IMG/VR virus record: IMGVR_UViG_2643221950_000001
Span: 1 to 64,000 of that record
DNA: 64,000 nucleotides
Source: an uncultured virus (IMG/VR IMGVR_UViG_2643221950_000001)
Taxonomy: Duplodnaviria > Heunggongvirae > Uroviricota > Caudoviricetes
Direction: 5' to 3' (one strand)
In this document: positions 1-64,000 of the stretch, one piece after another
Layout of the letters: the number at the start of each line of letters is the position of its first letter
Numbering within the stretch: position 1 is the stretch's first letter
Position numbers and translations under genes: made by a program
The notes under the pieces: model-generated
The model's input: the letters and a program-made list of their open reading frames with translations, nothing else
What the model was told of the DNA's origin: nothing
The model's database searches: none

Positions 1-336
1 ATGTGGAATACAGAAAAGGATCAAAACCGTTGGAAGATGAAGTTTATATTGCCTGAGCATAACGAAGCACTAAGGCAACTTCATCTTGCAAAACATAAGA
101 TTGAGCGGCCAACATTAAGCCCAGAACAGATTGAAGAATTTGAATATACAATAGCGACTGCTATGAGCGAAGACTCGACTCTGAATTTCGAGCTATTTGA
201 TGATGGGTTTGTTCGAGAGGTATCGGGACAAGTTGTATACGTGGACCATATAAAGAAACTGTTTCATGTAAAAGATAGCCGTTCTGATACAAATTTAATA
301 AAATTTGCAGATATACTTAATGTAAAAACACTTTAA
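1..336 (+). CDS. YolD-like protein (start may lie upstream of the window)
   Basis: N-terminal RW..F.LPEH..AL motif and C-terminal G.V..VD...IKF.DI, typical of YolD-like proteins at Bacillus prophage ends. Confidence 0.8.
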   Translation: MWNTEKDQNRWKMKFILPEHNEALRQLHLAKHKIERPTLSPEQIEEFEYTIATAMSEDSTLNFELFDDGFVREVSGQVVYVDHIKKLFHVKDSRSDTNLIKFADILNVKTL

Positions 337-338
337 AC

Positions 339-380
339 AAAAAAGCCCCCATCCATTAAGGACAGGGGCTAATTTCTTTT
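339..380. terminator. Intrinsic terminator between the convergent yolD-like and endolysin genes
   Basis: AGCCCC...GGGGCT stem flanked by A-run and T-rich tail. Confidence 0.65.
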
Positions 381-403
381 CCTGTAGTCATATCTATAGA
401 TTT

Positions 404-1210
404 TTATTTTAATAGTTTTTCGAGAGCGGCTTTTGTCTTCGGTCCGTATATGCCATCAGGTGTTAAGCCATTCATGAGCTGGAATCGCTTGACTGCATTC
501 GCAGTCTTGGGTCCATAGTAGCCATCAATACCGTTGTTTTTTGCCTTTTTATCCGGGTAGTAGTAAACAGCCGCTAGGGCTTCTTGTACGGCTTTTACTG
601 CTGATCCCTTTGTAAGAGGATTCGTGACTTTTAAAATGCCGGTAGGCAGGTTGTATGACTTTTTAGCAGGCTTGGAAACTGCTGTTTTGGATGGTACTGC
701 TGTTGTTGGTTTAACAGTCGGCTTTTTATTTGTGTGAGCAACGGCGATCCCAGCTTTGAAGCTGTCCCAACGATTAAGCAGCTTTCGCGGACAATTTTTG
801 CCGCTCCATCTCTTATGTGGCACAACGTTGGCCAATGGAATGCCTTGCTCGGTCATCAGCTGACGAATTAGCCATTGGGCGTTCTCAACTGCCTTTTCAA
901 AGTCCCCATCAGCATTCTCACAAATTTCGATACCAATTGATTTCATATTGCCGGTTCCCCGACCATCTCCCGCATGCCAACCGTTTTCGTTTAGCGGCAA
1001 ATGCTGATAGATACAATTTTCATCCACAGTAAAGTGCCAGCTTACCCCCGTGCTAGATCGCTTAACAAAACTAGCGTGATTAGCTGCGTCTGCTCCTTTT
1101 TTAGTATTAGCAGTATTGTGGACCGTAATATATAAAGGCTTCATGTAGTTGCCAGGACGGTTCTTGTTGCTTTTCGGAATATAATCTTTAATGATTTTTA
1201 CCACGTTCAT
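404..1210 (-). CDS. xlyA: Endolysin, N-acetylmuramoyl-L-alanine amidase with peptidoglycan-binding domain
   Basis: YITVHNTAN, SWHFTVD, GWHAGDG, SIGIEICE, CPRKLL motifs; C-terminal DG.YGPKT repeats. Confidence 0.92.
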   Translation of the reverse strand: MNVVKIIKDYIPKSNKNRPGNYMKPLYITVHNTANTKKGADAANHASFVKRSSTGVSWHFTVDENCIYQHLPLNENGWHAGDGRGTGNMKSIGIEICENADGDFEKAVENAQWLIRQLMTEQGIPLANVVPHKRWSGKNCPRKLLNRWDSFKAGIAVAHTNKKPTVKPTTAVPSKTAVSKPAKKSYNLPTGILKVTNPLTKGSAVKAVQEALAAVYYYPDKKAKNNGIDGYYGPKTANAVKRFQLMNGLTPDGIYGPKTKAALEKLLK

Positions 1211-1262
1211 CGTCTCCTTTTTGGTCTATTAAATATAAAAAGAGCCACCTCATGGCAGCTCC

Positions 1263-1526
1263 TTACTTCGTTAATCCTTTTTGTTGCAGCGCTTCTTTTT
1301 GCAGCTTTCCTTTCTCAGTCACATAGTTGTTTTTGAACCATGCGACAAGGGTTGTTACTAACGTAAAGACCATTGAGAAGGCAAGGTACAATGTCTCAGC
1401 CAACGAAGTGACTTGGTCCTCACTGATTGGCAAGATTGGCTTGCCAAATACGATAAGCGCCTGGTTGATTAGTGCCATAAAAAGAAGCACTGTACGGATC
1501 ACAGTGCCTTTGTCGAAGTTTTTCAT
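1263..1526 (-). CDS. xhlB: Holin, SPP1/XhlB family
   Basis: [12 protein letters not shown]...AWFKNNYVT; two hydrophobic segments. Confidence 0.9.
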
Positions 1527-1541
1527 AATTGTTTCCTCCTA

Positions 1542-1763
1542 CTATTTTAAATTCCGTTCAATTTTATCGAGTTTATCGATCACCACGTCATACTTCTCAC
1601 TAAACTTTGCTAAGACTTCATTTTGTGCCTCAATTTGCTCATTGAGCTTGTTTTCTCTTTCTTTTGTCGTGTTGAGAACATAAAACAGAACCCAACAAAA
1701 AAGAACCGCAAATGGTCCTTGTGTCATCAAATATTGAGCCAAATCCATTTCCACCATACTCAC
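1542..1763 (-). CDS. bhlA: BhlA/UviB-family holin-like protein (true start probably a few codons in)
   Basis: QYL.TQGPFAVLFCW.LFYV...KERE.KL. Confidence 0.88.
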   Translation of the reverse strand: MSMVEMDLAQYLMTQGPFAVLFCWVLFYVLNTTKERENKLNEQIEAQNEVLAKFSEKYDVVIDKLDKIERNLK

Positions 1764-1814
1764 CTACTCCCTCACTTGATCACCCCCTTAAAGAAGGCAA
1801 AATAAAAAGCCCCT

Positions 1815-1958
1815 CTAGGCTTCGTACTGTTCTCCCGTTATTTCTTGATAGTCTTCTTTGTTAATCCAACCGATTTCTACATAAAAGGCAATGTCTTCAG
1901 GACCGTAACACTTCCACTCCCAAAACTGCTTTATATCTGCAACTGTTGGATATATCAT
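1815..1958 (-). CDS. XkdX-family small protein, 47 aa (not in the ORF track)
   Basis: Translated by hand: MIYPTVADIKQFWEWKCYGPEDIAFYVEIGWINKEDYQEITGEQYEA; start overlaps the upstream stop. Confidence 0.85.
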   Translation of the reverse strand: MIYPTVADIKQFWEWKCYGPEDIAFYVEIGWINKEDYQEITGEQYEA

Positions 1959-2329
1959 GATTTTTCACCACCCTTCAACTCCTGAATCTCAGTCATGAGT
2001 TGGGCCAATTGTTTCGCCATTTGTGCTTCGCGCAGTTTGGCTGCAGCTGCTTCCTTTGACAGTTCAGTCAATTGTTTAGTTAAGACCGCATTTTGCTGCT
2101 TTAGTAACTCAATATCATACGGCGGTTGCTCTGTTTGTAAGCTATCAATGTATTCTTGGGTTGCCGACTCACTCCATGTCTTACTTGAAGGATTGTATTT
2201 TGCGATGTACAACCCTTCTTGCGGTTGAACATCTGTAAAACCCTCTGGAATTTCAGCATCATCGGGTATTTCTTTATCTCCACTAGGTATATACTTAAAT
2301 TTCTCATCGTACGCGTATATTGGCTTCAT
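1955..2329 (-). CDS. Putative tail-fibre assembly chaperone
   Basis: Lies between fibre and XkdX genes; C-terminal coiled coil; paralogous to 52105..52452. Confidence 0.7.
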   Translation of the reverse strand: MKPIYAYDEKFKYIPSGDKEIPDDAEIPEGFTDVQPQEGLYIAKYNPSSKTWSESATQEYIDSLQTEQPPYDIELLKQQNAVLTKQLTELSKEAAAAKLREAQMAKQLAQLMTEIQELKGGEKS

Positions 2330-2334
2330 ATGGT

Positions 2335-3465
2335 TTATCCCTCCTTTGCCTTAAACATACAATTCACGACAATAAACTCAGTATTGCTGCTTGTGCTTTG
2401 TATGCAAAAACGGCCATCAGTTGCGATATATTGTCTACTATATTGAGGTCCTTTAAAACCACCGGTACTTGAAGCGACTCCAAGATTATAGAATGGAGCA
2501 ACTGGTTCACATCCTTCTGGTAACGTAAAGGCAGGTACATCACCTAATGTTCCTCCGGCAATTGCTCCCTTAACAGTAACAGTTCCAAGCGCATCCTTTG
2601 CAACACGTACCCGATAATCATTATTGACCTCAGATTGATATGTTTTCCAACCGTTGCCGATTGTAGGGTACTTCCAATTGAGTTTTGCATCTGCGTCAGT
2701 AATAACACGTTTCCAACCTGTGAAATTCCCCTCTGTATGGACTGTTCCGAACCAATGTAAATTATCAAAGCTTCGACAGACATGAATGTCTTTTCTTGTT
2801 ACAGCAGTATCAACATCGATATTAAACCAACCTGAATCATTGGTTGTCGGCATGTTTGTAAGATATTGACCAGCTGCATAATAACGGCCAGGAGGCAATG
2901 ATAAGACATCTGTTCCGTTTAATACTTTGGGGAGCGGTTTTCGTTCACCCGAATCTTGAGTCAATTTATAGAGTTGGCCATTGTTCCATTTATCTTTTTC
3001 AACTACTGTCGGCAGCTGCGTCCAAGTGATAGATATATGGTTAGAATTATAGTAAAAGTAATACGCATTACCTGACGTGTCTACCGCAAAGCCAGTGCCA
3101 ATCTTATCTTGGCCAACTGTCTGTATTCCTCTTAAATAAGCATTGCTAGGTGCAGGGGAATCTTCTACCCCTGGGGATGCAATGAAAGTACAGGTCCCCT
3201 TGTCTTTTATCGCATCATAAATATTTTTGTCAGCTGGAACAGAGATCAAGTATTTGCCGTCATCAGCTGTGATTTTATATAGCTGCGATTCATTCCATTT
3301 CTTCTTCTCTGCTGCAGATGCATGCGGCTTGGTGTCATCAATATGGCCAATGATCTGATCTAACAATCCAGAGTCATTCTCAATCAACACTTTAACCATG
3401 TCATTGAACAGATCCGCATGAGCCTTGTCACTTGTTTCAAACACTTTAGGAGATTTAATGTCCAT
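2335..3465 (-). CDS. Tail fibre / receptor-binding protein
   Basis: Follows the baseplate genes; N-terminal SDKAHADLFN.MV module shared with the three PBSX fibres; repeated knob-like domains. Confidence 0.85.
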   Translation of the reverse strand: MDIKSPKVFETSDKAHADLFNDMVKVLIENDSGLLDQIIGHIDDTKPHASAAEKKKWNESQLYKITADDGKYLISVPADKNIYDAIKDKGTCTFIASPGVEDSPAPSNAYLRGIQTVGQDKIGTGFAVDTSGNAYYFYYNSNHISITWTQLPTVVEKDKWNNGQLYKLTQDSGERKPLPKVLNGTDVLSLPPGRYYAAGQYLTNMPTTNDSGWFNIDVDTAVTRKDIHVCRSFDNLHWFGTVHTEGNFTGWKRVITDADAKLNWKYPTIGNGWKTYQSEVNNDYRVRVAKDALGTVTVKGAIAGGTLGDVPAFTLPEGCEPVAPFYNLGVASSTGGFKGPQYSRQYIATDGRFCIQSTSSNTEFIVVNCMFKAKEG

Positions 3466-3482
3466 CGATGAGCACTCCTTTC

Positions 3483-3866
3483 CTAGTAAATATCATCAAT
3501 CTCAAAGATGAATTCAATGTCACCATCTTTTTGCTTGTCTGTCATAGTGCGGATGGCGGTGAATTTACCGTCTTCGTCGACAAGTGCTATTTCGTTGATC
3601 ACTTCTCCTGCCAGTTCTCCTTCAGCGATGGTGCACGTGTATCGGATCTTCGCCGGCTCCATGAATTTATAGGAATCAATGTCCTTTTGAACAAGTTCAT
3701 TTTTGAGTTCTTGTTCTGTTCCATCCAGAGAGATTGGCTTTCCGTCCTTAGTTCCACCATTCCCAAAAGCCATCTTGACCACTTTTGTGAGCTTCGTTCC
3801 CTCCGCTCTAGCCTTCGCCATTTGTTGGCGAGCATAAAGCGTTGTAACGGTTAATTGATCAGCCAT
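3483..3866 (-). CDS. Tail collar / fibre-attachment protein
   Basis: MAFGNGG...INEIALVDEDG motif; near-identical to 56449..56832. Confidence 0.8.
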   Translation of the reverse strand: MADQLTVTTLYARQQMAKARAEGTKLTKVVKMAFGNGGTKDGKPISLDGTEQELKNELVQKDIDSYKFMEPAKIRYTCTIAEGELAGEVINEIALVDEDGKFTAIRTMTDKQKDGDIEFIFEIDDIY

Positions 3867-3878
3867 AATGATCCTCCT

Positions 3879-4802
3879 TTATAAATCTATTTGTTTGGAC
3901 GTGGCAGCTAGATATTTTGAACCGTCGAGCGGTACCGATCCATCAAGCGTCCAATATTTCTGCTTAATGATTACACTTCCGCTTTGCTCATTTGATACAT
4001 GAGCAGCCATGCGGAATGTCATTTTCTTTTTTTCTTTCCTAACATGATTGAAGCGTGATCGAAGCGTAAGAGCAGCTTGTTGATCCGTTTCGTGTTTGGC
4101 TCCTACCATGACATATCTTGTACGTCCAAGAACTTTCATTTCTTTTTTGAGCTTCATGGCCAGCTTTAAAGATTGCCGGAAGCGCACTGGAATATCTGTT
4201 GAATTGCGCGATCCGCTCAAATAAAAAGTGCCATTAAGTAAAAACTCTCCATTCAGCAAGATTGGGATGTGATCAAAAAAGCCCACTCTGCTACGCAGTG
4301 TGATCCTGTTACGATAGTCTTTGATTTCATGAACATCCGTATGATGAACGCTTGTGAATTTGTAAGCCAAGTGTGCAGGCTTTAAGTTTTCAAGCGTCTC
4401 TACAATGTATCTGGTGTTCTGCAGGTCATCCAAATTAACACGAAGGGAGAAATGATAGCGGCCTGTCGTTAGACGAACCACTGCGCTAGGGTTCTTCAAG
4501 AACCGGTTCACTGCTCTTTCTAGTGATGCATACGTGATCGGTGGAATGTTTGACATGAGATTCAATACACGTGCCCTTCTCAATTCAATCGAGTCACCTG
4601 ACTCACGCTGCACCTTCAGCATTCTTTCCCATCGATCCAATCCCCATGTTGCTGTGATCGGAAAAAGCTGATCAGTCATATCAAAAATAGAATCGTCTAG
4701 CCTTTCCATTTCAGGGGCTTCGGATTTCATTAATTCATCAAATTCAGTGATCTCCGTTAGATAGGAAGGTAAATAGGCCTTCATATCATCATACTTGCTC
4801 AT
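3879..4802 (-). CDS. xkdU: Baseplate wedge protein, XkdU/DUF2313 type
   Basis: TATWGL.RWE and KPAHL motifs; synteny. Confidence 0.8.
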
Positions 4803-5835
4803 TGACGATCACCTGCCCTAGACGCGGAATCTCAATGTCCTGAAGCGGCAAGTTTTTGGCTTCACCGTTGATCAAGACATCCGCATAATCAGAGACACTA
4901 TCCGCATGATACAAAATATCATTGATCGCTGACATTCTGATCACGTTCTCCTCAAAAGCAAGTGATTTCAGGAGAGACTTGATCTTCTCTTCTATCTCTT
5001 GTTGAGCATCTTCAAGTGAATAGTCCATTTTAAGCTCCACTGATAGGGACACCTCAACATCTTTCCACTTAGCACTCTCGATGGTTGCGGTGGCTCCAAT
5101 CGGTGCTTGGCCTTCCCCTTCGCCCGGAACCGGATCAATGTACTCCCGCACCTTATTGACAAGCAAATCTGTCGCAACGTCAAAATTCCCGTCAGTGATG
5201 ACAACTTTTACTGTGCCTTCACCATTCCAAAGTGGAAACACCTTCGCCCTGCCAACTCCTTCTACTTCTTCAGCCCACTTTTTATAATGAGCTTTGTTGG
5301 CACTAACAGCCTCCCGCCTTGCCCTCATCAAGTACCGCTCATAAAGAGCTTCATCGTCTTCTTCCTCTTGCCCTGGTATCTTCAATTCTTCAAAGATGAC
5401 AGACTCTAATCCTGGTATGTTATCGAGTGATAAGAGCGGCAGCTCTGCAAAATTCCCATTGCCTACAGCACCAGTCGTTTCACATTTCAAAGTTCCATCA
5501 GATTCAAACTGAAAATATAGACTATCAATGTAGAACCTTGATCCCGTTGGTATTCTTATACCTTCGGGCGAGACTTCAACGGACCATACAGCACTTGTGG
5601 CCGCTTTACGAGTGATTCCAACTTCAGCAGCTCGTCTATCTAAAAATTCTCCCTGCGCTGTATCCGCAAAGACAAGATCGAATACCTGATCAAGCCATAT
5701 ATAAGATTGAGCAAGTTCCGCAGCTGCAGGAGCCAACGCATTCCATATGACGCTGTTTTCACGTTTATCAATATCATCGGGTATACGTTCCAACATGCGT
5801 TCCATGATGGCTTCATAAGACTGTTCTTCAAACAT
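4789..5835 (-). CDS. xkdT: Baseplate J-like protein
   Basis: [45 protein letters not shown]. Confidence 0.9.
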
Positions 5836-6259
5836 CTTCGCCAATCACCTCCTCGATCTCCAAGGTTCCCTCATCTGTCACAACATTAAAGACCACCTTA
5901 AAAGTTGCCCCTTCTTTAGTGATCTCAAAATCTTGCACACTTTCAATTCTTTCATCAACAAGAAGTGCTTCTTCTATTAGACGCGGGATCTCCATCTCCT
6001 TGTATTCATCAGTTGCTTCTTCATCAGATACCGATTCCTGCACCTCACAACCAACATCATGGCTGTAGATAGGATGTGCATACCGCTCTGTCCTAAGTGT
6101 GATGTAAACGAATTGGCGAATGGCATCGAGACCATTAATCTTTTCATTGGTTAGACGGCCAGTTTCAAAGTCGATTCGGTAGGTAGTCGAAGGTTCAACA
6201 ATATCATCTTCATCTTCCTCAAAATCTTCAATTTCCTCTTCTGGAGAGAGTGCCATCAT
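5828..6259 (-). CDS. xkdS: Baseplate protein, DUF2634 family
   Basis: L.TERY...IYS.D.G.E motif; synteny. Confidence 0.85.
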
Positions 6260-6537
6260 GAACCACCTCCTACTACTTTATCTAAGATGTAAAACATCTG
6301 ACCGCCTGTCATCGCAAGGACCATGACACTATCGCCTTCTTCTAGCTCATCATCTTCCCCCTCATCTAATCGGGTTGGCCAGATAAAGAGTTCTTCAGGA
6401 ATGATGAGTTTGTCATTTTCGTTGAGCCTAACACTAAGAGGAGAAACAGACACCACATCACCGAGTATCAATTCCATTGGTGATTGTGCATCAACAGCAT
6501 CGACAGCCAATCGCTTAATTGCCTCGCTTAGTTTCAT
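6256..6537 (-). CDS. xkdR: DUF2577-family baseplate protein
   Basis: GDVVSVSPL...L..GD.V.V....GGQ.FYILDK. Confidence 0.85.
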
Positions 6538-7631
6538 GTCTGGTTCCCCGTTGGGATCGTATTCTTTTCAACGACATCAATCGTCATGGTGTGTTTGGTT
6601 CCTTTAAATTCATGGCTGTCTTGATCGATCCAGTACGTTTTTTTGATACCGATATCAGGAATGATGATGCGTATTGGCATGCCGCTTTGCAGTTCAGGGA
6701 TTCCGAGTGCTTGGATACTTTTGAGTTCTTTTTTCACGCCCTTTTTCTGTGAGAGACGAACATCAGCCCTCTTTTGCAGCTGTGCCTGATTGATTTCCCC
6801 TGACACTCTTTCGACGTGCTGCAGGATGCCGTATTTACTTCTAGCAGCACTATCATTCGCCACAGCCAGCATCTCAATCTCTTTCTTTTGCGTAACAGTT
6901 TTCGGCTTCGTAGGTTTGGTCGTTTTCTTATCTTTTTCTTTATCTTTGTCAGTAGTCTTAGATTTCTTTTTTTCCTTCTTCAGCACCTTAATTTTTTCCA
7001 CATGTGTTGCTCTCATCTTCACACGTGTGGCTGTTTCCTCAATCGAGGTGCTGTACTGATAATCAATGAGATTCACGCCTGATTCAATGACCCATACTTC
7101 GGACGGATCAGGCCATGCTCTAAGCCCCATCTTTCCTTTAGCAGAATAGATTTGATAGTTACGTCCTGTTTGCTTTTTTGTTTCCCTGAGAGCTTGCAAG
7201 ATGATGTCATATAGGCTTGTATCGTTTTTGAATACAAGTGATTTAATGACATGGCCAGTGTTAGCGATCGACGTCATCGGGATCTGAAAATCTTGACCAA
7301 GCCGCTTCATTATCTGATCAGCTCTCTTATTGGAAAAGACATAGACATCCTGGTTCTTCACCAAATACTGAAGCATGTCATAAGCAGTAAAAGTGAGCTT
7401 TTCATCTTTGGGCGTTCTTGCAAAGACTGTACCTCGAAAGAGTTCTTTTCCTTTCCACTTGAAAAGAACAGTGTCACCCTCTGTGATGCTGTAATACTTT
7501 TGAGAACCCTGTTTTATCACGATCGTTGCTTGTATTGAGCGGGGGGCCTGATACCTTTGCCCCCGAAGTGTCACACTCTCTGTCACAAGCTCATACATGG
7601 TGCCGCTTCTGATGGCAAAAAGCTCAATCAA
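6534..7631 (-). CDS. xkdQ: Baseplate hub protein XkdQ/YqbQ
   Basis: Synteny; AYD.LQYLVKNQD; start placed at the TTG after the GGGGGG RBS. Confidence 0.85.
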   Translation of the reverse strand: MIELFAIRSGTMYELVTESVTLRGQRYQAPRSIQATIVIKQGSQKYYSITEGDTVLFKWKGKELFRGTVFARTPKDEKLTFTAYDMLQYLVKNQDVYVFSNKRADQIMKRLGQDFQIPMTSIANTGHVIKSLVFKNDTSLYDIILQALRETKKQTGRNYQIYSAKGKMGLRAWPDPSEVWVIESGVNLIDYQYSTSIEETATRVKMRATHVEKIKVLKKEKKKSKTTDKDKEKDKKTTKPTKPKTVTQKKEIEMLAVANDSAARSKYGILQHVERVSGEINQAQLQKRADVRLSQKKGVKKELKSIQALGIPELQSGMPIRIIIPDIGIKKTYWIDQDSHEFKGTKHTMTIDVVEKNTIPTGNQT

Positions 7632-7642
7632 TGTCAGCCCCC

Positions 7643-8305
7643 CTATTGTGGTATTTTTAATTTTTGACCAGGGAAAATCCAATGCCCTGGTTGTCTAATA
7701 TTGCGTCTACTTCGTTTGATCATCGCGGCTTTATTCGCATTCCAAATGCGCCGCCATTTTGTGCTGTCACCATAGAAGCGACCAGAAATATCCCACAATG
7801 TATCACCCTTTTTAACGGTGTACACCTTTGGTGCGCCTTTTGAGCTGCGTTTTTTGCTGCTCTTTTTGGCTTTTCGTTTGATTTTTCTAGGTGATGCGGT
7901 TTTGTATTCCTTCAGCTGCAGCGTAAATTCACGATCGCCCACATCATAAGTACCTTCGCTATGGTTAAAACTCTCTATGCTGCATTGCATATTGATTTTG
8001 GTCCCTGTGACAATAAAGCGTACAGGCTTCTTTGAACGCATCATTCGTTCAATTTTGGCTATTGCATTCTCTGGTGATGGAATGCTTTTATATTCAGCGA
8101 TCGGTGTATACTTCTTCGGAAAAAAGGCTGTAAATGAAATTTGACGAGCTCCTGGTACATCCAAGAATGTGAGCTCGCCAAATTTTGATACTTTGATAGA
8201 TTCAATTTGTACGTTGTTATTGAGTTCTAATTTCTCAGGAAGAACAGGGAATCGCAGTTTGTCCTTCCCTTGCGAAATCCATAATTGATATTTTGATTTA
8301 GCCAT
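7643..8305 (-). CDS. xkdP: LysM-domain tail protein
   Basis: [11 protein letters not shown]ysM motif and [11 protein letters not shown]. Confidence 0.9.
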
Positions 8306-11300
8306 CGATCACGACTCCCTTCGTTCCTGTGTTGATCTCGACTTCTAGTTCTTCAGCTATTGATCGTTTGATCTTTTCAACAAGTGAATCTTCATCTTGG
8401 CCGTTATGGAAGTGCTGATCACCATTAAAGTTAATGATGACCTGTTTTGATCCGCTGGAAGCAGACGGTGCATTTGCTGTGCCAGCTGTTACTGTTTGCA
8501 CCTGCCCTTGTGAAAGCTCAGATGATGCAGCAGTGGCCGGATCGTATACGTCCATTCCTAAAGCCTGTGCAGCTTGAGCCAACAAGTAGCGACCACGTAT
8601 GCCACGCTCTTCAGGAATAATCCATTCACGCTTGTTTCCTTCACCGACTCTGGCGATTTGCTCTTGCGTGATTAGACCACCGTTTGCATAACCCTTATAT
8701 GGTCCGCCATTTCTGATACTTCTTAATCCAGGCGTATTATAGACACTTCCATATCTGCCTTTGATGTAGTTGATAGCAGCTGCAGCATTATGGATTGGGT
8801 TCCAGATGTCGTTCATGCCGTTGACTTTATTAGAGTTAAAGGTCGGATCAATGGTCTGCATCAATCCTTTAGACGGCGTTCCTCTCTTCGCATTAGAATC
8901 CCATAGGTTGATCGCTTTCGGGTTTCCACGTGACTCATTCTGCGCAATCGTCATCAAACCAGGTAGCCAGCTCATAGATGTGCCGGTTGCCATTAGAGCA
9001 GCCATGAGCCATTGTTGAACACTCAGATTAGATGCACCCATACCACTAAATGCAGCGATTAAGGAACCAGCTTGATTCTCTGCGAATTTCTTCACGTCAA
9101 CTGAATCAAGACCTTTGACGACTCCGATCGATGCGAATTTTCCAAGACTCATCATGACACGTGAAGGAGAATGAATGTCTAGCTCTTCCCTAAACGCCTG
9201 TTCTACCTTCTTGGCCATGTCCTTAGCCGCTTGTGTCACTTCACTTCCTTTTGACCTCATACCGCTATTAAATGCGTCAATCATTCCTGCTCCCCAGGTA
9301 GGTGACTCTTGGCGAGCGGATAAGAAAGGTTGTCTTACATTTTGATCTAAGAATTGACCTGTGCCAGTTGGTGTCATGTTTTGACCTGCAGCAAAGCCGG
9401 TGACAGTTTGCGCTCCATACTGCGGAGTCGATGTCTGAATTTGAGTAAATGGTTGCTTGATATTGGCTTGTTTCCACTGTTCAAGCGAAACGCCTTTGCT
9501 GTTTAACCCTTTTTCAAAATCAGTGCTAAACTGTTCCCCGTATTTTGATGCGTTGCCCGCGTCTCCAATTGATACTGAGCCACTTGCAGAAGTGGAAACT
9601 GATGAAGCAGCTGCCGGTCTCATTGGAGAAGATGAGCTTGCTGGAGATGTTGGTGAAGCACCGCTCGGCACTACGGACATTCCAAGATGTGAAGCAGCCT
9701 GAGCAAGCAACATCTTCCCTCGTCCTCGGTTGTTTTCAGTCGGGATGACAAACTCTTTCCCAGCCTCGCCGATCCATGAAAGTGTTGGCTTTGTGATATA
9801 ACCACCGGTGGCTCTCTGATCTGGCTTTTTCCCCTTAGTAGGGACTTTTTTCATACCTGTTTTTTCTTCACCTATTCCTTCAAAGAATTTAAATCCTTTT
9901 CCAGTAATCTCTTTTGCTTTACCAACCACTTTACCAACTAAACCGAAAAACCCATTCCATATTTCTGTGAGTTTTTCAGCATGACCCTTCAACGGTTTAA
10001 ATACTTTCTCTTCAAACCATCCACTCACTGTTTTCCAAATACCCTTGATAATTCTCCAGGCATCTTGGAATTTCTCCCAAACGAAGGAGATTGCCGGCTC
10101 TGCATATTTCTTATATGGCTGCCAAACGTACTCATCAAACCATTTGGCAAGTATAATCCAAGTGGTTTTAATCCAATTCCACGTATTTTTAAACAAAATC
10201 CATATAAAGATAATGGCTGGCAAAGCGTAAGTTTTAAACGGCTGCCACACATACTCATCAAACCAAGCTGCAAGTATCACCCATGTTGTTTTAATCCAGT
10301 TCCATGTACCTTTGAATAGATTCCAGATAAACATGATAGCTGGAATGCCATATGTCTTAAATGGTGTCCACACATATTCATTAAACCACTCAGACAATAC
10401 TCCCCATGTCTCTTTGATCCAATTCCATGTATCAACAAGTTTATTCCATACCCATCCAATGGCTTCTACTGCATATTGACCATATGGTTTCCATACCTTT
10501 TCCATGAACCAAGTTGATGCAACACCCCATATGGTTTTAATAATGTTCCAAGCAACGGTGAAAACACCAACCACAAAGTTGATGATTGGTACAACAAAGT
10601 TATAGATAGGTATGAATACTTTTTCCATGAACCAGTTAGAGACTTTCTCCCAAGTGGTTTTAATTTTTGTCCATGCTTTTTCAAAAAAACCACCAATTGG
10701 TTCAGCAACGTTGTCATTGAACCAAGTAGAAATATCTTTCCATGTATCTTTAATCCACTTGATTGCATCCTCTGACCATTTGACGATCTCGTCCCATTTC
10801 TTCTTGATGGTTCCATTGTCGAACATCTTTCCAATCCATTTGCCAAGATCACCGCCAAAGATGCTCCCTAAGATTCCACCGATAACGGTTCCGATACCAG
10901 GTGCGATCATTGTTCCGATTGCAGCTCCACCGATACCGCCTCCTAGATTTCCTGTGAATCCACCGATCTTTTCACCTTTATTATCATTGTTGATGCCGAT
11001 CAGTTCTGTGGCCGCAATCAGTGTACCGAGAATAGGAATACGTTTTCCGATGCTCTTTGCGCCTTTACCAATATTCCCTAAGAATCCACCGCCACGCCCT
11101 TGGTTTGGAGTTGTTGGACGTACCGGCTCACCTCTATTGATCCAAGGCTGGCGATATTCAGGAGGTCTTGGGTTCCTTGGCGGTCGCCCTGCTCCTCCAG
11201 CTCCTCCGATTACACCACCGCTTGTTCCTGCTCCCATTCCTCCTCTTAAACCTTTTCCCCATTTGTAGGCAGCAAAAGCGCCAGAAAGAATGGATTTGAG

Positions 11301-13274
11301 CGGCTTTAATAACGTGGCCACTTTTCCGAGGAATGCGAGTGCAAATGCATTAGCAATCAAAGCACCAGCAATTGATCCTTCTCCTGTTAGGGCATTCCAG
11401 TTGATCTCGCCAATTTTCTTGGCGATCCGAATACCTAATTGCACAGGATCAAGAGCTTCAAGAAACGATTCAATGAATATCTTTCCTGCCTTTGCTCCTG
11501 CATCAGTGAAACTGTCCTCGGATGATTTGTCATCAATACCAAGTAGACCATTGATCACACCGTTTATGATGCCACCGTAAGTCTTCCCGACATTCTCGGC
11601 CATTTTGAAAAGACCAGGTTTCCCCGTCTTCTCCCACCATTGGCCAAATACGTCTTTCGTATTATCAAGGACAAGCTTCCACCGAGTTTCAAAGTCCATT
11701 TTTCTGTATTTTTCTAGCTGTTCAAAGTGCTTCTTCAACTTAGGATTGTCTTTAAATTTGACCTTCAGTTCTTGTGTCTGCTTCTTGGAGAGTTTTTCTC
11801 CTGGGAACAAAATTTTGAACTGATCACCAATAAATCCGAATACGCTTTTGGTGGGATTTAAAAAGCTCTTCGCAAAGGCTTTACCAGCCTTTTCAGCTTT
11901 GTTTGATAGATCAGTCAGCACAAAGGAATATTCCCCACGCCACGTTCTAAATGCTTCGAGAGCGGGCTGAAACGCAGCTGCTAGTCCCTTACCCCACGGC
12001 ATCAAAATAGAGTTGTTGATGAATGATTTAACACCCAAGAACAAGTTGGCTAGGTTGTCCGACATTTTGATCATCATGTCGTTGTATTTGCCAAATTCCT
12101 TCGTGACTTCTGGCCACGTTTTGGAGATGTCTTTTCCGCTCTTGGCAAGTTTTTCGAGCTTACCCCTGGCATCACCAGAGATCGCCCCCATTTCTTGCAA
12201 AGCTGCCGTTGCGTCACCGATAGGACGCCCCGATTTAATGCCGTCATATAAACGCCCCATCCATAACGCAACTTCGGAAAATGGCCGTTGAACACCTGCA
12301 GCAACGTCCCCGACTAGCTTCATGCCTTCTGTAGTCGATAGAGCGTTCCCTGTGAATACTTGAAGGACACGACTTGACTCGAAAATCTCATCACGAGTAA
12401 ATGGCGTTTGCCCGGCAAAGGCTGTCAGCTCGTCCAGACGTGCATCTGCTTTTCCTCTGCTGCCGAGCAGTGTTTCAAAAGCCGTGGTCATGTTCTGTCG
12501 ATCCGCTACCATTTTGAGCGGCACGACAATACCACCTGTTGCACCGGCACCCACTCCAAGCAAACCAAGTGTGCTGGTGACAGCTGACACGATCCCTCTC
12601 AATGGCTTTGTGATAAGATCAAGGACCTTGATTGTGGTTGTGTAAGTCCGTCCCAAATGGGTATTTGCAAATGAGACAGCTCCACGTACTGGAGCGGTGA
12701 AACGGTCGATCGCATTGATCGCCACCCTGTATTCAGTCCCTAACGTGTTCCGTGTATAAGACGCTATACGACTGACTGTTCGTCGAACCATATCAACGGC
12801 TCTAATGGTATAGCTGTAGCCCCGGCCAAGCTGACGCGCTGCATATGAAGCAATACGTCTGATCCCTGCGGTTGCACGATCATGAACCGTTATGGCAAAC
12901 CGTTCTACTTTACCAAATTTCCGATCGATGTAACGACGCAACCGAACAAGTCCTGGTGTTGCCTGATCTTTAATGCGCATCAGCACACTATGAGTACGCG
13001 GCATCTTGCGTTGTAAGAAGCCATTGAACTTTCGTAGTGCTTTTGTGGCCAGATCATTTACATCAAGCGTCAGCTGATAAGTTCGCGCAAGATCGCGCAA
13101 TACAAACCGCTGCACACGTCTTAATGCAATTGTGGCATTGTCCCTGATTCTTAAAGTGATTGGCCGCTCTGATCTGCGGCGCAATCTATCAAGTCGTTCT
13201 AGGTCCCCTCTGATCAAACGCAATTTACGCGTGATGCGGTCTTGTAAATCAAACCGAGCTGTCAAACGAGCCAT
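8298..13274 (-). CDS. xkdO: Tape measure protein with C-terminal lytic transglycosylase (SLT) domain
   Basis: 1658 aa; Trp-periodic repeats; [23 protein letters not shown]...SKGLMQ. Confidence 0.93.
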
Positions 13275-13277
13275 GTC

Positions 13278-13463
13278 TTATCCCCCTTTCTTCGATTCTT
13301 TTTCTAACACTTCAAGTTTGTGGGCTATCAACCCAAACAAAAAGGCCTTGAATTGCCTTGGCGCTTCATAGACCTCTAAGAGTTCAGACGGGGAGTAATG
13401 AAGCTCATGCATGCAGTAATAGAGATACACAGCCTCTTTGTTCCCGTCTTTTATTAGTTTTTT
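13278..13463 (-). CDS. C-terminal extension of the tail assembly chaperone, reached by -1 frameshift
   Basis: The -1 frame is open from A AAA AAC to TAA at 13278 (KLIKDGNKEAVYLYYCMHELHYSP...KKGG). Confidence 0.8.
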   Translation of the reverse strand, partial: KKLIKDGNKEAVYLYYCMHELHYSPSELLEVYEAPRQFKAFLFGLIAHKLEVLEKESKKGG

Positions 13464-13903
13464 GCTTCAGTTTCTAAGTCTTCAATTTCATCTTCAAACC
13501 CGTTGACCTCAATGGCTTTGTTTAACCAGTTCGCATATTCACCGCCGACAGACAGGACACGCTTTGCCACTTCGACTGGATCTTGTGTGCTGTATGCTTC
13601 GCGCAGTTCTTTTGATTTGAAATCAGGGTAAATAGTTGATTCAACCGCAATACGTGCATAGAAGCGTTGAGAATCCAAGTCTTTTACACGTCCACGACCT
13701 TTAACATTTTTGAAAGTCGTGTTTTCTTTCTCCAGTTCATCGATGCGCTCTGTTGTGATCGCTTTGAATACGAATGGAATCACTTTACCTTCTTTATCAA
13801 CGAAACGCTTTGAAATGATTGATTTGACCTCTTCCGCTTCTGTTGTTTGTCCTGGCATAAAGAATGAAAGATCATATGTGTTGTTTGTTTGTTTTTCGCT
13901 CAT
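13454..13903 (-). CDS. xkdN: Tail assembly chaperone XkdN/YqbN
   Basis: Lies between tube and tape measure genes; ends EAKN at the slippery site; start after GGGAG. Confidence 0.87.
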   Translation of the reverse strand: MSEKQTNNTYDLSFFMPGQTTEAEEVKSIISKRFVDKEGKVIPFVFKAITTERIDELEKENTTFKNVKGRGRVKDLDSQRFYARIAVESTIYPDFKSKELREAYSTQDPVEVAKRVLSVGGEYANWLNKAIEVNGFEDEIEDLETEAKN

Positions 13904-14062
13904 GTTTAAAAACTCCCTTTGATTTGTTTTTTTGAATACAAAAAAGCACATCCATTTTTTGAATGTGCTTTCCAATCTTTTCATGTATAATATAAATCGT
14001 ACAATTGAACGGCTTACTCAAGGGTGGTCTGGCTCATCCCCGTAAGAAAGGGGGTGATGCTT

Positions 14063-14146
14063 ATGTCAACGTTTCAAGCGATTTCGCTCATGCTTTTATT
14101 TGGGATGTTTATCCTTGCCCTGTTGACGTATATAAACAAAAAATAG
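14063..14146 (+). CDS. Type I toxin, 27 aa, BsrH/BsrE-like holin-like toxin
   Basis: MSTFQAISLMLLFGMFILALLTYINKK; strong RBS AAAGGGGGTG; TATAAT at 13986; same position as bsrH in B. subtilis skin. Confidence 0.85.
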   Translation: MSTFQAISLMLLFGMFILALLTYINKK

Positions 14147-14265
14147 GCCTCCCTTGAGCCTGGTAAGTTCGTAGGGATTGCCTATCCTTGTTGCTTCACC
14201 TGATTTAAGCCAGCCCCTTGAAGGGCCTCATTGTACATTGCCGGGATGTTGACGCATCCTGGCTT
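14137..14265 (-). ncRNA. Putative cis-antisense antitoxin RNA
   Basis: Minus-strand TTTACA-16-TAAAAT (14299-14272); overlaps the toxin 3' UTR; ends at an ATAGGC...GCCTAT hairpin plus U-run. Confidence 0.65.
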
Positions 14266-14276
14266 CTTTTTATTTT
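14240..14276 (+). terminator. Toxin mRNA terminator
   Basis: GCCGGGATG-ttgacg-CATCCTGGC followed by TTCTTTTTATTTT. Confidence 0.8.
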
Positions 14277-14465
14277 ATGCAAATTGCTTTGCATGTAAAC
14301 AAATTTTTTCTCAAAATGAAAAGGGAGGGTTCACTATTATCCCTTTTATCCCATGTATCCCATTTATCAAAAGTATATCATATTTGTACAAAAAAAGTGA
14401 AAATACTTTATTTAAAAACATTCACTAGTCAGTTCTTTTGTTACATTTTCTATAGTGATTAAATT

Positions 14466-14909
14466 TTAAAAGGAATCCTTCAGCTTCTCAGGAAGATCAA
14501 AGTCCTCAAACGTGAAAGGAACCTCTTCTTCCAGTGCTTCTGAATCCACATCAAGCCCCGCGATCTTTGCAGAATCGAAGTTCACATCAAATAATGTGAC
14601 ACGCTCTGTGCCGCGGCCGGATGATTTGTCATCCAGTACAGCTTGAATAGTGAAGTATGGGTCTTCCCCTTTCTTCACATAGTTGAGCATGAGCTGAACG
14701 AAACGTGATGTGACTTTATAGAATGTCGCCGTTCCTGTTCCATTTGCCCCCGTTGTTTTATGACCAGTCATTCGGCGGCCCATGACATTGACCTCTGATT
14801 TATTCTTCTCCACGTTCGCCTCAAACGTTTTAATGAACGCCATTTCCTCACCATCGAGGAATAAGCGTCCTTCCTTACCTGAAATGGTATTCTGCGCTTT
14901 AAAAGCCAT
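14466..14909 (-). CDS. xkdM: Tail tube protein
   Basis: AQNTISGKEG.LFLDG...EEEVPFTFED. Confidence 0.93.
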   Translation of the reverse strand: MAFKAQNTISGKEGRLFLDGEEMAFIKTFEANVEKNKSEVNVMGRRMTGHKTTGANGTGTATFYKVTSRFVQLMLNYVKKGEDPYFTIQAVLDDKSSGRGTERVTLFDVNFDSAKIAGLDVDSEALEEEVPFTFEDFDLPEKLKDSF

Positions 14910-14910
14910 C

Positions 14911-16257
14911 TTATCTCACCTCTACATTGAAATAGAATTTTTCAGCTGCATCAACTGGTTGAACAGCTAGATCAATCAAGAAACCGTCACGATCTTCATT
15001 TAAAGCGATCATGATGTCAGTCTCAGAGTCAAAGCCAGTGATTCCAGATCCATCTTGGAGCTGCGTGAGATATTGCGTGATGAGTGTTTTCACCAGCTGC
15101 AGCCCATCATCAGATGCCGGAATGTCATTTCCGTTGGCTTTACGTAATTTAATCAGATTCTTCAATTCGCGAGTGAGATCGTTGTTGATCGCATCGAGCA
15201 CACGAATGATTTTGTTTTTCCCGAATGTCTTGTTTTTCTCCGTTGTATAGCTTGTCAGAGAGTTGATGTCCTTCTCAACGCTTACTGTGCGATCACGAGC
15301 ATCAAACGTGAACAAGAATTCGCCTTGCGACAAGCGGTATTCCACTTGATCATTATCAAGACGTTCTAACGTATCAACAGCCCCTTCATATTCAACAAAG
15401 GTTAACGACTGATTGAAGTTTGCTCCTGCAGACGCACCGGCAACCCATGCAGTTGCTTTGGCTGGCGTGATCTCTGTGCCATCTTCTAGCAGCACACCAC
15501 TTGTGACATTGATAATTCCTTCATGATCCGCTGCATAGTTCGGTAAAACACCTTGCACCTTACGCCCTTGATCATCACGCAAACGTTTGACGAAGGCCAC
15601 AAATGTTGCTTTTAGTTGCTCGCTAGTGTTATTAGGCAGCGCGATCACGTCAAAGTATTCTGTTTCAGCTGCTTCTAAGAAAGCTGTATAATCTGCCACG
15701 CTTGGCACACCATTTTTCCCGCCGCTTAGTGTTACACCAGCGGTGATCGTCACTTCACCTTCACCGGAGAATGAAACATATTTGTTTTGCTTCAGCTCTT
15801 TGACATCAGTGACAACCTGCTTATCAACAATGTCTGTACCAACGTAAGTCACCACATCACGCTTGGAGCTATCCAATACGTTTTCAGTGACTTGGATCGT
15901 GACCTCATTCCCTTTCTGTCCACCATAATTAGCAAGAACGTTGAAATTCTCTCTGATCTGAGCCTTTGCTGGCTCACCTTCATTCAGACGGTAAAGCAAG
16001 ACCGTTTGTGCTTTTTTCTTCGCTTCTCGGAAAAGAAGCAGTGACTTGTCATCGATATTTAATCCGACTTTTTTATTTAAGTCCTCGATGCCTGAGATAG
16101 AGATGAACGACTTAGGCTCTCCCCAGCTCATTGTGATTGGAAGTGCAACGGTTCCGCGATCACCTAAAGTGATACGTTGCTGTGCTGTGGTTTTGAAATT
16201 GAAGTAGATACCAGGGCGCTTCTTTTCTGTACCTGGTGTAAAAGTACCTCCATTCAT
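14911..16257 (-). CDS. xkdK: Tail sheath protein
   Basis: MNGGTF...RPG.YFNF; KNKIIRVLD; PVDAAEKFY. Confidence 0.93.
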   Translation of the reverse strand: MNGGTFTPGTEKKRPGIYFNFKTTAQQRITLGDRGTVALPITMSWGEPKSFISISGIEDLNKKVGLNIDDKSLLLFREAKKKAQTVLLYRLNEGEPAKAQIRENFNVLANYGGQKGNEVTIQVTENVLDSSKRDVVTYVGTDIVDKQVVTDVKELKQNKYVSFSGEGEVTITAGVTLSGGKNGVPSVADYTAFLEAAETEYFDVIALPNNTSEQLKATFVAFVKRLRDDQGRKVQGVLPNYAADHEGIINVTSGVLLEDGTEITPAKATAWVAGASAGANFNQSLTFVEYEGAVDTLERLDNDQVEYRLSQGEFLFTFDARDRTVSVEKDINSLTSYTTEKNKTFGKNKIIRVLDAINNDLTRELKNLIKLRKANGNDIPASDDGLQLVKTLITQYLTQLQDGSGITGFDSETDIMIALNEDRDGFLIDLAVQPVDAAEKFYFNVEVR

Positions 16258-16259
16258 GC

Positions 16260-16484
16260 TTAAACCTCCTTAGACAAAAAAGCATCAATCTGCTTCTTTG
16301 CTTCTGTTTTTGTAATTGGTTGATCTTTGATATAAAAAAGAGCACCTTCAAGAATTTCTGGCTTTACGCCAAACAATTCCTTGCTGTGCTCTTTCAAGGC
16401 TTCAAATGAAAATGCTGCTTCTTTAGGAAGAACTGGAGCGACTTTCTCTTCTTTCACCTGTGATTCATTTTTATTCTTGGCCAC
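16260..16484 (-). CDS. Small phage protein upstream of the sheath gene
   Basis: Synteny with skin/PBSX; ELFGVKPE..EGA. Confidence 0.7.
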   Translation of the reverse strand: MAKNKNESQVKEEKVAPVLPKEAAFSFEALKEHSKELFGVKPEILEGALFYIKDQPITKTEAKKQIDAFLSKEV

Positions 16485-16926
16485 TTTTTATCACCCCATC
16501 TGAAAAATTTATGTCGTCTAGGCTCGGTTGCTCTTCTCGGTTGTACCAATAGGCGCTATCCCATGTGAGGACAATCGTTGCCACGCCTTGATCACCATTC
16601 CTAGTTTCTGCCCTCTTAATGCGAACATATTGATCGAGCGGTTCACCTTCTTCACTGACCATCGGAATAATATTCCGATCAGCTGACAAGGCATCTACAA
16701 TCGATTCAGCTGCATCATGAGCCTGTCCAGAATCTTTGTGAAACACTTTAATATGCAGCGTGTAGGTTTTAAGAAACGTTGAAACAGTATCGTTTTTTGT
16801 ATTTGTCCATGCTGCAGGAAAGTACATCGATGGGACCTGAAACTGTTCAGGAATCTCTTTTTCATATACTTTCACCGGAAACTGCTTGTAACAATAATTC
16901 ATGATGGCGCCGACTTCTTGATTCAT
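16471..16926 (-). CDS. xkdJ: Tail terminator-type protein XkdJ/YqbJ
   Basis: Synteny; FQVPS.YFP motif. Confidence 0.75.
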   Translation of the reverse strand: MNQEVGAIMNYCYKQFPVKVYEKEIPEQFQVPSMYFPAAWTNTKNDTVSTFLKTYTLHIKVFHKDSGQAHDAAESIVDALSADRNIIPMVSEEGEPLDQYVRIKRAETRNGDQGVATIVLTWDSAYWYNREEQPSLDDINFSDGVIKSGQE

Positions 16927-17436
16927 TTAATCACCGCCAAATTGTTCATCGATCCATTGCTGCAGTTTGCGGTCTAATGATTGTTCAAACATCTGTTCAA
17001 AAATTGAAAGTGCATTATCCCAATAGCCGCTCCCCTCAACCCATTGAAATTTCAGGAGCATCCCTGTTTCAGCATTTGGGTCATATTCAAAACGAGCACC
17101 AACCCATCTACCAGGAACCCATCGTCTATCCTGATTCTTGGAGGGATCAATGGTAAAATGACCATCATTTGTGTACGACGCGTATTCTAGGTTTGTCCCT
17201 ACATCCAACGTCAGACCGCCACTGCTCATCGAAAAGACGTTTTCTTGGTCGCCTTTTTGGAATGAGTTGAGCAAACGACGAGCATCCACCGTTTTTGTAC
17301 GGATAACTTCATCTTGAACGATGTCTAGGAACTCATAACCCATCGCTTCCAACCATTCTTCATATTCAGCTTGCAAGCCGCCATTAACAGCGGCATTCAA
17401 GTCCTCAATGAATTGATCAAGACCATCTATCCTCAT
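16927..17436 (-). CDS. xkdI: HK97 gp10-like tail completion protein
   Basis: VGTNLEYASY.NDGH motif. Confidence 0.8.
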   Translation of the reverse strand: MRIDGLDQFIEDLNAAVNGGLQAEYEEWLEAMGYEFLDIVQDEVIRTKTVDARRLLNSFQKGDQENVFSMSSGGLTLDVGTNLEYASYTNDGHFTIDPSKNQDRRWVPGRWVGARFEYDPNAETGMLLKFQWVEGSGYWDNALSIFEQMFEQSLDRKLQQWIDEQFGGD

Positions 17437-17789
17437 AGGCTTTCACTCCTCATCGCTACCACCTCAATGTGGTGATTTTTGATCCGTCTGGGCTTTTGGA
17501 GTTTCAAAGTAATACCTTCCCATACCACTTTATCGTTCAGGCGGACATCAGCAGTAATAGGAAAATGAACAAGGTACGATTGATGAATGGTTGCGTTTGG
17601 CTCCTGCTGTGTGATGGATTGGTTTTTCTCCGAAAAATAACATGGCTGCGCAACTTGATCAGGCTCATCAGGATATGAAAAGATTGGCTGCGCATCCTGA
17701 ACCGGCACACCAAAACGATCTTTTGACAGCTGCTCATTCTTTAAGTGGAAAATATCGCATCGATCCGTTAATAATGATTGATAGCTCAT
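17433..17789 (-). CDS. xkdH: Head closure protein XkdH/YqbH
   Basis: MSYQSLLT.RCDI.HL...PR.IKNHHIEV. Confidence 0.8.
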   Translation of the reverse strand: MSYQSLLTDRCDIFHLKNEQLSKDRFGVPVQDAQPIFSYPDEPDQVAQPCYFSEKNQSITQQEPNATIHQSYLVHFPITADVRLNDKVVWEGITLKLQKPRRIKNHHIEVVAMRSESL

Positions 17790-18178
17790 AATGATCTCAA
17801 CCTCAATTTGACGTTGCCTGGATCTTCTGGCGGTTCCCCCGGCTCAAAGAAATCTATCAACAGGTTATACACATCTGGCTTTGAAACAGCGTTACCATCT
17901 GCCAAGGTGTATGAATAGTCACCAATTTTTTCAGACTTGTACCCTTTGATAATTGATTCATCGCCGTTGATCAATGCGAAAAACTGTGCCATTTTAATCA
18001 ATGCGATCTTTGCTTTTTCAGGAAGCGGCTGATATTTTCCACTTGTGAAATCATGACCTGCGATCTTAAATACCTCAGCTTCAGCCTCAATGATGTCACT
18101 TTTCAATAGTTCATCCGAGCGGTTTTTCACGCTCTCGAATACGGTATACGCCCTAACTTCTTCAGGAGAGATCAGCAT
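17786..18178 (-). CDS. yqbG: Head-tail connector, YqbG/DUF3199 type
   Basis: KGYKSEKIGDYSYT motif; synteny. Confidence 0.8.
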   Translation of the reverse strand: MLISPEEVRAYTVFESVKNRSDELLKSDIIEAEAEVFKIAGHDFTSGKYQPLPEKAKIALIKMAQFFALINGDESIIKGYKSEKIGDYSYTLADGNAVSKPDVYNLLIDFFEPGEPPEDPGNVKLRLRSL

Positions 18179-18183
18179 CGGCC

Positions 18184-18579
18184 TTACTCTCCTGTTTTTT
18201 CTTGTTGCTCTTGGCGCTCAAGGATGAAGGCAATTCTCTCACTCTTATCTTTGAGCTGAGTCGGATCGCCGCCAAGATCAATAACAATGGCTTCTTGTTC
18301 AGTTTTGTTCATGCCCTTCAGTTCTGATTCAGTGTAGATTTTTTGTTCTTGTTGGGGTTCTTCTTCCTCTTTCGCAGGCTCTTCATCTTCTTTTGGTTCA
18401 TCATCCGTTTTTGAATCATCAGCAGGAGCTTTCACTTTCTTACAAGCGAAAAAGTCATTGCCATCGAGATATTGAAAAACCTTTTTCTCAATCTCTTTCT
18501 CCTGATTTAAATGAAAGACATGCCCCATCACAGAGTATGTCTTTCCTTTGATCAATTCAGCTGTATACATATTGATCAC
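18184..18579 (-). CDS. yqbF: YqbF-like head-associated protein
   Basis: YTA.LIKGKTY N-terminus; acidic linker; follows the capsid gene. Confidence 0.75.
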
Positions 18580-19505
18580 TCCTTGACCTTGATGATCTTA
18601 GCAACAGCATCCTCTTCCTCAAATTTGCTGTCTAGCTTCGCTGTCAGAACAATAATAAATTTACGTCTGCGGATATCCTTTTCAACCTCAATGCGAATAT
18701 TGCGTGAGAAGCCAAGGATAATGTTTTTCGGATGAGTAAGTAAGATGTCCGAAACATCTGTGCCGTCCTCTCCCATTCCATATGGTTGCATGTTTGCAAT
18801 ACCTTTGACTGGAACACCGAATGCGGAGGAAAGTCCACCTTGTACAGCTGCATCCCCTAGATTCGTTTGACGATCTGCTACTTTGTCTTTCCATTCGACC
18901 TCTTGTCCTGGGGAAGTGTAGAAACGGAATTCTTGTGGAACTCGCAAGTATTTTGGCGGAACAGCTTTGTATCCTTGTTTGAATACTTGGCGTGTAAGTG
19001 GTTCGCCAGCTACATCTACGATATGGGATGTTGCTTGCTTACGAATACCATCAAGTTGCGCTAGATATGCATCACTAGATTTCGTATCACCATTCAAAAT
19101 CAATTCTTCAATATCAACGGCTGCACGCTCAGCGAGCATTTGCATGATGGTGTTCTGTAAATTATCACCCTCGATGTTGTTTTCAAGTGTGTCATATGTG
19201 ATATTTACTTCAGCGATGACTTCTTTTGCATTCAGCTCCACAGTGCTTGTTGTTGGCGCAGACTTTTGTTCATTAGTTAAACCTACACCTTCCTGACCAG
19301 CACGTAGAATGCGCTGACCAAAACCAATTTTCTCGATTTTTTGTGCATCGCTATCCATTGGAATGACACGTGCATCTTGTAGCAGTGTTGGTGCATTTTG
19401 CACCATACGAATAAATGTGCTAGATTGGGTTGGATTCATTAGACCGCCTGTTTTTAACGTCCCAAGCGTCACTTCCGCTTTGTTAATTACCTCTTGATTT
19501 CTCAC
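18576..19505 (-). CDS. xkdG: Major capsid protein XkdG/YqbE
   Basis: [24 protein letters not shown] start after AAAGGAGG. Confidence 0.9.
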
Positions 19506-19528
19506 TCTAGTTCCTCCTTTTTCTTGGC

Positions 19529-20689
19529 TTAAAGCAAGCCGCCCCATACAGTTTCAGATTTTTGTAAGTCTTGTTGTTGTGCATCCTCTACACCATTACC
19601 TTGCGGACGTGCTTTTTCAAGTGCTTCGACTCTTTCAACTACTGGAGCCAATGCCTTTTCTACAGCTGCGGCCATTTCTTTTGCGACCTCTTCATCAATT
19701 TGTTTTTCTTGCGGATCAGGTTGCTGCTCGCCTTCGCCTTTTTCAAGGTCTTCCAGTCGTTTTACGACTGGTGCAATTGTTTCATCTAGCATCTTTTGCA
19801 GATCTTCTTTGTTCACTTCTTCTTCCTCCTTCTCTTCCGCTTGACTCAACAGATTGTCGATAGCGGCTCTTGCATTTTTCAATTCAGTTAAGTTAGCAGC
19901 TGAAAACTTTTTACCTGCTTTTGCGACTTCTTTAGGTGGATCAGTTTGGATACCAGCCAAGTCATCAGTAAGCAAAATCTCTTGTGTGATTTCCACAAAA
20001 TCTTGCAGTGCTGCCCTCACCTTTTCAGGATCAGTCTCCAAGTCTTCATCGTCGTAAGAATCCCATTTATACAAAACGGAATTCAGCGCCTCTTGTGCCG
20101 CCCAAAACTCACGACGCATGCGGCCTTTGTCGTATCTGTTCTTTACTTCTCCTTTTGATAAAAAGAAGTTTTTGAGCAAAGAAAAAAGCCCCTTCTCTTC
20201 AGAAGCTGGCTCACGCTCTTGTTTTCCTATGTCTGCTGTTCCGGCCATTGAATATCCGGTGATCTCACCCTTTTGAATCTGTTCCCAAATTTCATCGGAA
20301 GCCTTCGTCACAAGGACCCACGATCCTTTCTTGATCATCTCATCGCCCATTTCAAAGTCAGACGGAGCGATATAAGATTCAACGACTTCCCCGACACCGC
20401 CTTGGAAATCATGCTGCTTGTCGATCTCACGTGCATCCTTCAGGAACCCATGAGCCGCTTTCTCAATTTCTTCTGGTGTCATAAAGTCTCCATGTGCATC
20501 AGCTACGTTTGGTTCGTATACAATTCCATACACAAGACGTTGCACATCATCAGCCTTCGCAATGACTTTGATCTCTTTTTGAAAGTCTGGCTGTTTTTCT
20601 GACTTCATAAAAAAGAACTGCTTTTGATTAGCAGCCTTGTCCACGTATGAAACGTGTGTGATCTTTGCATTTATTAATTCCCTTGGCAT
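19529..20689 (-). CDS. xkdF: Prohead protease/scaffold XkdF/YqbD
   Basis: [32 protein letters not shown] after GGGGGTG. Confidence 0.88.
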
Positions 20690-20710
20690 ATGTTCACCCC
20701 CTTTCAAAAG

Positions 20711-20741
20711 AAAAAACTGTCTTTTAATCAGACAGTTTTTC
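20711..20741. terminator. Terminator at the 3' end of the moron gene
   Basis: AAAAACTGTCT-tttaatc-AGACAGTTTTT. Confidence 0.65.
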
Positions 20742-21353
20742 ACCACTCATATAATAATCGCCAGTAATTTTTTGCAGCTGTTTAATTAACTTAATTACTG
20801 ATGAACAGTATCTCATAGCTTCCTTATAATCAAGAAACACTGCATGTGGGTTTTTAACAATATCATTTCTTAGACTCCATAAGCCCAAAATGTTATTAGC
20901 CATATTCTGAGAAATATGTTCTTTGTACAGAAGATCTCTCACTATTTCAGGTATATCTCTTAAGTTATTCTCGCTTAATCTAACTACTACATACCTTAAT
21001 TCTGCCTCAAGCTCCAGCCAAGCTGTATAAACAGCTTCCTCAGGAGACTTTTTTGCCAAACGCTCATAATGTTTTACATATCCAACATCCAGTCCGTTTG
21101 TTTCAGCATTATTATGACTATTTTTATTGGGGGCACTTTCATGTTGCTCATCTTCTTTTACATCTTCATTTTGCTCAATTTCATCTAAAGTTTTTGCAAA
21201 ATCAAGATGAAGAATATCTTTATATTTAAAACTCAACAAATTACCAACTCTACTAAGAATTACTGTTATAGGTTGTTTTAAAATCAAAACCACTATAATA
21301 GTTGCTAACGAACCTGAAGTAAGTATTGAAGAAAAGAACTCAAGCCAACTCAT
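20724..21353 (-). CDS. Moron: N-terminally membrane-anchored protein with helical, HEPN/DUF4145-like C-terminal domain
   Basis: AT-rich; hydrophobic N-terminus; AW.ELE..LR and LRNDIV motifs; own TATAAT at 21389-21384. Confidence 0.6.
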   Translation of the reverse strand: MSWLEFFSSILTSGSLATIIVVLILKQPITVILSRVGNLLSFKYKDILHLDFAKTLDEIEQNEDVKEDEQHESAPNKNSHNNAETNGLDVGYVKHYERLAKKSPEEAVYTAWLELEAELRYVVVRLSENNLRDIPEIVRDLLYKEHISQNMANNILGLWSLRNDIVKNPHAVFLDYKEAMRYCSSVIKLIKQLQKITGDYYMSGEKLSD

Positions 21354-21394
21354 ATTTCCCCTCATTCCCAAAGTAATGAGGATATTATACTATT

Positions 21395-22312
21395 TCATTC
21401 CATGTTTTGTAAGACTCTTCTTCTAATCTCTTCTTTTTCCTCAGCTGACAATCCTAGTATTACAGGGTCAACCACAGGACCAACCGCACAATGGCAGTTA
21501 ACCCGCTCTTTTGGCGTGAGTTGTGTATCTCTCGGAAACATGCACCGCTCTCCGCTGCCTGGTATCTCGAATTCCTCATCCAAAGGAATGATCGTGCCAT
21601 CCAGCTGCACATGACTTTCTCTGGACTGATTCTTTTTCCCGCCGCTGTGTTTCCACTTCTTCCCCGTTACCGCCGGGGATTGGACATAGGATTCATGTTG
21701 TGCTACGGAAGAAGCGGTCAACACTTCAGTTACAGCTGTCACACGTGCGCGCTTGCGGCTGAATTCAGGAAGGTCCTTCAGCTCCAGTTCAATTTCTTGT
21801 ATAGAGCGCCCCTCTTTGATGCCCTCTTTCAGCGTTTGCTCTATGGCTGTATGAGTATTCAGCTGCATCAGCTGCGCCAATTCCTGTGACCATGATTCAA
21901 TCCACTGTTCAGTTTTCTCAGAAAGCACCTTGAATGGAATATCTGCATCGATGGAATGCATGATCTTCTCAGCCAACTGTGTGACGGTGAGTGTTAGAAA
22001 GACAGCCGTTTCTTTTCCAAACAGCTCCGTAAATTCATCAGCTGCAAACAAGTCATTTTGAAAGAACGCTAGAATTGATTCTAACGTCTCCGAATCGTCC
22101 TTGGATATAAAACCATTCAGTTCATTCAAAAACGTCCTGCGTTGCAATCTGAGAAGTTTTGCGGTGGTTTTCTCATACTCTTCCACCAAAGAGGGAACGT
22201 CCTTCAGTTCAGGGAAATCAGCTACAGCTGCTTCTAGTTCTTCAACCTCATCCGATTCCGCTTTTTGCACAAAGGTATTGATGTTTTTTATCAGTTGATC
22301 AATCTTGCTCAT
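21395..22312 (-). CDS. yqbB: Minor head protein (SPP1 gp7 / Mu F-like)
   Basis: RA...A.TE, RESH..LDG, ERVNCHC motifs. Confidence 0.85.
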   Translation of the reverse strand: MSKIDQLIKNINTFVQKAESDEVEELEAAVADFPELKDVPSLVEEYEKTTAKLLRLQRRTFLNELNGFISKDDSETLESILAFFQNDLFAADEFTELFGKETAVFLTLTVTQLAEKIMHSIDADIPFKVLSEKTEQWIESWSQELAQLMQLNTHTAIEQTLKEGIKEGRSIQEIELELKDLPEFSRKRARVTAVTEVLTASSVAQHESYVQSPAVTGKKWKHSGGKKNQSRESHVQLDGTIIPLDEEFEIPGSGERCMFPRDTQLTPKERVNCHCAVGPVVDPVILGLSAEEKEEIRRRVLQNME

Positions 22313-23829
22313 TTGTGGATCTCCTCTAGTTCATCCCTAACATCTTTTAAGAGATGGATCAGATCTTCCTGGGAACCCGCAGATTTTTGAAGAACCGTAT
22401 CAAGCAAGCTAGTTGATACCTTTGGCTTAGCCTCAATTGGTCGGTGATATTCTTCCTCTGGCCATTCTTCAAGTGTCTTACCAAGAATACGCCCAGCCAG
22501 ATCACGCAGGTCGTTTGGCGAAACCGCTCCTGCTTGAATAAACGGCGTAAGAACCTTTGCGATTTCGAGCGGATCACGAAAGTCAGGACCATTCAAAATG
22601 AGCCGCACATGCCAGAGATCAAGATCAGGAAGAAAGAGTGTATTGAGCTTGCCTGTGATGATCATTCTTTCTGGCTGAAATACCTGTTCCTCTGTCGTCT
22701 TTCGAGCGGTGTCAGCTGTCGCCTTGTTATAATCCTGTGATTCGCCTGTGTAGATCGGCGGCAGACGGAAAGAAGAACGTATCTTGTTTCTCGTCTTCTC
22801 GTCGTATTCAAGGAACAGCGCATCCTCCTGAAGAATCTCGGCCAGTGATTTTATATTCACCTTCACATTAGCCGGCTCTTCATCGTTCGATAGCTCATCC
22901 TTCTTCGGAATCCCTTCCACTTCGAGCAACAGGAATTTATGTGCATTGTCTGATCCTTCGATGCCGTTCATGTATTCCTGCAGCTGTTCATATGACGATT
23001 CAGAAAGCATCCCATTTTCCACTGTGATGGCTGCCGGCACATGCCGCCCTTGTTTAAAGTACAGATAGTTCAGCTCTTCAGCTTTTCGCGCTCCGTACAT
23101 ATTGACGATGTTACCAATCCAACGGGGAACACCATATGTACCGCTACCAATCTTGAAGTGAATGACTTCGCTTGCTACAAGTTCAGGGGGAGTTTTTTCG
23201 CTATATTCTCCCGTAGCAGCGTTCATTGTCCTTGGATCGCCGTACTCCTTAAAGAAAACTTTTTTAGTGTTGACCTGTTGCACATACTTCCTGAATCTTT
23301 TCTTCCGTTGCAATGACTTCACTTGTCCGCTTTCTGTGTATCGGAATTCGACATCAACAGGATCACTCAGCTTACAAACTCGTAAGTATTGTGCATCCAG
23401 ATATTCAATACCTGCAGGTTTCCCTGTACCTTCTCGCAGCACTTCGACAAATCCATTACCTGTTTTCTCTCGGTCTTCTATCACATAACCAAGGACCACT
23501 TCGGCTGACTCATCATAGTTCATATATCTGGCAAACTCTTCAAGCCTTGTCCATTCCTTCTCGGCTGTCTTCTTTTTGACCGGTTTTACATCTTCCGCAT
23601 TAAAATCAAAGGCGTATTCTACCCCAAAGCCAAAGCCTAGAATATTTGTTTTATATGCATCTATACATTGTTGAAGAATGGTAGAATACTCGGCCATTTG
23701 TTTGAGCTCTTTGATATTGTATGGCGGCTCGATCACATCATCAGCATCGTAATTAAATCCATCATCATAAATCTGCTTAGTGGTTTCAGACACATTGGCC
23801 TTCATCACTGTTGCTCTGACCGTTTTCAT
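22309..23829 (-). CDS. xkdE: Portal protein, PBSX family
   Basis: YGVPRW, YFKQGRH, FRLPP motifs. Confidence 0.92.
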   Translation of the reverse strand: MKTVRATVMKANVSETTKQIYDDGFNYDADDVIEPPYNIKELKQMAEYSTILQQCIDAYKTNILGFGFGVEYAFDFNAEDVKPVKKKTAEKEWTRLEEFARYMNYDESAEVVLGYVIEDREKTGNGFVEVLREGTGKPAGIEYLDAQYLRVCKLSDPVDVEFRYTESGQVKSLQRKKRFRKYVQQVNTKKVFFKEYGDPRTMNAATGEYSEKTPPELVASEVIHFKIGSGTYGVPRWIGNIVNMYGARKAEELNYLYFKQGRHVPAAITVENGMLSESSYEQLQEYMNGIEGSDNAHKFLLLEVEGIPKKDELSNDEEPANVKVNIKSLAEILQEDALFLEYDEKTRNKIRSSFRLPPIYTGESQDYNKATADTARKTTEEQVFQPERMIITGKLNTLFLPDLDLWHVRLILNGPDFRDPLEIAKVLTPFIQAGAVSPNDLRDLAGRILGKTLEEWPEEEYHRPIEAKPKVSTSLLDTVLQKSAGSQEDLIHLLKDVRDELEEIHK

Positions 23830-25139
23830 CAGCGTGACCTCCTTTCTCTGTTCGGGCGTGTCCGCTCTTTTGGTTTCTCTTTCAGGTCCGTTACCTCATA
23901 GTCATCAAGCGCATACCAGATGGCCGACAACGTATGGGGATCAATCTTAAACTCGTCTTCTATGATGTTACCGTTTTTATCAGTCTTGTAAGTAAGCGGC
24001 TGAAGCTCATAGATTGTGTTTTTGCATGCATCTGAACAGATGATCTTCTTGAACCGCTTGATCTTCTTGGTGTACTGCAAGCGTGATCCTTGAAACTTAT
24101 GAGCGGCCACCATGTTGTATCCCATCTTCCTGAAGTATGCGATTGTTTTCGGTTCAGCTGCATCTGCTTTGATCAGCTCTTTTGTTTTGGCAAATTCGAT
24201 GAGCTCTTGTACAGTTTCATCATCGGTTGTGCCCTTTTGATAATACTCCCAATAGATGTATAGATATTTCTTCTCGTGATCGACAGCCAGTCGAATCAAA
24301 GCGTTATATGACTCTACGAAACCAAAGTCCATGCCCGCTCTAAGTAAAGGCCGATTTATATTTGAGATGGCCAGCATCACATCTTCATGCGGCTGCACCT
24401 CGAATTGTGGCAGCACACGAATTCCATTTATGCCAAAATGACCTTTTCTCGCAATTCGATAAAGGTCGGGATCATATTCTTTCAGTTCATCCAGCTGCTT
24501 AATATAGCTGACCGGAAGGAATAAGTTGTCTTCAGCTGTAGAATGATGATAGTACGTATCGTTGATAGCGATCGTTCGCTCTTTATATAACCTTTCATCA
24601 TCCAGGATAAATCGGTTGTTTTGATCATCCTTAAAGAAATGTCTGTACGTCCAATTATCCTGACCGACAGGGTTCGTTGATAAGATCATGTGCAGCTGCA
24701 ACGTTGGATGACGCAAACGACCAAGCAGCTCCTTGAATCCCTCGTACTTAACCTCAGAACACTCTTCAATCCAAATGATTGAGATGTTGTTGATCGACTT
24801 CAATTTGGTTGGCTTGTCAAGACCTTTGAAAATGATCCGGCTCCCGTTATGGAATTTAAGCATGAGCGGTGAAGTCCGGCATTGAATGACATGATCAAGT
24901 CCAAGATCATTCACGATCTCTTCAAACAGCGAAAAGGTTGAATCCCTGTGTGTGTCATAGACTTCACGAATCACAAGAGCGGTTCGCTTTTCATCTAGTA
25001 ACTTCAGAATGAGCTTCAGGGCAATGTGATAACTCTTAGATGATCCATAACCGCCCACCAAGAATTGAAACTTCTGATCCCAATCAAAGAGAAAATCTTC
25101 AAAGTGTGGATTGACTTCCTTCTCCATCATTTGAACCAT
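23829..25139 (-). CDS. xtmB: Terminase large subunit, PBSX family
   Basis: Walker [20 protein letters not shown] nuclease motif. Confidence 0.95.
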
Positions 25140-26023
25140 CAGCCATCACCTTTTTTCTTTGCTCTCTTTATAGTAATTTGAACCGAATCATCGACAGGTC
25201 GAGCGGTGATCCGCTCCAGCTCTGCCTCTCTCGTTCTGTTTGCAAGATCAAGACCTCTGAGTCTCAATTCATGCTCTGACATAGTTTTCATAATTTCGTG
25301 TTTCTGCCTAATGGCTTTAAGACGTTTGTCTGTTACTCGCGTCAATGCTTCCTCTATTTCAAGGATGCGGTCAATCACAGGTAATTGAGTTTCTTCCACC
25401 TCAGTGACTACAAGACGTTCATTGATGATTGGAACGTATTTGACAACACCATTCTCACTTGTCGAAGGTGCGACATCTTTTGTTTTTCTAAGTTGCTGAA
25501 GAACACGTCGCTGATTATCGGTTAAACCATTTTCATACTTCATGATTCTATGCATCATACGCCGCTCTCGAATACTAAGCTCACGTATGGTCAATTCAAT
25601 TTGATAGAGCGGATCGGTCTCAATCTGCTCAAAGAGCTCTTTTTCTGTGTCGTCCATATAATCGAACATGATAGATTCATATTCACCTGTCCGCACAGAA
25701 TTTCTGTTCCCTTTTGGAGCACCACCAGTATTCCCTTTTGCATTTTGGTTACCTGGTGGCGCTTTACCACCTTTATTCCCTTTGGCGTTTTTACTCCCTT
25801 TGGGAGCCCCAGGGCGTTTAGTAACGTTACCATTGGTTTTCTCTTTGGGTTTAGTAACTTTACCATTCAATTTCTCATCCCAAGAGTCTTGGTTCTTCCA
25901 TTTGCGGATGAGCGATTGTGAACACTCTAATTCTTCAGCAATGTCTTTCAGCAAACGGGTTCCGTTGCTTTCTTTCCACAATTGGAACGCCTGATCTCTT
26001 TTGGGATTTCGCGGTCTAGCCAT
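25139..26023 (-). CDS. Terminase small subunit
   Basis: N-terminal HTH (IRKWK..DSW) and GAP.GN.NA repeats. Confidence 0.87.
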
Positions 26024-26069
26024 TACATATCACCCACCTCCGAACTGCTTAATTAAGTTTGAGTTGTTT

Positions 26070-26318
26070 TCAAATTTCATCGTTCTTGAGTAAATACATT
26101 TCTAACTCAATGAGTTTTTTCAGATCTTCCACAGTAGTCAATTTGATGTTTCCTGCTTTGAAATCTCTGACCCATTGTGCAATACCTGCCTGCGTGATCT
26201 TTCTTAAATTCGCAGTGGCTTTCTCTATATCCTCAGCTTGTTCAGCCTGTAATAAAAGCAGCATTTCTTCTCTTTCTTCATCATAACGAGAACAAATGTT
26301 CTTATTTTCTCTTGTCAT
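26070..26318 (-). CDS. Hypothetical phage protein, 82 aa
   Basis: ORF with GGAGG/GGGAG RBS, directly upstream of terS. Confidence 0.7.
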   Translation of the reverse strand: MTRENKNICSRYDEEREEMLLLLQAEQAEDIEKATANLRKITQAGIAQWVRDFKAGNIKLTTVEDLKKLIELEMYLLKNDEI

Positions 26319-26346
26319 ACTCCCTGTCCTCCATTACAATATGGTT

Positions 26347-26457
26347 TGAGAGCGTGATATTTTCCCACAAACGCGGCCGCGTCTTGATCACGCTCTTAGG
26401 CAGGGAGCTTCTTTCTGTCTTTGAAGGGAGGGTGTTGTCAGCACCCTCTTTTTTTAT
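26347..26457 (+). ncRNA. Putative antisense sRNA, about 110 nt
   Basis: TTGTCA-17-TACAAT promoter (26312-26340); two hairpins; GAGGGTG...CACCCTC plus T-run terminator. Confidence 0.65.
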
Positions 26458-27744
26458 TTACAACGAGTCAACAAGCTCTGGAGTGATACCTGTGAATTCC
26501 GTGAATCGCTTTTTAATAACGTCACAGAAGTACGGATCAAGCTCTAATAAAAAAGCTTCTCTATCTGTTTGCTCACATGTCATAAGAGTTGACCCGCTTC
26601 CCCCAAAGAAATCCACCACTTTATCACCTTTTTTACTGCTATTACTCAATGGGATATTTATTAGCTCAAGTGGTTTTTGAGTTGGGTGTACATACTTTGA
26701 TGTGTCACCACGCGAAACCTCCCACACAGTTGCAGGACCAGTTTCTTCTGTCAAATCCGTTCTCCAAACTGTAGTTTGTTTTCTATCCCCGTACCAATTA
26801 GGGGAATAACCTCTTTTAAATGCGTAGAAAACAGGTTCATGCATATATCGGTATTGTGCCCAACCAAATGTCGGTGAATTTTTCACCCAAACGCATTGTG
26901 ATCTTATATCAATAGCAGCATTACGCATTTCATTTTCAAAAGCACGTTGATATGATGCAGCATGAAAAATATAGATAGCCGCCTTATCATCCATGATCCT
27001 TGAATAATTAAGAAAAATCTCTCTTAAAAATGAATCAAATTGATCATCATTCATCGAATCATTTAAGATCGATGCATGGCCATCATCTTTCAACTTCTTG
27101 CTATCACTTTTAACAGCCACATTATAAGGTGGATCAGTAATAACTAGATCGGCTTTATATCCCGACATTAGACGATCAACGTCAGCCGCTTTTGTGGCAT
27201 CACCGCATACTAAGGTGTGGCGGCCAAGCCGCCACACATCTCCATACTTTGTTTCAGGCTCACTGATTTGTGATAGAGCTTCAGAAACATCAAAGTCATC
27301 ATCTTCTACAACTGTATTTCCGTTGTCTACAGACAGGTTTTCTAGCAGCTCCTCATATTCTTCTTGAGAATACCCAATGATGTTTGTATCAAAATTGTTT
27401 TCCTTCAGCTCTGATAAAAGAGCCTCCAGTTTTTCCTCATCCCAATCGCCTTCAATTTTGTTTAATGCAATATTGAGCGCCTTTTCTTCTTTTTCGTTCA
27501 AAGAAACCACAGACACTTTGATTTCAGTTGGGTTCGATTCTAATAAAATTTTGAACCTTTGATGTCCACCTACTAAATTACCTGTCTTCTCGTTCCAGAT
27601 AAGCGGATCAATATATCCGAAATGCTCTATCGACGCTTTCAATTCTTCGTATGCTTTGTCACCTGGTTTCAGATCAACACGTGGATGATAGGCAGCGGGA
27701 TTTATTTGGCTGACGGGTATATCTTTTATGATCAATTGAAACAC
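26458..27744 (-). CDS. ParB-like domain fused to a beta-class N6A/N4C DNA methyltransferase
   Basis: N-terminal GGHQR; DPPY precedes HPTQKP and DFFGGSGST. Confidence 0.9.
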   Translation of the reverse strand: MFQLIIKDIPVSQINPAAYHPRVDLKPGDKAYEELKASIEHFGYIDPLIWNEKTGNLVGGHQRFKILLESNPTEIKVSVVSLNEKEEKALNIALNKIEGDWDEEKLEALLSELKENNFDTNIIGYSQEEYEELLENLSVDNGNTVVEDDDFDVSEALSQISEPETKYGDVWRLGRHTLVCGDATKAADVDRLMSGYKADLVITDPPYNVAVKSDSKKLKDDGHASILNDSMNDDQFDSFLREIFLNYSRIMDDKAAIYIFHAASYQRAFENEMRNAAIDIRSQCVWVKNSPTFGWAQYRYMHEPVFYAFKRGYSPNWYGDRKQTTVWRTDLTEETGPATVWEVSRGDTSKYVHPTQKPLELINIPLSNSSKKGDKVVDFFGGSGSTLMTCEQTDREAFLLELDPYFCDVIKKRFTEFTGITPELVDSL

Positions 27745-27766
27745 CTCTTGTATGATTTCATGTTGT

Positions 27767-28789
27767 TTACTTAAACCATTGCAAATGTATCTGTTCTGCG
27801 ATCCGTTTCATCATTACTGGAGGAACGCTCATACCGCATACATACTGCGTTGATGCATCCATAAAGTCATAATCCAACGGAAAAGATTGCATCAAAATAA
27901 TATCCCTTTTTGAGATGTAATATGGTTCGTCATATCTAATAAAGACAGAACCGCTCGCTAGTGTTGGCGGAACTAAACTGTTTTTAACTAATACTGTATT
28001 GAAATTCCGCTCTTTACCTTCTGTTCGTTTAGTTATGTCTCCAATGTTGCCGTCAGATGGCTGCCGCTTAATCCATCTTTTATACGTTTTACTCGATTCA
28101 TTCAGCCTTGACCCATGTCCACTTCTAAACTCTCCATATGTGATTGGTGGTTCATTGAAAGCCAATTTCAGTGGTGGTAAGTTCAAGTCCTTTCGGCGGC
28201 CAATGAAAAAGACCCGCTCTCTTCTCTGCGGGACTCCCATTGTGGCAGCGTTCAGCAAGAACAGCTGAACGTCATACCCTATTTCTTTTGCACGCTCTAT
28301 GACAAGTTTCACATACCCTTTAGCTTTTCCTTTGATCATGCCGCTTACGTTCTCAGCTACAAAGGTTTTAGGTTTCAAACGTTCCACAGCATCTAGGTAA
28401 TGAAAGAACAAATCGTCTAGTTTTTGGACAGCTTGGCCCTCTCTGAACGCCTTTTCTCTTCCCCAATCCTCTTCTCTTTTTCCGGCTGTTGAAAACACGC
28501 TGCATGGCGGCGATCCGTCAAACACATCAAGATTCATGAGTTCTTCAGGAAGATCGGAGAGCGGGATCTGATTAAACTCTCTAATGTCCATGAGATAAGG
28601 ATATTTCGGCTTGTGATTCTTTTTATAGATTTTCATCATTTGCGGATCGATCTCGCAGTTTCCCAGCAACTCAAACCCTGCTAATTTGTAGCCCATAGAT
28701 GAGCCACCACCGCATGAGAATGTACTGAACACTTTCAACCCATTGGAAGGGATGTTTTTAAGATCACTCAATTTCCATCTATAGTTCAT
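27767..28789 (-). CDS. Orphan C5-cytosine DNA methyltransferase
   Basis: FSCGGG, GSPPC, ENV, PQRRER motifs; no adjacent restriction endonuclease. Confidence 0.93.
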   Translation of the reverse strand: MNYRWKLSDLKNIPSNGLKVFSTFSCGGGSSMGYKLAGFELLGNCEIDPQMMKIYKKNHKPKYPYLMDIREFNQIPLSDLPEELMNLDVFDGSPPCSVFSTAGKREEDWGREKAFREGQAVQKLDDLFFHYLDAVERLKPKTFVAENVSGMIKGKAKGYVKLVIERAKEIGYDVQLFLLNAATMGVPQRRERVFFIGRRKDLNLPPLKLAFNEPPITYGEFRSGHGSRLNESSKTYKRWIKRQPSDGNIGDITKRTEGKERNFNTVLVKNSLVPPTLASGSVFIRYDEPYYISKRDIILMQSFPLDYDFMDASTQYVCGMSVPPVMMKRIAEQIHLQWFK

Positions 28790-28797
28790 GTCGTCAC

Positions 28798-29316
28798 CTA
28801 CTCATTGTATGCAAAACCGCATTTAGGACACGTATGTTCAAATTGATCGTCTCCAAAGTCATCTAAATCAATTTCTTTACTTTCAGATACAGTTCCACCT
28901 TGCCCTGTATGCTCCAGTTGCTGCAATATGTCCTCTAGTTCTGTATCACTGAATCCTGTTGCACTTAAATCATATCCTGATTTCTCTAGTTCCTTAATTA
29001 GCTCAGTGAGTTTGTATTCATCCCAATCACCATCTATCTTATTAAGGGCAATATTCAAAGCTTTTTCGTCTTGTTCATTAAGCGATACAACTGATACAAG
29101 AATTTCACTTGGATTGTCCTCCATCAATACCTTGAAACGTTGATGACCTCCTACAAGATGGCCAGTCCGTTCATTCCATACTAAGGGATCAATGTATCCA
29201 AATTTTTTTATTGAGTTTTTCAGAGAGTCGTATTCAGGATCTCCTGGTTGCAGATCAATTCGGGGGTTATATGGTGATGGGTTAATTTTATGTACGGGAA
29301 TTGTTTTGATGTTCAT
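28798..29316 (-). CDS. ParB/Srx N-terminal-domain protein with C-terminal CPKCG motif
   Basis: YNPR...GGHQR...ALNIALNKI; paralogous to the N-terminus of 26458..27744. Confidence 0.85.
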   Translation of the reverse strand: MNIKTIPVHKINPSPYNPRIDLQPGDPEYDSLKNSIKKFGYIDPLVWNERTGHLVGGHQRFKVLMEDNPSEILVSVVSLNEQDEKALNIALNKIDGDWDEYKLTELIKELEKSGYDLSATGFSDTELEDILQQLEHTGQGGTVSESKEIDLDDFGDDQFEHTCPKCGFAYNE

Positions 29317-29329
29317 CGCTGTTTCCTCC

Positions 29330-29366
29330 TATAAAAACAAATGATGCCGCCCTGAAGGCGGCATCA
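29330..29366 (-). terminator. Intrinsic terminator inside the late region
   Basis: Perfect TGATGCCGCC/GGCGGCATCA stem followed by TTTGTTTTT on the minus strand. Confidence 0.7.
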
Positions 29367-29371
29367 ACTGC

Positions 29372-29725
29372 TTACTTGATGTAAAATTCGCTAGTGTGGA
29401 ATGTTCCAAGGGTTGCAACATGATTGCCCTTTTTGTCATAGCGTTCTACGTCCACTCTGAATCGATAAGTGCCTTTCTTGTTACCGAATGATTCTTTGAT
29501 GTCAAATTGGTCATAAAGTTTTTCACCTGGGTTAAGCGGGTTCGGGGAATTTGTTTTAATTGTCTCCCACTTCCCATTAACCTTTCTTTGTGGAATAAGG
29601 TTGGGACCAGCACTAAAGTCGTTGTGGTTTTGCACCGCAATTCGTACGACCTTATCCTCTCCAATTTTGTGATTAGCTTTTGTCGGGTTCGCCGACACTC
29701 CAAATCCTGATGCCATGCTCATCAT
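29372..29725 (-). CDS. Hypothetical beta-rich (Ig-like?) protein without signal peptide
   Basis: GGGAG RBS; resembles the mature part of 32920..33330. Confidence 0.7.
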   Translation of the reverse strand: MMSMASGFGVSANPTKANHKIGEDKVVRIAVQNHNDFSAGPNLIPQRKVNGKWETIKTNSPNPLNPGEKLYDQFDIKESFGNKKGTYRFRVDVERYDKKGNHVATLGTFHTSEFYIK

Positions 29726-29806
29726 CTCCCTTTTTTATTTTTGCGCTCCTATCCCTCACCAAAGCACGTGCAGCCATACACCCAAAAGACGACTGTTCCC
29801 ATTAGG

Positions 29807-29986
29807 TTATCGTTTCCTCCGGATACGGCCCCCTTGTCTTTGATACGTTTCGCGTCTCGTTCCCATGATTTCTTCCCAATCTCGCTTTGTTATCGGATCA
29901 GCATCGCTCTTCTTACTATTAGAACCAGGAGCAATGCTTTTAAATTGCTTTAATGTCTCTTTAGAAACAGAATCCCTGATCTTCAT
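29807..29986 (-). CDS. Small basic hypothetical protein
   Basis: ATG after AAGGAG; DWEEIMG..R.TY.R..G.IR motif. Confidence 0.6.
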   Translation of the reverse strand: MKIRDSVSKETLKQFKSIAPGSNSKKSDADPITKRDWEEIMGTRRETYQRQGGRIRRKR

Positions 29987-30346
29987 TTCACTCGCTCCTT
30001 GCCGAATAAGCACCACCTTACGCTATTCGCTTAAATAGATTTTGATTTTGCAATGATGACTACACTCCGAGAGGATGCCAAGTACAGTCAATCATCAATT
30101 AAAATGAAAAACTGTCCTCGATACGGCTGCCGCAGACCAGCTGCTATCCAGGCTCAGAATGTCCCTCTCGTATGGCCACATTCCTCAACACCTTTGTTCC
30201 GTATCCAGATACGCCATTGATAAGGGAAAGGCGCGTCTCCCAATAAAAAAAGCGGACACCAATCAAGGCACTTAGAGTGCTCAATGATCAGCGTCCGCAG
30301 GTTCTTCCTTCTGGACAAAATATTCACGTTCGTTTTGCTTGTCTCT

Positions 30347-30410
30347 ATCATACGATGATCCACTTAGGAAAAAAGGTCCCCTTTTTATCCCCCTTTTTGT
30401 CGGTTTTTTC
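30347..30410 (-). promoter_or_regulatory. Putative activator-dependent late promoter
   Basis: -10 TATGAT without a good -35; upstream direct repeats AAAAACCGAC / AAAAAGGGGGAT / AAAAAGGGGAC. Confidence 0.55.
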
Positions 30411-30500
30411 AAAAGATATTTAAGTACCAAAAAGCCCTTACATATTTCTCCTTATCTAATATTATGTCATGATTACAATTTTTTTTAGGAGTGTGTTCAA

Positions 30501-31628
<1,128 letters not shown>

Positions 31629-31661
31629 TATTAAAGAATTGGCAAAGGCATGTGAGTAAAT

Positions 31662-32006
31662 ATGGCTAGAAACTGCGGATGCGGAAGAAGAGTTTATAAA
31701 GAAGGAGATTTCATTGTTAAAACGAGCTGCCCTGAAATCACTTTAGAAATTATCCAAAAGGAAGATTTGTGTTTTCAAGTTAAAGGAAAAGTATCATGCA
31801 ATACACTTCCTTTACAACATGTGAATGTAAATTTATCAAGTTCATCTGAAAGTATTTTAAAACCTCAAATATCTACTACTGATAAAGATGGAGGATTTTC
31901 ATCAGAATTAAATTTATTAGAGAATTCAGCCAAGGAAGTTGAAGTTACAGCAACTGTGATATCTAATAAATCACCTGTAAAAAAGTCAATAACAATCAAC
32001 TTTTAG
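31662..32006 (+). CDS. Hypothetical protein with Cys-containing N-terminus and Ig-like body; partner of the collagen-like gene
   Basis: MARNCGCGRR; TTDKDG.FS motif; co-oriented. Confidence 0.7.
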   Translation: MARNCGCGRRVYKEGDFIVKTSCPEITLEIIQKEDLCFQVKGKVSCNTLPLQHVNVNLSSSSESILKPQISTTDKDGGFSSELNLLENSAKEVEVTATVISNKSPVKKSITINF

Positions 32007-32056
32007 TTTTAAAACTTTTTCTAAAGATTAATAAAAGATACACTAAGATTTCTTAC

Positions 32057-32097
32057 AAAGAGAGGGGTTAATTTCACACTACCCCTACTCTTTTTCT
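32057..32097. terminator. Bidirectional terminator between the moron pair and arpU
   Basis: AAAGAGAGGGGT...ACCCCTACTCTTTT. Confidence 0.55.
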
Positions 32098-32120
32098 TAA
32101 AGACTTTACTCTTGCAGTAA

Positions 32121-32504
32121 TTAAATGATTCCAAGCGCTGTCGAAAGGTTAAACGTCGCTTGCTTTTTCAATTTGTAATACCGGTCCTTCTTCAGCCCCA
32201 ACTCTTCACATACCTCTAAATCTTTTACGAATCGTGATGAGAGATACTTCATGCGGATGATGTCTTGCTCAATTTCATCTAGGCTGTTTTCTAGCGCTCT
32301 TTCTATCTGTCGAACCTTCAGTTCATTTAAAACTTCCTGGTTCCTGAGAGAAGGAAAAAGGCCTGTTGCGCCGTTTGCCTGCTGTTCCTTTCTGTTTTCC
32401 TCCTTCACCTTAAGGGCCCTATAGACCTTCAGCTCCTTGATTAGAGCATTTCTTACTTGTTTCTCATCGATACCTGGCAGTAGACACAATTGTTCAGCTC
32501 CCAT
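32121..32504 (-). CDS. ArpU-family late transcriptional regulator
   Basis: IE.AL..SLD..E..II..KYL...K..YY..K..A...L..ALGII. Confidence 0.88.
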   Translation of the reverse strand: MGAEQLCLLPGIDEKQVRNALIKELKVYRALKVKEENRKEQQANGATGLFPSLRNQEVLNELKVRQIERALENSLDEIEQDIIRMKYLSSRFVKDLEVCEELGLKKDRYYKLKKQATFNLSTALGII

Positions 32505-32578
32505 GTTTCTCACCCTCCTTCTATAAACAATGAAAGACATAGACCAAGGCAATTTTGCACCGATCTATGTCGTATGAT

Positions 32579-32923
32579 TTATTCTTCTAATTGCTGAAAA
32601 GCTGATTCAATCTTTTCAAGAATCCCTTTTTCGATTTCAGTTAGCTTATGGCCGTGCATTTTTGTGTGTAGAATGTTGTCCTTGATAGCAACAAGTTCTG
32701 ATCTATCAAATTTGAAAAATCCTTTAAAGCAGTCAGGAAGAATATCTATTTCCACTTCGTCTCCAAAAACGTCTTCATGCAAGAAGAGAAACCATGTATC
32801 TTCGTGATGATGCTCCCCTCGTTCCAAAATGTCTTCTTTTGTTTCCGCGACTGTTTGGAGCAGAAAGCCGCTCTCGTTGATTAGTTTAGTTTCATCTGAT
32901 AGGTTTGATAATTTAATTGTCAT
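32579..32923 (-). CDS. Hypothetical phage protein
   Basis: ATG after GAGGTG overlaps the upstream stop. Confidence 0.65.
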   Translation of the reverse strand: MTIKLSNLSDETKLINESGFLLQTVAETKEDILERGEHHHEDTWFLFLHEDVFGDEVEIDILPDCFKGFFKFDRSELVAIKDNILHTKMHGHKLTEIEKGILEKIESAFQQLEE

Positions 32924-33330
32924 TTCCGCACCTCGAATGACGGCGTATAGATATGGCCTTTGACGCCTGTCCAATTTTTATATTTATAGATGGTCATCTT
33001 GATACGATGCGTACCGGATGTGTGATTGACTATATAAAATTCTTTTGCAGGTGTGGCGTTCTTAAATGATCCAACCAAGCTGAACCGCTGATCTTTCCAT
33101 TTGCCACCTACTCGTTTTTGCAAAGTGAAACGATAATATACCGTTTCAGAACCCGTTTTACTTGCTGTGACATCAATACTCTTGGCTCGCGGCGTATATG
33201 AATTGGCATCCGTTGATACGCTGACTGTATGTCCTCCAATTGTTTTATATCCGCTCGTTACTGCCGCAGCAGACGGCGCACAAAGCACCGAAGCAACAAT
33301 AATAGATAGTGTGATTAGTAGTTTCTTCAT
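32920..33330 (-). CDS. Secreted beta-rich protein
   Basis: Sec signal peptide MKKLL...SAAA. Confidence 0.75.
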   Translation of the reverse strand: MKKLLITLSIIVASVLCAPSAAAVTSGYKTIGGHTVSVSTDANSYTPRAKSIDVTASKTGSETVYYRFTLQKRVGGKWKDQRFSLVGSFKNATPAKEFYIVNHTSGTHRIKMTIYKYKNWTGVKGHIYTPSFEVRK

Positions 33331-33932
33331 TGTTTACTCTCCCTTTTCAATTCGCCAATTTTAGAATATATAGCTGCCATCACTATGCCTGTTTTAGTGA
33401 TTTCAGGATCATTAGCAATTAACTTGTTTTGATTTAACCTTACTAATTGCTGTCTGGTGATGAGTTGCAAATTGTCTAGTTTTACATTGAGCTTATTCCC
33501 GTCTAAAAAAATTAAACAATGGCCACTTGGGATCGGTCCGTTTTCTTCTTCCCAAAGCACCTTATGCTTATGTTTCCATCGTTCTTGCGAAGGCCCATCA
33601 TCAGACACCTTGATCAATATATAACCGTCTCGATCAACTCTTTCATAACCTACAGGCTTGTAATTTGAAGGCCTGTGTCCTGGTTTGAAAGATGTTTTAT
33701 TTCCGCTAACATTATAAATGCCTTTTGTACCTTTATTGAGCGGTGCATGCCCTTTGGGGAAATAACCGCTTAAACCGCTAGAGATTTTACGATTATGCTT
33801 CCAGGTCTTCACTTGTTGTCTAGTAACATTTAAACCAAATTTCTGGTTGATCAAATCTGCTAGTTCTTGATTGAGTAAACCTGCAGCATGTGAACGGATG
33901 AAAGATTCTTGTTCTTCAGTGAATAACCTCAC
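33327..33932 (-). CDS. HNH endonuclease-family protein
   Basis: G.F.KGH.P.N repeats; H..LWE...GPIP...F.DGNK.N...NL. Confidence 0.85.
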   Translation of the reverse strand: MRLFTEEQESFIRSHAAGLLNQELADLINQKFGLNVTRQQVKTWKHNRKISSGLSGYFPKGHAPLNKGTKGIYNVSGNKTSFKPGHRPSNYKPVGYERVDRDGYILIKVSDDGPSQERWKHKHKVLWEEENGPIPSGHCLIFLDGNKLNVKLDNLQLITRQQLVRLNQNKLIANDPEITKTGIVMAAIYSKIGELKRESKQ

Positions 33933-33934
33933 CT

Positions 33935-34171
33935 TTATCCCTCCAGCATTTTCGGTTTCTCAAGATCTTTTGATTTGTACTCTGTATGAAATTTTTGCGC
34001 TTGTAATACTAGTGCTCCATTAGAAATTATGCGATTGGCCACATCAGTAACAGCTTTGGAACGTTCAATTTCTTCTTGAAGTTCCTCACCTTTTAAGTCT
34101 TCGTCACTCAACCGCTCCAGCTGCGCAAATAAATGGTTGTTCAAGTCTCCTAATGTATTTCTCATCTTCAT
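33935..34171 (-). CDS. Conserved phage protein, usual neighbour of this HNH family
   Basis: NTLGDLNNHLFAQLERL motif. Confidence 0.8.
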   Translation of the reverse strand: MKMRNTLGDLNNHLFAQLERLSDEDLKGEELQEEIERSKAVTDVANRIISNGALVLQAQKFHTEYKSKDLEKPKMLEG

Positions 34172-34476
34172 TCATCCTCCTCATGTCTTGCCTTGATCCT
34201 TTCAAATTCTTCGGTTGTATAATCTACATGAACAGGATCGTAACAGTTAGTGAGATCATTAATATCAAGAGGAGCATTGTGTTGAGACACTAGGTTGTAA
34301 AAATCGGTTAAATCTTGATCACTTGGCTTCTCACGATCTTTTCTAATGAGACACAACGCATCTATAATTTCTTTTACATCTCCATTAGGATCAGTTAAAT
34401 CCATAAAATCAGGTCCATAGCTTAGATAGCGTTCAGTTCGTTTGTTTTTAAATACAATCGCTGGCACAGTTTTCAT
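34168..34476 (-). CDS. Hypothetical protein
   Basis: Tightly packed ORF in the operon. Confidence 0.65.
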   Translation of the reverse strand: MKTVPAIVFKNKRTERYLSYGPDFMDLTDPNGDVKEIIDALCLIRKDREKPSDQDLTDFYNLVSQHNAPLDINDLTNCYDPVHVDYTTEEFERIKARHEEDE

Positions 34477-34477
34477 A

Positions 34478-34714
34478 TCAGAAGCCCTCCTGCAAATCTT
34501 GTATATCGCCTTGATAAAACGTCTGTTGCTTAATTACTACAAATGTAATAGGGGTACTTCCTAACTGTGTGTAGGACCCGAATTGTTTAAGTAGAGCTTG
34601 TTTCGTTTCTTCCGCCGTTGGGTAGTGATCCCACTTCCCACAAGTGAATCTATCTAACACTTTAAGAACAAAAATATTCTTTAATTCCACAATAATCTCC
34701 CTCTCTTTTTTCAC
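34478..34714 (-). CDS. Hypothetical protein
   Basis: Tightly packed ORF in the operon. Confidence 0.6.
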   Translation of the reverse strand: MKKEREIIVELKNIFVLKVLDRFTCGKWDHYPTAEETKQALLKQFGSYTQLGSTPITFVVIKQQTFYQGDIQDLQEGF

Positions 34715-34911
34715 TCTGCTCGCTTGGCCTGTTCATTAAATCGGCGCAGCAGCTCATCTTTAATTGTTTCAGCTTTTGTTCTTTGTCCTTTGATGTAAGG
34801 GCTATTGATGCGATCACCAGACAGCACCGCATCCCCTATTCGTCGTTTGATGTCTTTCAGAGCCATCCAAAGCCCTTCATATGACATGTTTTCAGGTGGT
34901 TTAAACTCCAT
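34711..34911 (-). CDS. Hypothetical protein
   Basis: GGGAGG RBS; DI.RRI.D motif. Confidence 0.7.
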   Translation of the reverse strand: MEFKPPENMSYEGLWMALKDIKRRIGDAVLSGDRINSPYIKGQRTKAETIKDELLRRFNEQAKRAE

Positions 34912-34922
34912 ATGATCCTCCC

Positions 34923-35138
34923 TCAGAACAGTGTCAGCTGTTCCTGGTGTTGTTCTTTTTGCTTTATTAAAAAATGCCTGGCTTCAAATGCTCCATAGTG
35001 TGAGCCAGGACTATCAAATTTTGATACATAATAATGAGCGGAACCGAGAGGAAAGAGAAAGTACTCTACGCCCTTATCTAGCGGTGTAAACTCATTAGTG
35101 AGACATATTCCCTTCAAGGTCATGCCACGATTTCCCAT
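34923..35138 (-). CDS. Hypothetical protein
   Basis: L..G.EYFLFP....YYVSKF; ends QLTLF (clamp-binding-like motif). Confidence 0.6.
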   Translation of the reverse strand: MGNRGMTLKGICLTNEFTPLDKGVEYFLFPLGSAHYYVSKFDSPGSHYGAFEARHFLIKQKEQHQEQLTLF

Positions 35139-35344
35139 GGCAACCGTTCAACCCTTTTCATACTTCCAGCACAGCCGACTTTACCAAGATTCCGACGTGC
35201 TGCTGGATAGGATTGATATGTGTCATACTCGCTCCATTTTGCATCTGTTAAGAGATCAGAACGCCAATAGGCAACGTATCCGCTCGCTGTATTGACAATA
35301 CAAAATTCAGCAAATGGTGATTTTGAATACCAGATTTCTTTCAT
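35120..35344 (-). CDS. Hypothetical protein
   Basis: GGGAGG RBS. Confidence 0.65.
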   Translation of the reverse strand: MKEIWYSKSPFAEFCIVNTASGYVAYWRSDLLTDAKWSEYDTYQSYPAARRNLGKVGCAGSMKRVERLPWEIVA

Positions 35345-35376
35345 TTTGACTGCCTCCCTGCAGGAGGAAGCTCCTG

Positions 35377-35580
35377 CTATTTTATTTTGTGTGAACTGCT
35401 GTAATTCAAATTGGTGAATTGGCCGTCACGTGTAGTGATTTCCGTTTTCCCGTAAATGGGTGCTTCGGCCAAAAATGCTTGATTGGAATGGCCATCTAGG
35501 ATAATGACTTTCACTTCTCCTTTGGTCATAAAGTTATCAATGGAGATGGTTGAGTCTGTAAGTTTGTAAGGATTCTTCAT
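35377..35580 (-). CDS. XtrA/YqaO-family protein
   Basis: GEVKVIILDG...EAP.YGKT.I.T..G. Confidence 0.8.
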   Translation of the reverse strand: MKNPYKLTDSTISIDNFMTKGEVKVIILDGHSNQAFLAEAPIYGKTEITTRDGQFTNLNYSSSHKIK

Positions 35581-35611
35581 GCGCACAAGGCCTCCCATGT
35601 TATAATGAATT

Positions 35612-35657
35612 GTCGAGATTCATTAGAGCCGGAGCCTTGTGCTTTGGTTCTTTTTAT
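35612..35657 (+). ncRNA. Putative short antisense RNA upstream of the xtrA-like gene
   Basis: Extended -10 TGtTATAAT (35598-35606); AGAGCC...GGTTCT plus T-run terminator. Confidence 0.5.
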
Positions 35658-35935
35658 TTGTCCAGAAAAGCTTGCAGATCACGTACGCACATTCTAAAGA
35701 GATGTTCATCATTTAAGTCTAAGGACAAATCGATCAGAGCCTTTAATTCATCTTTAGTGATCGTTACATCCAAGTTTTTAGCCCAATGTTTAGGAACAGC
35801 CGTAGACTTTCCTTTAGGCGGCTTCACTAAAAGTTCATATTCAGAGATTTTCACGACGTAACCAGATATATGAAACATTCTGCGATTAACTTCACCCAAA
35901 GCTTCCACCCAATCGCCTTCTACAATCTTTCTCAT
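35654..35935 (-). CDS. IDEAL-domain protein
   Basis: GDWV N-terminal SH3-like part; LIDLSLDLND...F. Confidence 0.78.
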   Translation of the reverse strand: MRKIVEGDWVEALGEVNRRMFHISGYVVKISEYELLVKPPKGKSTAVPKHWAKNLDVTITKDELKALIDLSLDLNDEHLFRMCVRDLQAFLDK

Positions 35936-36090
35936 TTCCTGAAGCTCCTTCCACACTTCGAGCAGTAAGGACCATTGAAAACCCGCGTGCTAAATTCCAA
36001 CCAATAACCACGCTGCACCGAAACTATATTTCTACATTTGAAGCAAAAGAAGTGCTTGTGTTTGAAGAAGAATTTGATTTTATTAATCAT
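35932..36090 (-). CDS. Small putative zinc-binding protein, 52 aa (not in the ORF track)
   Basis: MINKIKFFFKHKHFFCFKC...YCSKCGRSFRK; ATGA overlaps at both ends. Confidence 0.7.
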   Translation of the reverse strand: MINKIKFFFKHKHFFCFKCRNIVSVQRGYWLEFSTRVFNGPYCSKCGRSFRK

Positions 36091-36221
36091 CTGACTATCC
36101 TCCATCCTTTCCTAATCCGACTGTGCAGTTCATATTTTTTAAGTGGTTCATAGAGGTGGACGCGCTGTCCATCCTCTTCGCGATAAAGCAAGAACCACCG
36201 TTTTGAGCGTTTGCGTGCCAC
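36087..36221 (-). CDS. Small basic hypothetical protein, 44 aa
   Basis: GTG start just after the upstream stop; MARKRSKRWFLLYR. Confidence 0.6.
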   Translation of the reverse strand: MARKRSKRWFLLYREEDGQRVHLYEPLKKYELHSRIRKGWRIVR

Positions 36222-36222
36222 C

Positions 36223-36918
36223 TTATGCAGCCCCGTCTTCCTCATCTTTTTGATCATCTTTAGGAAGATCGTATTCATCTGGAACGCTATCCTCTGAACC
36301 CTTTTCGTCTTCAGCTGCTTCTTCATTCTTGGTTTGCATCGGTTCAGCTTCGTTGGCTTGATCCTGCTTCCAGTCCCACCATGTTTCAGCGAGCGGAGCA
36401 ACTGCTGCTCGGTAGTCATTGATCAGATCAACGATTGCACCGGAGGACATCTCAAGCTCTGTGGCCAACTTGCGGTATGATTCACCCTCAATTCGCCGTT
36501 TCGCAATGTCAGCCATATTCTCTGGGAAACCTTCCTGTTCTGGAGCCATGCCTTCAATGATGAATTGATCCACCACTTCACGCTTAATCTCCATCGGTTT
36601 TTCTTCAATTTTTGGTTTTTCTTCAGGCAAACCAAGTTCAGCCTCTAACTGTTCCGGCTCAGGATCAGCTATGTGAACCACGCCGCTCTGATCCACTTGA
36701 TAATTTACAATTGGTCGTTCAGTGTTTGCGTTAATCTGCACGTTATAGCGGACAATATCGCTCTCAATTTCAACACGCACATCGTTATCAATCATTTCAG
36801 CAAGGTTTTGAATGCCGTTTCCCAGCTCCTTCGTTGAAATTTCAAGAACCAATTCAGTGACGCCTTTAGGCTTGTGATTCACTTTTTTAACGAAACCATC
36901 AAAATTTATAAAAGACAT
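36223..36918 (-). CDS. Hypothetical acidic protein with a possible HTH
   Basis: GGAGG RBS; GESYRKLATELEMS. Confidence 0.75.
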   Translation of the reverse strand: MSFINFDGFVKKVNHKPKGVTELVLEISTKELGNGIQNLAEMIDNDVRVEIESDIVRYNVQINANTERPIVNYQVDQSGVVHIADPEPEQLEAELGLPEEKPKIEEKPMEIKREVVDQFIIEGMAPEQEGFPENMADIAKRRIEGESYRKLATELEMSSGAIVDLINDYRAAVAPLAETWWDWKQDQANEAEPMQTKNEEAAEDEKGSEDSVPDEYDLPKDDQKDEEDGAA

Positions 36919-36937
36919 ATTTTGTTCCTCCTAGTAA

Positions 36938-37429
36938 TTAAGAAATTTTTTTCAAAGCTTCTTGTTGATATTTTGTTAAATCTACTTTTGTTTTTAATGA
37001 ACGTGCTATTTGAGCCAAGACGAATGCGTCTATCACGTTGTCACTTTTATGTTCAAATCCCCAACGTTTATAAACAGGTACAGGTATTTGATCTTTTTTA
37101 ACGTTTCCTTTTCCTGTTGCGAACTTTTTCAAAGTGGTTGGAGGAACGTCAACATAATCTATTTTTTTGTTTATAAGCCTCGCCCTTATTAACCAACCAA
37201 TGCCGTATTGAGTGTCTACTGACGATCCTTTAGAACCGTAAGAAAACCCTTCAATACATACAAAGTCAGTTGGTTCTATTAAATTTATTATTTGGCTGGC
37301 CAAGTCCATAAAGCGTTGCGGATCTTCTTCTACAACTGAGGTGATTTCTTTGGTAAGAATTACATTTCCCATTGCATCTTGAATCACGAGCCCTGTTTTC
37401 GTTGAAGGATCAATGCCGACAAATCTCAT
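36938..37429 (-). CDS. RuvC-like Holliday junction resolvase
   Basis: VGIDPS..TG, IEGFSY, LKKFATGKGN..K, DN..DA motifs. Confidence 0.88.
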   Translation of the reverse strand: MRFVGIDPSTKTGLVIQDAMGNVILTKEITSVVEEDPQRFMDLASQIINLIEPTDFVCIEGFSYGSKGSSVDTQYGIGWLIRARLINKKIDYVDVPPTTLKKFATGKGNVKKDQIPVPVYKRWGFEHKSDNVIDAFVLAQIARSLKTKVDLTKYQQEALKKIS

Positions 37430-38085
37430 TGTTCTTTTCCTCCTAAAACATAACGACTTTTCGCATGGTACAAGTACCCCTCTTCATCTTCATGATCCCA
37501 ACCGTTTTTCATATCAGCAGGCATGATTTTCACCTTTGTTTCACAGTTGTCACATGCGGTGTATCTAAAGCCCTTATAAACCTGCTTGTCCTCTTTCAAT
37601 CCACACTCAGGGCATTGAAATTTAGTCTTCCATTTCATGCGGTCAGGTTCCGGATTTTCCTTTTGAACCAGGGCTATGCTTTTGACTTGATCCATCACGC
37701 TCACGTGTTCTCCGATGCTCGCATTCAAAGTCCGTTCATTATTCAAAAGAGCAGTTGATCTTGGTCTCGTTCTCTTTGGTTCTGTTGATTTCGTGGGAGC
37801 AGGAATAGTTTTCTTCTCATCGTTTGACTTAGACATGGATTGATCTTGATGAAATGGCTTGCTATGATTGGTCGCTTTGTCAGTATGAGTTGGTTCTATC
37901 GCTCTGTTAACTGATGATGGTGCAACTGCTGAAGCCCTTTGTCTTCCGTTTGGATTTAAAGAACCTCTATGCATATACATGTCTAGTTTAGTGATCAACT
38001 GACCGACTTCTTCAGCAGTGTAATTATCCGCTTCAAAGTTCACTTCTTTACCATTTGAAAAGTCTTGGATTTGTAGTTTAATCAT
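37426..38085 (-). CDS. Hypothetical protein with C-terminal zinc ribbon
   Basis: CPECG...CDNC. Confidence 0.7.
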   Translation of the reverse strand: MIKLQIQDFSNGKEVNFEADNYTAEEVGQLITKLDMYMHRGSLNPNGRQRASAVAPSSVNRAIEPTHTDKATNHSKPFHQDQSMSKSNDEKKTIPAPTKSTEPKRTRPRSTALLNNERTLNASIGEHVSVMDQVKSIALVQKENPEPDRMKWKTKFQCPECGLKEDKQVYKGFRYTACDNCETKVKIMPADMKNGWDHEDEEGYLYHAKSRYVLGGKEQ

Positions 38086-38288
38086 TCTGCTTCCTCCTCA
38101 ATCGCCATCCTGGCATTGTAAGTTTCAATATCGTTCCCTCGCTCACATTTGGCTGTAATGACTAGCATTTCGAGCTCATAGAGCGGTTTTGTTGCGAGAC
38201 TTTCAATCTCATTTTGTTTATATCCAAGACGCTTCAGTTCTTTGTGCAAGAACTGTTTGCGTTGCTCGCTATTGATTGTCATGTTCAT
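38082..38288 (-). CDS. Small protein, FbpA-like
   Basis: RK.FL..EL..LGY...L..L.ELE pattern. Confidence 0.6.
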   Translation of the reverse strand: MNMTINSEQRKQFLHKELKRLGYKQNEIESLATKPLYELEMLVITAKCERGNDIETYNARMAIEEEAE

Positions 38289-38296
38289 TCCTCATT

Positions 38297-39589
38297 TCAC
38301 ATTGCGGCTTCCATTTGCCGCGATAAATTTACAAACTTCCCGTACTCTTTCGCAAATGCTAAATTTACTGTTCCAGTCGCACCATTACGATGTTTAGCAA
38401 AAATGATTTCAATAATATTTTTAGATTCGCTTTGCTTGTCATAATAGTCGTCACGATAGAGGAACGTAACAATATCAGCATCCTGCTCGATGCTTCCAGA
38501 ATCACGTAGATCGGACAACATCGGACGCTTATCTTGTCGCTGCTCTACTCCACGTGAAAGCTGAGATAACAGAACAATTGGAACCTCAAAATGCCTGGCC
38601 ATAAGCTTTAATTCTCGTGTTATTTCCGCAACTTCATGGTTTTTACTTTCTGGTTTCCCAATAGGAGTGATCAACTGTAAATAGTCAATGATCACTAAAT
38701 GATCTTGATCAGGGTGTTCGTTCTTGGTTTTTCTAATTCTAGAACGAATATCAGCAACGGTTTGAGATGGCTTATCATGAATATGAATATCCAGGTTTTC
38801 ATATACGCCCATTGCTTTAAAGGAGTTCTCATGATCATCCTCACTAAAGAATTTTTTTGGATTTCTCCACTTAGTGTTCTCGATTCTTCCGATGTTGCTT
38901 AACATCCGATGTGTCAATTGTGTATCAGACATCTCAAGGGAAAAAATATCAGTTACACCTTTTTTATAAGCATTGTTAATAGCTAGATTTAGTGCAAAAG
39001 CGGTTTTCCCCACTGATGGTCGCGCAGCCACAATGATCAAATCACTTTTTTGCAGACCGCCTGTCATAGCATTAAGGTCTGCTAGACCAGTGTCTACTCC
39101 AGTGACATCACCTTTTTCTTCTTCCAAACTCATGAAGATTTCTGTCAAAACATCTGTTTTCGTTCGGGTTGTAGTTACACCCACTTCCTGCACTTCAATG
39201 GTCTTTTTATAAAGATCTGTGATGCCTTCATCGCATGGGGAGTTAGCAAAAGCTAAAGCCGCACTTTGTAAATCTCTAAGTCTAAAAGCATCGTAGATTA
39301 GAGTTTCATAAGTTCCAAAAGAATGTATTGAGGGAACAGAACTTGCTAAGTTAGTTAAGTATTCGAATCCCCCAACAGCCGCTAAGGCTTCACCCAAGGA
39401 AGCTGATATATTTGCTAGTTCAACCTGTCTGCCTAGCTTGTCCACTTCCCTCATCGCTTTAAAAATCTGTTTATGTCGTTCCTCAGCAAAATGTTTGGGC
39501 TCAAGTGTAGTTTCTTTGATAAGGTCGCCCTCAATGATGATACAACCCAATAAAAACTGTTCAGCCTCTACGTTTCGCAAATTTTGCAT
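38297..39589 (-). CDS. Replicative DnaB-family helicase
   Basis: AARPSVGKT, IDYLQL, LSQLSR, LRDSGSIEQDAD. Confidence 0.95.
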   Translation of the reverse strand: MQNLRNVEAEQFLLGCIIIEGDLIKETTLEPKHFAEERHKQIFKAMREVDKLGRQVELANISASLGEALAAVGGFEYLTNLASSVPSIHSFGTYETLIYDAFRLRDLQSAALAFANSPCDEGITDLYKKTIEVQEVGVTTTRTKTDVLTEIFMSLEEEKGDVTGVDTGLADLNAMTGGLQKSDLIIVAARPSVGKTAFALNLAINNAYKKGVTDIFSLEMSDTQLTHRMLSNIGRIENTKWRNPKKFFSEDDHENSFKAMGVYENLDIHIHDKPSQTVADIRSRIRKTKNEHPDQDHLVIIDYLQLITPIGKPESKNHEVAEITRELKLMARHFEVPIVLLSQLSRGVEQRQDKRPMLSDLRDSGSIEQDADIVTFLYRDDYYDKQSESKNIIEIIFAKHRNGATGTVNLAFAKEYGKFVNLSRQMEAAM

Positions 39590-39857
39590 TTCTTACCCAC
39601 TCTTCCTGCTTCTCTAGAAATTCATTTTTCTCTGGTTGGTTGACCTGTATCTCAGCAATGACAGGTGGGAATCGTTTTTCAGCGATATGTTGATTGATCT
39701 TTTTTAAAACAGGTTCATATGGCAGTGCAGTTAAATGCTCTAGCCAAAGCCTGATTCTTTCTTTTCCGATCGCATCTGTAGAAAGTTCAAATCTAGGGTA
39801 GGCAGCAGCTATCCTTGTTAAGATAGCCATCGCTTGGTCCTTTGTCATGCTAATCAT
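39561..39857 (-). CDS. Helicase loader/inhibitor, SPP1 G39P-like
   Basis: I..AYP...W...L...FPP.IAEI; lies between initiator and helicase. Confidence 0.8.
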   Translation of the reverse strand: MISMTKDQAMAILTRIAAAYPRFELSTDAIGKERIRLWLEHLTALPYEPVLKKINQHIAEKRFPPVIAEIQVNQPEKNEFLEKQEEWVRNAKFAKRRG

Positions 39858-40702
39858 CCTCCTCCAAATTTAATGCCATTTTCTTTTGCATAAGCCTCTA
39901 ATACTGATAGGTTGTCTTGTTGTCTCTTTGGTTTAAATTCAGATATGTTGCTAGGTGGATTTTGTTTAGCATGCCATCTATCAAGGATGCCCTTCTCCAG
40001 GTAAGAAAACGATTTGATGCCGTCCGCTCTATGTCTTGGTCGGTATTGATCGAATATCTCGTCGATCCACACCAATATGTCTTCAAGGGGTATCTGCTCC
40101 TGAATGATCCTCTCAATGGCCTGTGCATCATTAGGAGTGATCATCAATCCTCCACCTCTTCGTGATAGATACTTGTCTTCGATTTGTTGGAAAGGAGAAT
40201 CATTTCCTACTGGCGATCTCTCTTCTTCCTCTTCTTTATATTCTTTAATTCTTGAATTCTTTAATTCTTGTTTTGGTTCTGCAATCGTTCCGCAATCGTT
40301 CTGCAATCGTTCCGTTGAAGGTTCATTAGCCGTTCTGTAATTAGAATTGTTTTGACCGTCTAAGCCTTGGTATGACTCGTATTTCACTATGGTGAATAGT
40401 GTTCCAATATCCGTTTCGCAAACGGTGACCATACCGTTCTCAACAAGTTTCTTTATGGAACGTAAAATTGTACTTTTAGATACTTTTTTCAGGGCTCTTC
40501 GTTCCTTATAACCAAGGTCCTCACACAACTTAGAATAGGAGCGGATATACTGACCCTTCTTCAATTCAATGCCGTTAATTTTGATCCCGTCTTGATGGCT
40601 TGCTTTCAATAACAACAATGTAAAAAGCCTAAAAGTAGTAACATCATTCCAGATTTCATGATCAAATATCTTTCGATGTAGTTTAATCCATCCAGTAGAC
40701 AA
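39854..40702 (-). CDS. Replication initiator
   Basis: GWIKLHRK N-terminus; internal iterons; DnaD-like C-terminus. Confidence 0.87.
   Translation of the reverse strand: MSTGWIKLHRKIFDHEIWNDVTTFRLFTLLLLKASHQDGIKINGIELKKGQYIRSYSKLCEDLGYKERRALKKVSKSTILRSIKKLVENGMVTVCETDIGTLFTIVKYESYQGLDGQNNSNYRTANEPSTERLQNDCGTIAEPKQELKNSRIKEYKEEEEERSPVGNDSPFQQIEDKYLSRRGGGLMITPNDAQAIERIIQEQIPLEDILVWIDEIFDQYRPRHRADGIKSFSYLEKGILDRWHAKQNPPSNISEFKPKRQQDNLSVLEAYAKENGIKFGGG
40241..40312. repeat. Probable phage replication origin
   Basis: Three 11-bp repeats (T/C)GCAATCGTTC at 40280-40312 next to a duplicated TTCTTTAATTCTTG. Confidence 0.75.
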
Positions 40703-40721
40703 ACAAATTCCTCCTTCCCAA

Positions 40722-40907
40722 CTATTTGCGTTTGAGTCTACAAATAGCGTATTTGCCTTTGATGTCGATCAATTCGAGATGCGGTTCATACTTGGCCATA
40801 TATGTCGTGATATACATCATCAATACCTTTTTCCGCATTTGCGGAGCGGCTGACATCGCCAACGTAATAAAACAATAAGGATAAGCTGTTTTAAAAAGCT
40901 CGCTCAT
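40722..40907 (-). CDS. Hypothetical protein
   Basis: Coupled ORF in the operon. Confidence 0.6.
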   Translation of the reverse strand: MSELFKTAYPYCFITLAMSAAPQMRKKVLMMYITTYMAKYEPHLELIDIKGKYAICRLKRK

Positions 40908-41608
40908 AAGGGAACATAGACAACCTTTCCTGTTTCTTTTGCTATTTCTTGTTTGAATAGTTGCTCATCACTGTTTGTGTCAGATAGGTGCAATAACCAT
41001 ATTTCCTGCACTTTTGACAAGTCATTTGCAGCTAGGAATGTCTTTACATTCTCAAGGCTGAAATGCGACTGGATGAGCCGGTTACGCATGCTTTTGTGAA
41101 TACTCCCATTCTCAATATTTGCATCCAAGATTGCTTCAGAATAATTGCACTCAACCATGATGTGCGTGAGTCCAGGGAACTTGTATTTGATGTAATAGGT
41201 ATCAGTAGCAAAGAGGAGCTTGTCTCCGTCTTCATTAGCCAATAGGAAGCCATACGGCTCTGATACGTCGTGTTGAACATCAAAGGGCATAATAAGCCAC
41301 GTGCCGACCCTAAATGTTTGTCGGGCTTTTACAAGATTGATTCTGTGATGATTTTCCACTCCAAGAGCTTGTGCCGTCCCAAGAGACATATAACAATCGA
41401 TTCCTGCACGCAAAACATCTTTTATAGCCTTGCAGTGATCACCATGCTCATGAGTGATGAGACAACCAGCAAAGCTCATATCGAAATCAAAAGCACGTTG
41501 CATCTCTTTGAAAGTGATACCGCACTCCAAAAGGAGCGGGGTTTTACCATCAGTCACCCGATAGCAATTCCCCTTACTGCTTGACGAGATAGCTTCGATC
41601 TCAATCAA
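40904..41608 (-). CDS. Metallo-beta-lactamase-fold hydrolase (probable exonuclease)
   Basis: SSS.GNCY, THEHGDH, HD, TDT, HLS motifs. Confidence 0.9.
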   Translation of the reverse strand: MIEIEAISSSSKGNCYRVTDGKTPLLLECGITFKEMQRAFDFDMSFAGCLITHEHGDHCKAIKDVLRAGIDCYMSLGTAQALGVENHHRINLVKARQTFRVGTWLIMPFDVQHDVSEPYGFLLANEDGDKLLFATDTYYIKYKFPGLTHIMVECNYSEAILDANIENGSIHKSMRNRLIQSHFSLENVKTFLAANDLSKVQEIWLLHLSDTNSDEQLFKQEIAKETGKVVYVPL

Positions 41609-42528
41609 AATGGTGGCTCCTCATTCAATGCAGAAGGCTTTTCATCATGTCCATTTGATGATTGTGGCTCAGGCTCTTCACGTTGCTTTATTTCAGGTGT
41701 TTCTTGGTGCTGTTCTGAATCTTCTTCAGGTTCATTGAAACCAACATCAATAATTTCTGAATTAGCATTCTCACTAATTTCTTTTTTCACTTCATCCGGT
41801 GTAACATCAACCCGCTCATTGTCATACTCATTCTCGGTTGAATTATTGATTGCTTGGACAAGTAGATCGCTGTCATCGCTTGTGTTTATATATCTTTTGG
41901 CAGCACGATTAATCACTGTTCTTTGGGCCATTTCCTGCGGAAACTTTTTCTGAACCGCACCACTTGTTTTCGATTGACTCCAAGCAGTTTCGATTTCTTT
42001 CTTTGTCATCGGGGTTAGTAGCTCAATGTCATCAATGGTTTTTACAACTGCATAAGCTCCAATGATGTCTTTATCTCGGTTTTCAAGCTTCGTTTCATGT
42101 TTAATAAGTTTTTCTTGCCCTCCATCAATCTCATATTCAAAGACATCCCCTTCATAAATCACGTTTGACCATATATCCTTGACATTGGTCAAACGTTTCA
42201 GCACTGCTTGTGTGCCAAAATATGAGCGGTTCATCTGCAATTTATTCCCGTACACAATGAAATAACATTGAGTTTTTGCAGGGCTTAAACCTTGAACGAC
42301 CATATCTAGCAAGGAATTGGCAATAGATTCTCTGGTGCAGACTTCTAAAGCAGGCCTCCCTGATTTATCCTTCACTTCTTGAAGTTTAAAAAATGCACTC
42401 TTTAATGCATTGCTAGCATTATAGTTTGATGGCAGGACTAACCCTTCATCTTGTAATCTGCCTAGACTATTGTTCACATCATCAGTAATGTTTTTTTGTA
42501 TATGTGCCAATTGATTCTGATTACTCAT
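41605..42528 (-). CDS. recT: RecT-family single-strand annealing protein
   Basis: QGLSPAKTQCYFIVYG; EMA..TV..RA.K. Confidence 0.88.
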   Translation of the reverse strand: MSNQNQLAHIQKNITDDVNNSLGRLQDEGLVLPSNYNASNALKSAFFKLQEVKDKSGRPALEVCTRESIANSLLDMVVQGLSPAKTQCYFIVYGNKLQMNRSYFGTQAVLKRLTNVKDIWSNVIYEGDVFEYEIDGGQEKLIKHETKLENRDKDIIGAYAVVKTIDDIELLTPMTKKEIETAWSQSKTSGAVQKKFPQEMAQRTVINRAAKRYINTSDDSDLLVQAINNSTENEYDNERVDVTPDEVKKEISENANSEIIDVGFNEPEEDSEQHQETPEIKQREEPEPQSSNGHDEKPSALNEEPPF

Positions 42529-42766
42529 CCGTATCCTCCTCATAAATAAATCTGACCTTTTTGCCTTTATGCTCTCTTAGAAAGGTCTTTAGCATTTCAG
42601 CAAAATCCGATGGACCTTTTAAGTCTCTTTCCAAGATTGCATCTTCAGGACATTCAGAAAGCGGGCGAACGTCCATGACCTGTTTACCATCAATCAGAAG
42701 TTTTTCACGTTTGCAATCTTCCCAACCTATACCTGAAAGAACTTTCACCTCTACCACTTCACTCAT
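42521..42766 (-). CDS. Hypothetical protein
   Basis: Coupled ORF; ECPEDA.L.RDL motif. Confidence 0.7.
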   Translation of the reverse strand: MSEVVEVKVLSGIGWEDCKREKLLIDGKQVMDVRPLSECPEDAILERDLKGPSDFAEMLKTFLREHKGKKVRFIYEEDTDE

Positions 42767-44745
42767 GCGATCACCTCACAATCTACAGTCAGCAAGTTGT
42801 CATCAGTTTCAACTCGCAGCTGCTTGTCTGGTTTGGAAACTATCAAGCTGATAACTTGTGCATTGACTTCTATCAGATCAGTAACCGCCTCGCTGTTATC
42901 AACGAAGATCGGCGCAGAAATACCATAATGCTCATTTAACGTATTAATGATGTCTAAACCGACATTAATACGTGCCGCATTGTTTAGACCTTTAGAGTAA
43001 GGCACGCCTTCATAAAGCGTTTCACAGGTTTCTGTTAAACCGCCGTTGACTTGCTCTTCAAAGAGCTTGAAGCGGGCAAATTTGAATTTGCTGTTTATCT
43101 GTTCTTCCATAAGGTTCATTTTGGTGCGTATAAACTCCTCAATGAGATAAGTTTCTTGTTCTACTTCGTTATATTCATCAGCCATTTTACGTTCTTCTTC
43201 CTTTAGCTCCTCAATTCGGTTGAGGGCTTTTTGAGCTTGATCGATGCGAGAAAGATCATTGCGGATCAAGGTCATTTCCTGCTGTTTTCCCTTGATCTGT
43301 TCATTAATGGCTTGAACAGTTCCACTTGTCTCCTGCTCACCAGACTGGATCTCGTTATTGATCTTTTCAAGCTCCTCTACCTTGGCTAGATACTTTGGAT
43401 TATCGGAAAGCGGAGCAATGGACGCTTCAGCTTGCTCCATATCTTCTTTCAGTTTTTCAACGGCTGCTGTCGTAAATTTCTCTTCCAAGATCAAAAGCTG
43501 AATCTTCTCATCAACCTCGTATAACTCGTTCTGCTTATTGTCATATTCAATCCCTAATTGCTTTCCCTTATCGACTATGCGCTCTAGGGATTCACTTTTT
43601 TGTAAATTGAATTTCTCAATAGCAGCTTGAATTTTTTCTTTTGGCAATGCCTGTCCACATGTTGGACAATCTGTTTGATGATCCTCAAACGATTCTTCGT
43701 ACTTTTTAGACCATTCTTCTCGCAACTCAAAGCGCTCTTTATCTATTTGAGATAGAAAAGATGTTAAGTGCTCTTTCTTCGTGATCAAATTACTGAGATC
43801 ATTCTGGATTTGAGAAAGATCGTTTTTCGCTTTGTAGTAGGCTTCTTTTTTCTCATTCACTACCTGAAATCTTTTTGAGTCATACTCATTCATAATTTGT
43901 TGCAGATCGCCTTCGAGCTGAAGCATACGCTTCTTTCTATCTGCTCCTGCATCCACTCTGATAGAGCGGGCTTCTTTCTCCAGATGATCTATCGATGTTT
44001 GGAGTGCTTTTAAATCTTCTTTCAATTGCTCCTGGTCTATATCCGTTACATCTTCAATAGAACGATTGATTTCGTCAATCCTGACTGGAAATTGCTCTAG
44101 GAGTTTAGTGATCTTTTTACGTTTTTCAGCAAGTATGCTCTTTTGTTCATCGAGACTTCTTTCATCTAAGATTGAATAGAGATCGGATAAAGAACTGTTC
44201 TTTTTAATTACGTCCTCATCAGTCACAGCTCCGCCGATCTCCATGAGTACGCCCAAACGATCCTGCCACTTCATCTGTTCATTGAAATAAGAAGGAGAAG
44301 TTATCAGTTTAAAAATATCCTCAGAGATGATCTCATTGACCTTCTCAGCAAACTCTTTTTTCTTAACTGGTACACCATTCACATGATAATTGGTGGTATG
44401 GCCAGAAAAGACTTGCTTTGCTGATCCCCGTTTCTTGGTCCATTTCTCTGAATAGACCTTTTTCAATTCGACAGACTTTCCGTCGATTAAGAGTACAGCC
44501 GATACCTCATGATCAACGCCGCTTACCGCTTTGTTATCTTTTGAGAGCGTCTTGATCTCAAAGTCTTTTTTGTTTTGACTATCTTTATCAAAGAGCAGCC
44601 ACATGAAAGCATCAAATAACGTTGTTTTGCCTGTAGCGTTATCACCATAGACCTTTGCACTTTCTCCACCTGTTTCAAGGGTGAATGATTTTACACCCTT
44701 GAAATTCGATAGATGGAGTTCTGCCAACCTGATATTTTTGGTCAT
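42763..44745 (-). CDS. SbcC/Rad50-like AAA ATPase with coiled coil and zinc hook
   Basis: NFKG, GDNATGKTT, CPTCGQ, PIFVDN.E. Confidence 0.88.
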   Translation of the reverse strand: MTKNIRLAELHLSNFKGVKSFTLETGGESAKVYGDNATGKTTLFDAFMWLLFDKDSQNKKDFEIKTLSKDNKAVSGVDHEVSAVLLIDGKSVELKKVYSEKWTKKRGSAKQVFSGHTTNYHVNGVPVKKKEFAEKVNEIISEDIFKLITSPSYFNEQMKWQDRLGVLMEIGGAVTDEDVIKKNSSLSDLYSILDERSLDEQKSILAEKRKKITKLLEQFPVRIDEINRSIEDVTDIDQEQLKEDLKALQTSIDHLEKEARSIRVDAGADRKKRMLQLEGDLQQIMNEYDSKRFQVVNEKKEAYYKAKNDLSQIQNDLSNLITKKEHLTSFLSQIDKERFELREEWSKKYEESFEDHQTDCPTCGQALPKEKIQAAIEKFNLQKSESLERIVDKGKQLGIEYDNKQNELYEVDEKIQLLILEEKFTTAAVEKLKEDMEQAEASIAPLSDNPKYLAKVEELEKINNEIQSGEQETSGTVQAINEQIKGKQQEMTLIRNDLSRIDQAQKALNRIEELKEEERKMADEYNEVEQETYLIEEFIRTKMNLMEEQINSKFKFARFKLFEEQVNGGLTETCETLYEGVPYSKGLNNAARINVGLDIINTLNEHYGISAPIFVDNSEAVTDLIEVNAQVISLIVSKPDKQLRVETDDNLLTVDCEVIA

Positions 44746-44791
44746 GAACAAGCCTCCATTGATTTACAGTGCCAACCTGCTATAATAGGGG

Positions 44792-44848
44792 TTGACACTT
44801 TTATTTTCTTTTTTTGTAATTGGTTCACTTGTGGGAGTGAACCTTTTT
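44792..44848 (+). ncRNA. Putative short antisense RNA upstream of the ATPase gene
   Basis: TTGATT-16-TATAAT with TG extension (44759-44786); GGTTCAC/GTGAACC plus T-run terminator. Confidence 0.5.
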
Positions 44849-45065
44849 AATTTGCATTCACAAATTTGAAGTCAAGTTTCTCCTTCAAATAGCGGTTCAA
44901 ATTGTCTAAGAGGATCATTTCTCCAACATTCTCATCAATGACGTATTCATCATTTGAGAAAATCTCATCCCCGAAGTAGTCAGTTCCAACAACATCAACC
45001 ACTTCAACGCCCTTTGGGTATCCAGTGGCATTTATTTGAGTGATCATTGGATGTTCAATGTTCAC
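44847..45065 (-). CDS. yqaI: YqaI-family protein
   Basis: IEHPMI.QI..TGYP...D.FGDEI. Confidence 0.75.
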   Translation of the reverse strand: MNIEHPMITQINATGYPKGVEVVDVVGTDYFGDEIFSNDEYVIDENVGEMILLDNLNRYLKEKLDFKFVNAN

Positions 45066-45259
45066 GTTAAAACACCAACCTTTCTTCGGATCGCATCGGC
45101 TTTGAGCTTTTTGAATTTCTCAAAAGCCTCTTGATTAGGGAAATAGAAGTGCGGATTTCCATTGTTGTCCATGAGAATGGAGCCATTTACTTTAGATAGT
45201 CTTACTTGGTCGCCAGTGTGATCACTGAATGGTTGTATAACCGCTTTTTCAAAAAACAT
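45062..45259 (-). CDS. Hypothetical protein
   Basis: AGGAGG RBS. Confidence 0.7.
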   Translation of the reverse strand: MFFEKAVIQPFSDHTGDQVRLSKVNGSILMDNNGNPHFYFPNQEAFEKFKKLKADAIRRKVGVLT

Positions 45260-45417
45260 AATCTTCTTCCTCCTATGATTTATTGATGCTTATTCGCATC
45301 GTCCGACTGCGGATGGTGCATGATTTGAGGGGATGGGGTGTGTGCGCATTGTCCATCCGCAAGCCGGACGACAAGAATAAAACTTGTCGTGCTCTTTAAA
45401 GAGCGATATAATAAATT

Positions 45418-45474
45418 CGATCATTTCGATATTCGATTTAAGCAGTGAGTGTAGGAGCTTGCTGCTTTTTTCTT
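45418..45474 (+). ncRNA. Putative short antisense RNA
   Basis: TTGTCG-17-TATAAT (45384-45412); AAGCAGTGAG/CTTGCTGCTT plus T-run terminator. Confidence 0.55.
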
Positions 45475-45614
45475 TGTCCTAAACCTAGTTGAGACTTTAA
45501 ACGGGTTTCAGTTTGAAAATGAGAAATCTTCACAGCCTCGTCATCACGTAACTTACACATTTCCTTTACTTCCTTAGCCTTCATCAACTTGCTTGCAGTG
45601 AACATGTATTTCAT
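45438..45614 (-). CDS. Hypothetical protein, 58 aa (not in the ORF track)
   Basis: MKYMFTASKLMKAKEV...; ATG adjoins the upstream stop. Confidence 0.6.
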   Translation of the reverse strand: MKYMFTASKLMKAKEVKEMCKLRDDEAVKISHFQTETRLKSQLGLGQRKKQQAPTLTA

Positions 45615-45896
45615 TTAAATCAACCCTTTCATTTTGTTTTTTAGTGATTTTGGATATGTTACTGGCGTAATCTTTGCAACTGACATCAACAATTGCACCT
45701 TTGCTTGTTTTTCATAGCGCTTGATTTCTTTTAAAGATTTAGATATATCTTGATGAGTCGTTAACGCCGTCTCGGTATCACCTTTCTTTAAAGCTTTCAT
45801 CAATCGTTTTTGCAGTTCTTCGATGCAAATCATTTCTCTTGTTATTGCATCGTTATTGATATTTTTGAAAATCGTATTTCGTTTCTTCATCTTCAT
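45615..45896 (-). CDS. Hypothetical protein
   Basis: Coupled to the HTH gene; GGAGG RBS. Confidence 0.65.
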   Translation of the reverse strand: MKMKKRNTIFKNINNDAITREMICIEELQKRLMKALKKGDTETALTTHQDISKSLKEIKRYEKQAKVQLLMSVAKITPVTYPKSLKNKMKGLI

Positions 45897-46150
45897 CCTC
45901 CAAACAAAGCCATAATGGCGGTAATTTGCTGTGTGACTGCCAGTGGATCAATGCCGCATAATGTAGCAATCATTGCTTCTTTAGCGTTTGTGGCTTCCAT
46001 CCACCGTACATATGTAGGTACATCAAGTACCTTCTGATCATTTTCGATCTTTGATATGCAGCTGCGAGAGCGGCTAAGCATTTCCGCTAACTTCTCTTGG
46101 GAAATGCCTGCCTGCACTCGGGCTTTACGAAGCACCACACCCAACTTCAC
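45893..46150 (-). CDS. XRE-family HTH regulator
   Basis: LRKAR..AGISQEKLA...SRSCISKIEN; GTG after GGGGAGG. Confidence 0.85.
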   Translation of the reverse strand: MKLGVVLRKARVQAGISQEKLAEMLSRSRSCISKIENDQKVLDVPTYVRWMEATNAKEAMIATLCGIDPLAVTQQITAIMALFGG

Positions 46151-46171
46151 AACCTCCCCACCCCCTTTCAA

Positions 46172-46205
46172 TGTTCCTATCTGGAACATGTTCCGAATTG
46201 GAACA
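46172..46205. promoter_or_regulatory. Two tandem palindromic operators TGTTCC-N5-GGAACA
   Basis: TGTTCCtatctGGAACA followed directly by TGTTCCgaattGGAACA. Confidence 0.7.
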
Positions 46206-46246
46206 GCAAACCTCATATATCCGCTGTATTCTAAGGTGGTAAATTC

Positions 46247-46444
46247 TTAATCAATCACTGGCTGAAAGTTGGATTCCATTTGTGACATTTGCCATTCTTC
46301 AAGAATTTCTCGTTTAAAGAAAATTCTTTTTCTTACTCGGAAGAACGGTATTTGTCTTTCACGAACCATTGTGTAAACAGTGTCGTGATGGACTCCAAGA
46401 AAATCAGCCGTTTCTTGAACGTTCATAGTTGATTTTTCCGGCAT
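46247..46444 (-). CDS. Excisionase-like HTH protein
   Basis: MNVQETADFLGVH..TVY......IP..RV..RI.F. Confidence 0.85.
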   Translation of the reverse strand: MPEKSTMNVQETADFLGVHHDTVYTMVRERQIPFFRVRKRIFFKREILEEWQMSQMESNFQPVID

Positions 46445-46498
46445 TTTGAGAACCTCCTTCAGAATTTGTAAACCATAAGAACCGCAAAAATCAATTTA

Positions 46499-46738
46499 TT
46501 AACCGGTATTCTCTTTTTCATTTTGTAACTCTTGTGTACCACTTAACTCAAAAAAAATATCCCTTGGATCTTTATTTAAAACACTTGCAATTCTCAGCAT
46601 AGTGAAACCAGATGGCTCTTGTCCATGAAGTTCAATCTTCGTAATGTTTGCGCGAGACATTTCAGTTCTTCTTGCCAATTCAGATATTGACATTCCAACA
46701 CCTTTTCTGATCTCACGTAATCTGTTAGTGAAAACCAT
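46499..46738 (-). CDS. Cro-like XRE regulator
   Basis: NRLREIR...MSISELARR; divergent from the repressor. Confidence 0.87.
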   Translation of the reverse strand: MVFTNRLREIRKGVGMSISELARRTEMSRANITKIELHGQEPSGFTMLRIASVLNKDPRDIFFELSGTQELQNEKENTG

Positions 46739-46849
46739 GTGTTACACCTCCTTGAACAAATAGTAACACAAGGTTTACAGTAGTGTCAATCATGTTTTAC
46801 ACATTTTTTGTTTTAAAGAATTTAAATATAATGTAAACTACGTATTACA
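46729..46849. promoter_or_regulatory. Lysis/lysogeny switch: four TGTAA-N8-TTACA-type operators and the leftward promoter
   Basis: Sites at 46729, 46762, 46784 and 46832; minus-strand TTGACA-18-TACTAT (46789-46760). Confidence 0.75.
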
Positions 46850-46859
46850 GGTGATGCTA

Positions 46860-47279
46860 ATGTCCAAACTTGGAGAATATTTGATAAAAGCAAGAGGAAA
46901 ACTGTCTCAAAGAGAAGCTGCCAAACGAATTGGCATAAGTCATACCTACCTTGGGAAAATTGAAAACGGGAAAGACCCAAGAACAGGTAAAGAAATCAAA
47001 CCAACTCCAGAAACACTAAAATTAATTTCTAAAGCATATCAATGTGATTATGAAGAATTAATGATCAAAGCTGGTTACATCGATGAGAGTGAGACAAGTA
47101 ATTCTGAAAGTCCCAAACTGACTCAGTATCAAAGAAAGATTTATGAATGGGCAAAATCCCATGATGGATTGTTCTTTGATAGTAAACCGGAAGATGTGGA
47201 AGAATTAATTGAAGAATTTGAAGTGGTATACGAGTTGTTTAAAAAGAGAAAAGAAAGAGAAAAAAAACAGAACAAATGA
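46860..47279 (+). CDS. Prophage repressor (XRE, ImmR-like, no autoproteolytic domain)
   Basis: LSQREAA.RIGISHTYLGKIENG; short C-terminus. Confidence 0.87.
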   Translation: MSKLGEYLIKARGKLSQREAAKRIGISHTYLGKIENGKDPRTGKEIKPTPETLKLISKAYQCDYEELMIKAGYIDESETSNSESPKLTQYQRKIYEWAKSHDGLFFDSKPEDVEELIEEFEVVYELFKKRKEREKKQNK

Positions 47280-47297
47280 TTCCTTTAGGGGGCAATT

Positions 47298-47948
47298 ATG
47301 AGGAAGAAATTAATGTTTGTAATTTGCCTATCATTGCTCGTTCTCTTAGCTGGATGTAACTCAACTAAGACGACAGATGAACCTTCTGCAAACTCACAAG
47401 AAAAAGTTTCAGAGAAAAGGCAAAAAGAAGCTAATGAAAAACAGACAAATGACAGTTACAAAGATGATGAAACAGGAGAATTATTTAATTACTTAAAAAG
47501 CCAAGAAAAAATTAAATCACAGAAAATGGGCCCGCTCAATATAAATTTTGAACATGTCAACTTAATGAAGTTGTCAAATATTCCTGATGATCGACTAAAT
47601 GAATATCAAAGTTTAACTGATTTAGAACTAACAAACCCTTTTCATTTTATTGATATTAAATTTTCTGTAGAGAATACAGATAAAGAAACTATCAATTTTT
47701 CTGGTATTAGTCATATAATTTTAGACACTAAAGAACAGATTAAGGTCAGTAATAATAACCTTTATACTGACATTGAACAATATGATATGAAACTTTTTGG
47801 TAACGCGAAAAGAGAATATCAAATTGCTGTACCTATTGATTCTGATGTTTCTAAAATACAAAGCGTTAGAATTGTGATGAGTGCTCCATTTGACGAAAAT
47901 TTGGATAGCGTTTCCGAACCAAAAGAATTAACAGTTAATTTAAAATAA
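47298..47948 (+). CDS. Lipoprotein in the lysogeny operon
   Basis: Lipobox LAGC; low-complexity linker; F.VENTD..TINF domain. Confidence 0.82.
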   Translation: MRKKLMFVICLSLLVLLAGCNSTKTTDEPSANSQEKVSEKRQKEANEKQTNDSYKDDETGELFNYLKSQEKIKSQKMGPLNINFEHVNLMKLSNIPDDRLNEYQSLTDLELTNPFHFIDIKFSVENTDKETINFSGISHIILDTKEQIKVSNNNLYTDIEQYDMKLFGNAKREYQIAVPIDSDVSKIQSVRIVMSAPFDENLDSVSEPKELTVNLK

Positions 47949-47983
47949 ATGCTCGATAAGAGTATTTATTTTTACCCAAAAAT

Positions 47984-47997
47984 AGAACACCAGTTCC
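47984..47997. promoter_or_regulatory. Putative LexA (DinR/Cheo) box
   Basis: AGAAC-acca-GTTCC matches GAAC-N4-GTTC, upstream of the immA-like gene. Confidence 0.6.
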
Positions 47998-48025
47998 CAA
48001 AACTGACTTGAAGGAGCTTATTAAA

Positions 48026-48520
48026 TTGAAATATATCTATACTCATTTAGAAGATAACGTTAATAGACTATATGCAGAAATGAAAATCTTAAATCCTTCT
48101 GAACAATCTATTGATACTATTTCTGAAAAATTAGGGATTGAAGTTTGTTATAAAGACATTTCATCAAGAGCCATAATTAATCAAGATACCCAATTTATTA
48201 TCTTAGATAAGAGGTTGAATAAAAGCATTAGATGGGAAAAGTTTTGTCATGAAGTTGGCCACATTCTTTTTCATAAGGGAAATCAACTGATGATGCCCGA
48301 TTCATTTAGGTTATATCAAGAATGGAAGTCGAATAATTTTATGTACCATTTTGCAGTACCAACTTTTATGTTGAGATCAGTAAATATACCTGTGGACCCT
48401 GACCAAGCAATTCAATTTTTAACTAAAACTTTTAAAGTCACTCCATCATTTGCGAAGCATCGATTAAACCTTTACAATCAAAAAGTTTTTTCTCAGACAA
48501 GGAGCGTTTTATATGGCTAG
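48026..48520 (+). CDS. ImmA/IrrE-family metallopeptidase (antirepressor)
   Basis: HEVGH zinc motif and QE..SN.F; TTG after AAGGAG. Confidence 0.88.
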   Translation: MKYIYTHLEDNVNRLYAEMKILNPSEQSIDTISEKLGIEVCYKDISSRAIINQDTQFIILDKRLNKSIRWEKFCHEVGHILFHKGNQLMMPDSFRLYQEWKSNNFMYHFAVPTFMLRSVNIPVDPDQAIQFLTKTFKVTPSFAKHRLNLYNQKVFSQTRSVLYG

Positions 48521-49796
48521 CATTGAAAAAAGAGGCAGCAATTCTTTTAGATTAGTTGTTGAAACTGGATATGATGCTAATGGCAAAAGGTTAAGAAAAT
48601 ATAAAACTATTCGTATAGAGGATCATAAACTGTTAAAAACAAAAAGAAAATTGCAGGAATACCTTTCAGATCAACTCTATCAATTCAAGATGGAAGTCAA
48701 TTCTGGAGAATATATCGAACCAGAAAAACTAACCTTTGAATCCTTCATCTATAAGTGGAAAGAAAAAAAGCTCTACCAAAAGAGTGGAAAACCTTATTCT
48801 TTGACAACATCGGATGTTTATTGGAGTCTCTTAAAAAATCACATTCTCCCCGTTTTTGGACATATGAGGATAGAACGAATAAAGAGTTTACATATCGTAG
48901 ACTTTTTAGATGATTTATCAAAGGATGGTGCAAGAAAAGATGGTAAGCCAGGAGGATTAGGAGAAAGATCAATATTAGATATTTTTAAATTACTACAGGT
49001 GGTTTTTAAAACCGCAGCTGAAGAATGGAAGATTATCAAGATTGATCCAATGCAGGGATTGCCCTTGCCGATCAACGAGAAGAAGGAAATGAACTATTTT
49101 GAAGCTGATGAAGCTGCTCAATGTATTAAGGTTCTATATGAAGAAGTTGATATCAAATGGAGACTTTATTTCTTAGCAGCGATGATAGGAGGATTGAGAC
49201 GCGGTGAAGGACTTGCACTCGAATGGCATTTAGATGTAGATTGGGATGCTGGTGGATTTAAAATTAATCGTTCACTTTCAAAGACAGTTGATGGCAAACC
49301 ACATGTGAAAGAACCTAAGTCCAAAAGTTCAAAACGATTTGTGCAGATGCCAGATTGGTATATGAATGAATTGTCTCTGTTTTATCATATGTGGAAAAGA
49401 GAAAAGGAAAAGCTAGAGGATGCCTGGGAGGGTGGGGATCACCAATACATTTTTCATAGTGGGTTTGGAAAGCCTTATTATTACACAACACCAACTACCC
49501 AATGGAAACGAATCACACAAAAATATAAAATAAAAAATATCCGTTTACATGATTTGCGTCACACTATGGTTGCTTTATTGATGGAAGCTGGTGAAAGCAT
49601 AAGTGCTATTCAAAGACGTGCTGGACATGCTAGCGCCAGAACAACAACTGATATATATGGCCATGTAACAGATGAAATGAAAAAGAGTGCAGCGAGTCAC
49701 TTTAACAAGTTTGATCCTAAACATCTGAGAAACACAAATTCAGAGATAGGAAATTTCCGTCCCCAAGTCGTCCCCAAGGTTAAAAATAATGCATAA
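48513..49796 (+). CDS. Tyrosine recombinase (prophage integrase)
   Basis: GLRRGE, HDLRH, GHA, IYGH catalytic motifs; N-terminal arm-binding domain. Confidence 0.95.
   Translation: MASIEKRGSNSFRLVVETGYDANGKRLRKYKTIRIEDHKLLKTKRKLQEYLSDQLYQFKMEVNSGEYIEPEKLTFESFIYKWKEKKLYQKSGKPYSLTTSDVYWSLLKNHILPVFGHMRIERIKSLHIVDFLDDLSKDGARKDGKPGGLGERSILDIFKLLQVVFKTAAEEWKIIKIDPMQGLPLPINEKKEMNYFEADEAAQCIKVLYEEVDIKWRLYFLAAMIGGLRRGEGLALEWHLDVDWDAGGFKINRSLSKTVDGKPHVKEPKSKSSKRFVQMPDWYMNELSLFYHMWKREKEKLEDAWEGGDHQYIFHSGFGKPYYYTTPTTQWKRITQKYKIKNIRLHDLRHTMVALLMEAGESISAIQRRAGHASARTTTDIYGHVTDEMKKSAASHFNKFDPKHLRNTNSEIGNFRPQVVPKVKNNA
49758..49778 (+). repeat. Direct repeat, probable integrase arm-type sites
   Basis: CGTCCCCAAG-t-CGTCCCCAAG in the 3' end of int. 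Confidence 0.6.
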
Positions 49797-49845
49797 TACA
49801 AATTTGAGAGTTTTCTCATCAAAAATAAAAAAATAGCCTTCCCCC

Positions 49846-49874
49846 TTGTATTCTAAGGGGGAATTAAATATAAT
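49846..49874 (+). promoter_or_regulatory. Sigma-A promoter of the tRNA gene
   Basis: TTGTAT-17-TATAAT. Confidence 0.75.
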
Positions 49875-49894
49875 AATATTTGTTGAAACATCCC

Positions 49895-49967
49895 GGGGCA
49901 TTAGCTCAGCTGGGAGAGCGCTACGCTGGCAGCGTAGAGGTCAGCGGTTCGATCCCGCTATGCTCCA
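49895..49967 (+). tRNA. tRNA-Ala (GGC), CCA not encoded
   Basis: Cloverleaf: GGGGCAT/ATGCTCC acceptor stem with G3:U70; anticodon loop CTGGCAG; TTCGATC T-loop. Confidence 0.97.
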
Positions 49968-49972
49968 TTATC

Positions 49973-50003
49973 AAAAGCCTATCCAATGATGGATAGGCTT
50001 TTT
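49973..50003. terminator. Bidirectional terminator
   Basis: AAAAGCCTATCCA-atga-TGGATAGGCTTTT. Confidence 0.88.
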
Positions 50004-50016
50004 CATTTGATTTTAC

Positions 50017-50472
50017 TCATAAAAGCTTATTTGTCTGGTTCTTGAATTGATAACCAAAGACTCCTTTTATCTCAACATCCCCACAGCCTTCTTTTTTAGT
50101 CAGTTTAATACCATGGGGTCTATAAATGTAGCGCCCACTTGATAAAATTCGGTCTGTTGCACTTAGATCATATTGGTTACCTGTATACTCTTTGACTGAT
50201 GACGGAAAATCCGTTCCTGATAAGGATGTTCTGTAGAGTGTTACCTCTAAAGTACAACCCTCTGCATTTAGTATAGAAAATTGGTAGCCATAAGTAGATG
50301 GATATTGTTCAGGATTATTTTGACCTCCTGGTACCCACAAATCTTTTTCCTGTTCCGTCATGATGAAATCAACTTCTACTTCTCGATAAATGGTCTTAGC
50401 TGCAACCTTATCCATATTAAAATGGAACATGACAATGAAACAAAGAGACATCATTACACATATCCGCTTCAT
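50017..50472 (-). CDS. Putative secreted protein
   Basis: GGAGGGG RBS; signal-peptide-like MKRICVMM...VAA. Confidence 0.72.
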   Translation of the reverse strand: MKRICVMMSLCFIVMFHFNMDKVAAKTIYREVEVDFIMTEQEKDLWVPGGQNNPEQYPSTYGYQFSILNAEGCTLEVTLYRTSLSGTDFPSSVKEYTGNQYDLSATDRILSSGRYIYRPHGIKLTKKEGCGDVEIKGVFGYQFKNQTNKLL

Positions 50473-50574
50473 ACAACCCCTCCATTCATTTTTACCATTA
50501 TACAACAAATAACGCCAAAAATGGTTTTATTTTACTTTTTTATAATAGATAAGGGTTGATTCATTCCATATGTG

Positions 50575-51393
50575 TTAACTTTCTATGACCTTTCTTAATG
50601 TTTCTTTGGTCTTTGGACCATATATGCCATCTGGGGTTAACCCATGCATCATTTGAAATCGAGACACTGCATTCGCAGTCTTGGGTCCGTAGTACCCATC
50701 GATTCCATTATTGATCGCTCCCTTATCAGGATAAAAATAAATCGATGCTAAGGCTTGTTGTACGGCTTTTACAGCTGACCCTTTTGTAAGAGGCTTCGTC
50801 ACTTTTAAAATACCTGCAGGCAAACTGTATGTTTTTTTGACCTTGTTGGTTTTAGATGTTGATCTCGTTGATATGGTTTTGATAGATGTTTCTTTCACAG
50901 GTTTAGCTGTTGTCATTTGACTTGATGCTGATGCAATACCAGCTTTGAAGCCATCCCACCGATTTAACAGCTTACGCGGACACTCTTTCCCGCTCCAATG
51001 CTTATGCGGCACCACGTTTGATAAAGGAATTCCTAAATCCCCCATCAGTTTTCGAATGAGCCATTGGGCGTTTTTAACGGCTTGTTCAAAGTTACCGCCT
51101 GCATTTTCACAAATTTCAATTCCAATTGATTTCATATTGCCGGTTCCCCTGCCATCTCCTGCGTGCCAGCCATTTTCGTTTAAAGGTAAATGCTGATAAA
51201 TGACCTGATCATCGACCGTGTAGTGCCAGCTAACCCCGGTACTTGCCCGAGCAACAAATGCTGCATGATTTGCCGCATCAGCCCCCCGTCCAGTGTTCGA
51301 TGTATTATGCACCGTAATATAGAGCGGCTTCATCCTGTTTCCTGGTCTGTTGCGATTTTGTTTTGGGATGAGTGCTTGAATGATCTTCACCAT
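50575..51393 (-). CDS. xlyA: Endolysin amidase
   Basis: Same motifs as 404..1210. Confidence 0.92.
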   Translation of the reverse strand: MVKIIQALIPKQNRNRPGNRMKPLYITVHNTSNTGRGADAANHAAFVARASTGVSWHYTVDDQVIYQHLPLNENGWHAGDGRGTGNMKSIGIEICENAGGNFEQAVKNAQWLIRKLMGDLGIPLSNVVPHKHWSGKECPRKLLNRWDGFKAGIASASSQMTTAKPVKETSIKTISTRSTSKTNKVKKTYSLPAGILKVTKPLTKGSAVKAVQQALASIYFYPDKGAINNGIDGYYGPKTANAVSRFQMMHGLTPDGIYGPKTKETLRKVIES

Positions 51394-51412
51394 ATTGTTT
51401 CTCCTTCAAAAA

Positions 51413-51676
51413 TTATTTTGTTAACCCTCTTTGTTTCAGGGCATCTTTTTGCAATTGACCTTTATAGGTCACATAATTATTTTTAAACCAAGCGATCACG
51501 GCAGTGACCATAGTGAAAATTGTGGAACCTGCCACATATAGTGCCTCTCCTACGGTTTGCACTTGCTCCTCGCTAATCGGCAGCACTGTTTGTCCAAACA
51601 TGACAAGCGTTTGGTTGATAAGCGCAATAAAAAGAAGCACTGTGCGAATCACAGTGCCTTTGTCGAATGTTTTCAT
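51413..51676 (-). CDS. xhlB: Holin, XhlB family
   Basis: [12 protein letters not shown]...WFKNNYVT. Confidence 0.9.
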
Positions 51677-51688
51677 GATGTTTTCCTC

Positions 51689-51910
51689 CTATTTTAAATT
51701 TCGTTCAATTTTATCGAGCTTGTCGATCACGACGTCATACTTCTCACTAAACTTTGCTAACACATCATTTTGCGCTTCGATTTGTTCATTGAGTTTGTTT
51801 TCTCTTTCCTTTGTTGTGTTTAATACGTAAAACAGCACCCAACAGAACAACACCGCAAACGGTCCTTGTGTCATTAAATATTGAGTCAAATCCATTTCCA
51901 CTACACTCAC
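51689..51910 (-). CDS. bhlA: BhlA-family holin-like protein
   Basis: Near-identical to 1542..1763. Confidence 0.88.
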   Translation of the reverse strand: MSVVEMDLTQYLMTQGPFAVLFCWVLFYVLNTTKERENKLNEQIEAQNDVLAKFSEKYDVVIDKLDKIERNLK

Positions 51911-51957
51911 CTACTCCCTCACTTTGCACATTCTAAAAGAAGGCAAAATAAAAACGC

Positions 51958-52104
51958 CTATTCAGCGTTAGTTGCATATTCTTCGTTTGTTATTTCTTTG
52001 TATTGTTCCGGCGTAATCTTCTCGAAACGAACAAATTTTGCTACATCTTCATTTTCATAACACTTCCATTGATAGAACAATGAAATACTACGGAACCAAT
52101 CCAA
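51958..52104 (-). CDS. XkdX-family protein, 48 aa (not in the ORF track)
   Basis: MDWFRSISLFYQWKCY...KITPEQYKEIT. Confidence 0.82.
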   Translation of the reverse strand: MDWFRSISLFYQWKCYENEDVAKFVRFEKITPEQYKEITNEEYATNAE

Positions 52105-52452
52105 TTACATAACCCCCTTTTCAGTCAGCAGCATGACAAGTTCTGATGTTGTTTTTGATTGTTCTTTTGCTCTCTTTTCTGACTCGGCCAGCTGCTCAAG
52201 CAAATCGGCGTTTTGCTGTTTTAATAGATCCATATCTGATGTTGGCAGCGGCTTTACCTGAAAGTGATCAATGTATTCTAGAGTTGCCGACTCATACCAT
52301 GCCCTTTTCTCTTCATTGTATTTACCTTTATACAAACCATCTTGAGGTCTTACATCTGTATGCCCTTTTAGGATGTCTTCGCCTTCTTCAATTTCTATTT
52401 CTTCTCCCGGGATGTAATTGAATTTATCATCGTATTTATATATCCATTTCAA
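52105..52452 (-). CDS. Putative tail-fibre chaperone
   Basis: Paralogue of 1955..2329. Confidence 0.72.
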   Translation of the reverse strand: MKWIYKYDDKFNYIPGEEIEIEEGEDILKGHTDVRPQDGLYKGKYNEEKRAWYESATLEYIDHFQVKPLPTSDMDLLKQQNADLLEQLAESEKRAKEQSKTTSELVMLLTEKGVM

Positions 52453-52454
52453 TT

Positions 52455-53873
52455 TTATCCCTCCTGTGCCGATATGAATTTAAAGCCGAAAGTAATAAAT
52501 TCATTTGTATTTGTCGTATTGGAAACGCTTTGTATATACACATTACCATCAGTATTAATATGTGTCCTGTGTGTTTGCGGTGTTGAAGCAGCACCAATAC
52601 TTGATGCTACCCCTATAAAATGCATCCCCTGTATAGGACGATAACCACTTGGCAATGTGAAAGCAGGTACTTCAAAACCTATAGTACCTCCTGTCATAGC
52701 TCCAATTAACTCCACCTCTCCAAATGGATTCTTATAAAATTGCACTTTTTGAGTGCCATATTGTTTCCATCCGTTTAATAGAGTGGTTGGGGACTTCCAT
52801 TCTATTTTCTCTGTGTCGGTTAACAAACGTTTCCAGCCAGTAAAAACACCATCAGTATGCACTGTTCCAAACCAATGCATATTGTCATAACTTCTAATGA
52901 TATGAAGAGTCTTACGTTTACCGGCTGCTTCTAGAATATCTACATTAAACCACGAGGCATCGGTCGTCGTTGGCATATTCACTGCATTCGTTCCAGAGAC
53001 ATAATAAAAACCAGAGGGCAAGGTGAGTATATCTGTGCCAGTTGGAATAAGCATTCTAGTTCCATTTGCATTTAATAATGGATGATCGTTCAGCCTCTTC
53101 CACCCGCTCCATTCTTGCTGAGTGCCCGTGACATCAGTCGTTGATCGATTGATGTACATATCACCTGTATTATTTGCCCCTATAATCCAGCCATAGGTAT
53201 TTTCACTAAAAACAGATAAGGCTCTCATAGAACTTCTTGTTGGCAGATCAGGGTGTGCTTCATGGATATACCACGAATGGACGCCTGGTAATTTTGTGAG
53301 CTTATCTAAAATACTAGGATCATTTGCATTAATTCTTTCGTAAGCCCTTCCGTCATCAGCAGTAATTTTAGATAATTGTCCTGCATCCCATTTATTTCTT
53401 TCATTTTGAGTAGGTAATTGAAGCCAGTTGATTCCGACATCATTCACATGATAGGAAAAACAAAATGCGTTGCCCGATGTATCAATTGCAATTCCTACAC
53501 CGATGTTATTTTGACCTACTAACTGAAAGCCTCTTAAAGCCGCATTCCCGATTGCGGGAGAATCGACTACTCCAGAACCTCCTGGCGCATAAAATGAACA
53601 GGCACCTAAAGATTTAATTCCATTATAAATACTCCCGCCAGCAGGGATATTAACCAACTGGGCCCCGTTATCATTCGTCATTTTATAGAGCTGGGATTGA
53701 TTCCATTTCTGCTTTTCTGTTTCAGCTGCATGAGATGTTGTGTCATTTTTGTGTTGATTGATTTGGTCCAATAGTCCAGCATCATTTTCAAGAATTACTT
53801 TAACCATGTTATTAAACAGTTCCGCATGGGCTTTGTCACTGGTTTTGAAAATACGAGGTGTCTTTATCTCCAT
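52455..53873 (-). CDS. Tail fibre 3
   Basis: Shared N-terminal SDKAHA.LFN module; repeated knob-like domains. Confidence 0.82.
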   Translation of the reverse strand: MEIKTPRIFKTSDKAHAELFNNMVKVILENDAGLLDQINQHKNDTTSHAAETEKQKWNQSQLYKMTNDNGAQLVNIPAGGSIYNGIKSLGACSFYAPGGSGVVDSPAIGNAALRGFQLVGQNNIGVGIAIDTSGNAFCFSYHVNDVGINWLQLPTQNERNKWDAGQLSKITADDGRAYERINANDPSILDKLTKLPGVHSWYIHEAHPDLPTRSSMRALSVFSENTYGWIIGANNTGDMYINRSTTDVTGTQQEWSGWKRLNDHPLLNANGTRMLIPTGTDILTLPSGFYYVSGTNAVNMPTTTDASWFNVDILEAAGKRKTLHIIRSYDNMHWFGTVHTDGVFTGWKRLLTDTEKIEWKSPTTLLNGWKQYGTQKVQFYKNPFGEVELIGAMTGGTIGFEVPAFTLPSGYRPIQGMHFIGVASSIGAASTPQTHRTHINTDGNVYIQSVSNTTNTNEFITFGFKFISAQEG

Positions 53874-53906
53874 CAGATTCTCCTTTCACCTTTCAGTTTT
53901 ATTACA

Positions 53907-55037
53907 TTATCTTGTACTGAACTTAAAACCAAATGTAATAAACTCAGTGGGATTGGCATTATTTGAAGAAGACTGCACACATACATTTCCATTCTTATCT
54001 ATTAATGTACGATGAAATTGAGGTACTCCTGGTGTCCCTATACTTGAAGCAACTCCTATAAAATGCATCGCTTGCTGCGGCCGATATGGTGCAGGCAAGT
54101 TAAACACTGGATTATTTCCTAAAATCCCACCTTTTATCGCACCTACGATCTCGACTTCCCCTAAGAGATTCTTTCGATATTTAACTGGTAAATTAACAGG
54201 ATCATATTCTTGCCAGTTGCCTTTAATTTCTTTAGGTGTTTCCCAAGCACCATCTAATAAATCGGAAAGCGTTATTTGCTTCTCCCAAGGTGTCCATGAT
54301 TCTGCATTGTGTTTAAGAACTCTAAAGTAGGTGTTCTTCCCATAAACAGATTCATAAGCTATTTGAACTAATGTATTGCCATAACTCATGACCAATAAAA
54401 ACACTCGATTCAAGGAAGAAGAGGGACCGTTTACTCCTGTATTATATATGAGATACATCCCTGTCTCAGTAAGGGTATTGTAGTCTGTCTCGCTAGAAAA
54501 TCCATGATAAAAGGGCTTTCCATTATCTTGAGTGATTTTTACTAATTGACCGTTATCCCACCTGTTTCTATCGCTTTCTGTAGGCAGCTTTGTCCAAGTA
54601 ATCGATGTATGACCGGTCTGATAATAAAAGGAATAAGCAATCCCAGAACTATCCACCGCAAAGCCAGTGCCGATATTTTCTTGTCCTACTGTCTGCAGTC
54701 CCCTGATTGAAACATTCGATGAAGCCGGGGAATCCTCCACACCAGCAGCTGCATAAAATGTACAAGTTCCTTTATATTTTATCGCATCAAATATTCTTCC
54801 GTCAGTTGACACATTGATCAGCTGTCTTCCACTATCTGCTGTGATTTTATAGCTCTGTGAATCATTCCATTTTTTCTTTTCTATTTCAGATGCGTGTACT
54901 TTCGCATCATTTGTATGTTTTAAGAACTGCTCTATTAATCTATGATCATTTTCAAGAAGTACTTTGACCATGTCATTAAACAAATCAGCATGTGCTTTAT
55001 CATTTACTTCAAAAGGCTTTGGTTCTTTTACTTCCAT
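53907..55037 (-). CDS. Tail fibre 2
   Basis: Shared N-terminal module; DYNTLTETG.Y knob-like domain. Confidence 0.82.
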   Translation of the reverse strand: MEVKEPKPFEVNDKAHADLFNDMVKVLLENDHRLIEQFLKHTNDAKVHASEIEKKKWNDSQSYKITADSGRQLINVSTDGRIFDAIKYKGTCTFYAAAGVEDSPASSNVSIRGLQTVGQENIGTGFAVDSSGIAYSFYYQTGHTSITWTKLPTESDRNRWDNGQLVKITQDNGKPFYHGFSSETDYNTLTETGMYLIYNTGVNGPSSSLNRVFLLVMSYGNTLVQIAYESVYGKNTYFRVLKHNAESWTPWEKQITLSDLLDGAWETPKEIKGNWQEYDPVNLPVKYRKNLLGEVEIVGAIKGGILGNNPVFNLPAPYRPQQAMHFIGVASSIGTPGVPQFHRTLIDKNGNVCVQSSSNNANPTEFITFGFKFSTR

Positions 55038-55044
55038 TCAATTT

Positions 55045-55218
55045 TCACTCCCTTTCTTTGATGCTTGGTGCCATTTCTTTCAGCTGCTCTAGAGTAAGAA
55101 TTCTTTGCTCATATCCTTCATTTAAATCTTCCATTGAACAATCACCTAGTTCGACTGCTTGTTTGACCAATTCAGGGGTCACCCATTTAAAATATAATGC
55201 CATTACCCAATAATTCAT
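55045..55218 (-). CDS. xkdX: XkdX, 57 aa (not in the ORF track)
   Basis: MNYWVMALYFKWVTPELVKQA. Confidence 0.8.
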   Translation of the reverse strand: MNYWVMALYFKWVTPELVKQAVELGDCSMEDLNEGYEQRILTLEQLKEMAPSIKERE

Positions 55219-55544
55219 GATTCACTATCTCCTTTAAATAAAAGGATCTCATTTTTTAGCTTCTTTAGTTCGCTTGTTAAATGATCACATTGATGTTCAA
55301 GCTGTTTTCTCATTAGCTTTTCTTTAGCTACTTCTTGTGCTAGATAATCTAGCGGCAGAGGTGGTTGATATCTTGGATTGATTTGACATTCCTCCCACCA
55401 TTCTTTCAATTCTTCTACCGTTGGCTCGGGCACATCTAGATGCCACTCGTTTATATACGAACCGTCTCCGTCATTTCTAAGTTCAAAATCTTTTTGCGGG
55501 TCTGCATCGGGGTATTTATACTTAATGGCTTCATATAAAATCAT
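55215..55544 (-). CDS. xkdW: XkdW
   Basis: MILYEAIKYKYP.A.P.KDFELRNDGDGSYI. Confidence 0.88.
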   Translation of the reverse strand: MILYEAIKYKYPDADPQKDFELRNDGDGSYINEWHLDVPEPTVEELKEWWEECQINPRYQPPLPLDYLAQEVAKEKLMRKQLEHQCDHLTSELKKLKNEILLFKGDSES

Positions 55545-55554
55545 CAGAATCCTC

Positions 55555-56433
55555 CTATACTCTCGGGAAATTTCGTCCGCCTATTTCTGTAATGTCGAAA
55601 TAGTTGTACCAGCCTGAATTTTCCGACACATATCGACTAACGTCTCCGTCATACCCTACATATAGGTACATTTCTAAATAGTCTCCCTTATTCGCTGGCA
55701 CATTGGCAGCACCATAAAGCCCGGTACTTAAGCTCAATGTATCAGATGGGCTTGCAGGGCTTTGTCTATGGTGAGCAATATTTTTATATCTTTTTCCATT
55801 CAAATAGATCGATAATTCAAAGTTCGCGTATCGTTGAAAGCTTTCAATATAAACACCTGCATTCACTGAATACATTCCGTTTTCAGGGCAGATGAACCGA
55901 TTATTTTTGATATCAAAATTGTTATGACTGTCTTTAATTTTTCGATTAAAAAGGACTTTTTGATACTCTCCTTTGGTTAATAACTGCTTTCCAGTTGTAC
56001 CTATATTGGCATGACAAAACCCTGAGATTTTGTGCCATTCAGTCCAGCCAGACCCCGTCCACCAGTGACGACACCACGTACCTGTACTATCAAAATAGCT
56101 GCCTGCTTCGTTTCCAGTTCCATAGTAATATTGAATAAATCGAAAGTTACTATATTTTTCATTTTTCACAAAGCCAAATCTCGTAGGATAACCGGTATCA
56201 TTCGCTTGTCCAATATCCATAAACGTAATACCTATTGGATATTCCTCGCCGCTGACTGATGCATCTTGAATGGCTTGATCGCCTGTTAATTTGAATAAAC
56301 TTTCATTCGTGATCCCTGCTATTTGTTGACTGAGCGCATTGTCATTCTCCACAAGTGTGTTGACCATCCGGTTAAATAAGTTGGCATGGGCTTTGTCAGA
56401 GGTTTCAAACGGTAAAGGTGATTTTATGTCCAC
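55555..56433 (-). CDS. Tail fibre 1 with C1q/TNF-like C-terminal domain
   Basis: Shared N-terminal module; FD....RF.CP.NG.Y...GDYLE. Confidence 0.8.
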   Translation of the reverse strand: MDIKSPLPFETSDKAHANLFNRMVNTLVENDNALSQQIAGITNESLFKLTGDQAIQDASVSGEEYPIGITFMDIGQANDTGYPTRFGFVKNEKYSNFRFIQYYYGTGNEAGSYFDSTGTWCRHWWTGSGWTEWHKISGFCHANIGTTGKQLLTKGEYQKVLFNRKIKDSHNNFDIKNNRFICPENGMYSVNAGVYIESFQRYANFELSIYLNGKRYKNIAHHRQSPASPSDTLSLSTGLYGAANVPANKGDYLEMYLYVGYDGDVSRYVSENSGWYNYFDITEIGGRNFPRV

Positions 56434-56448
56434 TTCTTTTCCCCTCCA

Positions 56449-56832
56449 TTAATAAATATCATCAATCTCAAAAACAAATTCGATGTCGCCGTCTTTTTGT
56501 TTGTCTGTCATGGTTCGGATGGCGGTGAATTTGCCCGCTTCGTCGACAAGGGCTAGTTCATTGATGACTTCGCCTGCGAGTTCTCCTTCAGCGATGGTGC
56601 AGGTGTAGCGGATTTTTGCCGGTTCCATGAAGGTAAACGAGTCAATATTTTTTTGAATCAGTTCTTTTTTGAGTGCTTGTTCGGTTCCGTCAAGAGAGAT
56701 TGGTTTTCCATCCTTTGTTCCTCCACTTCCGAACGCCATTTTGACGACTTTTGTGAGTTTTGTTCCTTCTGCTCGTGCCTTTGCCATTTGTTGACGTGCA
56801 TATAGTGTGGTTACGGTTAATTGATCAGCCAT
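56449..56832 (-). CDS. Tail collar / fibre-attachment protein
   Basis: Near-identical to 3483..3866. Confidence 0.8.
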   Translation of the reverse strand: MADQLTVTTLYARQQMAKARAEGTKLTKVVKMAFGSGGTKDGKPISLDGTEQALKKELIQKNIDSFTFMEPAKIRYTCTIAEGELAGEVINELALVDEAGKFTAIRTMTDKQKDGDIEFVFEIDDIY

Positions 56833-56843
56833 TGTGATCCTCC

Positions 56844-57767
56844 TTATAGGTCTATTTTTTTAGAAGTTGCTGCTAGCATTTTTGATCCATCAAGCGGAAT
56901 GGATCCATCGAGAATCCAATAATGCTCCTTGATCAGTAAACTGCCGTCTTGTTCATTTTGAACATGTACCGGTAAGCGGAACGTCATCCTCTTTTTCATT
57001 TGATGTGAAAGCTGGTTCTTTGCGCGCAAAGTCAGCGTAGCTGCTTGCTTCGTTTCATGCGATGCTCCAGTCATGACATAATTCAGACGATATGCTGTTT
57101 CTTTCTCTTGTTGAAGCAGCATTCTCATCTTTAATGAATGCCGAAAGCGAGCAGGGACCTCCGTAGTACCTCGTATCCCGCTGAGATAGAACGTTCCATT
57201 TAATACGAATTCACCATTGAGTAAAATTGGAATATGATCGAAAAAGCCCACTCTGCTTCGCAGTGTGAGCCGCTGGTGATGATCATTTGTTTCATGAACA
57301 TCGGTATGATGAATGGCGGTGAACGTATACGCCAAATGTGCTGGCTTTAACGTTTCGAGTATTTCGACGATATATCTTGTGTTTTGCAGGTCATCCAGGT
57401 TGACACGCAATGCAAAATGATAACGATTGGTTGTAAGTCGGATGATCGCACTCGGATTTTTAAGAAATCGATTCACAGATTTCTCTAATGACAGATACGT
57501 AATTGGTGGGATGTTCGACATCATATTAAGTAATCGCGCTCTGCGCAGCTCAATCGAATCATCTGACTCTCGCTGCACCTTGAGCATTCTTTCCCACCGA
57601 TTCAATCCCCACGTCGCTGTTAAAGGGAAAAATTGATTCGTTACATCAAAAATGGATTCATCCAATTGTTCAAACTCTGGCGCCTCCGTTTTTAGTAAAT
57701 GATCCACATCATAAATCTCTGTGAAATAAGGCGGCAAGTAGTTTTTCATTTCATCAAGTTTGCTCAA
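56844..57767 (-). CDS. xkdU: Baseplate wedge protein
   Basis: TATWGL.RWE, KPAHL. Confidence 0.8.
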   Translation of the reverse strand: MSKLDEMKNYLPPYFTEIYDVDHLLKTEAPEFEQLDESIFDVTNQFFPLTATWGLNRWERMLKVQRESDDSIELRRARLLNMMSNIPPITYLSLEKSVNRFLKNPSAIIRLTTNRYHFALRVNLDDLQNTRYIVEILETLKPAHLAYTFTAIHHTDVHETNDHHQRLTLRSRVGFFDHIPILLNGEFVLNGTFYLSGIRGTTEVPARFRHSLKMRMLLQQEKETAYRLNYVMTGASHETKQAATLTLRAKNQLSHQMKKRMTFRLPVHVQNEQDGSLLIKEHYWILDGSIPLDGSKMLAATSKKIDL

Positions 57768-58800
57768 TAACCTTCACCTGCCTCAGACGTGGTATCTCAA
57801 TGTCCTGTAATACTAAGTTTTTTGACTCCCCATTCAATAAGACGTTTGCATAATCGGACACACTCTCTGAATGGTACAAAATATCATTTAAAGCGGACAT
57901 TCGAATCGTACTTTTTTCAAATGCGATTGATTTTAACAGTGCTTTGACCTTTTCTTCTATTTCTTTTTGCGCACCCTCAAGTGTCCAGTCCATCTGAAGT
58001 TCGACGGACACTTCTACGTCAATATCCAGCCACTTGGCGCTTTCCACAGTTGCTTTTGAGCCAATAGGAGCTTGCCCTTCTCCTTCTCCCGGTACAGGAT
58101 CGATATACTCCTGGACCCTTTTGACAAGAAGCTCAGATGCTACATCTAGATTGCCATCTGTGATGACAATTTTGACCGTTCCCTCTCCATTCCATAGCGG
58201 GAACACTTTCGCTCTGCCGACACCAACCACTTCCTCGGCCCACTTTTTGTAATGTGCTCTGTTGGCACTGACAGCCTCTCGCCTTGCGCGTATTAAATAC
58301 CGATCGTATAATGACGCATCATCTTCTTCCTCTTGCCCTGGTATCACCAATTCCTTCATGATCATCGACTCTAGACCTGGAATGGTATCAAGCGATAGCA
58401 GCGGCTGACCTGTTAATTGCCCATTGCCGGCTGTACCAGTTGTCTCGCATTCTAGTGTACCGTCCTTTGAAAATTGAAAATAAACGTCTTCAATAAAGAA
58501 TCTTGATCCTGCTGGAATGTTTACGTTCTCTGGTTGAATGGTTACGGACCACACCGCTTTGGTGGCTGGCTTTCGTTCAATCCCTACTTCTGCCGCTCGG
58601 CGATCTAAAAATTCCCCCTGTGCTGTATCAGCAAAGACAAGCTCAAACACTTGATCAAGCCAAATATACGACTGAGCCAGTTCAGCAGCAGCAGGCGCCA
58701 AGGCATTCCAAATGACGCTGTTTTCTCTTTTATCTATGTCATCTGGCAGCCTGTCCAGCATTCTTTCCATCAACGCCTCATACGTTTGCTCCTCAAACAT
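57754..58800 (-). CDS. xkdT: Baseplate J-like protein
   Basis: Same motifs as the prophage copy. Confidence 0.9.
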
Positions 58801-59224
58801 CTCCCTCCATCACCTCCTCTATTTCTAATGTGCCTTCATCTGTGACAATGGCTAGTTTGACTTGAAAGGCATCATTTTGCTTCGTGACCTCTATCTCTTC
58901 AATATGATCAATCCGCTCATCAACGACCAATGCTTCTTCTAGCAATCTTGGAATCTCCATTTCTTTGTATTCATCTGTTGCTTCTGTATCGGTCAATAGC
59001 TCCTGAATTTCAGTGCCAATGTCGTGACTGTAAATGGGATGTGCATAGCGCTCTGTTCGCAATGTCATATAAATAAATTGTCGGATCGCTTCAATGCCTG
59101 TAATGGCTTCATTTGTCAGCCTACCATTTACAAAATCTATGCGATACGTCGTCGAGGTTTCTACCTCTTCGTCTTCTTCTGTTTCCTCGATTTCTTCCTC
59201 TGGTGAAAGTGCCACATTCATCAC
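58793..59224 (-). CDS. xkdS: DUF2634 baseplate protein
   Basis: [14 protein letters not shown]. Confidence 0.85.
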
Positions 59225-59229
59225 CTCCC

Positions 59230-59496
59230 TTACAATTTGTCGATGATGTAAAAGGACTGCCCTCCTGCCATTGCAAGTACCATAATGCTGTCTCCCCTTT
59301 TCAACTCATCATCCTCACCCTTATTTAAGCGTTTAGGCCAAATAAGCAGTTCTTCTGGAATGATCAGCTTACTGTTTTCATTTAATCGGATGTGAAGAGG
59401 CGAAGCCATTGTGACCTCTCCAATCACCAGATCAATTGGAGAAGCTGCATCTACTGCATTGACAGCGAGTCGTTTAATTGCTTCACTTAATCTCAT
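59230..59496 (-). CDS. xkdR: DUF2577 protein
   Basis: Paralogue of 6256..6537. Confidence 0.85.
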
Positions 59497-60503
59497 GCTT
59501 GATCACCCTTTGGCATGGAATTTTTCTCAACGACGTCAATTGTCATGGTGTGCTTCACTCCATTGAATTCATGCTTGTCTTGATCGATCCAGTAGGTTTT
59601 TTTGATGTTGAATTCAGGGATTTTCAAATAGATTGGCAGACCGCTTTGCAGTTCAGGGATTCCGAGTGCTTGTATGCTTTTCACTTCTTGTTTGACGCCT
59701 TTTTTTTCAGCTAGTCGTACTTTCGCTCTTTTTTGAAGCTGCGGCTGGTTGATTTGACCTGTGACCGTCTCCACATGCTGTAAAATGCCGTACTGACTCT
59801 GACCCGCTTTGTCCTGTTCGATCACCACAATATCTGATTTGCTACCTTTTTTCTTATTCTTGCCCTGTTCGTCTACAGACGTGCGCATCTTCACACGTGT
59901 TGCTGTCTCTTCAATGGAGGTGCTGTACTGATAACCGATGAGGTTGACCCCTGATTCAATGACCCACACGTCCTCTGGATCGGGCCAAGCTCTCAGCCCC
60001 ATCTTGCCTTTAGCAGAATAAATTTGATAATTTCTACCGGTTTGCCGCTTCGTTTCCTTCAATGCTTTTAAAATGATGTCATATAAACTCGTGTCATTTT
60101 TAAAGACGAGAGACTTCATGACATGTCCTGTATTTGCGATGGATGTCATAGGGATTTGAAAGTCTGCCCCGATCCGCCTCAAAATTTGATCTGCCCGTTG
60201 ATTTGAAAAAACATATACATCTTGGTTTTTCACTAAATATTGGAGCATATCGTATGCGGTAAAGGTCAGCTTTCCTTCAACAGGCGTCCTAGAAAACACG
60301 ATGCCTCTGAACAGCTCTTTTCCTTTCCATTTAAAAAGAACCGTGTCTCCTTCTGAGACACGGTAATATGTTTGACTGCCTTGCTTTGTGATAATGTTCG
60401 CCTGAATAGAGCGAGGGGCCTGATACCTTTGCCCCTGAAGTGTCACACTCTCTGTGACAAGCTCATACATCGTACCGCTTCTGATGGCAAAAAGCTCAAT
60501 CAA
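59493..60503 (-). CDS. xkdQ: Baseplate hub protein
   Basis: Paralogue of 6534..7631. Confidence 0.85.
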   Translation of the reverse strand: MIELFAIRSGTMYELVTESVTLQGQRYQAPRSIQANIITKQGSQTYYRVSEGDTVLFKWKGKELFRGIVFSRTPVEGKLTFTAYDMLQYLVKNQDVYVFSNQRADQILRRIGADFQIPMTSIANTGHVMKSLVFKNDTSLYDIILKALKETKRQTGRNYQIYSAKGKMGLRAWPDPEDVWVIESGVNLIGYQYSTSIEETATRVKMRTSVDEQGKNKKKGSKSDIVVIEQDKAGQSQYGILQHVETVTGQINQPQLQKRAKVRLAEKKGVKQEVKSIQALGIPELQSGLPIYLKIPEFNIKKTYWIDQDKHEFNGVKHTMTIDVVEKNSMPKGDQA

Positions 60504-60514
60504 TGTCAGCCCCC

Positions 60515-61183
60515 CTATTGTGGTATTTTCAATTTTTGCCCTGGAAAAATCCAATATCCCGGCTGTTTAATATTGAGTTTACTTCGTTTGATCATCGCTG
60601 CTTTATTGGCATTCCAAATACGCCGCCATTTTGTACTATCGCCATAAAAACGGCCTGAAATGGCCCAAAGAGTATCTCCTTTTTTAACAGTGTACAATTT
60701 TGGTGGTGTTTTTGAGGGTCTTTTCTTTTTGGTTTGTTTCGCTTTTTTCTTTCGTTTGATTTTCCTAGGCGATGCGGTTTTATATTCCTTTAACTCGATC
60801 GTAAATTCACGATCACCTATGTCATAAGACCCTTCCTTGTGAGTGAAGCTCTCAATGCTGCACGTCATATTGATTTTAGTCCCTGTCACAATCAGTCGCA
60901 CAGACTTCTTTGAACGCATCATTCGTTCAATTTTCGCTATTGCATTCTCTGGTGATGGAATGCTTTTATATTCAGCAATTGGCGAATATTTCTTAGGAAA
61001 TAATGAGGTGAATGATACTTGTTTAGCCGATGGTACATCAATAAAAGTCAGTTCTCCAAAGGAGGAGACCTTCACCGTTTCATTTTGTACGTTATTTGTG
61101 ATCTCAAGTTCGGATGGAAGCACAGGGAATCGCAACTTCTCCTTGCCTTGGGAAATCCACAATTGATACACTGATTTACCCAT
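60515..61183 (-). CDS. xkdP: LysM tail protein
   Basis: [10 protein letters not shown]. Confidence 0.9.
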
Positions 61184-64000
61184 CGATCACGACCCCTTTC
61201 GTTCCTGTCTGAAGCTCTACTTCCAGTTCGTCTACAAGCATTTGTCTAATTTTTTCGACAAGCGATTGCTGATCCTGTCCATTATGGAAATGCTGATCAC
61301 CATTGAACTGGATGGTGATTTGTTTGTTGCCTGACGTTGTTGTATTCCCAGCTGACTGAGCTGAGGTGACTTGCTGCATCTGTGATTCTGGTAAAGGAGC
61401 AGATGCATTTGATGGATCATAGACTTGCATTCCAAGTGCCTTCGCTGCCTGCGTCAATAAATATCTCCCGCGAATGCCTCTTTCTTCTGGAATAATCCAT
61501 TCGCGTTTGTTTCCTTCACCGACTCTAGCTACCTGCTCCTGAGTAATCAGCCCACCATTGGCGTAGCCTTTATAAGGACCGCCTCTTCTCATACTCCGTA
61601 ATCCCGGTGTATTGAAGACTGTTCCATATCTGCCCTTAATGTAGTTAATGGCTGCTACGGCATTATGAATTGGGTTCCAAATATCATTCATGCCCTTGCC
61701 TTTATTGGAATGGAAGGTCGGTCCAATGGTTTGCATTAACCCTTTAGAGGGCGTTCCCTTCTTGGCGTTGGAATCCCACAAGTTGATGGCTTTCGGGTTA
61801 CCATTTGATTCGTGCTGAGCGATTGTCATAAGACCTGGAAGCCAACTCATCGATGTGCCAGTCGCCATCAGAGCTGCCATGAGCCACTGCTGAACACTAA
61901 GACCTGAAGCACCCATACCGCTGAACGCTCCGATTAATGAACCCGCTTGATTTTCAGCAAACTTTTTCACATCAACTGAATCGAGCCCTTTGACGACACC
62001 GATCGATGCGAATTTCCCTAGACTCATCATGACACGCGAAGGAGAATGAATGTCTAGTTCTTCTCTAAACGCCTGTTCCACTTTCTTCGCCATTTCTTTG
62101 GCAGCTTGTGTGACTTCACTTGCTTTTGAACGCATGCCGCTATTGAAGGCGTCGATCATTCCTGAACCCCATCCTGGTGATTCTTGTTTGGCCTGCAGGA
62201 ATGGTTGTTTGACGTGTTGGTCTACGTATTGGCTTGTGCCAATTGATGTGGCATTTTGACCTGTTGCAAAGCCACTAACCGTTCCAGAACCCCAAGTTGG
62301 TGATGCTGTCATCACTTGTTGGTATGGTGCTTTTACACGACTTTGCAAAAAGCTGTCAGTTCCTGTTGGTGTCATTTGCTGGCTAGTAGCAAATGCCGAT
62401 ACCGTTTGTTGTCCGTACTTTCCTGAATCTGATGTCATTTGATTAAATGGCTGCTGAATGTTTTTTTGCTTCCATTGATCAAGTGAAACCACCTTTTGAT
62501 TCAGCCCTTGTTCAAAATCATGATTAAATTGCTCACCTATGCTGGCAGATTGGATGTTTCCATTCATTGAAACCGTTCCACCAATTGAACCGGCAGAAGC
62601 AGTTGGAGCTGCTGGAGCATTTGGCGTTATTGGAGCTGGAGAGCTAGAAACTGGACTTGCTGCTCCGCTGCTGCTTGGTACAACAGACATTCCAAGATGA
62701 GAAGCAGCTTGTGCAAGCAACATCTTCCCACGGCCCCGGTTATTTTGAGTTGGAATGACAAATTCGTTACCCGCTTCACCAATCCATGATAAGGTAGGCT
62801 GGGTGATATAGCCGCCTGTGGCTTTTTGATCAGGTTTAAAATCTTTCCGACCTTTTTCCCGACCTTTTTCAAATTTTACAATATGCCTACCAATAACTTC
62901 TGCGCCTTTACTTTTAATTAAATCCCATGTATCTCCTAAAATATTTTTACCCCAAGACTTTACATCATTCCACTTATTTGTCCACCAGTTCTTATTAAAT
63001 AGGGTAGAAGAAGCAGTTGCTTTTGCAGCTGACCAAATTGTTTTTGATTGTTCCCATTTATTTTCCGACCAATTTTTTACATCATCCCACTTCTCGCCCC
63101 ACCAATCTTTATTAAAGACAGTTTCACGGATTTTTCCTTTAATTGAGTTCCATATATTAACGGCACCATCCCATTTTTCTTTGGTCCATTTTTTTACGCT
63201 ATCCCATTTTTCTCCCCACCACTCTCCGTTAAAAACGGTCTCACCAAGTTTTTTTGTGATAGAATTCCATATCTCGACTGCACCGTCCCATTTTTCTTGC
63301 GTCCAATCCTTGATAGCATCCCATTTCTCGCTCCACCATTCTCCATTAAATACAGTAGATTCTAAAGCTCCAGTAATGTACCCGGCCTGTTCTGCCCACC
63401 ATTCTGAATTAAATAGTGTATTAGATGCTGTTGTTTTTATATCTTCCCATTTTTCACTTAAGTTCCCTAAAGATTTCTCTGCGGAGGTTTTAACACTTCC
63501 CCACTTTTCACTCCACCAATCCTCACTAAATAACGTATTTGAAATATTCTCTTTTAATTTTGAGGTATCAAATAATTCCCCAAGTTTTGACCCACCTAAA
63601 GTTCCGGCGATGCTCCCAGCAACACCCCCAACAGCAGCTCCTACAAACGGTATAGGAATTAGAGTTTGGCCTATTGCTGCTCCACTAATTCCTCCTGCAA
63701 GCCCTCCAGAGAATCCACCTACTTTTTCTCCAACGTTTTCTTTCGTTGTTCCTATCAAATCTGTAGCACTCAATAAGTTCCCCAAGATAGGCACTCTCTT
63801 TAAAAGCTGGCTACTTCCTTTTCCTATATTTTTAAGTACATCTCCTAATCCACTTAGCCCCCCACTACCTTTCATCAAGCCCGCAAGTCCGGCTACAGAG
63901 GCTACTATACCTGTGGTTTTCTTCAATCCACTAGGTACTTTTTCAAAAATCTTACCTGCACTTGTTTTAAGTTTTGCTAATCTACCTTGAGGTCTTCTAT
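61176..64000 (-). CDS. xkdO: Tape measure protein with SLT domain (5' part outside the window)
   Basis: Frame open to the window edge; Trp repeats; [16 protein letters not shown]. Confidence 0.9.

Follow-up and report, generated by a model that had tools for sequence, protein, structure and literature searches.

Four short units on the plus strand of the analysed DNA, each lying opposite the leader of a minus-strand lytic gene, have the appearance of genuine small antisense transcription units that evolved separately and share a single layout. The window (the whole stretch analysed, 64,000 nucleotides) is a provirus of the Bacillus pumilus group whose minus strand carries the lytic genes, and the gaps between these genes house all four sites. 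Promoters and terminators were observed there together with their conservation in relatives and, at two sites, clamps that hide the Shine-Dalgarno sequence (SD); transcripts have been observed at counterparts in the skin prophage. It is plausible, though in our judgement somewhat short of probable, that the four units are cis-antisense RNAs like lambda oop or P22 sar, which would filter leaky lytic mRNA by duplex-directed decay.

Promoter-terminator cassettes in the gaps between lytic genes

At each of the four sites, a plus-strand sigma-A-type promoter was followed by an intrinsic terminator 44-111 nt further on, and the scan thereby bore out the initial annotation, which had placed such a pair opposite the leader of a minus-strand gene in every case. 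The predicted RNAs of sites 1-4 were 111, about 44-45, 56 and 54 nt long, and the four plus-strand hairpins (-12 to -16 kcal/mol) were each followed by a T-run. None of the four predicted RNAs covered the SD, every start lying at least 14 nt upstream of it in the sense direction. The gaps were not richer in AT (0.54-0.64) than the region (0.59), and they had no similarity to one another beyond 7-9-nt words.

Promoters and terminators were scanned for on both strands of positions 26000-45900. This range contained 26 promoter-like matches, fewer than its shuffles (44.6, sd 5.9); five of them reached 10/12, three of which were the plus-strand promoters of sites 1, 3 and 4. When cassettes were sought on both strands of the whole window, seven were found, namely the four sites, tRNA-Ala, an SR4-like antitoxin RNA antisense to a BsrG match, and one weak match; as the scan recovered tRNA-Ala and the antisense partner of BsrG, the method finds known small RNA genes. 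The promoter-terminator pairs at the four sites are not due to chance. A fifth plus-strand terminator-like hairpin (35360..35377), located in the 32-nt gap after the XtrA-like gene, had no convincing promoter upstream of it in the scan. With Rfam 15, the whole window yielded only BsrG and one tRNA at the gathering threshold, the best score in E-value scans of the sites was 21.8 bits against a gathering score of 52, and eight related loci, including L109, gave zero matches.

Across 32 related loci (L003-L034), 50 cassettes were found on the antisense strand vs 2 on the sense strand, and 109 antisense terminators vs 17 sense, counts that include close relatives and do not represent independent events. 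When the antisense strand was locally dinucleotide-shuffled twice, 5 and 3 cassettes and 30 and 32 terminators were obtained, which places the cassettes at more than 10 times the shuffle expectation. The -10, the -35 and the 17-nt spacing were retained in homologues whose flanks diverge, and the intergenic elements were more conserved than the neighbouring genes. Terminator hairpins showed a strand asymmetry of 38/40, a figure biased by the choice of hairpins on that strand.

Antisense promoters and sense leaders at the individual sites

At site 1, upstream of the 82-aa gene and the terminase block, the antisense promoter TTGTCA-17-TACAAT (26312..26340, plus strand; 10/12 match) is placed on the translation signals of the 82-aa gene, its -35 covering the start codon and its spacer the SD. 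It is kept in homologues, and throughout the 22 aligned sequences the -10 is TACAAT or TAGAAT. The predicted RNA of ~111 nt (26347..26460, plus strand, from the cassette scan), whose start was inferred ~7 nt past the -10, comprises a 5' hairpin (26349-26396), a linker and the intrinsic terminator (26423..26453, plus strand), a 13-14-pair stem of -16.2 kcal/mol followed by a T7 run. The hairpin and linker are conserved in the aligned homologues, the terminator is present in 20/22 of them, and the element family (model R2) occurs in 18/49 genomes of the genus. On the minus strand, the sense leader folds into a clamp (26319..26408; fold z -5.5) in which GCUCCCUGCCU (26398-26408) pairs with the SD and spacer AGG-A-CAGGGAGU (26319-26332). 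The clamp surrounds the core hairpin at 26349-26396, which is invariant in 22 sequences.

At site 2, the scan found no -35 element before the XtrA-like gene; an extended -10, TGTTATAAT (35598..35606, plus strand), adjoins the SD complement of this gene instead. It is identical in 15/15 loci and also occurs in L094 and L099, which are intermediates between the window type and more distant forms. The predicted RNA of about 44-45 nt (35613..35659, plus strand), the positional counterpart of ncr1159 (50 nt), ends in an intrinsic terminator (35625..35651, plus strand) whose 11 pairs include four G:U pairs as read on the plus strand; in the variants L056, L059 and L062, inspected by eye, all 11 pairs are intact on the plus strand only. 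The sense leader again forms a clamp (35583..35642, minus strand), indicated by folding, duplex shuffles and covariation, with GCACAAGGCUCC (35631-35642) pairing with the SD and spacer GGAGGCCUUGUGC (35583-35595).

The initial annotation had described an anti-SD able to pair with the ribosome-binding site at all four sites. When each site was compared with 500 dinucleotide shuffles, this held at site 1 (duplex -20.2 kcal/mol, z -2.33, p 0.024) and site 2 (-22.4 kcal/mol, z -3.06, p 0.008), and failed at sites 3 (z +0.72) and 4 (z +0.31), where the pairing was not above chance. Minimum-energy folds gave the same split. The SD-sequestering leader is a feature of sites 1 and 2 only. In the homologues examined, the proposed pairing covaries at site 2 and in part at site 1. 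The site 2 clamp reached p <= 0.01 in all eight lineages; it reads GCAGCAC:GUGCUGC plus CCCC:GGGG in L094 and AAGCGC:GCGCUU plus CCUC:GGGG in the skin counterpart (G042), and the cognate pairs are the most stable ones for the SD regions of both. Judged from this covariation across eight lineages, the predicted SD-sequestering helix at site 2 is real. Compensatory change was weaker at site 1, with two clamp pairs altered on both sides, only in the three related sequences L140-L142.

Another reading, the switch of the initial annotation restricted to sites 1 and 2, is one that we regard as possible but unlikely: the sense leader would be clamped shut, and the antisense RNA would pair with the 5' strand of the clamp or guide its removal, thereby freeing the SD and activating the 82-aa/terminase and XtrA-like blocks. 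The significance and conservation of the clamps, the different pairing sequences that maintain them at site 2 and the compensatory changes at site 1 are in favour of such unlocking, and the antisense RNA spans exactly the clamp 5' strand and not the SD. Moreover, the site 1 element is unchanged in form behind other upstream genes (L043, L049), and its clamp strand lies ~50 nt past the upstream stop codon, so that a terminating ribosome could not open the clamp. At site 2, however, the upstream stop codon is located ~10 nt before the clamp strand, and plain translational coupling could therefore suffice to open the clamp without an antisense RNA. Since sites 3 and 4 lack the clamp, unlocking cannot be what all four sites have in common. 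It would also be hard to see why an activator should be abundant in the silent lysogen, and the phage antisense RNAs oop, sar, c4 and aQ (PMC12197685) and the Bacillus prophage antitoxin RNAs (PMC8464778) act negatively according to the available text of two reviews.

At site 3, the promoter TTGATT-16-TG-TATAAT (44759..44786, plus strand; 10/12 match) has a -35 that adjoins the SD complement of the SbcC-like gene, and an inverted repeat (44768-44777/44790-44799) flanks its -10. The predicted RNA of ~56 nt (44793..44850, plus strand) is the counterpart of ncr1160 and ends in a terminator hairpin with a T-run (44822..44843, plus strand). A cassette of the same layout adjoins the SbcC-like start in 20 of the 32 related loci, and these cassettes fall into about seven sequence families, unrelated by eye; some of the loci counted here are close relatives of one another.

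It is improbable, in our estimation, that the transcription event rather than the RNA is what matters, through interference or a roadblock facing the lytic promoter, with terminators that only keep polymerase out of the upstream genes. The promoters of sites 1-3 overlap or adjoin the SD and start codon, close relatives differ in the body of the RNA, from its start to the terminator, but retain promoter and terminator, and the inverted repeat around the -10, found in the window type, L012, L023, L027 and L034 (z <= -3), could be an operator. In contrast, a polymerase travelling ~50 nt offers little collision cross-section, the 5' hairpin and linker of the site 1 RNA are conserved, and the skin RNAs have the highest read counts in their candidate table (Irnov 2010), which suggests stable products. 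Still less credible to us are trans-acting or protein-binding small RNAs with host or other phage targets, for which the antisense position would be incidental. Sequence conservation does exceed what cis-antisense pairing needs, as in the invariant site 1 core, and the elements are better conserved than the adjacent genes; however, the repetition of one layout by unrelated sequences at a single gene junction fits a position-bound cis function, and the RNA bodies of sites 3 and 4 are variable among relatives.

At site 4, the promoter TTGTCG-17-TATAAT (45384..45412, plus strand; 10/12 match) is represented in 11/11 homologues by TTG(T/C)CG, a 17-nt spacer (spacing by eye) and a -10 of TATAAT, or TACAAT in L119. 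The cassette scan predicted an RNA of ~54 nt (45419..45474, plus strand) with a terminator (45440..45467, plus strand) whose 11 pairs include three G:U pairs as read on the plus strand. The CUCCUA loop, named in the initial annotation as the anti-SD of this site, gives way to loops of the CCGGCA type in L009, L123 and L124, while L122 has yet another sequence there. The sense strand carries a structured leader (model R1; 45269..45406, minus strand), which had been absent from the initial annotation; its four covarying helices end at the SD of the 65-aa gene, and one of them is a variable-loop stem of 16-17 pairs (about 45295-45372), with 9/16 stem pairs altered on both sides. The leader was found in 15/49 genomes of the genus. 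A type I toxin reading frame was considered at this site and rejected: the sole small frame (45290-45424, 44 aa) is not hydrophobic by eye, shows indels of a non-multiple of three among close relatives and has no PHROG match.

Such sense-strand structure, which is real at sites 1 and 2 as well, raises the question of whether the plus-strand signals are by-products of sense-strand or DNA elements (mRNA hairpins, a protein site or, at site 1, a packaging site) that yield no stable antisense RNA here. The site 1 core, which is invariant, in part palindromic and located upstream of the terminase genes, could act as a DNA site, and the RNA data consist only of unstranded contigs of a related prophage at about 92-93% identity, besides two raw-read runs without the prophage. 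We nevertheless consider this very unlikely, in view of the T-runs, -35/-10 spacing and -10 hexamers retained in L123/L124, where sense helix 1 of site 4 is lost, the excess of cassettes over shuffles, and the primary transcripts mapped at the skin counterparts (Irnov 2010).

Counterparts in the skin prophage and a proposed role

The initial annotation knew of no description for skin/PBSX-type phages, without excluding one; such an absence is not supported, as the skin RNAs ncr1159 and ncr1160 are already in print as unnamed candidates. With 352 and 920 cDNAs, respectively, they are the top two candidates of Table 2 in a study using TSS-selective dRNA-seq (Irnov 2010, NAR 38:6637). In the available text of that study, they are outside the set verified by Northern blot and have no assigned function, and the layout, clamp and recurrence are not reported (Irnov 2010). 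Our scan of G042 predicted three plus-strand cassettes in 9 kb, two of which coincide with ncr1159 and ncr1160, and the published 5' ends lie 7 nt (ncr1159) and 4 nt (ncr1160) past the -10. As in the window, both RNAs (50 and 70 nt) are read from the strand opposite to the lytic genes on either side (/-/+/-/). The yqaN-yqaO gap, ahead of an XtrA-like gene, holds ncr1159 (the site 2 junction), and the yqaI-yqaJ gap, ahead of recombination genes, holds ncr1160 (the site 3 junction). An extended -10 beside the SD complement and an intrinsic terminator follow in the same order as at sites 2 and 3, the equivalent of the site 2 element being TGTTATGAT; the motif TGTTAT(A/G)AT beside the SD complement is common to both by eye, and the SD clamp also occurs in skin. 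In contrast, the sequences appear to differ, by eye, outside the promoter and SD motifs, and the downstream recombination gene is YqaJ-like in skin and SbcC-like in the window. A search of G042 with models R1 and R2 detected nothing that corresponds to sites 1 and 4. As the coordinates of ncr1159 and ncr1160 fall on cassettes of the site 2 and site 3 types, the antisense RNAs are very likely real and had been seen earlier without a function.

Returning to the filtering of leaky mRNA, each intercistronic gap would hold a very short cis-antisense RNA gene with a host sigma-A promoter and an intrinsic terminator. The promoter lies on or beside the ribosome-binding site of the downstream lytic gene, and the RNA would head away from this site over the upstream leader and stop where the preceding gene ends. 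Production of the RNAs would take place in the silent prophage, as is known for the skin counterparts alone. Transcription in the window phage is part of what we infer, as are pairing, cleavage and the direction of the effect: by perfect pairing with the intercistronic leader of any lytic transcript, a 45-110-bp duplex would form and mark the polycistronic mRNA for double-strand-specific (RNase III type) cleavage and decay. Leaky lytic transcripts would be removed up to the point at which, on induction, sense transcription overtakes the antisense RNA and occludes the promoter of that RNA. The conserved clamp hides the SD at sites 1 and 2; as the antisense RNA can base-pair with the clamp's 5' strand, pairing must also alter SD access there, either by opening it or by destruction of the message. 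The SD clamping at these two sites and the strong primary-sequence conservation, as in the site 1 core, are left unexplained by a leakiness filter. In favour of such a filter, skin lytic genes are nearly silent in growing cells (Rasmussen 2009), and derepression of the skin early genes is lethal (Durand 2012, discussion). Against it, the available text of one study on B. subtilis strains without skin describes RNase III cleavage of mRNAs as mostly independent of antisense RNA (DiChiara 2016).

A broader proposal, which we offer as speculative and rather doubtful, is that, in skin-like Bacillus prophages, antisense "keys" expressed in the lysogen form a genome-wide set, one per intercistronic lytic leader, of which ncr1159 and ncr1160 would be the first members observed. 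Together with the SD clamps and long sense stems, they would form a post-transcriptional timing and threshold device for lytic development, in which the leader would be unlocked or processed by pairing and not just silenced. In lambda, P22 and P1, antisense RNAs are textbook regulators; to our knowledge, those in temperate phages of Gram-positive bacteria have barely been described. The words Bacillus and Gram-positive are absent from the available text of a 2025 review on phage small RNAs (PMC12197685), and that of a 2021 review covers ten characterised cis-antisense systems in B. subtilis, none of them in a lytic operon (PMC8464778). Through the present results, ncr1159 and ncr1160 gain a place in a conserved family that has a defined layout and also, at one of the junctions, an SD clamp that covaries; their function can thereby be tested directly in a standard laboratory strain. 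The conserved RNA elements R1 and R2, both new and without an Rfam family, are also added.

Comparison with known antisense systems

The four units resemble cis-antisense small RNA genes in that each has its own promoter on the strand opposite the target and encodes a predicted short RNA whose 3' end is an intrinsic terminator. GadY of E. coli is a cis-antisense small RNA in an operon intergenic region, and its pairing directs the processing of a polycistronic mRNA. It is chromosomal, Gram-negative and single copy, and processing stabilises its products. The window RNAs share the intergenic operon position with GadY; a role in processing would be hypothetical for them.

Among phage RNAs, lambda oop is also short, has its own promoter and terminator in the early region of a temperate phage, is antisense to the last part of a gene together with the intergenic stretch behind it, and works with RNase III on the overlapped mRNA (PMC12197685). 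In its Gram-negative host, oop reduces cII, whose 3' end it overlaps (PMC12197685), whereas the window RNAs overlap the leader of the next gene, are several per genome and have a predicted effect. P22 sar is likewise a small antisense RNA with its own terminator, transcribed from an intercistronic promoter (arc-ant) facing a sense promoter, and controls a downstream gene (PMC12197685); unlike sar, which covers and blocks the ant ribosome-binding site, the window RNAs stop short of the SD and cover the upstream leader.

A further likeness within Bacillus is to RatA, SR4, SR5 and SR6, prophage-encoded cis-antisense RNAs made in the lysogen, which pair with prophage mRNA and lead to RNase III-type decay or altered SD access (PMC8464778). 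These RNAs overlap the mRNA of a small hydrophobic toxin tail to tail (PMC8464778), in contrast to the window RNAs, whose putative targets are operon leaders with no toxin reading frame. A type I pair of this kind, the BsrG match and its antisense cassette, is present in the window itself at 14000-14300.

Antisense promoter–terminator cassettes in the lytic operons

The window spans the initial 64 kb of an IMG/VR provirus record that is 77 kb long, and PHROG matches together with the ORF map indicated a temperate siphophage-type prophage, whose near relatives occur in genomes entitled Bacillus xiamenensis, B. safensis, B. pumilus and B. zhangzhouensis. In addition to an integrase gene with an adjoining tRNA-Ala (48513-49967) and a divergent switch near 46738/46851, it carries a minus-strand early operon encoding an SbcC-like ATPase (42763-44745), RecT-like, DnaD-like, DnaB-like, RuvC-like and HNH proteins and a late activator (32121-32552), and a minus-strand block that contains ParB/methyltransferase genes together with an 82-aa gene (26070-26318) and the terminase genes. 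Amid these lytic genes lies a plus-strand insert (30501-32006) that looks moron-like; it encodes a 375-aa protein matching collagen-like tail-fibre PHROG families and a 114-aa ORF, and is flanked by a strong minus-strand terminator (30297-30253) and a plus-strand terminator (32059-32091). Past tRNA-Ala, positions 50000-64000 hold a second phage-like minus-strand block with ORF sizes parallel to those of the tail region (2300-13300), which may be a second, PBSX-like element adjoining the prophage.

Four gaps of 139, 73, 101 and 178 nt separate minus-strand genes at sites 1 (about 26312-26457, leading into the 82-aa gene), 2 (35591-35657, XtrA-like gene), 3 (44753-44848, SbcC-like gene) and 4 (45268-45474, a 65-aa gene). 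The initial annotation had described a plus-strand promoter and terminator in each of them, with a shared layout and no mutual homology, and both points held: a plus-strand hairpin and T-run follow the promoter at each site, and no homology was found among the four, the promoter of site 2 being recognized by an extended -10, TGTTATAAT, without a -35. The predicted RNAs measure about 111, 45, 56 and 54 nt at sites 1-4 and would start near 26347, 35613, 44793 and 45419, respectively. A consensus scan gave five 10/12 promoter matches in 26000-45900, three of which are the plus-strand promoters of sites 1, 3 and 4, and promoter-like matches of all kinds were rarer there than expected (26 vs 44.6 in shuffles). 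The idea that AT-rich gaps had produced chance promoters was rejected, the gaps being no AT-richer than the region.

When both strands of the whole window were scanned for a promoter followed by a terminator within 10-130 nt, seven cassettes were obtained, namely sites 1-4, the tRNA-Ala gene, a cassette antisense to a BsrG match and a weak one at 52657-52804. Recovery of the tRNA-Ala gene and of the cassette opposite BsrG, an SR4-like antitoxin RNA, shows that the method detects those small RNA genes of the window that are already known. The BsrG match (Rfam, 159 bits, plus strand, 14000-14262) lies inside the structural gene block opposite the minus-strand cassette 14299-14146, and the 14000-14300 region has the appearance of a bsrG/SR4-like type I toxin-antitoxin pair. 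The antisense strand of 32 related loci yielded 50 cassettes and 109 terminators, the sense strand 2 and 17. When the antisense strand was shuffled twice, with dinucleotides preserved inside 150-nt blocks, the counts fell to 5 and 3 for cassettes and to 30 and 32 for terminators. Many of these loci are mutually related, so the counts are not independent. Terminator hairpins were more stable on the antisense strand in 38/40 cases, a bias not counted as evidence because the hairpins had been selected on that strand. Among public RNA runs, two contig-only sets contain pieces of a related prophage and are unstranded, and two raw-read runs with the same species label lack the prophage.

Clamped ribosome-binding sites and conserved elements at sites 1 and 2

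The initial annotation had also placed, in every leader, an anti-SD segment able to pair with the Shine-Dalgarno (SD) sequence of the downstream gene. The duplex of the upstream segment with the SD region was compared with 500 dinucleotide shuffles of the upstream segment, and such a clamp stood out at site 1 (-20.2 kcal/mol, z -2.33, p 0.024) and site 2 (-22.4 kcal/mol, z -3.06, p 0.008) but not at site 3 (-8.9 kcal/mol, z +0.72) or site 4 (-10.0 kcal/mol, z +0.31), neither of which was significant. Minimum-energy folds agree with this split, and the anti-SD loop CUCCUA proposed for site 4 is not preserved in four related loci (L009, L122, L123 and L124). All four predicted antisense RNAs leave the SD uncovered, covering the leader upstream of it instead.

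At site 2, TGTTATAAT is preserved in 15/15 loci fetched via the XtrA-like protein. Three loci (L056, L059 and L062) carry terminator variants with G:U to A:U, C:G to U:G and G:U to G:C changes at several stem positions, which keep 11/11 pairs on the plus strand against 3-4 A-C mismatches in the sense mirror (by eye); this pattern points to selection acting on the plus-strand RNA. The expected conservation of the anti-SD/SD pairing in homologues was borne out here, with p <= 0.01 in every one of the eight lineages tested, and in the two most distant ones, L094 and the skin-prophage genome G042, the clamp is written in different letters with its own SD region as best partner. In xtrA loci of the PBSX type, the SD directly adjoins the upstream gene and no cassette is present; the feature is a trait of skin-like and window-like phages, not of PBSX. 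A 32-nt gap contains a fifth hairpin that resembles a plus-strand terminator (35360-35377; GCAGGAGGAAGCTCCTGC plus a T-rich tail); relatives have conserved it, and the region upstream of it holds no convincing promoter.

The site 1 element accompanies the 82-aa gene behind differing upstream genes (L043, L049), is about 97% identical where that gene is about 75% identical (by eye), and was found with a model of the element (R2) in 18/49 genomes of the genus. In 22 aligned homologues, the core hairpin (26349-26396), with the palindrome ACGCGGCCGCGT, shows zero variation and its flanks vary; the antisense -10 is TACAAT or TAGAAT, and two clamp pairs are changed on both sides, only in three related sequences, CCUGG:CCAGG replacing CUCCCUG:CAGGGAG. 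Core conservation exceeds what structure alone needs; the invariant, partly palindromic core, which precedes the terminase genes, possibly serves for protein binding or for packaging. The gene for the terminase small subunit is immediately preceded by a stretch of about 50 nt (26024-26069, AACAAACTCAAACTTAATTCAGCAGCTCGGAGG...) that nearly all related loci retain (about 2450-2500 in L035-L050), even where the neighbouring gene is inverted. This stretch may be an activator-dependent late promoter, in which case site 1 would lie upstream of a late promoter.

The clamps bear on the main rival to the function that we propose below, namely the switching model of the initial annotation, confined to sites 1 and 2, in which the antisense RNAs would unlock the clamped SD. 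Clamp geometry speaks for unlocking, and at site 1 the clamp strand is beyond reach of a terminating ribosome; at site 2, plain translational coupling could open the clamp. Overall we consider unlocking somewhat unlikely.

Antisense units and sense-strand structure at sites 3 and 4

For site 3, 33 loci were fetched via the SbcC-like protein. In L004-L008, which are close relatives, the promoter, the terminator and an inverted repeat flanking the -10 are all retained and the stretch between them varies. Relatives at a greater distance, with 35-50% protein identity, are unrelated in sequence but show the parts in identical order: on the sense strand, a stop codon, an A-run, a GC hairpin, 20-40 nt, the complement of the -10 (often TGnTATAAT) and the complement of the -35 abutting the SD. 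A cassette was present at the start of the SbcC-like gene in 20/32 loci, in about seven unrelated sequence families (by eye). In several unrelated sequence families, seen in the window (44768-44799), L012, L023, L027, L034 and L109, an inverted repeat encloses the antisense -10 and its start site close ahead of the SD; z is <= -3 in five families, and the nine loci of the L011 group lack such a hairpin. Scoring enclosure of the -10 as yes or no (21/21) was discarded as trivial, the information lying only in the z-scores. The repeat may serve as an operator; alternatively, it may form a hairpin in the sense mRNA that would become 5'-terminal once the message is cleaved. Six loci (L011, L014, L017-L019 and L022, about 2830-2950) contain a region of about 120 nt separating two tandem antisense cassettes, with a 15-pair stem (AAGCAG...CUGCUU), a smaller hairpin, by-eye covariation and sense-strand U:G pairs; it had no Rfam match.

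The site 4 gap is more conserved than both flanking genes. A type I toxin-antitoxin system was rejected here, as the 44-aa frame is not conserved, being judged disrupted by indels whose lengths are not divisible by three. Site 4 holds a conserved structured sense-strand leader with strong covariation (45269-45406, minus strand; also in L110-L125), comprising four helices, with a 16-17-pair stem and a variable loop, and a sense-strand covariance model (R1) located it in 15/49 genomes of the genus. In the R1 alignment of 20 sequences (18 distinct), which is model-fitted and hence favours the structure, 98.4% of cells pair, compared with 35-51% when partners were slid; in the 16-pair long stem, both partners differ at nine pairs, and G:U pairs are numerous. 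A role as an RNase III cleavage site or in stabilising the 5' end is possible for the leader.

The initial annotation had read site 4 as an antisense unit and missed this separate leader; its promoter and terminator proved to be conserved. The promoter (TTG(T/C)CG, 17-nt spacer, -10 TATAAT or, in L119, TACAAT) and the terminator were each found in 11/11 homologues. The cassettes might be by-products of sense-strand or DNA elements, which we regard as very improbable: in L123 and L124 the antisense promoter persists where sense helix 1 is lost. Judged from these sequences, the promoter is a feature distinct from the sense leader.

Skin prophage transcripts and the proposed function

The initial annotation knew of no description in skin-type phages, but two such RNAs are in print without a function. 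In the part of the TSS-selective dRNA-seq study of stationary-phase B. subtilis considered here (Irnov et al., 2010; PMC2965217), the skin RNAs ncr1160 (70 nt, 920 cDNAs, between yqaJ and yqaI, /-/+/-/) and ncr1159 (50 nt, 352 cDNAs, between yqaO and yqaN, /-/+/-/) are the first two entries of Table 2 and exceed the other rows considered in cDNA count; that part assigns them no function and places them outside the eleven Northern-tested RNAs. We applied the printed coordinates (2,692,882-2,692,931 for ncr1159 and 2,697,037-2,697,106 for ncr1160) to the G042 record, where both antisense -10 elements fall in non-coding DNA. The 5' end of ncr1159 falls 7 nt past TGTTATGAT, which adjoins the SD complement of the XtrA-like gene (2,692,648-2,692,815), and its 3' end in the T-run of a hairpin. 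The 5' end of ncr1160 falls 4 nt past TGATAAAAT (-35 TTGTTT, 17-nt spacer) and is bracketed by a 9-bp inverted repeat; its 3' end falls at a terminator immediately preceding a 319-aa gene that opens the recombination block. A blind scan of a 9-kb G042 stretch gave three plus-strand cassettes, two of which are ncr1159 and ncr1160.

The signals and their conservation, the clamps, the sense-strand leader and the transcripts at the skin counterparts are shown. We infer that the window's own units are likewise transcribed and pair with lytic mRNA, and we tentatively favour a post-transcriptional filter as the consequence. Antisense RNAs would be produced in the lysogen and pair with leaky operon transcripts, marking these for duplex-specific cleavage; on induction, sense transcription would titrate the antisense RNAs and overrun their promoters. 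That the RNA itself has no role and its synthesis acts by transcriptional interference seems improbable to us, and trans-acting RNAs are highly unlikely. Precedents for the filter, in the sections of the reviews considered, are prophage antitoxin RNAs with RNase III in the same host (PMC8464778) and oop and sar in other phages (PMC12197685); those sections do not mention units of the ncr1159/ncr1160 type. Skin lytic genes are described as almost silent in growing cells (Rasmussen 2009), derepressed skin early genes are reported in a discussion section as lethal to the cell (Durand 2012), and the RNase III mapping work, in the part considered, used strains without skin (DiChiara 2016).

A blastn search of deposited phage genomes gave no match to sites 1-4, the SbcC-like gene alone having a distant match, and an Rfam search of the sites and eight related loci found no family for them. 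Literature searches of open-access main texts on ncr1159/ncr1160, the skin yqaJ antisense, skin RNase III and phage antisense RNAs returned no functional study and no comparative account of such units. What the present analysis adds is the link to the skin RNAs, the covariation of the clamp and a pair of new conserved RNA elements. The mode of action proposed for the window units is that of lambda oop, P22 sar and type I antitoxin RNAs; unlike these, they end before reaching the SD, occur several per genome and are not accompanied by a toxin frame.
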